Assembly (NCBI GenBank): GCA_951406725.2
Contig: OX597821.1
Location: forward strand, 33,542,001 to 33,606,000
Reading direction: 5' to 3'
Source: Octopus vulgaris
Lineage: Eukaryota
DNA: 64,000 nucleotides
The position numbers were made by a program, and so were the translations under genes. Below are positions 1 through 64,000 of this stretch, in pieces. Positions within the stretch are counted from its first letter, which is position 1; each line of letters opens with the position of its first letter. A model generated the notes under the pieces. That model saw only the letters and a program-made list of their open reading frames with translations, ran no database searches and was not told where the DNA came from.

Positions 1-461
1 TATAAGTGCTTCATCCAGAGAAAGGCCTTTAGACTGATTAACGTAGCTACTCTAACATATTTCAGCCTCTGGACTACAGGCATGCTATCTCTCCTCTCTT
101 AGCCTTTTCTACTGGTATTACAATAGCTTCCGTTCCTCGGGACTGGCCGGTCTCAGTTTACTCAGGTAATCTCAACTAACTCGTCTTTCCTCTTCTCATC
201 CTTCTTCTATCCTACTACTAAGGCTCTGCACTACCCACTATACTCAGCCATTCCCCTTCAGAACGTTGGGCCTCTACAATACTCTCCTTGCTCATATCTT
301 TCTGATATATCATGGCCGCTGTTTCTTCTCCCAGGCACTAAAAACTAGCATTAAAAAGAAAGGATAAAATCTTTTCTCCTGCAAAGCATAGGGACTCAAA
401 TTTGGAGGAAGGGATTAAGTCGATTATATCGACCCCAATGCGTAATTGGTACTTATTTAAT

Positions 462-681
462 GGAAGGCGGCGAGCTGGCAGAAGCGTTAGCACGCCGGGC
501 GAAATGCTTTGCGGTATTTCGTCTGCCGTTACGTTGTGAGTTCAAATTCCGCCGAGGTCGACTTTGCCTTTCATCCTTTCGGGGTCGATAAATTAAGCAC
601 CAATTACGCACTGGGGTCGATGTAATCGACTTAATACCTATGTCTGTCCTTGTTTAGCCCCTTGTGGGTAATAAAGAAATA
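462..681 (+). mobile_element. tRNA-derived SINE family A (Nin/Deu-core-like), full length, nested in an antisense copy of the same family
   Basis: Head GGCGGCGAGCTGGCAGAAGCGTTAG, B box GAGTTCAAATTCC, core GCCTTTCATCCTTTCGGGGTCGATAAA; 14-bp TSD ggtacttatttaat at 448-461 and 682-695. Confidence 0.85.
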
Positions 682-1034
682 GGTACTTATTTAATCGACC
701 CCCGAAAGGATGAAAGGCAGAGTCCACCCCGGCGGAGTTTGAACTCAAAACGTAGCGACGGGCGAAATACCACTGCCAGCTTGCCGCCTTCGTAAAATAG
801 GATAAAATAAAAATTATATCTGCAAATTAGCAGCGCAGTTGGTGATAGAAATTTATGCCCAAAGACAAATACCATGCAACGAGCCAATGAAGGACCCTCT
901 ACGTAGTCACTCAGAAATACCAGCCAGATCTCTGTAATTCATACCCCAAAGCAGCGGTTCCGAAGGTGTACCTCATCGCACATAGGGTTGCTGAGAGCTC
1001 CGCAATAATAATGATAATTATTATTATTATATCT

Positions 1035-1238
1035 GAATTTTGACACAAGGCTTGGAATTTTATGGGAAAGGTAAGTCAATTACATAGGACAGCTGTACTC
1101 AACTGTTATTTATTCTATTGACTCTGAAAGGCAAAGTCGACCTCGGCAGAATTTGAATTGAATGTAAAGAGTCGGAAGAAATGCCACTAACCATTTTTTT
1201 TCCCAACATGCTAACAATCCTTCCAGCTCGCCAGCTTT
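1035..1238 (-). mobile_element. SINE family A, decayed (further decayed copies ~5935-6290, 16575-16995, 59470-59675)
   Basis: Reverse-complement core gaaaggcaaagtcgacctcggcagaatttgaa and head ccagctcgcc. Confidence 0.7.
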
Positions 1239-1734
1239 AATAACCGCTCAAATAAGTACCAGGCTAAAAAAGAAAATAAATACTGGGATCAATTTGTTCG
1301 ACTGAACCCATCAAGGCGGTGCCACAGTATAACGATTGAAACAAGTAATGTATTGTGTTATCTCGACGTATTTAGTCTCGTCAGAAAATTAGGCCTCAAT
1401 AGCGCCTGTTTGGAATGTTTAAATGAGGCTCAAAACGTCAGTTATTAGATCGGAAACGAAGGTAACATTGTAAATTAAAAATAAAGTGGATGCTTTAATG
1501 GTGGGTAAGTGTCCTCCTTGCTAAAAAGGTAAATTTTGGTTGCTATTCTTAGCATGTCAAACGACATCTTTGACACACGTATCACTCATCGTTATTTATA
1601 CAGCAGTTACATGTAATCTTCACTCTATATGTAGGCGGCCTGATCAGGTTTGAATGAAGCGTCACTGACTGGGCAAACGGTTCGGTTCCACGGTTGGTAT
1701 TCAATCGACTGGGCAAGATGTAAATCTCTTATAG

Positions 1735-2003
1735 CAAGCTTCTCAGGGTGGTGGTCCGCGAGCCATCAGCTACGGGTACGCGGCGAGTTTCCAGAAAAAG
1801 AAAAGAAATATTATAAAATGTTTATGTAATAATGTATTATTTGTTTAGAAAATAAATAAAAGATTTTAAAAATTGTCAAGTTTTATTTCATTATATATAT
1901 TGTTTCCAGTATAAATTAGTACAACTATGAAATATTACCGGTCCCTGGCACATGGGGGGGGGGGACTGCCAGTATGCCACATCAAATAGTTTGAGAAGCA
2001 CTG
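1735..2003. mobile_element. hAT-like MITE remnant
   Basis: Right end tttgagaagcactg with a partially matching left end gcttctca; no ORF. Confidence 0.45.
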
Positions 2004-2380
2004 TCTTACAGAACAGCTAAACATGAAGATTAATCGGATTATTATTTCCAAGAGTTATATAAATATATTAGAATAAACCATGTTGAAAACTATTTTCTAT
2101 GACCGATCAGTAATCTATGTAACAGTCATAACTATTTTATGTCTCTGCTGGCTATTTCACGCTGACTGAAAGAAGTCGCAAATTGTGATTTTTGATATAT
2201 TTAATAGACGTAAAGACCAATATAATTTGGCTTTCAGTAAAGCAGGATAGGTGTAAAAAAACAAAAACGAATTTATGGTGGGGGGGGACTTAGTAAGGGA
2301 CATAACTTCGGTTAACAGTAAAGGTTGGTGAGGTATTCCAGTTAAAGCCATTTCGTTTTGTTATCGGAGAGTGCTTTTTT

Positions 2381-3573
2381 TCTTTTTCGGTTTGAACGGC
2401 AGTTTTTAACATAATTTCTAGGTAACTAAAGAATTTTAAACTTCGTATACTGGTAGAATGTGTTTATAAAACATCTTTGTCTACTTGGCTTTATTGAGAA
2501 AATTTTATAGATTGTAAGATATTTGTTGTTTTTTTTCTTCAATTTCAACCAATCAGTGACGTCCATTGAGGTAAAAAAAACCTGTGCGGTATGAATATGT
2601 CCCTCGTTTAAGAAACAGATTGGATTTATTTACATTTGTGAAGAAAAAAAGATAACCTTCCTCCCACCCCTAACCGTAACCCGGATCTTTTCCTTTTGAA
2701 CGGCACTTTTCAACACAATTTCTAGTTAACTAAACACTTTTAAACTTCGTATACTGGTAGAATATGTTTATAAAACATCATTTTTTCTTGGCTTTATTGA
2801 GAAAATTCTATAGTTTGTAAGATATTTCGTCTGAAATTTCGAGCATTTCGGCAATTTTAACCAATCGCTGACATCCATTTAGGTAAACAACGTTCCGTGC
2901 TCAATGAATATGTCCCTCCTTTAAGAAACAGATTGGGTTTACATTTGTGAAGAAAAAAGATACCCTTCCCCCACCTCTAACTCTGACCCTAACCCTAACT
3001 CTCACCCTAAATCTAAAATAGATCGATACTAGGGCCATAATTATGGGTGACAATTTCATATGACACCGCTACGGAAAATGGGATTTTTTTTTAACGGTGT
3101 CAAATGAAAATGTCACCCATAATTATGGCCCTAGTATCAATCTATTGCATTTCAATCTTTTAGATTTAGGGTTAGAGGTTGGGGAAGGGTATCTTTTTTT
3201 CTTCACAAATGTAAATAAACCCAATCTGTTTCTTAAAGGAGGGACATATTCATACAGCACGGAATGCTGTTTACCTAAATGGACTCCAGCGATTGGTTAA
3301 AATAGCCGAAATGCTCGAAATATCTTACAAATTATAGAATTTTCTCAATAAAACCAAGAAAAAATGATGTTTTATAAACACATTCTACCAGTATACGAAG
3401 TTTAAAAGTGTTTAGTTAACTAGGAATTATGTTACGAAGTGCCGTTCGAAAGGAAAAGAACCCTAACCCTAAAACAGATTGAAATGCAATAGATCGATAC
3501 TAGTGTCATAATTATGGGTGACAATTTCATATGACACCGCTAGAAAAAACTGCCGTTCAAACCGAAAAGCTCC
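2381..3573. mobile_element. GG-TIR MITE (~410-bp family) interrupted by the fold-back element
   Basis: TIRs ttttcggtttgaacggcagtttt / aaaactgccgttcaaaccgaaaag; body colinear with 6386-6790 once 2683-3462 is removed. Confidence 0.85.
2683..3462. mobile_element. Fold-back (palindromic) MITE, ~780 bp
   Basis: Two inverted ~380-bp arms around a centre at ~3062-3101; TIR ggatcttttt(cc)ttttgaacggcac; same structure as 8893-9691. Confidence 0.85.
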
Positions 3574-3664
3574 GATTTAAGTGCTCTTTTCTACCTGGTA
3601 GGACCACGTAGTGGTAATTTGGGAAAAGCGAAGAAGCTGATTTCAGAATACGCAGCCTTGACTG

Positions 3665-3947
3665 GAAGTTCGTCGGTTACGACGACGAAAGTTCCAGCTG
3701 ATCCGATCAACGGAACAACTTGCTCGTGAAATTAACGTGCAATAGGCTGAGCACTCCACAGACACGTGTACCCTTCACAGAGTTCTCATGGAGATTCAGT
3801 GTGGCAAGCCGGTCCTTTGAAATACAAATACTACTCATTTTTGCCAGCTGAGTGGACTGGAGCAACAACGCAATGCGCCGCCATGTGTTGAGCTCACGAC
3901 CTTGCGATCGTGAGCCGAAGGCACTAACCACCCAACCACGCGCCTTC
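3665..3947 (-). mobile_element. tRNA-derived SINE, family C variant
   Basis: Shares 3' body (gctcgtgaaattaacgtg...gagcactccacagacacgtgtaccc) with 5323-5706; tRNA-like head near 3890-3947. Confidence 0.7.
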
Positions 3948-4074
3948 ATGCAGGCTTACAAGGAAGATAAGATACAGTCTCAATCCTGAAAATACGGAAA
4001 AGCGGAACTCGGAATGTTTTTTTTAAACCTTGATTTGTTGACATCTGCAGCCACTACTATACGTGCAGGATGGA

Positions 4075-4400
4075 AAGAGTGGCTGTGTGGTAAGTAGCTT
4101 GCTAACCAACCACATGGTTCCGGGTTCAGTCCCACTGCTATAGCCCCGGGCCGACCAATGCCTTGTGAGTGGATTTGGTAGACGGAAACTGAAAGAAGCC
4201 CATCGTTTGTCCCCCTAGCATTGCTTGACAACCGATGCTGGTGTGTTTATGTCCCCGTTACTTAGTGGTTCGGCAAAAGTGACCGATGGAATAAGTACTG
4301 GGCTTACAAAGAATGAGTCCCGGGGTCGATTTGCACTACTAAAGGCGGTGCTCCAGCATGGCCACAGTCAAATGACTGAAACAAGTAAAAGAGTAAAGAG
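4075..4400 (+). mobile_element. SINE family B (CORE-like)
   Basis: Head GAGTGGCTGTGTGGTAAGTAGCTTGC, B-box-like GGGTTCAGTCCC, tail caaatgactgaaacaagtaaaagag. Confidence 0.8.
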
Positions 4401-4419
4401 TATATATATAATTACATAT

Positions 4420-4748
4420 CTCTTTTACTTGTTTCAGTCATTTGACTGTGGCCATGCTGGAGCACCGCCTTTAGTAGTGCAAATCGACTCCGGGACTTAT
4501 TCTTTGTAAGTCCAGTACTTATTCTATCGGTCACTTTTGCCGAACCGCTAAGTGACGGGGACGTAAACACACCAGCATCGGTTGTCAAGCAATGCTAGGG
4601 GGACATACACACACACATATATATATATACGATGGGCTTCTTTCAGTTTCCGTCTACCAAATCCACTCACAAAGCATTGGTCGGCCCGGGGCTGTAGCAG
4701 AAGACATTTGCCCAAGATGCCACGCAGTGGGACTGAACCCGAAACCAT
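4420..4748 (-). mobile_element. SINE family B
   Basis: Reverse complement of the family B body and tail. Confidence 0.8.
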
Positions 4749-4807
4749 ATATAATTACGTATGTTATCTTTTGTTTAAATAAAGCTTTCCGGAAAAAAAA
4801 TGGCTAA

Positions 4808-4947
4808 CATGGCTGTGTGGTAACAAGTTTGCTTTCCAACCGCATTTCAGTCCTACTACGCGGCACTTTGGGCAAATGTCTTCTGCTATAGCCTCGGGCC
4901 GACTAAAGCTTTCAGTGGATTTAGTAGCTGGAAATTAAGAAAAGCAC

Positions 4948-5010
<63 letters not shown>

Positions 5011-5178
5011 TGGTGTCTGAGTTTGTCCCCGAAACGTAGCAGGCGGCAATCCACCCCATCTCCGGTAAAGTAAGTACTAGGTTTTTAAAAAAATTCTGCG
5101 ATCGATTCGTTCGACTAAAATTCTTCGAGGCGGTGCCCCAGCATGGCCACAGTCTAATGACTGATACAAGTGAAAGAT
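4808..5178 (+). mobile_element. SINE family B with internal (TA)n(TG)n
   Basis: ggctgtgtggtaa head, ttgggcaaatgtc core, ggcggtgccccagcatggcc tail. Confidence 0.75.
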
Positions 5179-5321
5179 AAGTTATGAAAGTATCTAGAAA
5201 TATCGGATCGGTGTAAAAATCCCACCTTAATTTAAACGTTAAGGATGGTTTCAACCGAAAAAATCTCAAAGGAGGCAGGAAAGTTTGCTTCCATTTTTGA
5301 CAAAAAACTGAACACTGGTCT

Positions 5322-5707
5322 GGAAGCACTCCGTCAGTTACGACGACGAGGGTTCCGGTTGATCCGAATCAACGGAACAGCCTGCTCGTGAAATTAACGT
5401 GTAAGTGGCTGAGCACTCCACAGATACGTGTACCCTTAACGTAGTATCTTGGGGATATTCAGCGTGACACAGAGAGTGACAAGGCCGGCCCTTTGAAATA
5501 CAGGTACAACAGAAACAGGAAGTAAGAGTGAGAGAAAGTTGTGGTGAAAGAGTACAGCAGGGATCACCACCATCCCCTGCCGGAGCCTCGTGGAACTTTA
5601 GGTGTTTTCGCTCAATAAACACTCACAACGCCCGGTCTGGGAATCGAAACCGCAATCCTATGACCGCGAGTCCGCTGCTCTAACCACTGGGCCATTGCGC
5701 CTCCACT
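5322..5707 (-). mobile_element. SINE family C, full length
   Basis: Head GGAGGCGCAATGGCCCAGTGGTTAG, B box GGTTTCGATTCC; 11-bp TSD aacactggtct on both sides. Confidence 0.85.
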
Positions 5708-6385
5708 AACACTGGTCTAACAAGGCAGTAACTATATGCGGTCACTCGATCTGCTAGAAATAGCAGCCAATATTCCCTGTACTTATACTGGGCTTACTTT
5801 TGATAGCGTAGTCTAGTCCTTACAACCACATCGCATTATCTTATAACGAATACACACATTGGGTAAGAACGGTCCTAGTTACAAAAAGATGGGATTGTCA
5901 TGACTGGAACGCTTTGATAATATTGTTTTTAATTTTTAATTTTGGCATAAGACTAGTACTTTTGAATGGAGGAAAATTCATAATTGCTCAACTGGAACTA
6001 ATTTATCAACCCCGTAAAGATGAAAGGCAAAGTCGACATCGGCAGCAACTGAACTCAGAACGTAGCGGCGGACGAAACGCAGCTAAGCATTTCGTCCGAT
6101 TTGTTTAACGATTCTGTCAGCTCACCGCCCTAACGCGTTTGATAGTATCGGTTTCAAATTTTGGCCCAAGGCGAGCAATTTCAAGGCAGGAGTAAGCCGA
6201 TTACATCGACTTCAGTGTCGTACTAGTAAATTACATTATCGACCCCGAAATGCCGCTAAGCATTTTGTCGCGCGTGTTTAACGCGTTTGATAATATCAAA
6301 AGGCATTGTTGCACTGATTGAATATCTCTCGAATTATATAACTGAAACGAAGAACATTAATAAGTCCTCATCGACTAGATTATCT

Positions 6386-6790
6386 AGATCTTTTCGGTTT
6401 GAACGGCAGTTTTTAACATAATTTCTAGGTAACTAAAAAATTTTAAACCTCGTATACTGGTAGAATGTGTTTATAAAACATCTTTTTCTTTTGGCTTTAT
6501 TGAGAAAATTCTATAGATTGTAAGATATTTGTTGTTGGTTTTTTCTGCAATTTCAACTAATCACTGATGTCCATTGCGGTAAAAAAACATTCTGTGCCGT
6601 ATGAATATGTCCCTCGTTTAAGAAACAGATTGGGTTTATTTACATTTGTGAAGAAAAAAAGATACCCTTCCCACCACCCCTAACCCTAAAACAGATTGAA
6701 ATGCAATAGATCGATACTAGGGTCATAATTATGGGTGACAATTTCATATGAGACCACTAGAAAAAACTGCCGTTCAAACCGAAAAGATCC
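6386..6790. mobile_element. GG-TIR MITE (Merlin-like ends), 405 bp
   Basis: ~28-bp TIR; perfect 8-bp TSD gattatct (6378-6385, 6791-6798); internal taaccc repeats. Confidence 0.9.
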
Positions 6791-7830
6791 GATTATCTTA
6801 TAAAATTAGTATGAGTGTAAGGGAGATAACCTTGTAATTGATAGTGTGTGATTTTTCACTTCGCTTTTATTACAAAAATTCATTTTAGTATTTAAATTAT
6901 GAAGTGTTAAGTCCTAAAATCTTGTTTTGAAATATGCTATATTTGGGTAATCATGTGAAACTTCTATACACTTCTTTGTCAGTTACAGCGGACACGGGCA
7001 CTAACTGTAGTGGATGAATCTCCAGCGATTGGGGAAGAACAAATTTAGTATAATCAGTTGGTGTTAGCTTACGGAAATAATTTAGTGCGTGAGAAAGGTC
7101 ACACAGTGTTGTAGACGACCTACGATGCGAAGGGAATATTGCTTGTTCAGTTACTTTTTAAATGTGATTTGCTTGTTGACAGTGTCTTTTACGTTCTACT
7201 TGTTTCAATCATTGGACTGCAGCCATGCCGTGGAAAATTATTTCAATGTACCAAAGTTGAAAATTTTGATTTAATTTTTAAAATTTCACAATATGTGGCA
7301 GCAACAGAGAAGACCGTAGAGAAGTAGAGAGACAGACAGTTATAGGACGTGACACACCAACACACACGCATTTACAAACGTACACACACAGATAATCACG
7401 GGTTTTAAATGGTGTATAGTAGACATGTATGTGTGTGTGTGTGCAATGGATAGCACGAATGCCACTTGTGAACAACTGTTATCAATTTATTCCCTCTATC
7501 TTTAAAGCTACATATTTCTCACACCCATCATTCTTTCCTTTCCTCGTCATCTTAAAAGTTACTTAGGCGTATGTGTGTGTAAGTATGTATGCATGTATCT
7601 ATGTATTTATGTATTCAACGTTGCGTGTATATCCCTGAATGACAGCTGTATTAACGTTATCATCCCACCGCTCCTCCATATTTGTCATTTACACAACTCT
7701 GTTCTCCCCTTCCCTGATATCAGTCATTCTCCCTATGCCATCTGATTTCCCTCACAATAACACCCTTGCACCCTTCTCATTTTATCAAATAATAGCCTAT
7801 CCTGCCATTTCAATTTTATAATAAGAGATA

Positions 7831-7917
<87 letters not shown>

Positions 7918-7999
7918 TCAGGGTGCGGAACCTTTCACTGAAGATGACAAAGAACCAAGATGTCTGGCATCTTGCTGTACTCAAAAAGACCTGTACTCT

Positions 8000-8346
8000 G
8001 CAGCAGAAGTGTTAAGACCAGGCCTTCTGGTGGTATACAGCACTCGTACTGGTGTCACATAATAACGCCTGTGCAGTGTTATGTGAAAAGCACCTGTGTG
8101 GTGCCACATACATAGCTCTCATGTAGTGCTGTGTTAAAAGTACCCATGTGGTGCCACATAAAAAGTGCCCGTGCGATGCCTCATAAAAGCACTCAGCCTA
8201 CTCTGTGAAGTGGTTGGTGTTACAAAGAGCATCCAATCGTAGAAACCATGCCAAAACAGATTGGAGTCTGGTGCAGTTTGCCAGCTCTTGTCAAACCATC
8301 CAGCCGATGCCAGCATGGACAACGGATGCTAAATGTTGATGGTGAT
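8000..8346 (+). mobile_element. RTE-type 3' UTR/tail fragment, decayed
   Basis: Array of gtgccacataaaaag units followed by gtggttggtgtt...gcatcc and ccagcatggacaacggatgctaaatg(gat)n. Confidence 0.7.
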
Positions 8347-8407
8347 ATACCATCATCATCAGTTTGACCAGGGCTGCACCAGATTCCAGTCTGATTGGGT
8401 ATAGTTT

Positions 8408-8779
8408 CTACAGCTGGATACCCATCTTGGATAAGATGCAGATGTCAAGTTGACCCAAGTTACCTCCATGGTGGTCTTTGGTATGTTGGTAGAGCATGGA
8501 GGACTGTTTTCTGTTGTCATATTGTCTTAGATGTTCATTTATCCGTTCCGCAATGCTTAAAAACAAATAATTATTATTTTGTAATAAAGTAAGAAATAAA
8601 TAAAGTATTTTAAATTGACCAATACGTAAGATTTGGTGGTGTTTACATTGTATATGTAGACGGCTGAGGATCGTTGACGTTAATATCATCAGCTGATTCT
8701 GGCAGTACTCATTGTCATTAGATGTGTTTAAAAAACTGGTCAGGCATGCATGGAACTGCCTGCTTCTTCTTTGCATCAA
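8408..8779 (-). pseudogene. Degenerate Penelope-like GIY-YIG endonuclease fragment
   Basis: Peptide HIQCKHHQILRIGQ...ERINEHLRQYDNRKQSSMLYQHTKDHH resembles the Y.I.C..C...YIGQT...R..EH...S....H...H pattern of PLE endonucleases. Confidence 0.6.
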
Positions 8780-8892
8780 GGATTACATTATAAGGAACAA
8801 AAGCTTCGTGTCAAATCCCCCATAAGCTTGGGAAAGCATTGAGCAATTGGATCCATGTCTTCAAAGAGCAAAACCTTTTTGGCATTCACTTG

Positions 8893-9691
8893 GGATGTTT
8901 TCCTTTTGAACTGCACTTTGTAACATAATTTCTAGGTAACTAAAAAGTTTTAGACTTCGTATACTGGTAGAATGTGTTTATAAAACATCATTTTCTCTTG
9001 GCTTTATTGAGAAAATTCTATATGTTGTAACATATTTCGTCTTTAATTTCGAGCATTTCGGCAATTTTAACCAATCGCTGACGTCCATTTAGGTAAATAA
9101 CATTCTGTGCATAATGAATATGTCCCTCCTTTAAGAAACAGACTGGGTTTATTTACATTTGTGAAGAAAAAAGATACCCTTCCCCAACCCCTAACCCTAA
9201 CCCTAAATCTAAAATAGATTGAAATGCAATAGATCGATACTAGGGTTATAATTATGGGTGACAATTTCATACGACACCGCTACGGAAAATGGGATTTTTT
9301 TCTAGCGGTGTCAAATGAAAATGTCACCCATAATTATGGCCCTAGTATCGATCTATTGCATTTCAATCTATTTTAGATTTAGGGTTGGGGTTAGGGATTG
9401 GGGTTGTGTATCTTTTTTTCTTCACAAATGTAAATAAACCCAATCTGTTTCTTAAAGGAGGGACATATTCATTGAGCACAGAATGTTATTTACCTTAATG
9501 GATGTCAGCGATTGGTTAAAATTGCAGAAATGCTCGAAATTAGACAAAATATCTTACAAACTATAGAATTTTCTCAATAAAGCCAAGAGAAAATGATGTT
9601 TTATAAACACATTCTACCAGTATACGAAGTTTAAAACTTTTTAGTTACCAAGAAATTATGTTACAAAGTGCCGTTCAAAAGGAAAAGATCC
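8893..9691. mobile_element. Fold-back MITE, 799 bp
   Basis: Near-perfect inverted arms centred at ~9273-9312; perfect 8-bp TSD ttcacttg (8885-8892, 9692-9699). Confidence 0.9.
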
Positions 9692-10410
9692 TTCACTTGT
9701 ATTCAGTCTCAGAGTTGCCATTATCTTTGTCAATTTCTGTGAAAAATTTTTATGCAATCTGAAAATAGGATTTTAAAGCACGTGTTGCCTCGTCAACTGT
9801 AAACACTCCTGTGTTGGTGTGCGCATGCTTATTTTGTTTGATGTGTTGAAATGGAAGAGGAAGCTAATGGGTGTACGTGCACGCGCGCATGTGTGTATGC
9901 AAGTGTGTTCTATTTTATGTATTTGTGTGTGTGGAATGTAGATGTAACAAAAACAATATTGCATTTTAAACATGAGAAAAGCCTCGCATATTTGTTCTTA
10001 CCTGCTTCATTTGTATATATAAAATCCGTAAATTTCCAAGAAAACGAAATCAATATCAATAAAGCTGCATTAGTTATAATAGTCCATGTGTTTTTTTTTT
10101 TCTAACCACCAAAGAGCTGAAATATTGCAACATGCATCAAAGAGCTGAAATATTGCAACATGTATCAAAAAGCCGAAATATTGCAACATGCATGGAGAAA
10201 AAGAAGAAATGTGAATTAACACGATTGATTAAAGAAAATGCGAAAGAAAGAAATATAAATGAAATATTAATTTCTGTTAATTTTAAAGCTAAATTAAACA
10301 AGATCTGGTGGAACTATACAACGCATTTTATGAAATTCATAAAAAAAATGTTTGAAATAGTAAATTAAACAGTATAATACTATCTAAAAGATTCCACATG
10401 AATAAAAGAT

Positions 10411-10642
10411 ATTTCTTTATTGCCCACAAGGGGCTAAACATAGAGGGGACAAACAAGGACAGACAAAGGGATAAAGACGATTACATCTAGCCCAGTGAGT
10501 AACTGGTACTTAATTTATCGACCCCGAAAGGATGAAAGGCAAAGTCGACCTCGGCGGAATTTGAACTCACAACGTAGCGGCAGACGAAATACGGCTACGC
10601 CTTCCGCCCGGCGTGCTAAAGCTTCTGCCAGCTCGCCGCCTT
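10411..10642 (-). mobile_element. SINE family A, full length
   Basis: Reverse complement of 462-681 including tail and head. Confidence 0.85.
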
Positions 10643-10967
10643 CAAAGTTGGGCATGAATATAAAAGAGCCATTTTAACCAGGATATTAAATTTACTTTAG
10701 ATTTATTTTAGAAATTTTTGTTGCCAAACTGTGGTCTTGGTCACTGACACTATTCCACTGCGGCTTAAACTAGTTTCTCAACATGATCTTAGATTAAGTT
10801 ACTTGCTTGACAAGTACAACTCTGAAATAATATTTAGAGCTCTACGATTTCTTTTGGATTTTTGTTTTCTTTTTTTATTCTGCTTTCTGTATTTTAAGAT
10901 TGCAACAGAATTCTTGCAGTAGGCTAGTTTGAAAGTTTGTAGCAACTGGTGGCGATGTTGTCGTCGG

Positions 10968-11145
10968 CTTCTTCTTCTTCTTCTTCTTCTTCTTCTTCTT
11001 CTTCTTCTTCTTCTTCTTCTTCTTCTTCTTCTTCTCCTCCTCCTCCTCCTCCTCCTCCTCCTCCTCCTCCTCCTTCTTCTTCTTCTTCTTCTTCTTCTTC
11101 TTCTTCTTCTTCTTCTTCTTCTTCTTCTTCTTCTTCTTCTTCTTC
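10968..11145. repeat. Compound microsatellite (CTT)n(CCT)n(CTT)n
   Basis: Read directly; uninterrupted pyrimidine tract. Confidence 0.98.
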
Positions 11146-11167
11146 ACTGGGAATTGAACTCACATGC

Positions 11168-11579
11168 CGGTTTGAACGGCAGTTTTTAACATAATTTCTG
11201 GGTAATTAAAAAATTTTAAACTTTGTATACTGGTAGAATGTGTTTATAAAACATCTTTTTCTCTTGGCTTTATTGAGAAAATTCTATAGTTTGTAAGATA
11301 TTTGTTGTTGTTTTTCTTCCATTTCTGCAATTTCAACCAATCAATGACGTCCATTGAGGTAAAAAAAACACATTCTGTGCCGTATGAATATGTCCCTCGT
11401 TCAAGAAACAGATTGGGTTTATTTACATTTGTGAAGAAAAAAAAGATACCCTTCCCCCCATCCCTAACCCTAACCCTAAAACAGATTGAAATGCAATAGA
11501 TTGATTCTAGGGTCATAATTATGGGTGACAATTTCATATGACACCGCTAGAAAAACTGCCGTTCAAACCGAAAAGATCC
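11168..11579. mobile_element. GG-TIR MITE, left end clipped
   Basis: Colinear with 6386-6790; right TIR ...caaaccgaaaagatcc. Confidence 0.85.
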
Positions 11580-11612
11580 CTAATGGTAACATACATAATT
11601 ACTGTATGTTAC

Positions 11613-12140
11613 CTATTTCTTTATTACCCACAAGGGGCCAAACAAGGACAAACATAGGTATTAATTGAACTCACAACCATACGATTGTGAGCCAAATACC
11701 CTAACCACCAAGCCATATACCCATTTCTTTATTGCCCACAAGGGGCTAAACATAGAGGGGACAAACAAGGACAGACTTAGGTATTAAATCATTTACATCG
11801 AACCCCAGTGCGTAACTGGTACTTAATTCATCGACCCTGAAAGGACAAAAGGCAAAGTTAGCCTCGGCAGAATTTGAACTCACAATGTAATGACAGACAA
11901 AATACCTTTTTCTTTACTACCCACAAGGGGCTAAACACGGAGAGGACAAACAAGGACAGACAAAGGGATTAAGTCGATTATATCGACCCCAGTGCGTAAC
12001 TGGTACTTAATTCATCGACCCTGAAAGGATGAAAGGCAAAGTTAGCCTCGGCGGAATTTGAACTCACAACGTAGTGACAGACAAAATACCACGAAGCATT
12101 TCGCCCGGCGTGCTAACGTTTCTGCCATCTTGCCGCCTTA
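11613..12140 (-). mobile_element. Tandem stack of SINE family A copies
   Basis: Three successive tail motifs (cccacaagggg...aacaaggaca) and two cores; head at ~12110-12140. Confidence 0.8.
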
Positions 12141-12789
12141 ACCTTCACAGTATCAGCTGAACAGGTATAAAAAAAGGCTAATTTGTAGTGTTGTACCAAC
12201 ATTATAAAACGGAATTAACATAAACAAAAGCAGAAATTGTTTTTGATCTCACAATGTACTAATAGAGTTCTTGGAACTATGAAGATGTAAGATGATGGTA
12301 GTTCCAGTCAAGATATTGATATTAATGACAAAAGTTCAGAGAAATAAACTTTTGTCATTAAATGGTATGCAGCTTGTAAGTTCAAAAGAGCAGAAGCCAT
12401 TAGAGTACTAGTTGAAAAGAAAGCAGGAGGAAATGGAAAATATCAGTGATGAAGGAATTAACAAGCTTCTCTTCTTGGTGCTAGAAATACAGTTTATAGT
12501 TTACAGTTTACAATGTCCGTATGTGTAGCAGCTGCATGGGAAAGATATACCATTTAAAATTTTGAACTTTCTCGTATTTTCTATCTTTTACTTGTGGCCA
12601 TGCTGGGGCAGTACTTTTGCAGAATTGACTGCAGTACTTATTTTGTGCTTTAAGCCTGGTACTTATTCTATTGGTCTCTCTTTTTTAAATTTTTTTGCTG
12701 AACTGCCACGTTACAGGGATATAAACACACCAACACTGGTTGTCAAATGGTAGTGGTGGGGACAAACACAGACACAAAGACACACACAC

Positions 12790-12845
<56 letters not shown>

Positions 12846-12852
12846 GTATATG

Positions 12853-12896
<44 letters not shown>

Positions 12897-12966
12897 TAAT
12901 CCAAACAAGAAAACACAGAAAAAAAGAAAAAAAGAGAAAAAACACAGCAACGCAGGACGTGGAACA

Positions 12967-14098
12967 TATAAACAGCAGTTTGTCTGTCTGGTTGTCTGTG
13001 TGTCTGTCAGGTTGTACCCTCACCCTGACCATGGCTTTAAACTGATTCTGATGAAACTTGACACACACATAGCCCAACGTCACAATTCAAAACTAACGCA
13101 GCGAAAATTTTGAAAAGTTCCCCCAGTTCTGAAAAAAATCGATAAATTCGACATGGGGTCGAGAATCTAAGCTTTTTATATGCAACACATTTTCTGTTGT
13201 AGTTTTCGCAACTTACAATCGATTTTCACCAAACTCATGGTGAAGCTTAATGTTACCCTAAGAAACTTAATTCTGATGTTAGTTTTCCATGCAATACCTT
13301 ACCATCAGAAAAAATCGGTAAAATCATGCCATTTTGGGAAATCGCGTTCAAATTCAAGATGACATATTTTCGACAATATCTTTCACAAATTGGCAGGAAT
13401 TTTTTTTGAAATTCACAGCAAGCATCATGTCTGCTACAAGGAGCTATATGGCCCTTTTTATTCCAATAGGATACTTTATTACTGGAAAAAATCGGTTAAT
13501 TAAATCATATGTGGCACACATAGCAAACCGATTTATATATTAAACACAAACCACAGACTGTTTAGGGGACGCAACTCAACCTTTTTAACTCTCGGAACAT
13601 GTGGGGGTAAGTATCCCAAAATGTATAAAAATGTACAAAAACAGCAAAAAAGTGGGCAGCAATGTTAGTGACAACAAGGAAAAAGTCAAAAGTGACCAAA
13701 CTGAACAAACGAATGGAAAAGGTTTTTTGGTGCACACGACAAAAGCGGTTTATAATAAACCAAGAGTTTGCAAGTAGCGTCCGAGGACCCTTAATGTACA
13801 TCAAAAATTTAAGGTAAAACGTTTGGGGTGGTAGTTATAAAGAAAGTATTCGAATAACTTGCGGCTGCAGCAGCTATTAGCAGAAGTTGGGGGTAAAGTC
13901 TCGAATGTAATTTCTTCCTGGTAGGAATTGGTTGGGTTGAATTATCGATAGCTGTTTGATAGTTATTTGAGAGTGAAGAGAAGACATTGCAACCTACACA
14001 TGTGCCTTCGTTCCCTAGAGGGAAAGGACTAGATTGGGATTAGTTGTTGCCTACTAGGGGCTCTTACATACCCGGTCAACGCCGGGCTATGCTGCTAG
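12967..14098 (+). mobile_element. Non-autonomous Helitron-like element
   Basis: 5' (GTCT)n tract; 3' hairpin cccgg-tcaacg-ccggg (14071-14086) 8 nt before CTAG (14095-14098) followed by T. Confidence 0.75.
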
Positions 14099-14139
14099 TA
14101 TATATATACATATATATATATATATATGTATGTATATAT

Positions 14140-14507
14140 TTTTTTTATTTGTTTCAGTCATTTGACTGCAGCCATGCTAGAGCACTGCCTTTAGTCGAAC
14201 AAATTGACCCGAGGACTTATTCTTTGTAAGCCTAGTACTTATTCTATCAGGCTCCTTTTGCTGAACCGCTAAGTTACGGGGACATAAACACACCACCATC
14301 GGTTGTCAAGCGATGTTGGGGGGACAAACACAGACACACAAACATATATATATATATACATGATAGGCTTCTTTCAGTTCTGTCTACCAAAATCCACTCA
14401 CAAGGCTTTGGTCTGCCTGAGGCTATAGTAGAAGACACTTGTTCAAGGTGCCACGCTGTGGGACTGAACCCGGATATGCTACTTATCACACAGCCACTCC
14501 TGCACCT
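14140..14507 (-). mobile_element. SINE family B, near full length
   Basis: Family B tail, body and head (cacagccactcctgcacct = reverse complement of the 5' end). Confidence 0.8.
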
Positions 14508-14593
14508 AAAATATAGAATGTTTCATGAATTTGCATGTCATCCTTGTGCAGGGGCCATGCTAATCTTTTCTGTATCTTTCCAATTTTAGTATA
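14508..14593 (-). pseudogene. U6: U6 snRNA pseudogene, 5'-truncated
   Basis: Minus strand reads TATACTAAAATTGGAAAGATACAGAAAAGATTAGCATGGCCCCTGCACAAGGATGACATGCAAATTCATGAAACATTCTATATTTT, i.e. U6 from about nt 21 to the 3' U tract; ACAGAGA box mutated to ACAGAAA; 5' stem-loop absent. Confidence 0.92.
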
Positions 14594-15921
14594 CATAAGC
14601 ATGTATGTATGTATGTATGTATGTATGTATGTGTGTGTATGTATATATATATATATATATATATATACAAAATAAGAAAATGGAGAAATACATCGAAATC
14701 AAATCTTATTTTGTATTATGAATTTGTGGTAAAACATTTTACCTTTGCCCATATAATACAATAACTGAATTAATTGTATCGCATTTCTTAACATTTATGT
14801 ATTAACTTTGTTGGATACCTCACTAGCAGTATATTGGATATATGGTATCCCATGGTGGGTTGCATTTACAACCCCTATTTTAATTTGTATATATATATAT
14901 ATATATACATATGTATGTGTACACACACACACACACACACACACACATGATGAGCTACTTTCAGTTTCTGCCTACCAGATCCACTTACAAGGTTTTGGTT
15001 GGCCCAAAGCTATGATAGGAGACATTTACCCAAGGTGCCTTCAGGTGTCTGAACCTGGGCCTCCATGAGAAAATATGCCCTACCTCATGCCACCAAGAAC
15101 TTTCTGACAATCAGTTGTACAACTAATGAAGAGTTATAAATGGACAGCCTGACTCGAGTCTTTGTTATCTTTGAACTGGTTTTCGGGTTCGAGCACTTTT
15201 AAAAGGATTCTAAAGAGACTTGAGGGCCAGATGATGTAAGGCCTCCTACCCAAGAACTACATCAAAGGTACCCAGGGTTCAAGAAATAATATGAAACTGG
15301 GTTGCATGTTTGACTTTAGTCTGCTTTGTTGTAAGAACTTCAGTTCAGTTAAATTGATGCTCTTCTCCCAAGACATGACAAACTAAATTTATATAACTAG
15401 AAGTTGTTGGAGTAATTGTGCTTTAGTAAATAATGAACAGAAATGTGGAATAAAAGTAGGAAAAAAAAGTGTTAGTAAAAAGAAATGCTAACTTTATTGT
15501 GTTAAATATTATTTGGAAGCTACAAAGTATTGCTTAGCTTTCTCACAATGTTTTTTCTCCTAATTTTATTTCAAAATACTTCAGTAAACTTGTATTATAT
15601 AAGAAGAAAAGAGGATGATTAGATTTTGTAAGAAAGTTGATGAAGCATGCAATATCTTTACAAATAAGATGATTTAAGATTTAATACCTTCTGGGTTTTC
15701 ATCAAACAATGTTGATGTCATCGTTAATTTCTTCTTTCCTTACAAAAAAAATAAATAAATAAATAAAAGAAGATGCAGGCTTGGCTGTGTGGTAAGAAGC
15801 TTGCTTCCCAACAATAAGGGTCCACTGTGTGACACCTTTGGGCAAGTGTCTTCTACTATAGCCTCAGGCCTACCAAAAGCTTGTAAGTGGATTTGGTAGA
15901 TGGACACTGAAAGAAGCCTGT

Positions 15922-15985
<64 letters not shown>

Positions 15986-15989
<4 letters not shown>

Positions 15990-16392
15990 GAGTAGCTGTG
16001 TGGTAAGTAGCTTGCTTACCAACCACATGGTTCCGGGTTCAGTCCCACTGCGTGGCACCTTGGGCAAGTGTCTTCTACTATAGCCTCGGGCCGACCAAAG
16101 CCTTGTGAGTGGGTTTGGTAGACGGAAACTGAAAGAAGCACGTCGTATATATGTATATATATATATATATATGTGCGTGTGTGTTTGTGTGTCTGTGTTT
16201 GTCCCCCTAGTATTGCTTGACAACCGATGCTGGTATGTTTATGTCCTCGTCACTTAGCGGTTCGGCAAAAGAGACTGATAGAATAAGTACTGGGCTTACA
16301 AAGAATAAGTCCCGGGTCGATTTGCTCGATTAAAGGTGGTGCTCCAGCATGGCCGCAGTCAAATGACTGAAACAAGTAAAAGAGTAAAAGAG
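15986..16392 (+). mobile_element. SINE family B, full length (other copies ~15775-15925, 17555-17710, 35220-35352, 56305-56645, 58455-58640, 61705-61912)
   Basis: Complete head, ccttgggcaagtg core, internal microsatellite and gtaaaagag tail. Confidence 0.85.
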
Positions 16393-16623
16393 TATATATA
16401 AAGCAAGGATGGGGTCACATTTTGGATAATTTCACCTGGGTTATACTTTTCTTGAAAGAGTAAAAGCCAAGGTTATATTGGCTTGAATATCCTTTGATTA
16501 AAAAAAGGACTATTCAATCAAAGATGGGTTAAACAATAACAAACACCCTAAATATCAATAATAATAATAATAAATTTTTCTCATATAGGCACAAAACCTG
16601 AAATTTGGGAGGAAGGGCAAGAC

Positions 16624-16906
16624 CAGGGCCTCCGGGAGAGGGGTCCAGCTGGTACTTTGTTCCAGGGCCCAAGGGCTAAGGAGGGCCCCACAGTAACCAT
16701 ACCTCATCCGTCTCCCCTCTAAACCAAGCACTTTCTACTACCTCCAGCTCAACATACATTCACACTACATGTCTTTTTATTAGTGTTTATTGTTAATTAT
16801 TGTAGACCTAGTTGTATGGACATATAACATCAAGAGTATCTACCTACAGCCCAGAGCCCCAAAGGGGTCTTGTACTGCCTTGCAAAATTTCTCTTTGGAG
16901 GCCCTG
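16624..16906. mobile_element. hAT-like MITE inserted in a family A SINE
   Basis: TIR cagggcctcc / ggaggccctg; imperfect 8-bp TSD ggcaagac / ggtgagac. Confidence 0.7.
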
Positions 16907-17726
16907 GGTGAGACAATTACATTGACCCCAATGCGCAACTGGTACTTATTTTATCAACCCTGAAAGGATGAAAGGCAAAGTCGACCTTGGTGGAAAGACA
17001 TTAATTTATCATTCAGTCAATTTATCATACAGTTAATTGCTAAAGCCCTACCATTCTTATAGAACCATTTATATTCAAGATGCTGCAAAATGAAGAACTT
17101 ACTGAATTACCCTAATGTACAATCAATCAAGGGATATTATGTGCAAGATACACTAATTAACTGACTTTTGTTATATTAATCAAAAGTTGATTAACTTCCG
17201 ATCCTCTGTCTGTATGTCTGGTAGCATATTTATTTAACTGTGTCTCTGCAGGTCAGTCAACCTCCTCTTCTTCTCTGTTCTCCACCTGCTTGCTTATCTA
17301 TCTAGTCTTGGTCTGCTCCGGTAACAAATATTCTGTGTAGCAGAATTCCCGAAAGAGTTCAATAAGTCAAATGGTCATGACGAAGAAGTGTCTACCTCAG
17401 TGTTTGTCAAGTTGGAGTGCATTTCCTGCCCAAGAGGTATGGTAATATTTTGGTGAGGTGTGGGAATTCAGAATGGGGCATAAGTAAGTAACAAGTAAAT
17501 AAAATTTGCAATAAAGCTTTAATTAAAACTCCTTACGAATATATATGTGTGTATGTCGGTGTGGTAAGAAGTTTGCTTTTCAACAACATGGTTCCAGGTT
17601 CAGTTCTACTGCATGGCACCTTGGACAAGTGTCTTCTACTATAGCCTTGGACTGACCAAATCTTTGAGAGTGGATTTTGTAGATGGAAACTGAAAGAAGC
17701 CTGTTGTGTGTGTGTATATGTATATA

Positions 17727-17792
<66 letters not shown>

Positions 17793-17804
17793 TAGATAGA
17801 TAGA

Positions 17805-18039
17805 TGTACTTATATATATAGCAAGTGATCTGAGCTGAGATCGTGTGCTGGAACGAAAACTATTGCAGCGTGGAGGTGTTTATAAGCCATTTAAGAAACA
17901 CATAAAAACCGTTAGATTCACTTCAACATTTAAATTTAATTTGTCAAAATATTTTCGTCGCTTTGAGACCACGACCTGTTCACTGACAAAACTTCATGCT
18001 GCATCTTAAATGGCTTATAAACATCTTCCACGTTGCAAT
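17805..18039 (-). mobile_element. Penelope-style repeat with inverted terminal segment
   Basis: ~35-bp inverted repeat 17862-17896 / 18004-18039 enclosing a hammerhead-like motif; flanked by (TA)n; the 17805-17865 part recurs at ~20195-20252. Confidence 0.55.
17940..17990 (-). ncRNA. Type I hammerhead-like motif with G3/C8 core variant
   Basis: tttgtca-GTGAACA-g-gtcgt(ggtctcaaa)gcgac-GAAA-atat-TT-tgacaaa: 7-bp stem I, 5-bp stem II, palindromic stem III AATATT. Confidence 0.6.
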
Positions 18040-18149
18040 TATATATATATATATATATATGGAGAATTCACGGAAAAAAAAAAAGACAAAGACAGGTGGT
18101 GCAGAAAACAAACGGATGTATTAGTATAACGCTCGGGAACTGAAAAAGT

Positions 18150-18185
18150 CTTTTACATTTTGAGCCTAAGCTCTTCCACAGAAAG
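18150..18185 (-). ncRNA. Decayed minimal hammerhead-like motif (U at position 6)
   Basis: cttt-CTGTGGA-a-GAGC(ttag)GCTC-AAAA-tg-TA-aaag; G12A and cg>tg fit CpG decay. Confidence 0.5.
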
Positions 18186-18247
18186 GAACACAGAAAGAAA
18201 CACGGAGAGAAAAAAAATGTGTGTAGAGGCTAACAATCTATCATGGC

Positions 18248-18296
<49 letters not shown>

Positions 18297-18299
<3 letters not shown>

Positions 18300-18889
18300 G
18301 ATTCTACAATTTAAATTCCCAATTCAACTTACTTTCTTCTTCAATTTCAACTCCCGATCGATGTCCGCAGCAAGTTCTTAAAAATTTATCTTACTATTTT
18401 ATTCGTTGTTACTACGTTTATTCATACATTGTTACGAAAATTTAACCTTTTAGGCTACTTTCAAGCCTTCGCCATAACTTGATTTATCTTTCTATCTCTC
18501 TCTCTACAAAATTTAACCTTAGGCTAGGCTACCTCAAGCCGTAATCCCATCTCTTCCCATCTTTCAGCCATTGGCGGTCTTTTTACTACCTCCTCTTACC
18601 ATTACGATTCTACAATTTAAATTCCCAATTCAACTTACTTTCTCCTCTACTTCAATTTCAACTCCCGATCGATGTCCGCAGCAAGTTCTTAAAAATTTAT
18701 CTTACTATTTTATTCGTTGTTACTACGTTTATTCATACATTGTTACGAAAATTTAACCTTTTAGGCTACTTTCAAGCCTTCGCCATAACTTGATTTATCT
18801 TTCTATCTCTCTCTCTACAAAATTTAACCTTAGGCTAGGCTACCTCAAGCCGTAATCCCATCTCTTCCCATCTTTCAGCCATTGGCGGT
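18297..18889. repeat. Near-identical tandem duplication, period 306 bp
   Basis: 18297-18578 repeated at 18603-18889. Confidence 0.95.
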
Positions 18890-19261
18890 GCGCCCGCCCC
18901 CCACCCCCACCACCAATACCGATGAACACTGTTCTCACCCCCACCACCAATACCGGTGAACACTGTTCTCACCGCCAACACCACCAATACCGGTGAACAC
19001 TGTTCCTCACCCCCCACCACCAATACCAGTATACCCTGTCCTCACCAACTACACCGGATACGCCTTACTCATCTACACCGGGTACGCCCTACTCCCTCCT
19101 CCTCCCCCCACTACCCCTTCTCCTCATATGCTTTCACTGTGAAAAGACAAGCTGCTAGCGCCATAGCTCATCAACTGCCCACCGATCTTACGCTTCCTCC
19201 TGACACTGCCTCATTCCGACTATCCCCTTTAGCACCCTCCCGCCTCGTAATATCCTACGTT

Positions 19262-19615
19262 TTTATTTCTTAGGAACCTACACCAACCCTTCCTGCCATC
19301 GTTCCTCCTTACCCCAACCTTCCCCACTGGTTGCTCCCCTATATTACCCACCTCAACTGGACCCCCCTCCCCAACTCAACTCTAGAATATCTGTATTCTT
19401 TCCTCTACCTAATAACGTTACTCAGTGACGATAACGAATGTCTTTATTTCTTAGGAACCTACACCAACCCTTCCTGCCATCGTTCCTCCTTACCCCAACC
19501 TTCCCCACTGGTTGCTCTCCTATATTACCCGCCTCAACTGGACCTCCCCTCCCCAACTCAACTCTAGAATATCTGTATTTCTTTCCTCTACCTAATTACG
19601 TTACTCAGTGACGAT
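19262..19615. repeat. Tandem duplication, period ~181 bp
   Basis: tttatttcttaggaacctacaccaaccc...ctcagtgacgataa occurs twice. Confidence 0.92.
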
Positions 19616-19749
19616 AAATGCTGTGACTACAAAGACCCGGGCTGCTTTCTGCAGCAATTCCACATACCCCCTACTCATTCTAAGTACCCCGGATCCCCAA
19701 AGTACCCTGGATCCCCAAAGTACCCCGGACCTCGTTGCCCCCGTGCCGC

Positions 19750-19993
19750 TGACACATTAAAATGCTCGAACCGATCGTGACGATGCCGGACCCTCCGGCC
19801 CCTGTGCAGGTGGCACGTAAAAAGCACCCAATCCACTCACGGAGTGGTTGGCGTTAGGAAGGGCATCCAGCCGTAGAAACTCTGCCAGATTCAGACTGGA
19901 GCCTGGTGCGGCCCCTGGCTTCCCAGACCCGGTCAAACCGTCCAACCCGTGCTAGCGCGGAAAGCGGACGTTAAACGATGATGATGATGATGA
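19750..19993 (+). mobile_element. RTE 3' tail fragment
   Basis: ggcacgtaaaaagcacc...gtggttggcgttaggaagggcatccagc...gcggacgttaaac(gat)n, matching the 3' UTR of 25956-28399. Confidence 0.85.
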
Positions 19994-20470
19994 TATATAT
20001 ATATATTACATATATGTGTTTGTGTGTGTGTGTGTGTGTCTTTGTGTCTTTCTTTGTCCTGCTTTATAACTGGTTTGGTATGTTTACATCCTGGTAACAT
20101 AGCAGTTTGGCAGAAGAGACCAATAGAATAAGTACCAAGATGTGTGTGTGTGTATATATATATATATAGATAGATAGATAGATAGATAGATAGATGTACT
20201 TATATATAGCAAGTGATCTGATCTGAAATCGTGTGCTGGAACGAAAACAATTGAAAATAATCTGGTCTGCAATCCACATGTTCATTAATACTGGAGCTGT
20301 GACCCCTCAATGCAAAGAACCAGTTGCTCAAGCTGGAGATACTCTGATCTCTGATTTATTCACCCTGTCAAAAAGTGTGTTAGACGTACAATTTGATTAT
20401 ATATGTCGCCTCGGTTGTTTGGGGAAGAATATATGGTTGTTTTTCTCTCTCTCCATTTGTTTCCCTCACC

Positions 20471-20507
20471 TCTTTCTGTCAAAGAGCATAGGCTCGAAAC
20501 ATTAAGA
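20471..20507 (+). ncRNA. Decayed minimal hammerhead-like motif, same family as 18150-18185
   Basis: tcttt-CTGTCAA-a-GAGC(atag)GCTC-GAAA-ca-TT-aaga; shared downstream gactttttca...gagc. Confidence 0.5.
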
Positions 20508-20597
20508 CTTTTTCATTTTTCCTGAGCATTAAACAAATACACCTTGCTTGTGGTTCCTTCACTTGTCTCTGTATTTTGTTTTTTTGAACATGTGAAC

Positions 20598-20641
<44 letters not shown>

Positions 20642-20644
<3 letters not shown>

Positions 20645-20912
20645 AGGCACAATGGCCCAGTGGTTACGGCAGTGGACTCACGGTTTCGATTACCTGGCCG
20701 AGCATTGTGTGTGTTTATTGCGCAAAAACACCTAAAAGCTCCACGAGGTTCCGGCAGGGGGTGGTGATCCCTGCTGTACTCTTTCACCACTCCTTCTCTC
20801 ACTCTTTCTTCTGTTGGCCTGCTTACTTAGCCATTGGGGTGGCGTCATTCGAAGGCTAAAACAATGTGAATGCATTGTGACCAGCGATGTGTAGCAACAT
20901 CTGATGGTCTGG
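20642..20912 (+). mobile_element. SINE family C subfamily
   Basis: Head ggaggcacaatggcccagtggtt and body aaacacctaaaagctccacgagg; different 3' part. Confidence 0.75.
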
Positions 20913-21271
20913 TATATATATATACATACAACAATATAATTATGGAGAACATATATAGTATATGAGAAGAGAAGGAATAAGAAATACATATGAAACCAAA
21001 CTCATGAATTAAATTTAGAAGACAAGATCAGAATGTATTTATGGTAATGTACGAAATATAATAACTAATTCTTCATAAGCAAAATAATTTATAATTTATG
21101 AATGCTAAAAATTAAAAATATTGTTTCATTATAATTTGATAGCCATAGTCCCTCCTACCAACTACTGTAAATAAATAAATTAGTAAAATATATAATATTG
21201 GTATAGTTCTGCAGACTCTGTGCTAGATGATCAGCGATGCAGAGATGTAGTAGAGAGGTGTTGTTAGAGAA

Positions 21272-21302
<31 letters not shown>

Positions 21303-21559
21303 AAATAAAAATGAAAAATAAACAAAGCATCCAAAAACTAAAAAACGATGGTAATCGTATTATCTGAATACATCCCAATATACTCGTGCGCTTGTAATTT
21401 GTGGCTATTTAAATATTTCTTGTACTAGCTGAATGTAGCCTTCATTTACGAGATTGTTTAATAATCTATTATTCCCAAAATATCTTTTTTTTTGTGCTTC
21501 AATTTCAAAAATATCACCAAAAATATGATCTATACTTCGATTATGTTTGTTGTTGTTAC

Positions 21560-21609
<50 letters not shown>

Positions 21610-21614
21610 GTGTG

Positions 21615-21666
<52 letters not shown>

Positions 21667-22145
21667 TACATACATGCATGCACACACATATTAAATGCAT
21701 GAAGCATCAAGCTGCATTTGGTAAGAGAAACCAAATACAGTCAGTTTCCAAGATATTGCAAAAATGTGTTAGCCATTTCATTTTTAAAAAATCAATAATC
21801 AATGGGGAAAAAAAAATCCTAAAAAGATCATTTGGGATAGACTTAAAAGATAATCCTTATTTTAGAACATGCTACTTAAGATAACAGCCTTGCATGACAT
21901 CAAATGTATTCCAAAACAGTTTCATTTCATGTGTTCTTGCTTTTACTAAGAGAGAGAGACAGGAGAGTCGTTTAAGTTGCATTCATTTGACTTTTTTTCA
22001 ATTTTCTAAAGGAAATTGCATCTAAGCTTGGTAAATAAAGCGCACTGAAAAAAATACAACTTACAAAGGAAATCTAAATGTATAAGTGCATAAATATATG
22101 CGATTTACGTTTCACACACACATACATATATACATAGAGAGGGGT

Positions 22146-22203
<58 letters not shown>

Positions 22204-22369
22204 CATAAAATGCATCAAATATTGTAACTCTTTGTTTCTGACTCTGCCCCTGTAAGAGATGCCCAGGATTGAATGTAGGCAGTATCAGTGGGACACACCC
22301 GGCACTTGAAAGATCCTCACTGTCTTTGTCCAGGTTTCACAGACATTAGATGACTGTTGGTATAACAAT

Positions 22370-23070
22370 AGATGAGTATAGCTATTATTATATGGAAGTG
22401 AAACATGGATACTGACAAAGGAATTATTAAATGGGCTAGATACCTGCTACTCAAGGATGCTATGAATGTCCCTAAATGTAAAATGACAGCAACATATGAC
22501 AACTGAATGCCTTTATGGAGACCCACTGAAAGTTAGGGATCTTTTCGGTTTGAACGGCAGTGTTTTCTAGCGGTGTCATATGAAATTGTCACCCATAATT
22601 ATGACCCTAGTATCGATCTATTGCATTTCAATCTGTTTTAGGGTTAGGGGTGGGGGGAAGGGTATCTTTTTTACTTCACAAATGTAAATAAACCCAATCT
22701 GTTTCTTAAACGAGGGACATATTCATATGGCACAGAATGTTTTTTAACTCAATACACGTCATTGATTGGTTGAAATTGCAGAAATTGAAGAAAAAAATCA
22801 CAAATATCTTACAAACTATAGAATTTTCTCAATAAAGCCAACAGAAAAAGGTGTTTTATAAACACATTCTACCAGTATACGAAGTTTAAAACTTTTTAGT
22901 TACCTAGAAATTATGTCAAAAACTGCCGTTCAAACTGAAAAGATCCAAAGTTAGGCAAAGAAAGTTAGGAAAATCAGGCAAAGACAGCTGCAATTATCTG
23001 GTCACTGTATGTGCCACCCTGAACTGGAAGCATCCAAATCAATCTTATGGAACCCACTTCATGTCCAGTA
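22370..23070 (+). pseudogene. Old RTE LINE ORF C-terminal fragment split by a MITE
   Basis: Reads LLYGSETWILTKELLNGLDTCYSRML*...CLYGDPLKV | KVRKIRQRQLQLSGHCMCHPELEASKSILWNP. Confidence 0.75.
22537..22946. mobile_element. GG-TIR MITE
   Basis: Both TIRs; perfect 8-bp TSD aaagttag. Confidence 0.9.
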
Positions 23071-23677
23071 AGTTCACCAACATCAATTCACCACAGGGAA
23101 AGTTCTCTGTCATCAATTCATCATTTTTTTCTTTCAATAAAATAGTTTTTGATTATTAATGGTGAGATACTATGTATATGTTTTCTTGGTAAACTTCCTC
23201 CATGCCAAACTTTCTTCATGGTGAATTGGTGATAGTGGTCTTTCCTGCAATCCTTCGTGGTGGCGTAAGGAGAGGAAAATGTCAGCTTAATTGCAGACAC
23301 TGGCCTGGAACATATTCAAGACCTTGAGGTAGTGATGTTGGACCAAGAGGTGTAGTGGGTGGACTTTGTTGCTGCAGCTTGACTTGGAACCCAGCCATAA
23401 GAATAAGAATACAGGTGCAGGTTTGTCATCTTACAGCTGGTCTTTGATTTCTATACTGGATGAAGGTATTGGCATACAGACATTGCTTTATATTATCCTG
23501 GACTTGAAATACAGCTTCTGAGATATGTACACTGATTGACTTTTGTCTTGTCTGAGATCAACAAGTTATCCTTGGGTTCCACCAATTGACTACATCATAC
23601 TAACTCAAACAAAAAGGGACAAATTGGGTACTTTAATCTGGGGTACACTATCTCTTAAAGAAAGAAAACAAAAATGC

Positions 23678-23906
23678 TTAACCCTTTAGTGTTCGCATTA
23701 TTCTACCAAAACAAATGCTTTTTTATCCACATTGTTTTGAACTAATCATGCCTTATCTTGTAGGTATGAGATTTTGATGAGGTAGCTGTTAATTTTTAAA
23801 ACGATATTGTAGGGTTGGCGTGAGAGACCAGATCTGGCCAGTTTGAACATAAAACAGGCAGAATACTTTTGGCCGGATATGGCCGGTTTAAATGCTAAAG
23901 GGTTAA
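23678..23906. mobile_element. piggyBac-like MITE (TTAA-CCC...GGG-TTAA)
   Basis: ttaaccctttag ... ctaaagggttaa; same family at 59109-59336. Confidence 0.8.
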
Positions 23907-24198
23907 AGGCCCTTTGGTCATATATCTACTCAGTCAAGACTGACCTGAGGGTAAAAAATAACAACAGTCATGCAATGGTAGTTATCAAATATTAAATACC
24001 TTTTCATCATTTTCTATTCTCTTTTCAAGCTTCTTGTTATTGTTTTTATTATTAATTTTTCTGTTGTTGTTACCCTTTATACATCTTATATATTTTGGGG
24101 GGTCAAATGTCTTCCAGTGTTTTGCTCATTACCTCACCGTCCCCACCACATTTGTCTACCTCTCACTACTTCTTGCCACCCCTCCCCCTCCTCGTATC

Positions 24199-24231
<33 letters not shown>

Positions 24232-24469
24232 CCACCACTAGCTATATTACATGTCGAGAGGGGAGAGGGATGCCATCTCACCTCATCATATCAGTCACAA
24301 ATCAGCATCATAACACACACACACACCACATCATATTCTATGCAGTTAAAACCACACCAAACATAATAGATCATGCCATACCACTGCCACCACCATCCCT
24401 ACTGCCGCAACCATGGCGATCACAGTGACTACCACAACCACCACCACCACTACCACTGCCATTACAATG

Positions 24470-24885
24470 ACACCACACTGTACAGCAACCAAACAATACA
24501 CCACACACATACGCACACACATTCACACACACACATACACACCACATACACACATACACACATACACACCATACACACATGCAGACCATACTGTACAGCA
24601 ACACACAACCAAACAATACACCGCACACATACGCACACACACATGGACACACACACATACACACCACATACACACATACACACATACACTGTACAGCAAC
24701 ACACAACCAAACAATACACCACACACACATACACACACTCACACACACACACATACACACCACATACACACATACACACATACACTGTACAGCAACACAC
24801 AACCAAACAATACACCACACACACATGCACACACACTCACACACACACACACATACACACCTACACACATGCAGACCATACTAAA
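24470..24885. repeat. CA-rich minisatellite, 4 units of ~96-113 bp
   Basis: Anchor actgtacagcaac...aaccaaacaatacacc at 24477, 24590, 24688, 24784. Confidence 0.9.
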
Positions 24886-25734
24886 CACCACATCAACTCT
24901 TAATGCCACACACAAACAAAATGTAAAAAAAAAAAAAAACCTCATAAAACTTTTGCTACATTAAACCGCACCAGACAGACACCCAACACCGCACCAGACA
25001 AGCCTTACACCACACTACACCACACCAAATCGTCACCACACAAAACCTATCCAAATAACATACCAACACTGCGTCACACCAACCCTACCATACAACAACC
25101 ATATCATGACACACCATGCTTATATACATCACACACCAGATATCTCAAAGTATAAATTACATTATACATACTACAGAGAACTATTCACTACGTAGTACAT
25201 TACATATGCCACAGTTGTACACATATTGTATTTAATACAATATCTGATAGAGTAGACACTGTATTGTCCTGTATACCCAGCCCCACCACACACACACACA
25301 CATACACACAACATACCACAATGCTGCATCTCACACTAGTTACAAACCCTTCATTAAAAATGCATTATTTCTGAAAGAATTTTAATTCAAACCATTTATA
25401 ATAGGAAGAATTACTGGTGCGTATTCAAGTGTGAGTGTCTTTGTGTGCACACTTATATATTACACAGTTGATATATATATATATATATATATATTAACAC
25501 ACTGTTATGCATATGAAGGCAGTGTGGTCAGTTTGGTGGTTGTCTTTAACTGTGTCTTGCTACACAACTTAGAGAATTCACAACACCAACATTTATATAT
25601 AAGTGTGTGTGTGAGTGTGTATAAACACATATATATATATATACATATACATATATATATATTGGAAGGTTTGGAGATGATGTACAGGTATTATATATTA
25701 GAAGAAATGAGGTAATCAGAAGATCGGTAAATAC

Positions 25735-25920
25735 AAACCGTCCGCATGCTAGCATGGAAAACGGACGCTAAACGATGATGATGATGATGATGATGATGAG
25801 GATATATATATATATATATACATATATATACATCTGGCTTCCCAGATCCCCGGTCGAACCGTCCAACCCATGCTAGCATGGAGAATGGACGTTAAACGAT
25901 GATGATGATGATGATGATGC
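25735..25920 (+). mobile_element. Two very short RTE 3' tails
   Basis: catgctagcatgga...ggacg(c/t)taaac(gat)n twice. Confidence 0.8.
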
Positions 25921-25955
25921 ATATACATATATATGTATATATACATATATATATA

Positions 25956-28396
25956 TCATCATCATCATCATCATCGTTTAATGTCCGCTTTCCATGCTAG
26001 CATGGGTTGGACGGTTCAACTGGGGTCTGGCAAGCCCAAAGGCTGCACCAGGCCAGTCAGATATGGCAGTGTTTCTACAGCTGGATGCCCTTCCTAACGC
26101 CAACCACTCCGAGAGTGTAGTGGGTGATTTTATGTGCCACCAACACAGGTGCCAGACGAGGCTGGCAGACGGCCACGCTCGGATGGTGTTTTTTATGTGC
26201 CACCGACACAGGTGCCAGACGAGGCTGGCTGACGGCCACGCTCGGATGGTATTTTCTTATGTGTCACCGACACAGGTGCCAGATGAGGCTGGCGGACGGC
26301 CACGCTCGGATGGTGTTTGTTACGTGCCCTCAGCACGGAGGCCAGTCGTTGCGGTACTGGCTACGGTCACGTTCGGATGGTTTTCTTATGTGCCACCGGC
26401 ACTGGTACCACAAGGATACAAATTCCATTGATGTTCATCTATTGATTTGGTTCGATTTGATTCGATTCGATTCTCACTTGCCTCAACAGGTCTTCACAAG
26501 TGTCACAAGAAGGAAGGTATGCACAGGTGGACTGACTACGTCCCAGGTAGGGGCCACGGATTATGGCTTCACTAGTCTTGCCGGGTCTTCTCACGCACAG
26601 CATACTTCCATAGGTCTCGGTCTCTAGTCATTTCCATGGTGAGACCTAACGTCCGAAGGTTGTGCTTCACCACCTCGTCCCAGGTTTTCCTGGGTCTACC
26701 TCTTCCACGTGTTCCCTCAACTGCTAGGGATTGGCACTTTCTCACACACCTATCTTCATCCATTCTCGCCACATGACCATACCAGCGCAATCGTCTCTCT
26801 TGCACACAACAACTGATGCTTCTTAGGTACAACATTTCTCTCAAGGTACTAACGCTCTGTCGAGTAAGTACACTGACATTACACATCCATCGGAGCATAC
26901 TGGCTTCGTTCCTCACGAGCTTACGCATGTCCTCAGCAGTCACGGCCCATGTTTCACTGCCATGTAGCATAGCTGTTCGTACACATGCATCATACAGTCT
27001 GCCTTTTACTCTGAGCGAGAGGCCTTTAGTCACCAGCAGAGGTAAGAGCTCCCTAAACTTTGCCCAGGCTATTCTTATTCTAGCAGTTACACTTTCAGCG
27101 CACCCACCCCCACTACTGACTTGGTCACCTAGATAGCGGAAGCTATCAACTACTTCTAGTTTTTCCCCCGGAAAGTGACGGAAGTTGTTTTCTGCAGATT
27201 TTCGGAGGTCAATGCTCCAGAGCACCTGCCACATACAAAAACTATCTTCCCAGTTAGCCTACCTTTGACATTGCTGCACCTCTTATGTGTCCATAGCTTA
27301 CACTGGGTACATCTTATAGAGTTTCTACCTACACCTTTTCTACAGATCGAGCAGGGCCATCTTCCTGAGGATATTTGTGGATTTTCTACCTTTCTACTTA
27401 TTAGTACTTTGGTTTTAGCTAGGTTGACTCTAAGGCCCCTCGATTCTAAACCCTCCTTCCACACCTGGAACTTCTCCTCCAGTTCTGATAGTGACTCAGC
27501 GATTAGAGCGAGGTCGTCAGCATAGAGGAGCTCCCAGGGGCAACCTGTCTTGAATTCCTCCATTATTGCCTGGAGGACTATGATAAATAGGAGGGGGCTG
27601 AGTACTGAACCCTGGTGGACCCCAACCTCTACTTTGAATTCTTCTGTGTACATGTTGCCAACTCTAACCTTACTTACGGCATCTCTGTACATGGCTTGCA
27701 CAGCCCTCACCAGCCATTCATCTATCCCTAGTTTCCTCATTGACCACCAGATGAGGGATCGGGGGACCCTATCAAAGGCTTTCTCCATGTCAACGAAAGT
27801 CAGGTACAGGGGCTTATCTTTGGCTAGGTATTTCTCCTGCAGCTGCCTTACCAGGAATATAGCATCAGTGGTGCTTTTCCCTGGGACAAACCCAAACTGC
27901 ATCTCATCTAAACTAACTCTCTCTCTAATTAGTTGGGCTATGACCCTCTCCGTAACCTCATTACCTGATCCAACAGCTTGATACCTCTGTAATTATTTGT
28001 ATCCAGGGCATCACCTTTACCTTTGTAGCAGTTGACTAGTATGCTGCTACGCCAGTCATTGGGTATGACTCCTTCGTGTATCACCTGGTTGACTATACGG
28101 GTGACTAGGTTATAGCCGACACTGCCAGATATTTTGAGCATCTCTGCAGTAATTCCTGATGGGCCTGGGGCTTTCCCTGTCTTCATGCTTCTAATTGCCT
28201 TAGCTACCACGGAACTATCAACTCGAATAGCTGGTCCCTCTGTTGGGTCAACATTTGGCAGACTCTCTTTATCCCATTCATTTTCTTTATTCAGCAACCT
28301 TTCATAGTGGCATCTCCAAACCTCTCTCTTTGCATCCTCATTTAGCGCAAGTGAACCATCATCCATGCGAACACACTTCTCTCCTACCACATCACG

Positions 28397-28399
<3 letters not shown>
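25956..28399 (-). mobile_element. 5'-truncated RTE-clade LINE (RT, C-terminus, 3' UTR, (GAT)n tail)
   Basis: RT motifs, ~600-nt 3' UTR with tandem repeats and CCATGCTAGCATGG palindrome; both ends lie in (TA)n. Confidence 0.93.
26572..28399 (-). pseudogene. RTE reverse transcriptase ORF with two frameshifts (~27960, ~27165)
   Basis: GKAPGPSGI, NYRGIKLL, QFGFVPGKSTTDAIF, FVDMEKAFDRVPR, VGVHQGSVLSPLLF, LLYADD, FRYLG, HGSETW, RLRWYGHV, RGRGRPRKTW. Confidence 0.93.
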
Positions 28400-28432
<33 letters not shown>

Positions 28433-28599
28433 CACACAGCTAGCCAAAACTTCAAAGTCATTGTCAACATTATTTTTGTTAAAGAATTATATATATTATT
28501 GGCTAAACTGGTAAAATGACCATTCCGAAATATAACAATATCTGTTTCAACACATGACTTCACATAAAAAATCTTGCCCAACAAATATATAAACGTGTG

Positions 28600-28682
<83 letters not shown>

Positions 28683-28748
28683 CCTCGTGTGTACCGTTGG
28701 CGATTTTTTTCCTCTGTCTTCCCTTCTCTGGATCTTTCCTTCTCCTAT

Positions 28749-28783
28749 GTTTCTGACGAAGAGCTCCACTCGAAACGTTAAAC
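28749..28783 (+). ncRNA. Minimal type I hammerhead ribozyme, intact core
   Basis: gttt-CTGACGA-a-GAG(ctcca)CTC-GAAA-cg-TT-aaac; palindromic stem III ACGT. Confidence 0.75.
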
Positions 28784-28875
28784 CCTCCTTCTTTCCTGAG
28801 CATCCAATAATACTATATTTGTTCCACGTCCTCGTGTTGTTGTGTTTTCATGTTTGGATTAACTTAATACATATA

Positions 28876-29067
28876 TATATATTAAAAATGGGGAACATTG
28901 GTTTATGGGATTACCTTAGGTTTTCCGTCCATAAAAGTTTAGCTTTATGGTGTATCGTCAGATCCCAAAAACCTGTTGGCTCGGAGGGGAAAAGCCTCAC
29001 TCTAAGCCCTTTATTGACGGGAAACCTAAGGTAATCCATAAACTGGCCTTCCCCATTTTTAATATAT
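28876..29067. repeat. ~58-bp inverted repeat with ~75-bp spacer
   Basis: atatattaaaaatggggaa...ccgtccataaa versus tttattgacggg...ttccccatttttaatatat. Confidence 0.85.
28907..28966 (-). ncRNA. Degenerate type I hammerhead-like motif
   Basis: gggat-CTGACGA-taca-ccataaa...tttatgg-acggAAAA-cc(taa)gg-TA-atccc; the second arm keeps GAAAcctaaggTAatcc. Confidence 0.5.
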
Positions 29068-29164
29068 TCAGGTTACAATGCGACACGCCTAACATTATCT
29101 CATAGAACACCAATGTGCCACAGCATACTGGTTGCGGAGCACTGATCTAGACTGGTGTTTACCC

Positions 29165-29550
29165 TTTACTCTTTTACTTGTTTCAGTCATTGGACTGCAG
29201 CCATGCTGGAGCACTGCCTGTAGTCGAGCAAATCGACCTCAGGACTAATTCTTTGTAAGCCTAGTACTTATTCTACCGGGTTTCTTTTGCCGAACAGCTA
29301 AGTTACGGGGATGTAAACACACCACCATCGGTTGTCAAGTGATGTTGGGGGGACAAACACAGACACACAAACATATATATATATATACATATATACGACG
29401 GGCTTCTTTCAGTTTCCGTCTTCCAGATCCACTCACAAGGCTTTGGTCAGCCCGATGCTATAGTAGAAGACACTTGCCCAAAGTGCCACGCAGTGGGACT
29501 GAACCCGGAACCATGTAGTTGGTAAGCAAGCTACTTACCACACAGCCACA
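29165..29550 (-). mobile_element. SINE family B (further minus copies ~29830-30085, 31268-31675, 41484-41800, 46485-46910, 54560-54780)
   Basis: Reverse complement of 15986-16392. Confidence 0.85.
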
Positions 29551-30624
29551 ACCATTCTTTTTTATCTATGGACCCCTATGATTATTATTTTATTCTGGTG
29601 GACCCCCATAGCCATTCAATGTTTGAAAAATAATTCTATAGATGCTTCTTTCAAAATTCCCACTTCGTTTTTCACTCATTAACTTGTATTGGTTGAAATA
29701 TATAAAATGTTAGAGAAAGAGACCTAACTGTTTCTTGCTATACATACCAATACATACATCTGAAACAAAGTTTTTTCATAGACCCTTAAAATACTATTGT
29801 AGGTCCCCAATTTACTATTTTGCTTACTCTCTTTACTTCCTCTCTTTTACTTGTTTCAGTCATTTGACTGCGACCGTGCTGGAGCACCGCCTTTAGTCGA
29901 GCAAATCGACCCCAGGACTTATTCTTTGTAAGCCTAGTATTTATTCTATTGGTCTCTTTTTGCCGAACCAAAAAGTTACAGGGATGTAAACATACCAGCT
30001 TCGGTTGTCAAGTGATGTTGGGGGAACAAACACAAACACAGACACACAAACATATACACACACACACACACACATACATACATATATATATCTCAAGATT
30101 ACATGTCATTCTTGGTATTATTTTCTTCCTTTTCAAAGAGCCATTTGCTACAGCTATTTCTTCAGGTGATAGAATAATAATTCCAGACCCAGTGAATGTC
30201 ATAAAAATATCCCAAATTAAAGAAATTTTCTGACATAACAGTAGCATAAGAACAATCATTACGATCTATCACCAAAGAACTGTTCCATCAATGGTCATCT
30301 GTTGTGCTGTTTCCATTAAAATTCTACTGTACAATACATATTGGGTGTGCACTTTCTCTTTGGTCTTGCAACACCTGCTTCAGGAATAACATGTTAATTA
30401 ACACCTTTGATACCAAACCTCACAGAATTGCATTCTGGTTCTATGACACTAACTTCGTGTTTTAAAGTGATTTAAGCCAAAATTTCTGATCAAAATGTTA
30501 ATGTATATTCCAAGCACCAACTTAATAATGACTAAATTATTTAAAAATAATAATGAGCTTATAGAACAGACAGTGTCTCAGGTGCACTATAACCCATCAG
30601 AAAAAGTAACCAAAACTGCATGTA

Positions 30625-30890
30625 CATCATCATCATCATCATCATTTAACGTTCGCTTTCCATGCTAGCATGGGTTGGACAGTTTGACCGGGGTCTGGTA
30701 AGCCACGGAGGCTGCACCAGGCTCCAGTCTGATTTGGCAGTGTTTCTACAGCTGGATGCCCTTCCTAACGCCAACCACTCTGTGAGTGTAGTGGGTGTTT
30801 TTTACGTGCCACCGGCACAGGAGCCAGCGCAGGCTGGCAAATGGCCACGATTGGTTGGTGCTTTTACGTGTCACTGACACGGACGCCAGT
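30625..30890 (-). mobile_element. RTE 3' tail fragment (others ~36410-36750 +, 43030-43290 -, 44446-44800 -, 50130-50612 +, 54785-54995 +, 55365-55735 -)
   Basis: (cat)n-ttaacgttcgctttccatgctagcatggg...ggatgcccttcctaacgccaaccactc. Confidence 0.85.
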
Positions 30891-30929
30891 CAACAGTACA
30901 TAGAATATGCACAGGAAGTCTTAAAAAAA

Positions 30930-31200
30930 AGAGAGAAAGAAACAGGGGTGGGGTGGGGCATCGGGTGTACTGTTGGTGAATTTCAGCAAGGATGGAAGTT
31001 TTGAAGGATGTAGCGTCTTGACAGCTAACAATTGATGCAGGTAGTTTATTCAATGCTTCAGCAGTTCTGAGCATTATAAAAATATTTCTGAAAGTCATGA
31101 GTGCTGTGTTGTTTTTTTTAATTTTTAAACATGTTTGTGAGTGTTAGACATATGGAATTGAAAAAGTTGCCCATGGTTGCTGTTGGAAAATGGTGGATAA
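30930..31200 (-). pseudogene. CR1-group LINE C-terminal relic
   Basis: LRTAEALNKLPASIVSCQDATSFK resembles the WN.LP..VV.A.S...FK terminal motif. Confidence 0.55.
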
Positions 31201-32159
31201 TTACCAAATTCTTCTTTATTTGAAACAGAGTCCAGTGTATCTCAAAAGAAATATGGTAACAAAGGGTTTACTCTTTACTCTTTTTACTTGTTTCAGTCAT
31301 TTGACTGCGGCCATGCTGGAGCACCGCCTTTAGTCGAGCAAATAGACCCCGGGACTTATTCTTTGTAAGCTCAGTACTTATTCTATCGGTCTCTTTTGCC
31401 GAACCGCTAAGTGACGGGGACGTAAACACACCAGCATCGGTTGTCAAGCAATGCTAGGGGGGCAAACACAGACACACAAACACACAAACATACATATACA
31501 TATATATATACATATACGACAGGCTTCTTTCAGTTTCCGTCTACCAAATCCACTCACAAGGCATTGGTCGGCCCGGGGCTATAGCAGAAGACACTTGCCC
31601 AAGATGCCACGCAGTGGGACTGAACCCGGAACCATGTGGTTGGTTAGCAAGCTACTTACCACACAGCCACTCCTGTTAAATAATATTTCTTCAGCTTTTA
31701 CTCTGTTTCTTCAGAGATTTCTGTTGTTCTTAATTTAAAAAAAAATTATAGTACCATTATATTAAATTTTAATTATTTATCATTCATACTGAGAAAGAAA
31801 TTACACTTATAGATTATCATTGTACACATTGTATGAATTGGTTTACATTACTGGTTGCCAATATTCAAATAGTAGTCAATGGCCTATTATTTTAATTCCC
31901 ATTTGACATGATACAAAAATAAATTCAAAAATTTTTCTTATATCTAGAATTTTCTTGTGTGTATAGGGTGGGTGTGGATGTTGGGGGTAATTGATTAGGA
32001 ATTGATTACCATTTCACACTGTCCAATACACCCACTTTCAGATTTGTTACTAAGCAATTTATAATTATAAACCTTTTAGTATATATATATATGTAATGAT
32101 AAAAAAGTATGAATCAGCAAATTTTCAATGACTGAAATCTAGCAATACATAGAAATACA

Positions 32160-32899
32160 GTTCTATATTTAAAAGATGAGGAATTATGTACATTATTTAC
32201 ATTCAACAGCTATTTGTCGTCATCATCTTTGTTGTTGACATGTTTCGGCTGATATACCCTCCAGCCATCATCAGGTGTCTTGGGGAAATTTCGAACCTGG
32301 GTTCTCATTTCTAAGGTATTTTTTGATGTTGTTATTATAATTATAATAATAATAATTATTATCATTGAGTGAGAGAGCAGTGCATGCCATCAAAGTGACA
32401 CTGGGGTAAAATATACGAAGCCCAGTATACCCATCATGGCTACCCATCTGATAAGGATACACTAGGTACATGCATCACAACCACGTGTGCGCGACATGGT
32501 GATCTCATATCAAGATAAACAGCACATGACCTTGCAGGTAGGGGCTCAGTTACAATTTTCTTCTGGTCGAGTAACCCATCCCACTCAAAAGGTCCCTGAA
32601 TAAGGATGTTGAACGAAACACTCATGTTTCCGAGGTGAATTATTCAAACCCCAAAGAATCCCTTTCAACACATGGCTATGATGTTCCCCACTACTTCTGC
32701 TCGTGATCAGAGATGCACATATCGTCAGCCACTAAGGGGCATGCTCATCTGGTTAAGGTCAAACATGTGGCAAGCAAATCTGTGGTATTGAGCAGAATAT
32801 TTGCTGTAGCGCATCTTTTATACTAAGACAAAACAATGTACATGATAACTCTTCCAATCAGTTAAGATCAGAAGCCATGAGAGCCACTGCCTGGTATTG

Positions 32900-32943
<44 letters not shown>

Positions 32944-32972
32944 TCACTGTCTGGAATCGAACTCAGAATCTT
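32160..32972 (-). mobile_element. Putative tRNA-headed SINE with 3' hammerhead, split by an insertion
   Basis: B box GAGTTCGATTCC (~32953-32964), (TAA)n linker, then gacac-CTGATGA-t-GGCTG(10 nt)CAGCC-GAAA at 32237-32279. Confidence 0.55.
32363..32901 (+). mobile_element. ~540-bp insert within (ATT)n, possibly a Dong/R4 3' end or derivative
   Basis: Flanked on both sides by ATT/TAA repeats; GC-richer than surroundings; no ORF. Confidence 0.4.
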
Positions 32973-32994
32973 TTAAAGATGGAGCAAAAAAAGT

Positions 32995-33390
32995 GAATCT
33001 TTTCGGGTTGAACGGCAGTTTTTTCTAGCGGTGTCATATGAAATTGTCACTCATAATTATGACCCTAGTATCAATCTATTGCATTTCAATCTGTTTTAGG
33101 GTTAGGGTTGGTTAGGGTTAGGGGTGGGGGTAAGGGTATCTTTTTTTTCTTCACAAATGTAAATAAACCCAATCTGTTTCTTAAATGAGGGACATATTCA
33201 TACGGCACAGAATGTTTTTTGCAGAAATTGAAGGAAAAAAACCCCAAATATCTTACAAACTATAGAATTTTCTCAATAAAGCCAAGAGAAAAAGATGTTT
33301 TATAAACACATTCTACCAGTATACGAAGTTAAAAATTTTTTAGTTACCTAGAAATTATGTTTAAAACTGCCGTTCAAACCGAAAAGATCC
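32995..33390. mobile_element. GG-TIR MITE
   Basis: Both TIRs; internal ttagggttagggttggttagggttaggg. Confidence 0.88.
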
Positions 33391-35039
33391 AAAAAAAGCA
33401 AAAAAACATAAAACAATTAAAACCTAACTTTTTTTTTAAAAATTAGTTGAATAAATTAAATAAAATTTAAATGAAATAAGATAAAGTAACAGTTAAAGAA
33501 TAAAGGTTAAAAGAATGAAAATCCAATGAAGAGAATCAATGAAAGAAAACCTAACATTTATGTTACAAAGTATGAGAACAGATAAAAAAATAAAATGATA
33601 TAGAATTTTTTTTCTTTTTGTGCAAAATTTTAAAACTTCAAACTGTTTCCAAAATCACTGAAATATAAGGTAAGCCTGAAGCCATATGGTGCAAAGTGAG
33701 CTTTTTAACTACACAGCCATGTCTGTGCCAGTTACACATGCTTAAATATAAGGAAAAAAAAAACCAGAATGACAAAATGAAATGAAAACGAGAATAAGAA
33801 TAAAATAAGGGATGACTGAATGAAAAGGATGGAAGAATAAATGAATGCAACATTAAAGACGAACAAAAAGACATGACATTTATATAGAAGAGAGATTAAC
33901 AGAATGAAGATGTAAAAGACTAAGTGTATAACAGATAGTAATAATCACATAGCTATAATGATTGGAAAATAAATGCAGAACAGAATATGGAGAAAAAAAT
34001 GGAATAAAAGTGAATAAGAAAACCTATTCACCTGGATTGCTGAAAGAATGAAATAGGTAGCAACAAAAAAAAAGGAAGAAGAGAAAGAAAGAAAGTAAGA
34101 AATGAAAGATTACCATAAATGAATGAAAATATTAAATAATGAATATATTAAAATATAAAAATTTTCAAAAAAAAACATACAAACAAAAAATGAAAAATAA
34201 CTTGAAATAAAAAAAAAAAACAGAAAAAAATTATCAACAAATGGTTCAAGGAAGAAGAGAATTTGTATGTCTTGGAAAATGTCTGTTGGTATAGAATTGA
34301 AGAAAGGAAATCTTGAACACAACTTTTAGTGTTTTCATAAAAAAAGAAAATGTCAATGGTCTTTGACAATATTGAATTAATTTTGAAGAATTCAATGGTG
34401 ATTTTGGAATTATTCGGAAGTAGTGAAGTAAAACAAATGATGGTTTGGTTATGATTATGGTTTTGGTGAGGTGGGAGGGTGGAGGAGGAGGAGGAGAGCT
34501 GAGTGCATGTGGAATTTGGTTTCTTTGGTTTTTATGTTTTTTATGTTTTTCTTTTAGTTTTTGTTTGCTGTTTTAAGGGTTTTTTTTTTTGTATTTCAGC
34601 ATAAAAAATATAGCAGAAATATGCATAAGCACGTGTGTGTGTGTGTGAATGAGTGTATGCATGAGTATGCATGTATGAGTCTGTCTGTAAGAATACATGT
34701 AAGTATGAGTGTGTATATGTGTGTAAGCATGTATGAATATGAGTTTGTATATAAGTTTGTATGAATGTGTGTGTGTATAAATTTGTGTGAATGTGCATGT
34801 GTATGAGTATGTGTGCATATGAGTGTGTCTGTATGTGTGTGTGTGTGTGTATACATATATCGTTGGCGGCAGATTTATCTTGTATTTGAATATTTATTTT
34901 CTTCTTTGCTGAATGCTCCCTTAATGGTGATGCTGTTGATGACTATGTAGAGCAATTCTTGCATAGAAGAGTTGATGGTATTGACTGCGTGGAAATGTTG
35001 ATGGAGGACAAGGTTGATTGTGTTGACCCTTTCTCTCCT

Positions 35040-35218
35040 GTTGTTTCATTTCTTACTCTTGTCTTCTGGTGGCTTTGAAGTTTTTCGCTCCAGTGGTGAT
35101 GGAACACTGCCAGGCTTGTCTTTCAAATGATTTAGGCTCAATTCCAGTGGCTTTCAGTGTTGCTTTGAGGTGGTCCTTGTATCTTTTGAAGAAGGCAACC
35201 CTGTGGTCTTTTTCCTGA
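35040..35218 (-). pseudogene. RTE (BovB-like) C-terminal relic
   Basis: GKRPQG...KRYKDHLKATLKATGIEPKSFE with an indel. Confidence 0.55.
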
Positions 35219-35519
35219 AGTGGCTGTGTGGTAAGAAGCTGGGTTCAGTCCCACTGCATGGCACCTTGGACAAGTGTCTTCTACAATAGCCTCAAGCTGA
35301 CCAAAGTCTTGTGAGTGTATTTGGTAGACAGAAACTGAAAGAAGCTCGCCATATATACAGGGTGTGATGGGTAAATTGTCACCATTTTATATTTTCAATT
35401 TTGTGCATGAACATTGTTTTTGATTTTGTTGACTACACAGTATAGTAGGATCAGTCGGGCACTGTCTGTAAGAAAAATAGCACCTTGATGCAATTCACTC
35501 AGCCAGAGATTTCTTCATT

Positions 35520-37600
35520 ACCTCTATCATAGGCAACTTCACAACTTGTATTTGTTGGACTTTACCTCTTTTTAGAATCACTGCTCCACACTTTTTCAGT
35601 TCAAACTCCATTTTAATGTCCATGCTAAAGCAATTTAATGTTCGAATCAGTGAATTAAGCTGGCTTTTATCTTTCTCATAGAGTTTTAGGCCATCCAGAA
35701 AAAAACAAATGGTTGATCTTATCTTTTCTTTCCTTGAACTCGTACCCAGCTTTCATGCTTCTCAAAATCAAAGTCAGTGATATCATATACAATACAAAAA
35801 ACACTGGTGACAAGCTATCTCCTTAAAAAATTCCATGTTTGATGTTAAAAAAGCCCAAGTTTTGCCTCCAAGATGTTCAGTGGTCCACCCATTCATACTT
35901 CAGTTCAATAAATTCCTATTATGTGCTATTCCAAATATTTTCAAGCACTCTCAATTCCATGAATGAGGAACCATATCATATGCTTTCTGGTAGTCTATTG
36001 ACTCTATCTCCAAGTTGGCTTTGCACTTTTTGCAGTCTTTCAGCACTGTCTTATCTATCAACAGTTAATCTTTAGTTCCTCTACATTCATATTTGTCCCA
36101 TTTTTGCTCTTCTGGTAAGACAATATTCTGGTCCAAGAACATGTACATTTCATCTGCCAGTATTCCAGTTAACAGCTTCCATATAATGGGCAGACAGGAT
36201 ATTGGTCTGAAGTTATCAACAGCATTTCCTCTCAATGTTGCTTGAGTATGATAGTATGATAGTTTTCTGCCTCTGCTCAATCAACCTGGGATTTCTGTGT
36301 GACCTTCAAGTAATGTGCTTAATTGCTTGCTATCCCTTCATGGCATTCTGAACTTAATCTAGGCCTCTTGCTTTCCAGTTGCTTATTTTTCTGCATTTTC
36401 ATGATTTGCTGTGCTTGAGAAGACATGCCAGGCTAAGTAAGATCATAGTCATGGCCAGAGTCAGTGACCTGTAAAAGGCACCTGTGCCAGTGACGCATAA
36501 AAAGCACCCATGCTGATGACACATAAAAAGCACCTGTGCCAGAGATACCTAAAAGGCACCTGTGCCAGTGACACATAAAAGATATCTAGTACACTCTATG
36601 GAGTGCTTGGCATTAGGAAGGGAATTCAGCCATAGAAACCAAGCCAAAAGAGACTGGAGCCTGGTGCAGCTTTCTGGCTTACCACTTCCAATCAAACCAT
36701 CTAACCCATGCCAACATGGAAAACAAATGCTAAACGATGATGATGATGATTACTCATTAACCCATTTTAACCCACTGTCCTCATTTGAGGACCGTTGTAT
36801 TTGGTTTGTTTACTACAATAAGGGTTAACTGAATGCAAAATAATACTTGGATTTATTTAACTATTGTATTTGATTTATTTAGTGGAGGCACGTGGCTTAG
36901 TGGTTAGGGTGTCAGCATCATGATTGTAAGATTGTGGTTTCGATTCCTGGACCAGGCGATGTGTTGTGTTCTTGAGCAAAACACTTCATTTCACGTTGCT
37001 CCAGTCAACTCAGCTGGCAAAAATGAGTAACGCTGCGATGGACTGGCATCCTGTCCAGCTGGGGAACACGTATGCCATTGAAACTGGGAAACCAGACCCA
37101 TGAGCCTGGCTAGGCTTTAAAAGGGCGCATTTATTATTTTTTTTAATGTGATCTATTTACTGCAATAAAGGTTAACTGCATGCTTCTGTATGTTTGTTAT
37201 CCCTATTTATATAACTCTCTTCAAAATTTCAACAGGGTTAATCTGGGTTAAGAATGGGTTAAACATCCTCCTTGCTTAGCTTAATGACTTCTTGCATTGG
37301 ACTTATATTTGTTTCTTGCAGGTTGCATAGCCTCTCCCTGCATTAGTGTTGAGCGTTTACTCTTTCCTCCATATCTTGTTCCAGAATCTTTGACTTTCTT
37401 CCACATTTGGGGTGCATGTGTCTTTATCTTTTCCTCCATTTATTTCTCAATAAAATCATTTTTGATCAATTTTGAAGTCTGTTTTGTTTGTTCTATAGGA
37501 TTCTCTGATCATAGCGACTGATTTTTGTTCTATTGGCTTGCACATTCTGTTTTATTGCTGTTGCTGTTGTAGTTGTTGTTATTATTTCAAATAAACATCA
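35520..37600 (-). pseudogene. Decayed R4/Dong-clade LINE RT, interrupted by later insertions
   Basis: PNVEESQRFWNKIW (~37370-37415); [24 protein letters not shown]...LPEEQK...RGTKD (36065-36215); GIF*GDSLSP (~35805-35835); remnant of the FMDDLKLY motif (~35680-35715). Confidence 0.75.
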
Positions 37601-37978
37601 GCAAACAGCCCTCTCTAATTGATTAGTGAATGTTATGAGTACTTGATTTCGAATGCTCCTCCAAGCAATGAGTCTTTGCAAGTTGCTGTTTTAGCAGTAA
37701 ATTTCTTTCTTTTTCTTAATTTAATACTATAATATTTTTGTCTCCACATTATGCTCTCCTAATTTCATTTGAAATGTTTGTTGATTAAAGATCTTTGTTG
37801 AATTTATTATCGCTTGTTCTTTCTCTCTCTCTCTCTCTTTATCTCTTACTCTCCCATTATCTCTCTCTCCCTCTGTCCTTTTCCCTATCTGTATCTCTAC
37901 CCTTATCACCATCCATCCATCCATCCAACCATGCATCCATCCATCCATACATCCATCCATCCATCCACCCACCCACCC

Positions 37979-38064
<86 letters not shown>

Positions 38065-38228
38065 TCATTTATCATTCTCTCTTTCTCTCTCTATCTCTCT
38101 CTCTCCTTTCATCTCCCAAAATATCTCAGACATTTATCTTTCTAGATAAGCTTTAACATTTGCCGATATTCTAAGCCTCAATGCAGCGTTGATGACCTCC
38201 ACTTTATTTCTATATTTTTCAAATTTCC

Positions 38229-38273
<45 letters not shown>

Positions 38274-38736
38274 TTATCCAATTTTGTGTTCACTTTATCC
38301 AAAAGATTATTGATCTGGATTGATCTGGTGATTAATTTGCTCATATTCATCTTTATTATAACTTGAAAGTTTTTATCTTCATTTATTTAATTTAAAAAAA
38401 AATTTATTTCCCTCAATTTTGCACTTGACACATTTTTATTTTTATTTTTTTCTGCCTCTTTAAATTATATGCTGGTATTTTTTTTTACGTTTTTTTTCTT
38501 TTGTTTTATTTTTGTTTCTTTTTGTTTCTTTTTGTGCGAGATTGTGATGGTGCTGGGCATTATAAACATTTTATTTCTTAATTGAAGGATTCAAACCCAA
38601 ATCAGAATTATGGACGTTATTAGCATTGGATTTTATATTATAGTGCAGCAGCTGTAGCGGCAGCAGTAGCAGTAGTGGCAGTTGTAATTGTTCCTTTTTA
38701 TGACTGAGCTAGTCATGAGGTACCTATATTATATTA

Positions 38737-39115
38737 GGATGCGCAATGGCCCAGTGGTTTGGGCAGCGGACTCGCGGTCGTAGGATCGCGGTTTCGATTC
38801 CCAGACTGGGCATTGTGAGTGTTTATTGAGCGAAAACACCTAAAGCTTCACAAGGCTCCTGCAGGGGGTGGTGGTGAACCCTGCTGTACTCTTTCACCAC
38901 AACTTTCTCTCACTCTTTCATCCTGTTTCTGTGTTACCTGTATTTCAAAGGGCCAGCCTTGTCACACTCTGTGTCACGCTGAATCTCCTCGAGAACTACA
39001 TTAAGGGTACACGTGTCTGTGGAGTGCTCAGTCACTTGCAAGTTAATTCCACGAGCAAGCTGTTCCGTTGATCGTATCAGCTGGGACCCTCATCGTCGTA
39101 ACCGACGGAGTGCTC
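38737..39115 (+). mobile_element. SINE family C, full length (others 36882-37130, 43520-43812, 47250-47563 -, 49704-50085 with TSD ataactattca, 52665-52966 -, 62464-62750)
   Basis: gcgcaatggcccagtggtt head, ggtttcgattcc B box, ends cgtaaccgacggagtgct. Confidence 0.85.
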
Positions 39116-39642
39116 CTAAATATTATATTAATTTTTCAGTGTATGATAATTTGCTTTGTATCATCAAGGTCTTCTGGAAATGTTGCTTTTTATCTAATGA
39201 AGGCACATTTGATAACAGTAGTAGAGAGTTCAATTCCAAGACTGGGCTGTGGTGTGTTGAGTTCTTGAGCAAGATACTTTATTTCACATTTATTTCACAT
39301 TGCTGTAGAAATGAGTTGTGATGATATCACTGTATTGGCCTTTGCCTTTCCCTTGGTCAATATCGGTAGCATGGAGAAGGGAGGCTGGAACACATGGGCA
39401 ACTGATGTCTCCCATAACCAGCCTTGCCTGGACTTGTGCCTTGAACAGTAACTATCATGACCGAAGGCAGTCTTTACCCTTAACCCTTTTATCTACTACC
39501 AGGGCAACCCCACTAAATGTTTCCATGTGGCTCACAAAACTACAAAGTTGATTGATCTACTAGAAAAAGTAGTCAGATTACCTTCAGATCACATCATCAT
39601 CATAATCATCATTACTTAATGTCCATTTTCTATGCTGGCATA

Positions 39643-39992
39643 GTTAAATTAAGTTAAGTTAATTTTTTGGCTCAAAAAGCAAAAAGCAAGGCCATGTAGG
39701 GGGACATGGAGTTATGTACAGGGAGGGTGTTCATGCAAAGAGTTCAGGCCATTTCTGGTCAAGAGAGACTTTGAAGCGAACAGTCGTCGGCATCTTCACT
39801 ATTTCGTCCGGCAGCTTATTCCACGGATCCGCAACCCGGACGGAGAAAGCCCCTATCCTTCGATTGAGATGAGATCGTCGCAGATAGAGCTTTTCTCAGT
39901 GACCCCGCAGCCCACGCTCTGGAGCAGGAGTGAAGAACAGTTCTTTCGAGAGTTTACTCTTTCCACTTATGATGTGAGCAAGAATGAGATCC
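39643..39992 (-). mobile_element. CR1-group LINE 3' end with (TTAAC)n tail, inserted in an RTE tail
   Basis: ELFFTPAPERGLRGH*EKL...FSVRVADPWNKLPDEIV...FKVSLDQKWPELFA*, short UTR, ttaacttaacttaa. Confidence 0.8.
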
Positions 39993-40357
39993 GTCTGGAT
40001 GGTTTGACAGGATCCAGTGAGCTGCAGGGCCATGTTGAGCTCCTATGTCAGCTTCAGCATGGTTTCTGTAGCTGGATGCCTTTCCCAATGCCAAAAACTT
40101 TACACAGATGTACTGGGCAACTTTCTCTGCCATGGTCATTGTGATGATCACACACTACTCATCTTCTTTCCAAGTACTGCTGCAAACAGCAGAAGTGAGG
40201 TAGAATGTTAAAACTTAGTGCTCATGCATAGCAGAGTTCAAAGTCAATCTGAGCTGAGTGGCTTCACTCTATGTGCTTTAGCTTTCTAACTATGGCTGTA
40301 GTTCGGATACTTATTGATCAGACCAAATATATATACACATATATATACACACACGCA

Positions 40358-40400
<43 letters not shown>

Positions 40401-40526
40401 AAGCTTCTCTTGGTCAGCTGAAGAGCTGAAGAAAAACCTGGGTAGCTTTTCAGCTGGCCAGTTCCTGTAAGGCCATCCAATGCATACCAGCATGGAAAAC
40501 AGATGTTAAATGATGATGATGTGTAT

Positions 40527-40651
40527 ATGTTCTTTATTTTGCCTGTCTTATTTCTCTATTTATTTATTTCGTTGTTCGGAAAAATGTTTGTTTTTTTGAC
40601 GTCCTGTACCCAAATAAGCATGTATATATATATATATGTAGGCATATATAT

Positions 40652-40691
<40 letters not shown>

Positions 40692-41448
40692 TTATATTAT
40701 TATATGATTGAACACCACGCATCCATTTCCAAGTAAGTTTTATCTTAATAATTCTGATGTGCACTCTACAACCTATCTCTATTCTATCTATCTCCCTCTC
40801 TTGTTCTTCTTCCTTTCTGTTTTTCTCTCCCACCCTTTCTCTAATTCTTCTCCTCTCTCCTTCACCATTCCCTTTCTCTCTCTGTCTCACACTTCCTCCT
40901 TGACTCTCTCGTTGCTCACACGTGACCAACAGCTATCTATCTTTCTTTCTTCCACTTCCTTCCTAAAGACAAGACGTCCTTTTGCCTGTCTCTTCTCAAA
41001 GCTCGTTTTTTCCTGCATTCACCACTTCACCTCAATATGGCTTAACAGCCCTCACCATTTGTTTTTATTGCTTTGTTCTTACTGTCCTGTTTTTGTTACC
41101 ACTTTAACCCTCCGCAAAAAATCCCAAATTTTATTTCATTTGCTTTGGGGGAAAGGAGTGTTTTAATGAAGTCACGTCTTGTCCCTACCTTCGAAACGCA
41201 GAGTAGATAAAACAGGGGACAACTGATGAAGGGAATGTTCTTTATGTTGTCTGTCTCGTTTCTCTATTTGTTTCTTTTGTTGTTCGGGAAAAAGTTTGTT
41301 TTCTGTTTTTGCTTTTTATGTTCTCATTTCTCATTTTGTTCACGTTTTTTTGACGTCCTGTACCGATATATACATGTATATATACACATATATGTAGGCA
41401 TGTGCATGTATGCGTGTATATATGCATATATATATATATCATTTATAT

Positions 41449-41460
<12 letters not shown>
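40527..41460. repeat. Diverged direct repeats (~200 bp) about 700 bp apart, pLTR-like
   Basis: atgttcttta...tttctctattt...gttgttcgg...ttttgacgtcctgtacc...atgtaggcat at 40527 and 41235. Confidence 0.6.
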
Positions 41461-41484
<24 letters not shown>

Positions 41485-41569
41485 CCGCTAAGTTACGGGG
41501 CTGTAAACACACCAACATCGGTTGTAAAGTGATGCAGGGGGTGACAAACACAAACATATGCACACACAC

Positions 41570-41612
<43 letters not shown>

Positions 41613-41830
41613 GACAGGCTTCTTTCAGTTTCCGTCTACCAAATACACTCACAAGGCTTTGGTTGGCCCTAGGCTATAGTAGAAAACACTTGCCCAAGGT
41701 GCCACGCAGTGGGACTGAACCCGAACCATGTAGTTGGTAAGCAAGCTACTTGCCACACAGCCACTCCTGTGCCTATAGCTACTTACCACACAGCCACTCC
41801 TGATGTATATATTTATATATATATATATAT

Positions 41831-41884
<54 letters not shown>

Positions 41885-42744
41885 GTATGCATATTGTGTG
41901 TATGTGTTGTGTGTCTTATATCAAAAGTTGAAAGTAATTTATATTTATTACCAGAAAGTGTAATAGGTCTCTCTAGGAACAATCAGTCAGCCAGAAATAA
42001 GTGACTGTAATTCAATTAAAAGATCTCCCTTTGTAACTGTTAATTTAGAAAATTATTATAAAGAATTTCTCCAGAAACAACTAGCCTGAATGTAAGTAAA
42101 TTTACATAGTTCTGTTTGGAACCCCCAAGGAAGGTCAGGAACAGGCTCTGTAAAAAAAGGTCAGGAACAGACTAAAAAATGAGATCATATGAGTGATGAG
42201 TGATGAATCAACTGATGCTATTCGTGATGGAGTTAGTTTTGTTGTTATTGATAACTATGTTGATGTTTAATTTGTTCTGTTATTCATGATTATTTCCCTG
42301 ATATTGGACAACTATGATTTATGATCTTACTATGATCTTACTAGCTTCATTTATGATCTTACTATGATCTTACTACCCTCAAAACATCTGCAAAAAATCT
42401 TAGGATCATAGGCCCTACCGTTCCTTATAAATTTATAAATTTCCTGCAGACATTGGACAAAAAACTTCAGACCGAATGTCAAACTTTTGATCTTGTCAAA
42501 CTGAAAAGACCCGCAAAAATTATGAATACAGTGCTTCATTTCAGATCCGAAAGTTCTATGATCAAAGACACATTAGTTGGTATGTCTTTGAGTATTGTTG
42601 GTTATGGATTTCCAGTCAATCAATCATTAGTTTACTGCATTTCTGATGCAAGAGTGGCTAGGGAGTGTTTGTAACTCACTGCAGAAGAAATATTACAAAC
42701 ATCAATTTTCTAACCAATGTTTATATTGTGCACCAGTATATATA

Positions 42745-42972
42745 TTTCGTTATTGCCCACAAGGGGCTAAACATAGAGGGGACAGACAAAGACAGACAAT
42801 GGGATTAAGTCGATTACATCGACGCCAGTGCATTACTGGTACTTTATTTATCAACCCCGAAAGGATGAAAGGCAAAGTCGACCTCGGCGGAATTTGAACT
42901 CAGAACGTAACGGCAGAAGACATACGGCTACACATTTCGCCTGGCATGCTAACGATTCTGCCAGCTTGCTGC
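42745..42972 (-). mobile_element. SINE family A
   Basis: Reverse complement of 462-681. Confidence 0.85.
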
Positions 42973-43989
42973 TTTATTGTGCATCAGTATATAACTGGTG
43001 AAAAATGTTTGCATGCGCATACGTCGTTGTCGTCATTGTCATCATCATCATCATCATCATTATTCTCACCATCATTCAACATCCGTTTTCCATGCTGGCA
43101 TGGGTTAGACTCTTTGACTGGTAAGCTGGAGAGCTGCACCAGGTTCCTGTTGTCTGTCTTCACTTGGTTTCCATGGCTGGATACTCTTCCTAATGTCAGC
43201 CACTCTGTAGAGTGTATTGGGTATCTTTTACATGTCACTGGCATTGGCAATGATCACGATTCACTTGGATTGACATGTCATGTGAAATATAGGAAATCAC
43301 CAGGTAGTATAATTAAAATTATGTATGTTCTGTGTAGAGTTTTATTTTCTTTTGCTCCACATGCATTAGTGAACTGGTCATCTCTCTCTCCCCTTCTCTC
43401 TTCCCCTCCCTCGATCTCTATATATATTTCTACATTAACACAAACATATATACATGGGCACAAACAGACATAAAATCTTCTACAACAAGCCAGCATTAAC
43501 CACAAGTTTGCTTCTCTTCCGTAACCTAGTGGTTAGAGCAGTGGATTTGCAGTCGAGGGATCGTGGGTTCGAATCTCAGACTGGGCGATGTATGTGTTTA
43601 TGAGCGAAGCACTTAAGCTCCACGCGGCTCCGGCAGAAGGTAATGGCGAACCTTTGCTGACTCTTTTGCTGCAACTTTCTCTCACTCTTTCCTCCTGCAT
43701 CTTGTAGCTCACCTGCAACAGACTGGCGTCCCGTCCAGGTGGGGAACCTATACGCCACAAAACCGGAAAACCGGCCCTTATGAGCCAAGCATGGCTCAAG
43801 AAGGAAGGAACATACATTCTCTTCCATAAGCTGTACACCAAAGGTTGAAGAAAAAAAACAGTATCTTCATAAAGAGAACCTTTTCTCAAGATCTTAAATC
43901 AATTTGTTTTAAGATCTGGAATGGAAAGTAAAGATACTGTACAAATATCAACAGTAAAACTTACATAATTAACTTTGAAATTTCCATTA

Positions 43990-45150
43990 AAAGCTATGGG
44001 AAATGCTGCATAATAGGAAAGCACCAGGAAGATAACTAATAGCTGGATACTGGTACAAGATATAGATGGTCTCCAGAAAATCACTAGTATGTATTCCTTA
44101 ATTCTAAAGATTGGTATTCTAAAGATTGATATTCTAGACTGACTAGTCGTAGCATGGACAAATCTTGAAGTCAAGAATGAAAAACATGGAGTTAGTATGG
44201 AATTATAGGCCTGTTACTTGCCTAAATATTATGCATAAGCTGTACACAAGCTGTCTCAACCAATTCCTCCAAGACCATTGCAAGTTTAGCAAGAAAATGA
44301 TTAATGAGCACATAGGTAGAAAGAAAGAAGTGTAGGATGTGCTGAATAACTGTTGATAAAGATGAACCAACCCATTCGAAGTGAGAGAACACTGAAGAAA
44401 TCACTTACTGTATGGTTTGATAACAGAAATTCTATTCTGCACTTTATCATCACCATCATCATCATCATCATCGTTTAATGTCTGTTTTCCAATCTAGCAT
44501 GGGTTGGACGGTTTGACTGGGATCTGGGAAGCCAGAAGGCTGCACCAGGCCCCAGTCTGATCTGGCAGTGTTTCTACAGCTGGATGCCCTTCCTAACGCC
44601 AACCACTCCGTGAGTGTAGTGGGTGCTTTTTACGTGCCAGGGGAGGCTGGCAACGGCCACGATCGGATTGGTGCTTTTTATGTGTCGGGCGAGGCTGGCA
44701 ACGGCCACGATTGGATTGGTGCTTTTTACATGCCACGCGAGGCTGGCAACGGCTATGATCGGATTGGTGCTTTTTACGTGCCACCGGCACAGAAGCCACT
44801 GCAAGCTAGCAAAAGTACTGACTGCCTTGGTTGTTACTGTGAAAGACTTGTAATCTTCGAACTTGTAGCTGAAGGATGAAATGATTGTTTCTGACATTAT
44901 GAATATTTGAATGAGAATATTACAAGGAGACAGTCTGACTGTGATTTTGTTTATTTCAGCATTGAATCTACAGCCATTTCTGTTTACAAAAAGCTAGTGG
45001 TTATCTGTAAGGGTTTATGACAGCAAGGGAACCAATGTAACCCATATTATTATTTGTGGATGTTCTATACAAGGTCTATAAATAGAAATATAGTGCTAAG
45101 AAACAACTAGATTTAGTAACATTTGCTGATATATTAGGATGGAACATGTC
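43990..45150 (+). pseudogene. Second decayed R4/Dong-clade RT, split by an RTE tail
   Basis: NRKAPGR*LIAGYWYK (~44010-44060); NYRPVTCLNIMHKLYTSCLNQFLQDHC (~44202-44282); ILQGDSLTVILF (~44917-44952). Confidence 0.7.
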
Positions 45151-45241
45151 CAAAAGTAATGAAGGAATTTGTGCACATGCACTGGTATTTCTGCATCTGC
45201 ATTTATCCTCTGTTAATGGAGATGATTTGTATTTCATATAA

Positions 45242-45455
45242 TAGTGGGTGTTGAAAAGTTCCAGTCTTTGAGTAAAAGAAAATACAGGAGGATCAATTAA
45301 TTATGATTTTATTCGACATGTTCCCTTTTCTGATTCAGACACTTATTGCAGTGGTCCTTCAGTTTTTCTAAGTCCCTCAAAAGAACTAGGAAGGCTGGGC
45401 CTCCAATCAGGCCTTTTGCAATACCCTTAAAGCCAGAAGCTTTTCAGCACTCCTT
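45242..45455. mobile_element. Tc1/mariner-type MITE remnant
   Basis: gggtgttgaaaagttccagtcttt versus aaagccagaagcttttcagcactcc (imperfect TIR). Confidence 0.55.
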
Positions 45456-45790
45456 CAAGTGTGTGTGTATGTGTGTGCGTGTGTGTGCATATGTATATGT
45501 ATATATATGTGTGTGTGTGCATATGTATATATATATGTATGTGTGTGAGTGTGTGTGCATATGTATATATGTGTGTGTGTGTGTATTTATATGTAGCATA
45601 GGTCCATATCTACACACACACACACACACCTGTGTGTGTATACATACACATATATATATATATACACACATATATACATGTGTGTATGTTTGTGTTTTTA
45701 TGCATGTATATATCTATATCTACACACAAGTGTGTGTGTGTATACATACATACATACATATTTGTATCTCTATATATATATGTGTGTGTG

Positions 45791-45859
<69 letters not shown>

Positions 45860-47641
45860 GATTAAACTTCTTATGGCTGTCAGGCTTTGTTTTTTTAAGA
45901 TATTCTCTAGGGAGCTATAATCTTGTTATTGTGAGTGGTATTTAGAAATTGTGCGTGTGTGTTTGTGTGTGTGTCTGTGTACATGTAGGTAACCATGATT
46001 GCATGTGCCTTCGGATTTGTTTTTACTCCCTATGAATGCTTTTGTATGCTGGCATGCATTCGTGTAGCTGTGTGTGTGTGTATGTGTGTGTGTTTGTGTA
46101 TTTATGCTCACATTTTGATATATGTACATGTTTAAGTGAATATGTATCAATGTATGCATGCATGTATGTTAGCAAGAGAGGAGGAGTGAAACAGAAGAGA
46201 GTATTTCAACCAATTTATAGTAAAAAACACACACATGAACAAAAGGAAAAAACTTGATTATTTTTTTTTTGGTACAGGCTGTTAGGTTCACACCAGTTAC
46301 CTCTGCTGTGATATGATAATGGGGATGACAGCAACACTGCACTTATCGCAATTACTAACAGAACATATCCCCAAGTGGGCCAACATGTCCTCCTATCAAC
46401 CACCTAATGATGAGAGCTTCTACACTGTAATATTGTCCTGCTAGAAATAGCAGCCAAATCTCTTTCAAATTACGCCCTACAGTTACTCTTTTGCTCTCAC
46501 TTGTTTCAGTCATGTGACTGTGGCCAAGCTGGAGCACCACCTTTAGTCGAGCAAATCAACCCCAGGACTTATTCTTTGTAAGCCTAGTACTTATTCTATC
46601 GGTCTCTTTTGCCGAACTGCTAAGTTATGGGGACGTAAACACACCAGCATCGGTTGTCCAGCGATGTTGGGGGGACAAACACAGACACACAAACATACAC
46701 ACCTACACATACACACACACACACATCCATATATATATACATATATATGACAGGCTTCTTTCAGTTTCCATCTACCAAATCCACTCATAAGGCTTTGGTC
46801 GGCCTGAGGCTATAGTAGATGACACTTGCCCAAGGAGCCATGCAGTGGGACTGAACCCGGAACCATGTGGTTGGTAAGCAAGCTACTTACCACACAGCCA
46901 CTCCTATGCCTATATTTAAAAACAAACAAACAAAAAAAACAACAAATAAAACACGTTGGATAATGTAGTTCTAGATATGTTGCATTCAAATAGAAGATGG
47001 GATAGCTTAGGCTGCAGTATCTTTGATCGTATGTCTGTTTGATCAAAGCTGATCTAGGAAGGAAGAAGGGGAAAAAATGGAATACATTCAACAATGTAAT
47101 CTTTGATACATTGGGAGAAATTTAGATGGAATGGTCGTGGCTAGAACATCTTTTATCACAGTTCTACTCAACCAGGGCTGAGTATTCTCATTATCATCAT
47201 AGTCAACAACAACAAAAACATCAACAAGCCTTGTGAGTGGATTTGGTAGGTTTGTTTTGTTTGTTAGTTCCTCCTCGAGCCATGCCTGGCTCATAGGAGC
47301 CGGTTTCCCGGTTTCTGTGGCGTATAGGTTCCCTACTTGGACGGGACGCCGGTCCATCGCAGGTGAGCTGCAAGATGCAGGAGGAAAGAGTGAGAGAAAG
47401 TTGTGGCAAAAGAGTCAGCAGAAGTTTGCCATTACCGTCTGCCGGAGCCGTGTGGAGCTTAGGTGTTTCGCCCACAAACACACACATTGCCCGGTCTGCG
47501 ATTTGAACCCGTGATCCCTCGACCGCGAGTCCACTGCTCTAACCACTAGGCCATGTGCCTCCACTGCATTTGGTAGGTGGAAATTGAAAGAAGCCTGTCA
47601 TATACATAAATATGTGTGTGCATGTGTTTATGTGTGTGTGT

Positions 47642-47689
<48 letters not shown>

Positions 47690-48547
47690 TTATGTGAGTG
47701 TGTCTTTGTGTCTGTGTTTGTCCCCTCACTATCGTTTGACAACTGATGCCGGTATGCTTACATCCCTATAACTTAGCAGTTTTGCAAAAGAGACCGATAG
47801 AATTAGTACTAGGCTTACAAAGAAACAGTCCTGGGGTTGATTTCTTTGACTAAAAAAAATTGAAACAAGTAAATAAACAAATAATTAAGACTGCTCTGAT
47901 TAGCTGCAAAAAAAATTTCAAATATCAAGTTGATTTGCTATTTTCTGGTTACAGAGAGAGAGGGGGAGAAAGAAAGAGAGAGAGAAAGAGAGGGAGAGGG
48001 AGAGAGAAAGAATGAGAGAGAGTGAGAGAGATATAGAGAGAAAGAGAGCAAAAGGGAGAGAGAACCAGCTGGTTTAAACATAATATTTACTTTTTTCTTC
48101 ATGGTGAAGCTTGAAATGTGTTTATTAAGAAGACACACCTGTAAATTTACCTGTGTATGGCGTTTAGTCCATAGTTCTATGTCATTTTTAATACTCCACC
48201 GCTGCAAGTTAAATAATATTGATTTCTAAAATCTTGGCACAAAGCTACAAATTTTTGAGGGAGGTCGGTGAATGGATAGGTGGATTGGTGTGTGTGTGTT
48301 TGGGGGGAGGCGTGTTGATTTAATTTCTCTAACCCTCCGTCTCACCCCCACTGCAGCACTTGACGGGGGTATTTAGTTTATCAGTCTCGGTGAAATGAAA
48401 TGAAATGAAAAAGCAGCATTTTGGTACAACAGAACATGAAAGGAATCTACCTGAAGACTTCAAGGCATTTTGTTTAGTGCTTCATTGATTCTGTTATCTA
48501 ATTCTACCTGCTCTATTATCTATAATATCAGCAATACCAAATCCACT

Positions 48548-48897
48548 GCCACCAACCACCATCATTACCACCACCATCACCACCACCACCATCACCACTG
48601 CTGCTGCTGCCACCACTGCCTCCCCCCCTCCACACTACCACTGCTGTCATCCCCTGTGCTGCCGTCATCACTGGCACCACAACCAAAACCACCACCACCA
48701 AAACCACCACCACCACCAAAACCACCACCACCACCACAACCAAAACCACCACCACCACCACCACCACCACCACCACCACCACCACCACCACCACCACCAC
48801 CACCACCACCACCACCACCACCACCAAAACCACCACCACAAAAACCACCACTACCACCACCCCTACCAAAACCACCACCAAAACCAATATCACCACC
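48548..48897. repeat. (CCA)n-rich microsatellite region
   Basis: Read directly. Confidence 0.95.
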
Positions 48898-50619
48898 TTT
48901 GTGTTACCAGTTTCTGCAAGTTTCTAGACATTGGCAACTATTATCAGCAAATCTGCACAGTCTTCCTATCTGCAAGCAATAGCAGCCAAATTTCCCTCAG
49001 ATCGCAAACTATTATCCTAAAAGTGGCAACGACCTCACTCCTCTGCTACCATCACCACCACCACCACCACCACCACTACCACAGCATGCCAAAAGACAGG
49101 ATGGTTGCACACACATTGCTTTTGAATCATTGGTCAGCTTGGTCAAAGGTGATTTGGTGAGCATAGCGGGGATAGTGATAGCAGCGGTGATGGTGGTTGC
49201 ATTGGCTAAACAATATCAGTAACAACAACAACAACAACAGCAACAGTAAGAGTCACTTACTATTATGACACTAGAACACTGAACAGTATATAGCATAATC
49301 CATATGCTAAATGCAAAAGTGATTGTCAAGGTAGTAACACAGATGTATCTTTATAGGGTGGTATAGCTTCGATTATCAATGATTTAATAATACATTCCAA
49401 ACAGCTGGCACACTCTCATGGGTTGATTTATATCAGTTACCAGCTGTTGGCTTATATTATAAAAAGGCATCTTTCTAGGTGGTTTAAAATATGGTTTAAA
49501 ATATAGGTGGAGAAACCATCAGCTTTATGGTCATGTACTGTTTTTTTTAAGCATTCATGTGAGGTTTACTAGAAGCTTTGCATGTCTTTAAAAGAATCAT
49601 TAGCAAATTACAAAAACATCGTTACTGAGTCTCTGTGTTGTTTGTATCAATGAATGATGTTACATTCTCCTTTGTTTTGTTGTAATAGCATTATAACTAT
49701 TCAGTGGAGGCGCAATGGCCCAGTGGTTAGGGCAGCGGACTCGTGGTCGTAGGATCGCGGTTTCAATTCCCAGACCGGGCGTTGTGAGTGTTTATTGAGC
49801 GAAAACACCTAAAGCTCCACGAGGCTCCGGCAGGGATGGTGGTGATCCCTGCTGTACTCTTTCACCACAACGTTCTCTCACTCTTACTTCATGTTTCTGT
49901 TGTGCCTGTATTTCAAAGGGCCGGTCTTGTCACTCTCTGTGTCACGCTGAATATCCCCAAGAACTGCGTTAAGGGTACACGTGTCTGTGGAGTGCTCAGC
50001 CACTTACACGTTAATTTCACGAGCAGGCTGTTCCGTTGATCGGATCAACCGGAACCCTCATCATCGTAACCGACGGAGTGCTTCCATAACTATTCACAAT
50101 TCCTTATTTATAAGAAGACCCATACTGCACAGCAGAAGTGTTAAAACCAGTCTGTCTGCTGGCAGAAAATACTCATGGCAGTGCCACGTAAAAAGCACCA
50201 TGTGGTGCCATGTAAAAGTGCCTGTGTGGTGCCATGTAAAAGCACCCCGGAGCTTGCTTCCAAGCTATATGGTTTCGGGTTCAGTCCCACTGCGTGGCAC
50301 TTTGGGCAGGTGTCTTCTGCTATAGCCAACCGAAGCTTTGTGATTGAATTCGGCAGGCGGAAATTACTGCCGTGTGTGTATATGTGCGTGTAGGTGCTCG
50401 TGCCTCTCCGAAAGAGAGAGAAGGAGAGAGGGCAGCAACATGTAAAAGCACCCAGCACACTCTGCAAAGTGGTTGGCATTAGGAAGGGCATCCAGCCATA
50501 GAAACCATACCAAATCAGACTGGAGTCTGGTGCAGCTTGCCAGGTCTGGTCAAACTGTCCAACCCATGCCAGCATGGACAACAGATGTTAAATGATGATG
50601 ATGTTGATGATGATATATA

Positions 50620-51150
50620 TTGCAGCAGATGCACAGGGGCAATAAACACTACAGTTGCTCCGAAAACAGATTCCATCACATGCCAGGGTGAGAAACAAGA
50701 AGTGGCTGATAGCTTCCGCTACTAAGGCAACCAAGTCTGTAGTGGGGGTTGTTGCTCAGAGAGTGTTACCACTAGAAGAAGGATAGCCTGGGCAAAGTTC
50801 AGAAAGCTTCTACTACTGGTGACAAAGGGCCTCTCATGCAGAGTGAAAGGTACAAACTGCCGTGCTTCACGACAGTGAAACATGGGCCATGACTGCTGAG
50901 GACATGCATAGGCTCGAAAGAAATGAAGCTAGCATGATCCGTTGGACGTGTAATGTCAGTGTGCACACACGTCAGAGTGTAAGCACCTTGAGAGAAATAT
51001 TGGACATAAGAAGCATTGGATGTGGCATGCATGAGAGACGTCTGCACTGGTATGGTCATGTACTACGGATGGATGAGGAGAGCTGTGTGGAGAAGTGCCA
51101 CTCCCAAACAGTGGAAGGAACCCATGGTAGAGGGAGACCCAGGAAGACAT
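50620..51150 (+). pseudogene. Older RTE fragment of the same family as 26572-28399
   Basis: CSRCTGA...EVADSFRY; LHDSETWAMTAEDMHRLERNEASMIRW...RLHWYGHVLRMDEE...GRGRPRKT. Confidence 0.85.
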
Positions 51151-53250
51151 GCACACACATATGCATGCATGCACACATGCACACACATGTACACACACAC
51201 ATATACACACACATGCATACGCATACAATAGGCTTCTTTCAATTTCTGTCTACAAAATCCACTCAGAAGGCTTTGGTTGGCCCAGGGCTGTACTGCAGTA
51301 AAAGACATTTGCACATGTTAAAATGCAGTGGGACTTCTGGGTGGGATTGAACCTGGATCCATATGACTGTAAAGTGAGCTCTGTAATATCTATTCCCATC
51401 AATAGTGTAAATATTGGTACTTATATAAGTAACACATAAGTAACATACATGTATGTGTGTGGGCGTGTAGAATGTATGTATGTGAGTGTGTGCATAATGT
51501 ATATAAGAATAGGGGTATCTGAGTGTGTTTATGAGAGTGTGCCTGTGTGTATATATCCATGCGTATAGTGTGTGTGAGTATGAGTATGTGAGTGCATGTT
51601 CTAATTTCATAAATGATACTTTGTAGACTGTCTGACACCATCGTTAGTAATAACATCAAAAAAATTACAAACAACAGCCAGAACTAAAGATAACAAAAGG
51701 TAATCTAATTTACATTCTCTTATGCCCATATGACATTTGCCACTGTCATTATGTTATTCTTCCTGGGTGGAGAACTTTCTACGTGTTTCAACAATGCAGT
51801 GGGATGTAATTTCAGACAGAAAACATTGTAACAATTTTTAAAATTATAACATTTAATACCAAAGTCAAAGAATGGAAAATAAAGGATAAAAAAAAAAGAA
51901 AACATATAGAGAAAAATAGAACAAAGAGAACATAGAGAAAAATAGAACAAATTATATATTTTCCAAGAATATTCCTCTTCCACAGACTTGGCCTTTAGAT
52001 CATTCAGACTTTCAGGAACCTTTACCAGAACACACACACACAATGATACATTTGGAAGATTTGGTGTTGTTGTTATTTGACTTCAGGTCAAACTGAAGTA
52101 AACAGACTAATGATCAAAGATGTTCCAGCCATGCCCATTATTATTATTATTATTATTTAACATCTGTTTTCCACACAAGCTAGATGTGATGGTTTGATAG
52201 GAGCTGGTGATCCAGAGGTCTGTGCCATGTTCTACTGTCTGCTTTAGCATGGTTTCTATGACTCAATGCCCTTCTAATGCTAAATGCTGTACAGAGTGTA
52301 CTGGGTGCTTTTTTCATGTGGCACCAACACTAGTGAGGTTACTGAGTAACTTGCAAGACAAAACCTCCTCAAATGAGAGAAGTAGTAATGAGTGAGGGAG
52401 ATGGCTTTGTGCTGAGTGATGAGAGATTCACTGGATATTTTTGATCACTGATTTGTCTCCCTGGCCTTCAATTACTCAATCACCCATTCAGTTGTATCAC
52501 TGATTTCTCTGTTGGCTCTTCTTGAGATGTGCCATCTCTCTCTCCCTTACATTCTCTTCATTCAACAACCTCCTGAAGTTATATTTCAATACCTCTTTCT
52601 TTCTGATGTCAAAATCAGCGCAATTACATCCCTGTCATTCTGTACATACCCCTCTTGATTGTTGTTGTTTGTTCCTTCTCGAGCCATGCCAGGCTCATAA
52701 GGGCCGGTTTCCTGGTTTCTTGGTATATAGGTTCCCCACCTGGATGGGACACTGGTCCGTCGCAGGTAAGCTGCAAGATGCAGGAGGAAAGAGTGAGAGA
52801 TAGTTGTGGCGAAAGAGTCAGCAGAGGTTCGCCATTACCTTCTGCCGGAGCCACGCGGAGCTTATGTGTTTCGCTCATAAACACACACATCGTCCAGTCT
52901 GAGATTTGAACCCGCGATCCCTCGACCGTGAGTCCGCTGCTCTAACCACTAGGCCATGTGCCTCCACCTCTCTTGATTCTCTCTTTGCAATTCAGAATGC
53001 CTCACATCTCTCATACTCCCATCACAGAAACTATGCAAACCGTTTTTTGCTTCTCCCTTCGCTAAGTATACATGCTGTCTCATTTCTCTTTCAACAATCT
53101 AGATATTACAGGCACCCCCCCCCCCACACTAACTAAACATAGACGCACATAGAGATATATGGATGTGCAAATGAAGACACATACAATAGAAATACAAAAT
53201 GACTGACGGTTAGTAAAGAGAGAAACACAAATAAGAAAGAAGAAAACAAA

Positions 53251-53295
53251 GGACCACTGATGCGGTCACAGGAGTGTGACGAAAGAACTCTGGCC
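53251..53295 (+). ncRNA. Type I hammerhead-like motif, A9C variant
   Basis: ggacca-CTGATGC-g-GTCACA(ggag)TGTGAC-GAAA-gaac-TC-tggcc. Confidence 0.65.
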
Positions 53296-53512
53296 AAAAT
53301 AAGATTAAGATTAATGTAAAAAATAAATAACACTGAAGCAAAGTAACACCAAATATATAGTGTGTGTGTGTTTTTATTGGTTAAACTGGCAAAATGACCA
53401 TTCCAAAATACAACAAAATCTAAAGTTATTCATTCATATAAGGCAGTGAGCTAATAGAATCATTAGCACACTGGGGAAAATACTTTGCAGCATTTCATCC
53501 ATTTTTACATTC

Positions 53513-54205
53513 AGCACGACCTTCGAACTTTAGGTCTCACTGAGGAAATGACCTGCGACCGAGACCTTTGGAAATATGCTGTGCATGAAAAGACCAGGCA
53601 GGACAAGCGAGTCCAGCCCACTTATGCATGCCTTTCCTCCCTTGGACACACAAAGACCTGTTGAGGCAAGCGAAGTCGATATCGAACCTCATCCGACGAC
53701 AGGCACCTATGCCCACCCCCCCTTTGCTTGCAAAGACCTGTTGGGGCAAGTGAAATCGGAATCGAAATTGAACCAATCCTATGACTTACACCTGGCAGAT
53801 GCCAGGACCCCTGGACTGGAGATACGTAAAAAGCACTATCCGAATCGTGGCCGATGCCAGTGCAGCCTCGATTGGCTTCCGTGTCGGTGGCACGTAAAAA
53901 GCACCATCCGAATCGTGGCCAAAGCCAGTGCCGCCTCGACTGGCTTCCGTGCAGGTGGCACGGAAAATGCACCAATCCGACCGTGGCTGATGCCAGCCTC
54001 GCCTGGCTCCAGTGCAGGTGGCACGTAAAAAGCACCCACTACACTCACGGAGTGGTTGGCGTTAGGAAGGGCATCCAGCTGTAGAAACATTGCCAGATAA
54101 GACCGGAGCCTGGTGCAGCCTTCTGACTTCCCAGATCCCCGGTCGAACCGTCCAACCCATGCTAGCATGGAGAACGGACGTTAAACGATGATGATGATGA
54201 TGATG
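53513..54205 (+). mobile_element. 5'-truncated RTE (last codons plus full 3' UTR) inserted in a family A SINE
   Basis: HDLRTLGLTEEMTCDRDLWKYAVHEKTRQD; UTR repeats; (GAT)n; SINE head at ~53441-53512 resumes at 54206 (gagttcaaattc). Confidence 0.88.
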
Positions 54206-55796
54206 AGTTCAAATTCTGTCAAGGTTGACTTTGCTTTTCATCTTTTTGCCTACCAATTTCACCCAAATATATATCCAAATATATATATAAATACAATTTT
54301 AAATGACTAAAGTAATTTATTCATTTATTCATGATTCATTATTATTTATTCATTTATTCATTATTCATTATTCATTATTATTTATTCATTATTCATTATT
54401 ATTTATTCATTATTCATTTATTCATAAAACAATTTTAAATGACTAAAGTAATGAGTTCATTTATTCATAAAATAATTGGACAAAACTGTTTCTCTTTGTT
54501 GTATAATGTGGTGCTGATGATAAAAATCAGATGCTAAACAAATAAATAAATAAAAAGTATTTGCTTCAGTCATTAGACCGCGTGGTCATGCTGGGGCACT
54601 TCCTTGATGAATTTTTAGTTGAATGAATTAACTCCAGTACTTATTCTTTTAAAGCTTTGTACTTACTTGCTGAACTGATAAATTATGGGGACGTAAACAA
54701 ACCAACACCGGTTTGTCATGCAGTGTTGGGGGACAAATACACACACACATATGCATGCATACACACACACACATATATACATACTGCCTGACTGGCCCTC
54801 GTGCCAGTGACACGTAAAAGCACCCACTAAACTCTCGGAGTGGTTGGCATTAGGAAGAGCATCCAGCTGTAGAAACTCTGCCAGATCAAATTGGAGCCTG
54901 GTGCAGCCATCAGGTTTGCCAATCCTCAGTCAAATCGTCCAACCCATGCCAGCATGGAAAGTGGACGTTAAATGATGATGATGACGACGACGATGATATA
55001 TATATATATATATAAAGCATAAAGGCCCTTTTCAGTCATGAATGACCATGGAATTGCACCCAGAAAGATATCCTCTGAGACACAAGGTTGTTTATGGAAG
55101 ACCAGCAGTTGCCTATGCATACCAGCCTTGGGCAAGTGTCTTTTACTATAGGGAAAGGCAAAAATTGATGCAGCTTGGCACCAGTGACATCGCAACTGAT
55201 TTCTACAGCTGAGTGAACTGGAGCAACAGAAAATAAAGAGACTTGCTCAAGAACACAACACATAGCCTGGCCTGGGAATTGAACTCACTACCTCATGATT
55301 CTGATCCTGATACTCTAACCATTGAGCTATGCACCTTTATATATATATATATATATCATGATGACGATCATCATCGTTTAACATCCGCTTTCCATGCTAG
55401 CATGGGTTGGACGATTTTGACTGAGGGCTGGTGAACCAGATGGTTGCACCAGTCTCCAATCTTGATTTAGCAGAGTTTCTACAGCTGGATGCCCTTCCTA
55501 ACGCCAACCACTCCGGGAGTGTAGTGGGTGCTTTTTATGTGCCACCTGCACGGGGGCCAGTCAGGCGGTACTGGTAACGACCTTGCTCGAATCCTTTTAC
55601 ACATGCCACCAGCACAGGTGCCAGTAAGGCGACTTTGGTAACGATCACACTTGAATGGTGCCCTTTTACATGCCACTGGCACGGAAGCCAGTTGGCTGCT
55701 CTGGCAACAATCACATTGGGATGGTGCTCTTGGCACGAACAAAGGACGTGGTACAAGTACTGTATTATCAGAGGCTCAGGAAAGGAAGGAAAGAGG

Positions 55797-55832
55797 ATTT
55801 AATGTTTTGAGCAAAAGCTCTTCTTCAGAAAC
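55797..55832 (-). ncRNA. Decayed minimal hammerhead, same family as 28749-28783
   Basis: gttt-CTGAAGA-a-GAGC(tttt)GCTC-AAAA-ca-TT-aaat; shared flank ttggcgattttcttcctccgtcttcccttc. Confidence 0.6.
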
Positions 55833-56252
55833 AGAGGAAAGTTCAAAGGAAGGGAAGACGGAGGAAGAAAATCGCCAACAATACACATGTGGTTACATTT
55901 TGAAATGACTGGAAGTGAATGGGTGAAGAAAAAGTTCTTTCTATGACCGGAAAGTGCAAGAGAAGGAGATATGTGTGGGTATGTGCGTGCACGCAGGTGT
56001 GTGTGTGTAATAATGGCACGTGTATGTGCGTACGTCTGTGTGTGTGGTTTTAACTGTTTGTGTGTGTGTGTATGTGGGAACGTGTACGTGTGTGCGTGTA
56101 TGTATGTGTGTGCATGTATGTATATATTGTGTGTGTATGTGTATGTATGTGTGTGTATGTGTGTGTGCATGTGAGTTTGTATGCGTGGGGTTGTGTGGGG
56201 GGCTATATATGTGTTTCTGAGTGTGTGTGTGTGTGCGTGTGCTTATATATAT

Positions 56253-56304
<52 letters not shown>

Positions 56305-56700
56305 TAGGCGCACATATGGCTGTGTGGTAAGAAGCTTGCTTCCCTACCACATAGTAGGGACCTTGGGCAAGTGTCTCTTGCTATAGCCTCAGGCCGACCA
56401 AAGCCTTGTGAGTGGATTTGGTAGATGGAAACTGAAAGAAGCCCGGTAGTATGTATTTGTGTGTCTGTGTTTGTCTCCTGACCATTGCTTGACAACTGAT
56501 GTTGGTGTTTACATCCCTGTAACTTAGCAGATCAGCAAAAGATTATGATAGAATAAGTACTAGGCTTACAATGAATAAGTCCTGGGGTCGATTTGTTCGA
56601 CTAAAAACAAAAGATGGTACTCCAGCATGGCCACAGTCAACTGAATATATACAGAGTGTTGAAAATTTTGAAAATTAAGGGTGTCTATTTACTTCCTGCA

Positions 56701-56750
<50 letters not shown>

Positions 56751-56754
<4 letters not shown>

Positions 56755-58003
56755 CATGCAAGAAGTAAATAGACACCTTTAATTTTCAAAATTTCTTATC
56801 TAAGTGTCTTAATATTTTTTCAGCGGTGTAGAATTTACAATGTAATTATTCTTTTACGTTCCAGGTGCCATTATACTAAACATTTGTGAAGAGTGACCAT
56901 GCCATGCACAAAAAATTCAGTAGAACTGTCAGATTTTCAAAGAGATCGTATCGTTGGGCAATCTGAGGTTGGTCTTAGCCAGTGAAAAATTGCCAAAAAT
57001 CTTCAAATTCCTCTTGCTATTGTTAATAGAATTATAGTGCAATTCAAAAGTCAAGGTAAAGAATCAACAGATTCTTGTCCTGGCCGACCTGGGCCCTCAG
57101 AAAGGAAGCTTTGCTGTTTGAAGAGAATTGTGGATAATGAACCCTGTTCGAAGGCTTCTGACATTGCAAAACAGCTAGAAGTTAGTCCAAGAACGTGTGT
57201 TACATATCTGCATAACCTTGGGTATTATGGATGAGCAGCTAGAAAAAACCTCTCCTTCAACCAATTGATATCATGAAAAAAAAAAAGAAATGGGCTAAGG
57301 AGATGTCAAAAAAATCCAGTTCATTTTGGGATAAAGTGATTTTCTCAGATGAATCTAGATTTGCATTATTTTCAGACAGTGGACATATTGGGTCTGGAGA
57401 CTTTCCAATCAAGCATTTGATTTGAAACGACTCCAACCAACTGTGAAACATGGCAGTATCTCTGTAATGATATGGGAAGCTGTAACTAGCAATGGTTGTT
57501 CTGAGCTGATCGAATGTGTTGGAACCATAAACTCTGAAAAATACATCGAAATACTTAAGCAAGGACTACTTCCAATGTATTCACACGGTTTTTATTCATG
57601 GAAGATGGGGCTCCATGTCACACAGTGAAAAGGAATCAACAATGGCTGACTGAAAACGGGATCAAAAGGCTTCCTTGACTGAGCCAATTTCCTGACATGA
57701 ACCCAATTGAAAATCTTTGGAGCATACTAGATAGAGCTATACGATAAACTCGACAGAAACCTAAATCTAAAGATGAATTGTTTCGATTGTTGCATGAAAA
57801 GTGGGCAGAAATTCCACAAGAGACAATCACAAAGCTCATAAGTTCAATGCCAAAAAGAGTTTCTGAATTAAAAACTGCAAAGGGAATGCCAACTGAATGC
57901 TAAAGTATGTAGTCCTAACTATCAGTTACATTTCAATTGTTCGCTTTGTGTATTAAATAAAAGATTTTGAAAATTAAAGGTGCCTATTTACTTCCCACAT
58001 GTC

Positions 58004-58005
<2 letters not shown>
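56751..58005 (+). mobile_element. Full-length Tc1-family DNA transposon, decayed
   Basis: ~42-bp TIRs cagacatgcaagaagtaaatagacacctttaattttcaaaat / attttgaaaattaaaggtgcctatttacttcccacatgtctg; embedded in TA/TG repeats. Confidence 0.9.
56899..57903 (+). pseudogene. Tc1 DD34E transposase pseudogene
   Basis: ELSDFQRDRIVG HTH start, PGRP, VIFSDESRF, PTVKHG, EDGAPCH, PDMNPIENLW (34 residues between second D and E), SMPKRV; stops and frameshifts. Confidence 0.9.
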
Positions 58006-58450
<445 letters not shown>

Positions 58451-58980
58451 GTGTGTGCTTTTGTTTCTGTGTTTGTCTCCTCATCTTCACTCGACAACTA
58501 TTGTTGGTGTGTTTACATCCATGTAACTTAGTGGTTCGGCAAAAAAGACTGATAGAATAAGTACTAGGCTTAAAAAAATAAGTCCTGGAGTTGATTTGTT
58601 TGACTGAAAAAAGAACTGACTGAACTAGTAAAAGATTAAAAGAATATCTGATAGCTTCAGAATTTTGTGATGTGACTGTGTATTTTTAGAATGACATTGT
58701 AGAGTAGGTATGAGAGGTCAGATCTGGCTGGGTTGTGTATAAAACAAGTAGAATACTTAGGCCAGATATGGTCAGTTTAAATGCTAGAAATTTCAAATTT
58801 GACAAACCAAAATCCTAAAACTCTTTATTCCACGTTGAATATACTTGGGAGTTCCTGCTGGGAAGAAATATTAGGATATTCTGCATAATCGAGCAAGAAG
58901 TAGGCACAGGTATGGCTGTGTGGTAAGAAGAAGTACTAATTTTTAAGATTCCATATCAAGGTAAGATTACTTCTCTTTTT

Positions 58981-59433
58981 TTAACCCTTTTGTTACTAAC
59001 CCGGCCAAAACCGGCTCTGGCTCTGTAGTACAAATGTCTTGTTTTCATAAGTTTTGCATCAAAATATACCACCAAACCTTAGTTGCAATTTATATTCCTA
59101 ACACTAGCTTAACCCTTTAGTGTTCGCATTATTCTGCCAAAATTAATCCTTTTTTATCCACATTGCCTTGAACTAATCCTGCATCATCTTGTAACTATGA
59201 GAATTTGATGAGGTAGCTGTTCATTTTTAAAACGATATTGTAGGGTTGGTATGAGAGACCAGATCTGGCCAGTTTGAACATAAAACAGGCAAATACTTTT
59301 GGCCGTATATGGCTGGTTTAATTGCTAAAGGGTTAATGATAACTAAGTTATTTTACTAAATTCTTTGTTATTTAAAAAATAATTGAAAGAAACACAGAGC
59401 ATCTCAAAATAAATACGGTGATGAAAGGGTTAA
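58981..59433. mobile_element. TTAA MITE containing a nested TTAA MITE (59109-59336); related elements at 61231-61454 and 62346-62864
   Basis: ttaaccctt...aaagggttaa at both levels. Confidence 0.8.
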
Positions 59434-60382
59434 TCTTGAAGAGTCTAGATGAAATAACTGTCTGATTTAGGTGGAAGGCCAGCAGTTTTGAGGGGACAGG
59501 GTTAGTCAGCAACATTGACTTCAGCACTTGGTTAGTGCTTTATTTCACTGACCCTGGTGCAATGAAAGGCAAAGTTGACCTGAGTGGGAATGGAACTCTT
59601 AATACAAAGAGCTGGAACAAATACCGTAAGACATTTTTTACCAAATGCCTCTAATAATTCTGCCAGCTCATTGCATTGAAGGTCTGCATAAAATAATTAA
59701 TCATATATTTTAAAGTCAGTTGTGTGTGTATGCATGTGCGTGTGTGTGTGTGCATGTGTGTGTGTGTGCATGTGTGTGTGTGTGCATGTGTGTGTGTGTG
59801 TGTGTCCATATGTATTTGCTAAGTGGATTATGGAAAAAGGTAGCAAGACAGAGAGAGATAGAGATAGACTGCGAATGAAAGAGAGAGAAAGGGCAAGTGT
59901 CACCATGAAGGGAGAGCTCTGGAGAGTTAAGAGAATGAGTCAAAGCAGATTGTTATAAAGCCCTTTTGACACCAATCCGCCAGAGACTGCCCTTAGTTCT
60001 CTCATAGAGATTTCCTGTTTAAAGTGATCTAATTAAAAACTTTCCATTAAAATTTCATGTTAATTTATGCATCAAACACCTTATTAATAACGGCAAAGTT
60101 ATTTTATCAGATTCCTCATTATTTTCAAAATTAAATGTAACAGATGCAGTATATTTTAAATGAAATATGGTAACAAAAGGATTTTAAAAGCTGTTGAAAT
60201 TGTTTTAGATTGATTAGTGTAACACCAAACCAGCAGGATGAGAAAGGCAGTTTCTATTAATTTTTGATGAGATTTTTCAATGCTGACACCAAAAATTAAA
60301 AACGGAAAAATGGAAAATAATTTCTACAACTGTTTGTTTATTTTGGTGTCAGATTACAATTGTTCACTGAATTTATATACCA

Positions 60383-60789
60383 CTAGCAGCTAAGCCCGGT
60401 TTCACCTGGTCTGTTTGGATGAGGTGGATGTGATCATTTTCGGTTAGGTATAATCTATAACAGTGCTTGTCAACCTTATCATTTCGGGTCCCCTGTTTCG
60501 ATTGGAGCCTCCAACAATATGAAAATTTCCTGACCCCACCCCGTCAGAAAACAGCTTCTAAGCAACTGATTGTTTTAATGGCAGAAAGAGGAAAATTCCA
60601 TTAGAAAAAGTTTTAATTGATTTTCTCGATAAGTATGGGGGTTATGAAAAAAATACAAACTGCATTCCAATCTATGCACCTATTTCCACATGTGTGCCAT
60701 TTTTCACGCGAATCCACCCAGCCGTTTGGCTGTGAACCTCAAGACAAGAAAGAATACAATGATCACCCATGTCCAATTTATATTATAGA
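60383..60789 (-). mobile_element. Complete non-autonomous Helitron, 407 bp
   Basis: Minus strand a|TCtataatat...accaggtgaaaccgggcttagctgCTAG|t: TC/CTAG termini, subterminal hairpin, AT target, no TSD. Confidence 0.85.
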
Positions 60790-63021
60790 TTAAACAAAAA
60801 CCATTCTATGACATTAAATATCGTCAGGGTGGAGAGAGAAGTAAAACACAGTTAACCCTTTTCCTGTCCAAAGCATTTTCATAAGTTTATCCTAAACATC
60901 CATTCTTGTCACTGGACTGTTGTGTCATACATTCTGAGTAATATAAAGCTTTCTTTCATGAAATTGCAGAAATTGAAGAAAAAAAACAACAAATATCTTA
61001 TAAACAATAGAATTTTCTTAATAAAGCCAAGAGAAAAAATGCTTTATAAACATATTCTACCAGTATACAGAGTTTAACATTTTTTAGTTACCTAGAAATT
61101 ATGTTAGAAACTGCCGTTCAAACCGAAAAGATCCCGACTCATCAGAAAAGGGTAAGAGAGGGAATGGAAAGCAGCCATCAGTCAAGAAATGGAAGATAGC
61201 ATGCCAAATGAGCATGCACCGTACTCATAATTAACCCTTTAGCGTTCAAATTTCTGTGTTAGATCTAATGTTTATTTATTCACATTGTTTTGAATTAATT
61301 ATGCATTATCTCGCAGCTTCAAAATTTCAATAATGTGATTGTTTAATTTTAGAATGACATTGTAGAGTAGGTGTGAGGAGATGGATTTGGCTGGTTTGAT
61401 CATAAAATAGGGTAGGACATTTGGGATGAATATATTTAAATGGTCAAGGGTTAAACACAAAAAAGACAGGAAAGTGAACAGTAAAAGATTCATAAGGCAA
61501 CTCTAGATTTGCATAGGCATGGAATTTTGGGAAGATACAGTTCTCTGACCGTTAAGAACTGATGTCAGTGTGTTGACGTAAAATAGAAGAGCAAGATATG
61601 ATATGTGATTGATGGAAAGGAGGATCTTTTTGGTTTGAATGGCAGTTTTTAACATAATTTCTAGGTAACTAAAAAATTCTAAACTTCGTATACTGGTAGA
61701 ATGTGTATACGTATGTGTGTGTATATGTTTGTGTGTCTGTGTTTGTCCTCCCAACATCGCTTGACAACCCCGTAACCTAGCGGTTCGGCAAAAGAAACCG
61801 ATAGAATAAGTATTAGGCTTACAAAGAATAAGTCCTGTGGTCGATTTGTTCGACTAAAGGCGGTGCTCCAGCATGGCCACAGTCAAATGACTGAAACAGG
61901 TAAAAGAGTAATATGCAACAAAAGGGTCTAAGCACAGATCCCTGTGAGACTCTAGATGTGATTATATAGGGTGCAGAATATTGTTCTTTTGCTTTTACTA
62001 CCTGTGTTTCAAATGAAAATGTCTGACTTCGACACTAGATTGGCAAACTCTTTTAAAGTTCCGTACATAATACCTAGCAGTATTTAGTTACAACTCTCAA
62101 TGTTCTTATTTCAAATCCTTCTGAGTTCAACTTTGTCTTTCATCTTTCCAGGTTGATAAAATTATGTACCAGTTAAGTACTGGTGTTGATTTATATTTTT
62201 ATCAAACATTCAGATATGTATGGAATTAAAAGAAAAGACAAAGAACTCAGTGTAGTCCTGGATCCCAATATCCACCAATAATTGGATGGTTGCAAAATGG
62301 AATGCTAATGATTCATAGATTGGCTTGATCAAGGCCAGTCTGACGTTAACTCTTTAGCATTTAATCTGGCCATATCCCGTCCAAATATTTTACCTGTTCT
62401 ATGATCAAACTGTCCAAATCCGGCCTCTCACATTTACCCAACAATTGTCATTCTGCACATCAGTGGAGGCACATAGCCCAGTGGTTAGAGCAGAAGACTC
62501 ACGGTCGAGGGATCATGGGTTCGAATCTCAGACTGGGCGATGTGTGTGTTTATGACCAAAACATCTAAGCTCCATGCGGATCCGACAGAAGGTAATGGCG
62601 AACTTCTGCTGACTCTTTTGCCACAACTTCCTCTCACTTTTTCCTCCTGCATCTTGCAGCTCACCTGCGATGGACCGGCGTCCCATCCAGGTGGGGAACC
62701 TCGGGAAACCGGCCCTTATGAGCCATACATGGCTCGAGAAGGAACAAACAAATTCTACAGATCACCGAAATCTGAAATCTTCGAGATAATGCATGATTAA
62801 TTAAAAATAATACAAATAAATAAGCATTACATTTGACAGAACAATCTGAATGCTTAAGGGTTAAACAACACTTTTGCTAAAGAACCTTTATGTGTTTCAA
62901 GAAATAGCTGCAAGTTCTCCCTCAAACCACATTCTACCATCTGATAAAAAGGACATGGATAATGTGATCCTAGATATTAGCATTTGAAAATTAAAACAAA
63001 AAGGTAGGATGATCATGACTG

Positions 63022-63416
63022 GGATTTTTTCGGTTTGAATGGCAGTTTTTTCTAGCGGTGTCATATGAAATTGTCACCCATAATTATGACCCTAGTATCG
63101 ATCTGTTGCATTTCAATCTGTTTTAGGGTTAGGGTTAGGGGTGGGGGGAAGGGTATCTTTTTTCTTCACATATGTAAATAAACCCAATCTGTTTCTTAAA
63201 CGAGGGCACAGAATGCTCTTTTTACCTCAATAGACGTCAGTGATTGGTTGAAATTGCAGAAAAACAACAACAAATATCTTACAAACTATAGAATTTTCTC
63301 AATAAAGCCAAGAGAAAAAGATGTTTTCTAAACACATTCTACCAGTATATGAAGTTTAAAATTTTTTAGTTATCTAGAAATTATGTTAAAAACTGCCGTT
63401 CAAACCGAAAAGATCC
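63022..63416. mobile_element. GG-TIR MITE (partial copies 60959-61134, 61622-61704)
   Basis: Both TIRs; TSD catgactg / cacgactg; ttagggttagggttaggg inside. Confidence 0.9.
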
Positions 63417-64000
63417 CACGACTGGAACACCTTTGGGTAATTGGTGTACTCATTCAGGGTTAATTTGAGGCTCACACGTTTCGTATATGTCCTTTTCTGT
63501 ATTGCTTCATAGTGGATACAAACCAATATTTGTTTCTTAGAAATGTAAATGATTTTCTGGGAAAAGACATAAAACATATCTTTACAGCCATAAGTGGACA
63601 AGTGGAAATTGTGACCATCAGAACATGATAGAATAATGAACGGGGGGGGGGCATTCCAAGAATATACCCTTTCTTTAAAATTACAACATTAGTTGCTGCA
63701 ACATTCTACTGGCATTGCCTATGTACTTGAAGTCCAACATAAGACATTTTTGCTCTCGACCATTGAAACGGCTTGTCAATTTATTAAAGACAATTAACTT
63801 CAAGAAAAAAAATTTCCTCTCTACTCTATTCCTCTTACGTATCTCCTCATCCTTCTTCCCTTTTTTTTATCGCACGCCCTCTCTTATCTACACACACACA
63901 CACATACACTTTCTCTATATTTCGTTATATTTATTTCATTCAGACCTCTTTTTTCTTTTGTTCTCCAACATTTTTGTGTCTTTCCTTTCCCTCGCTTTAC

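What the first reader, a model, noticed from the sequence alone, without database searches (positions are those of the whole stretch)
17940..55832. Eight small hammerhead-like motifs from about six repeat families in 38 kb
Motifs at 17940, 18150, 20471, 28749, 28907, 32237, 53251 and 55797 share type I topology and mostly one extra base after position 9 and a tiny or palindromic stem III, but have unrelated flanks and different cores (canonical, G3C8, U6, C9). Most lie in or near TA/TG microsatellites. PLE-associated minimal hammerheads are established. This density and core diversity suggest a large, under-described set of non-autonomous ribozyme retroelements that could also cleave host pre-mRNA or pair in trans through palindromic stem III.
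Basis: partly seen in the sequence, partly recalled or inferred. Interest (0 to 1): 0.75.

Follow-up and report, generated by a model that had tools for sequence, protein, structure and literature searches.

The report
Penelope hammerheads with altered catalytic cores
The eight motifs are hammerhead-type RNA folds in the end repeats of five families of Penelope-like jumping genes that left an estimated 190,000 copies in this octopus genome; this is a known kind of element, but most copies carry inherited core changes that likely slow or stop self-cutting, and the elements kept spreading anyway.

Summary
All eight motifs are present. They come from five lineages, not from unrelated flanks: four motifs are one clade. 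The window is typical of its genome: 82 core-spanning copies in a 1.2 Mb sample give about 190,000 genome-wide, and P(8 or more in 64 kb) is 0.11. A relaxed descriptor finds 36 hits against 0.13 in shuffles. Three lineages (A, C, E) run into Penelope-like GIY-YIG/RT coding sequence, so they are mostly truncated ends of autonomous elements. Only B (fixed 5' end) and D (tRNA-like head) look non-autonomous. Topology, extra base, palindromic helix III, many families per genome and (TA)n targeting are already published. What I did not find in print is that variant cores are lineage traits: U6, C4, G3-C8, and C9 in a family with 1,265-1,271-codon open frames. They make up 22 of the 36 descriptor hits. 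Copies do not pile up at the cut site, so they were likely made from uncut RNA. Five of the eight window copies are decayed. Cleavage, host-RNA cutting and trans pairing are untested.

The parts
17779..18039 (-). Family B element: body 17779-18005 with the long 3' tail, plus an inverted partial 3' copy 18004-18039, between (TA)n runs
17940..17990 (-). Family B hammerhead: G3-C8 core, extra G, 5-bp stem II, palindromic helix III strand, U17, 7-bp stem I; predicted cut between 17947 and 17946; matches the family majority
   Evidence: G3 in 38 of 38 copies, C8 in 37 of 38; the pattern allowed 2 substitutions
18040..18244 (-). Subfamily A3 copy; hammerhead 18150-18185 with the family U6 core plus private G12A and a broken palindrome (decayed)
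20427..20600 (+). Old subfamily A3 copy; hammerhead 20471-20507 with U6 and private G8A (decayed); 3' end at (AT)21
28681..28869 (+). Subfamily A1 copy; hammerhead 28749-28783 with canonical core (family majority is C4), stem II cut to 3 bp, ACGU helix III strand, U17; the only window copy with a fully canonical core
28877..29067 (-). Family C element: hammerhead 28907-28966 (long stem II, 3-bp stem III, probable G12A) with an inverted partial copy 29002-29067 that would fold back on it
32144..32331 (-). Family D body without its tRNA-like head; hammerhead 32237-32279 carries a 3-nt deletion over the cut site
   Evidence: 11 of the first 100 listed matches have this shorter form
53104..53439 (+). 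Family E 3' end; hammerhead 53251-53295 with C9 and a non-palindromic helix III strand, equal to the family majority
55743..55960 (-). Subfamily A2 copy; hammerhead 55797-55832 with G12A and a broken palindrome (decayed); 3' end replaced by another repeat; upstream limit approximate

Best explanation
The eight motifs are minimal type I hammerhead folds in the pseudo-LTRs of five Penelope-like retroelement lineages, left as short dispersed copies that were likely reverse-transcribed from uncut RNA by the elements' own RT and GIY-YIG endonuclease. Shown: family membership, links to coding sequence for A1, A3, C and E, inverted arms, two alternative 3' ends (B, D, E), (TA)n targeting (A1, A3, B), and 5' ends upstream of the ribozyme. 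Inferred: the endonuclease nicks AT-rich DNA and the RT starts at an internal site about 100-170 nt past the ribozyme, as shown for the anole element. It then either stops early or runs out of template because it started in the 5' pLTR, which gives copies of about 200 nt with a preferred 5' end. The master elements fixed U6 (A3), C4 (most A1), G3-C8 (B) and C9 with a broken palindrome (E). I expect these to be slow, protein-gated or dead ribozymes whose fold is kept but whose cutting is not needed for copying. D is likely a SINE-like passenger: a pol III-type head joined to a Penelope-type tail. Most individual copies are decaying and are unlikely to cut host RNA efficiently.
For: First-look candidates 2,874, 3,176, 1,583, 3,518 and 1,155 for A1, B, C, D, E. 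33,359 exact matches to one A-clade core pattern, control 0. E: RT and GIY-YIG between two inverted copies; two direct C9 motifs 4.58 kb apart around a 1,265-codon frame. A3: continuous homology from the endonuclease to the motif in 6 of the 30 loci fetched for its upstream part; RVT_1 passes its cut-off in L325. A1: GIY-YIG end 2.4 kb upstream in L324, shared with L325 at 82-87%. C: GIY-YIG frame in L337, 81.5% over 422 nt with L343 up to the motif. B: the 31-codon frame in its tail aligns with the start of E's ORF (36%, E=3e-4 pairwise); 29 short and 25 tailed ends. 3' ends within 40 nt of (TA)4: A1 20 of 27, A3 20 of 25, B 7 of 10, random 11%. 5' boundary within 6 nt of the cut site: A1 0 of 28, A3 1 of 23, B 0 of 14, D 0 of 15, E 1 of 4 hits. 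C9 in 26 of 26 motifs matched in 22 of 30 loci chosen by the endonuclease protein. U6 in 90 of 95 A3 copies, C4 in 95 of 134 A1 copies (loci partly chosen by similarity). A1 versus A3 identity: 0.71 in the motif, 0.46 upstream (shuffled 0.49), 0.60 downstream; one compensatory pair in stem I. Published support: PMC4209133, PMC8557442, PMC11167929.
Against: No cleavage data, so 'slow or dead' rests on published mutational work in other hammerheads (A6C below 0.1 per minute, U4C reduced but viable, PMC3088659; C3G/G8C partial rescue, PMC11167929). I found no paper on A9C or A6U. No parent ORF was found for B or D, and none was sought for A2. The A1 link rests on two loci, the C link on two. Only one compensatory pair was seen, which is a single event, and stem II hardly varies. 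The lack of copies at the cut site could also mean that cut RNA is simply a poor template. One of 4 E hits and 1 of 23 A3 hits do start at the cut site. Three E copies have A9, scattered on the tree. Clade names rest on motif reading, not on a tree with reference elements.
Confidence: 0.8

Rival explanations
1. The short copies are self-propagating non-autonomous elements (solo pLTRs or SINEs) that are transcribed on their own and borrow the Penelope proteins.
For: B: 24 of 38 copies start at the same octamer about 59 nt before the cut site, the other 14 are shorter, and none shares further upstream sequence except its own inverted arm. D: pol III A and B boxes 45 nt apart (1 of 100,000 shuffles); a B box upstream in 7 of 17 sampled copies and in 6 of the 7 that reach the profile's 5' edge. 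A1: 16 of 28 hits begin between -121 and -99.
Against: A1, A3, C and E have graded longer copies that reach coding sequence. A preferred 5' end is also what RT initiation in the 5' pLTR of a full-length RNA would give (inference from PMC11167929). No test of whether short copies form their own clade was run.
Confidence: 0.3
2. The variant cores are fully active ribozymes in vivo, rescued by dimer formation or by the element's protein, and they process tandem element RNA. Cut products are simply not the template.
For: G5, G8, A9, G12-A15.1, U16.1 and both stems are kept between A1 and A3 while position 7 takes all four bases. G3-C8 is a compensatory swap with partial activity, and the anole ribozyme cuts only with its protein (PMC11167929). 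U17 is common in published families (PMC4209133 supplement).
Against: A6 and U4 changes lower activity strongly in other hammerheads (PMC3088659). E combines C9 with a helix III strand that cannot self-pair, while a diverged sister copy has A9 and a perfect palindrome (L191; one copy only). Monomer folding of A1, A3 and D pairs the core strand with the helix III strand.
Confidence: 0.3
3. The motifs act on the host, cutting pre-mRNA from introns or pairing between neighbouring copies.
For: About 68 core-spanning copies per Mb. A1, A3 and D share the same ACGU helix III strand, so cross-family pairs are possible in principle.
Against: Five of eight window copies are decayed. The shared duplex is worth -1.7 kcal/mol. 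Published minimal motifs show no monomer activity and low dimer activity (PMC4209133). No host exon was found in the window.
Confidence: 0.08
4. The motifs are chance matches in AT-rich, repeat-rich DNA.
For: At two core mismatches the window gives 5 hits against 3.2 in shuffles. No Rfam hammerhead family appears among the 150 listed of 218 hits for the window or in a 401-nt stretch.
Against: 36 against 0.13 in the 1.2 Mb sample; every one of the eight is recovered by a family profile; 33,359, 622, 56 and 3,616 exact pattern matches with control 0.
Confidence: 0.01

Closest known systems
Minimal hammerheads of metazoan Penelope-like elements (Cervera and de la Pena 2014, PMC4209133; parts 1-2 of 4 and part 2 of 3 of supplement file 2 read; file 1 not searchable)
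   Same: Type I fold, extra base between 9 and 10.1, G10.1-C11.1, palindromic 15.2-16.2, frequent U17, several families per genome, mostly single copies, few in full elements, pairs on opposite strands.
   Different: The 44 of 56 aligned representatives I saw have only CUGANGA (41) or U3-A8 (3) cores, and were found with such descriptors. Here U6, C4, G3-C8 and C9 are lineage traits and make up 22 of 36 descriptor hits. Counts there were about 2,000-9,000 per genome.
Small hammerhead variants linked to Penelope-like retrotransposons that cleave as dimers (Lunse, Weinberg and Breaker; PMC5785218)
   Same: By its title, the same class: reduced stem III, Penelope association, dimer cleavage.
   Different: Not held; only the title was seen, in a reference list. 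It may already include octopus sequences or core variants. This is the main gap in the novelty claim.
Poseidon element of Anolis carolinensis (Frangieh et al. 2024, PMC11167929; passages read)
   Same: Ribozyme in the pLTR near the ORF start, two RT start sites that define a tail, AT-rich targets, uncut RNA as the main template, no reads ending at the cut site.
   Different: Its core is canonical and the dispensability was shown with engineered mutants in vitro. Here natural master elements carry the changes.
Neptune, Nematis and Hydra clades (Craig et al. 2021, PMC8557442; passages read)
   Same: C-terminal GIY-YIG; CX2-5CxxC linker in A3 and E; CxxC and CxH motifs in C; inverted 5'-truncated copies; tail; (TA)n targeting.
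   Different: The paper reports canonical hammerheads in these clades. Clade assignment here is by motif only.
Metazoan non-LTR retrozymes (Cervera and de la Pena 2020, PMC7229834, passages; Li et al. 2026 preprint 10.64898/2026.07.22.740005, parts 1-2 of 5)
   Same: Non-coding, type I hammerhead, proposed Penelope origin.
   Different: Retrozymes are head-to-tail tandem units with canonical, efficiently cutting ribozymes and circular RNAs. These copies are solo or inverted and do not start at the cut site.
Schistosome SINE-like hammerhead elements (as reviewed in PMC6765202; passage read)
   Same: Family D joins a pol III-type promoter to a hammerhead.
   Different: D carries a minimal hammerhead, Penelope-type inverted copies and two 3' ends, and is dispersed, not tandem. 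It may be one of the octopus tRNA-derived SINEs named in the 1990s (OR1/OR2; recalled; one search found no paper).

Membership tests
PLE minimal hammerhead (PMC4209133) | Type I fold: stems I and II enclosing the core, helix III minimal | tested here: met
   90% of cells paired on 15 A-clade copies against 16-46% for slid controls
PLE minimal hammerhead (PMC4209133) | One extra base between positions 9 and 10.1 | tested here: met
   8 of 8 window motifs; C's stem II base is irregular
PLE minimal hammerhead (PMC4209133) | Palindromic positions 15.2-16.2 or loop 3 | tested here: inconclusive
   Met for A1, A3, D and B; near-palindromic in C; not met in E
PLE minimal hammerhead (PMC4209133) | Consensus core CUGANGA or the U3-A8 swap | tested here: not met
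   Met for C, D and A2; not met for A3 (U6 in 90 of 95), most A1 (C4 in 95 of 134), B (G3-C8) and E (C9). These are variants, not plain members.
PLE minimal hammerhead (PMC4209133) | Self-cleavage as a dimer | not testable with these tools
   Needs in vitro assays
Penelope-like element | RT plus GIY-YIG ORF upstream of the pLTR | tested here: met
   E and A3 (62, 65, 67) with both domains; A1 (65) and C (77, 78) with the endonuclease end only; not found for B or D; A2 not searched
Penelope-like element | Inverted 5'-truncated copies and an optional 3' tail | tested here: met
   Inverted arms in B, C, D, E; two 3' ends in B, D, E
Neptune / Nematis / Hydra clades | Linker and zinc-finger motifs, and place in an RT tree | tested here: inconclusive
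   Motifs read from natural frames against the text of PMC8557442; no tree with reference elements
Non-LTR retrozyme | Head-to-tail tandem units, each with a hammerhead | tested here: not met
   No tandem array at the eight sites; copies in fetched loci are solo or inverted
Non-LTR retrozyme | Unit ends set by the cut site; circular RNA | tested here: not met
   5' ends within 6 nt of the cut site in 2 of 84 hits; circular RNA itself not testable
tRNA-derived SINE (family D) | Internal pol III A and B boxes at the 5' end | tested here: met
   box consensus recalled
tRNA-derived SINE (family D) | Recognisable tRNA cloverleaf or source tRNA | tested here: inconclusive
   ARAGORN default 0 of 16 loci; relaxed 1 of 13 heads against 0 of 260 shuffles; no Rfam tRNA hit
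tRNA-derived SINE (family D) | 3' end shared with an autonomous partner | tested here: inconclusive
   Penelope-type tail and inversions seen; partner ORF not found

The most novel reading that the evidence does not exclude
Several Penelope-like lineages in this octopus independently fixed catalytic-core changes (U6, C4, C9 with loss of the dimer palindrome) and went on to make tens of thousands of copies from uncut RNA. The hammerhead fold in these elements is then kept for a job other than cutting, such as RNP recognition, and canonical descriptors miss most such motifs. Family D would be a tRNA-headed SINE mobilised by Penelope machinery.
Probability: 0.35. Interest if true: 0.65.

Novelty: new variant of a known kind. 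Interest (0 to 1): 0.45.

Why it matters
What the hammerhead does for Penelope-like elements is an open question: the published options are processing of tandem RNA, protein-gated cutting, or parasitism of the element. This genome offers a natural series of master elements with single core changes, one of them in a young family with whole open frames, so the question can be tested with a handful of short RNAs. It also shows that canonical searches would miss about 60% of the intact motifs in the sample, and it points to a SINE that may depend on Penelope proteins. The window itself is ordinary for this genome, and an effect on host RNA is unsupported.

Tried and rejected
Rfam gave no hammerhead hit in the rows listed. 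A descriptor on the window alone cannot separate decayed copies from chance. Two B pairs 4.3 and 5.2 kb apart on one strand were fetched as possible full elements; neither holds a Penelope ORF. The endonuclease fragment upstream of A1 in L305 is not shared with other A1 copies and was rejected as a link. Host exons: 68 unmasked frames of 48 residues or more gave no Pfam match above cut-off, so the intron question stays open. Sequencing runs: no RNA holder listed on record. Contigs of four runs guessed to be RNA cover 28-29 of 30 bins of a full E element and show no pile-up of ends, but contigs cannot show strand, ends or level, so this is no evidence. A parent for B could not be sought by protein because its 31-residue frame is under the search minimum. 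The tree of E copies included three rows that are not true E (L207, L275, L191) and is poorly resolved; it shows only that the three A9 copies do not group. Rows left out: one search kept hits reaching at least 25 nt past the cut site at 78% identity or more, and its B and D lists each include the reference itself; one search counted 235 copies that passed a pattern, partly from similarity-chosen loci. Papers on these cores or on octopus hammerheads: searches found none that describes them; the 2026 octopus repeat annotation (PMC13282606, parts 1-2 of 3) does not mention ribozymes in what I read, and its supplement was not seen.
Full report
Setting. The window is G000:C8:33542001-33606000 in a 2.8-Gb genome. 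A protein 97% identical to a family E ORF is labelled Octopus vulgaris by its source, so I treat the genome as an octopus. At least 61% of the window is repeat.

Observation. All eight motifs are present and read as type I hammerheads with an extra base after position 9. They fall into five lineages. A holds four: A1 at 28749, A2 at 55797, A3 at 18150 and 20471; their flanks align. B is 17940, C is 28907, D is 32237, E is 53251. Five copies are decayed: G12A at 18150 and 55797, probably G12A at 28907, G8A at 20471, and a 3-nt deletion over the cut site at 32237. That deletion form is 11 of the first 100 listed among 3,616 exact matches. Only 28749 has a fully canonical core.

Chance and density. 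In the window alone a strict descriptor gives 1 hit against 0.02 in 60 shuffles; at two mismatches it gives 5 against 3.2. I fetched 120 evenly spaced 10-kb stretches. A relaxed-core descriptor finds 36 motifs there against 0.13 in 30 shuffles. By my count of that list, 10 are canonical, 4 are U3-A8, 10 are U6, 9 are C4 and 3 are G3-C8. Family profiles find 82 core-spanning copies (A1/A2 27, A3 25, D 17, B 10, E 3, C 0), or 68 per Mb, which extrapolates to about 190,000 plus or minus 48,000. Eight in 64 kb has P=0.11 under resampling. One exact A-clade pattern has 33,359 matches and its control none. Of the first 100 listed, all from the first 5 Mb of C1, I count 62 U6, 22 C4, 1 with both and 15 canonical.

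Links to Penelope-like elements. E: a degenerate RT and GIY-YIG lie between two inverted copies. L332 has two direct C9 motifs 4.58 kb apart around a 1,265-codon frame, and L333 has a 1,271-codon frame. The first ATG of the L332 frame lies about 100 nt after the cut site, so the optional tail is the ORF start. A3: homology runs unbroken from a GIY-YIG with a CxxxxCxxC linker through about 1 kb of low-complexity UTR to the motif in 6 of 30 loci, with RT upstream. A1: a related endonuclease end lies 2.4 kb upstream in L324 and is shared with L325. C: a GIY-YIG frame with CxxC and CxH motifs, as described for the Hydra clade, precedes the motif in L337 and L343, 2 of 12 loci fetched. B: no parent found. 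24 of 38 copies start at one octamer and none extends further, but the 31-codon frame in its tail resembles the start of E's ORF. D: no parent found. A head with pol III A and B boxes sits upstream of an (AAT)n spacer in 6 of the 7 sampled copies that are long enough. Inverted arms occur in B, C, D and E, two 3' ends in B, D and E. 3' ends sit at (TA)n in A1 (20 of 27), A3 (20 of 25) and B (7 of 10) against 11% at random, but not in D (1 of 17).

Template. If the ribozyme set the 5' end, copies would start at the cut site. They do so in 2 of 84 hits; most start 50-120 nt upstream (one search agrees). This matches the anole element, where uncut RNA is the main template and catalytic mutants still insert (PMC11167929). 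I infer that the common 200-nt copies come from RT initiation at the internal site followed by early stop, or from initiation in the 5' pLTR of a full-length RNA.

Variant cores. They are inherited, not decay. U6 is in 90 of 95 A3 copies and C4 in 95 of 134 A1 copies. C4 forms a CpG, so some canonical A1 copies may be decay products (inference). C9 is in 26 of 26 motifs matched in loci chosen only by the endonuclease (8 of 30 loci gave no match to the pattern). G3 is in 38 of 38 B copies. Between A1 and A3 the motif is better kept than its flanks, with one compensatory pair, so the fold was under selection. E also lacks a self-pairing helix III strand, while one diverged sister copy has A9 and a perfect palindrome, which hints at loss in the lineage that is young today. 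Published data on other hammerheads give low activity for A6C and U4C (PMC3088659) and partial activity for the 3-8 swap. I found nothing on A6U or A9C.

Comparison with what is known. Cervera and de la Pena describe the topology, the extra base, the palindrome, many families per genome, mostly single copies and low dimer activity. U17 is common in their alignment. Craig et al. describe inverted copies, tails and (TA)n bias. A coral has over 6,000 motifs in 16 families. So the phenomenon is known and the canonical-core density is not exceptional. The lineage-fixed U6, C4, G3-C8 and C9 cores and a tRNA-headed Penelope-type passenger were not found in ten literature searches. The closest paper, by Lunse et al., could not be read and may cover some of this. 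These elements are not retrozymes: no tandem units and no ends at the cut site.

Host effects. No host exon was found, strand bias in introns could not be tested, and the shared helix III duplex is weak. I rate host-RNA cutting unlikely.

Verdict. Real, and mostly a known kind of element at genome-typical density. The new part is the set of inherited core variants in successful lineages, which makes the purpose of Penelope hammerheads directly testable. Novelty: new variant of a known kind. Interest 0.45.

Noticed in passing
window 14507-14608 (-): U6 snRNA copy, 93.7 bits, with substitutions in conserved positions; probably a pseudogene.
   Followed up: no
window 26572-28486 (-): Frameshifted LINE with RVT_1 and a PHD-like finger; it looks RTE-type (name recalled).
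   Followed up: partly
window 8429-8557 (-): Fragment of a further Penelope-like GIY-YIG end, 53% identical to family E, interrupted by another repeat; no ribozyme downstream.
   Followed up: partly
window 20180-20253 (-), 28496-28590 (+), 12888-12970 (-), 32935-32972 (-): Pieces of the same families without the ribozyme: B tail, E tail, A1 3' end and D head.
   Followed up: partly
L160:2210-2500 and family D generally: tRNA-like head with A and B boxes, an (AAT)n spacer and a Penelope-type hammerhead tail; often present as head-to-head inverted pairs; not targeted to (TA)n.
   Followed up: partly
L155, L160, L163, L117, L173, L125, L161: At least five further hammerhead families in the 1.2 Mb sample, one with the U3-A8 core and a CGCG loop (4 hits).
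   Followed up: no
L168:4560-5700 (-) and L297: Two more GIY-YIG ends, each followed by its own canonical minimal hammerhead, read by eye.
   Followed up: no
Families A1, A3 and D: In monomer folding the 5' core strand pairs with the helix III strand, a likely inactive hairpin; U6 supplies one such pair in A3.
   Followed up: partly
Family B 5' end (window about 18005) and short 3' end (window about 17835): The fixed 5' octamer is complementary over 6 bases to the short 3' end, which may explain the fixed boundary and the frequent fold-back copies.
   Followed up: no
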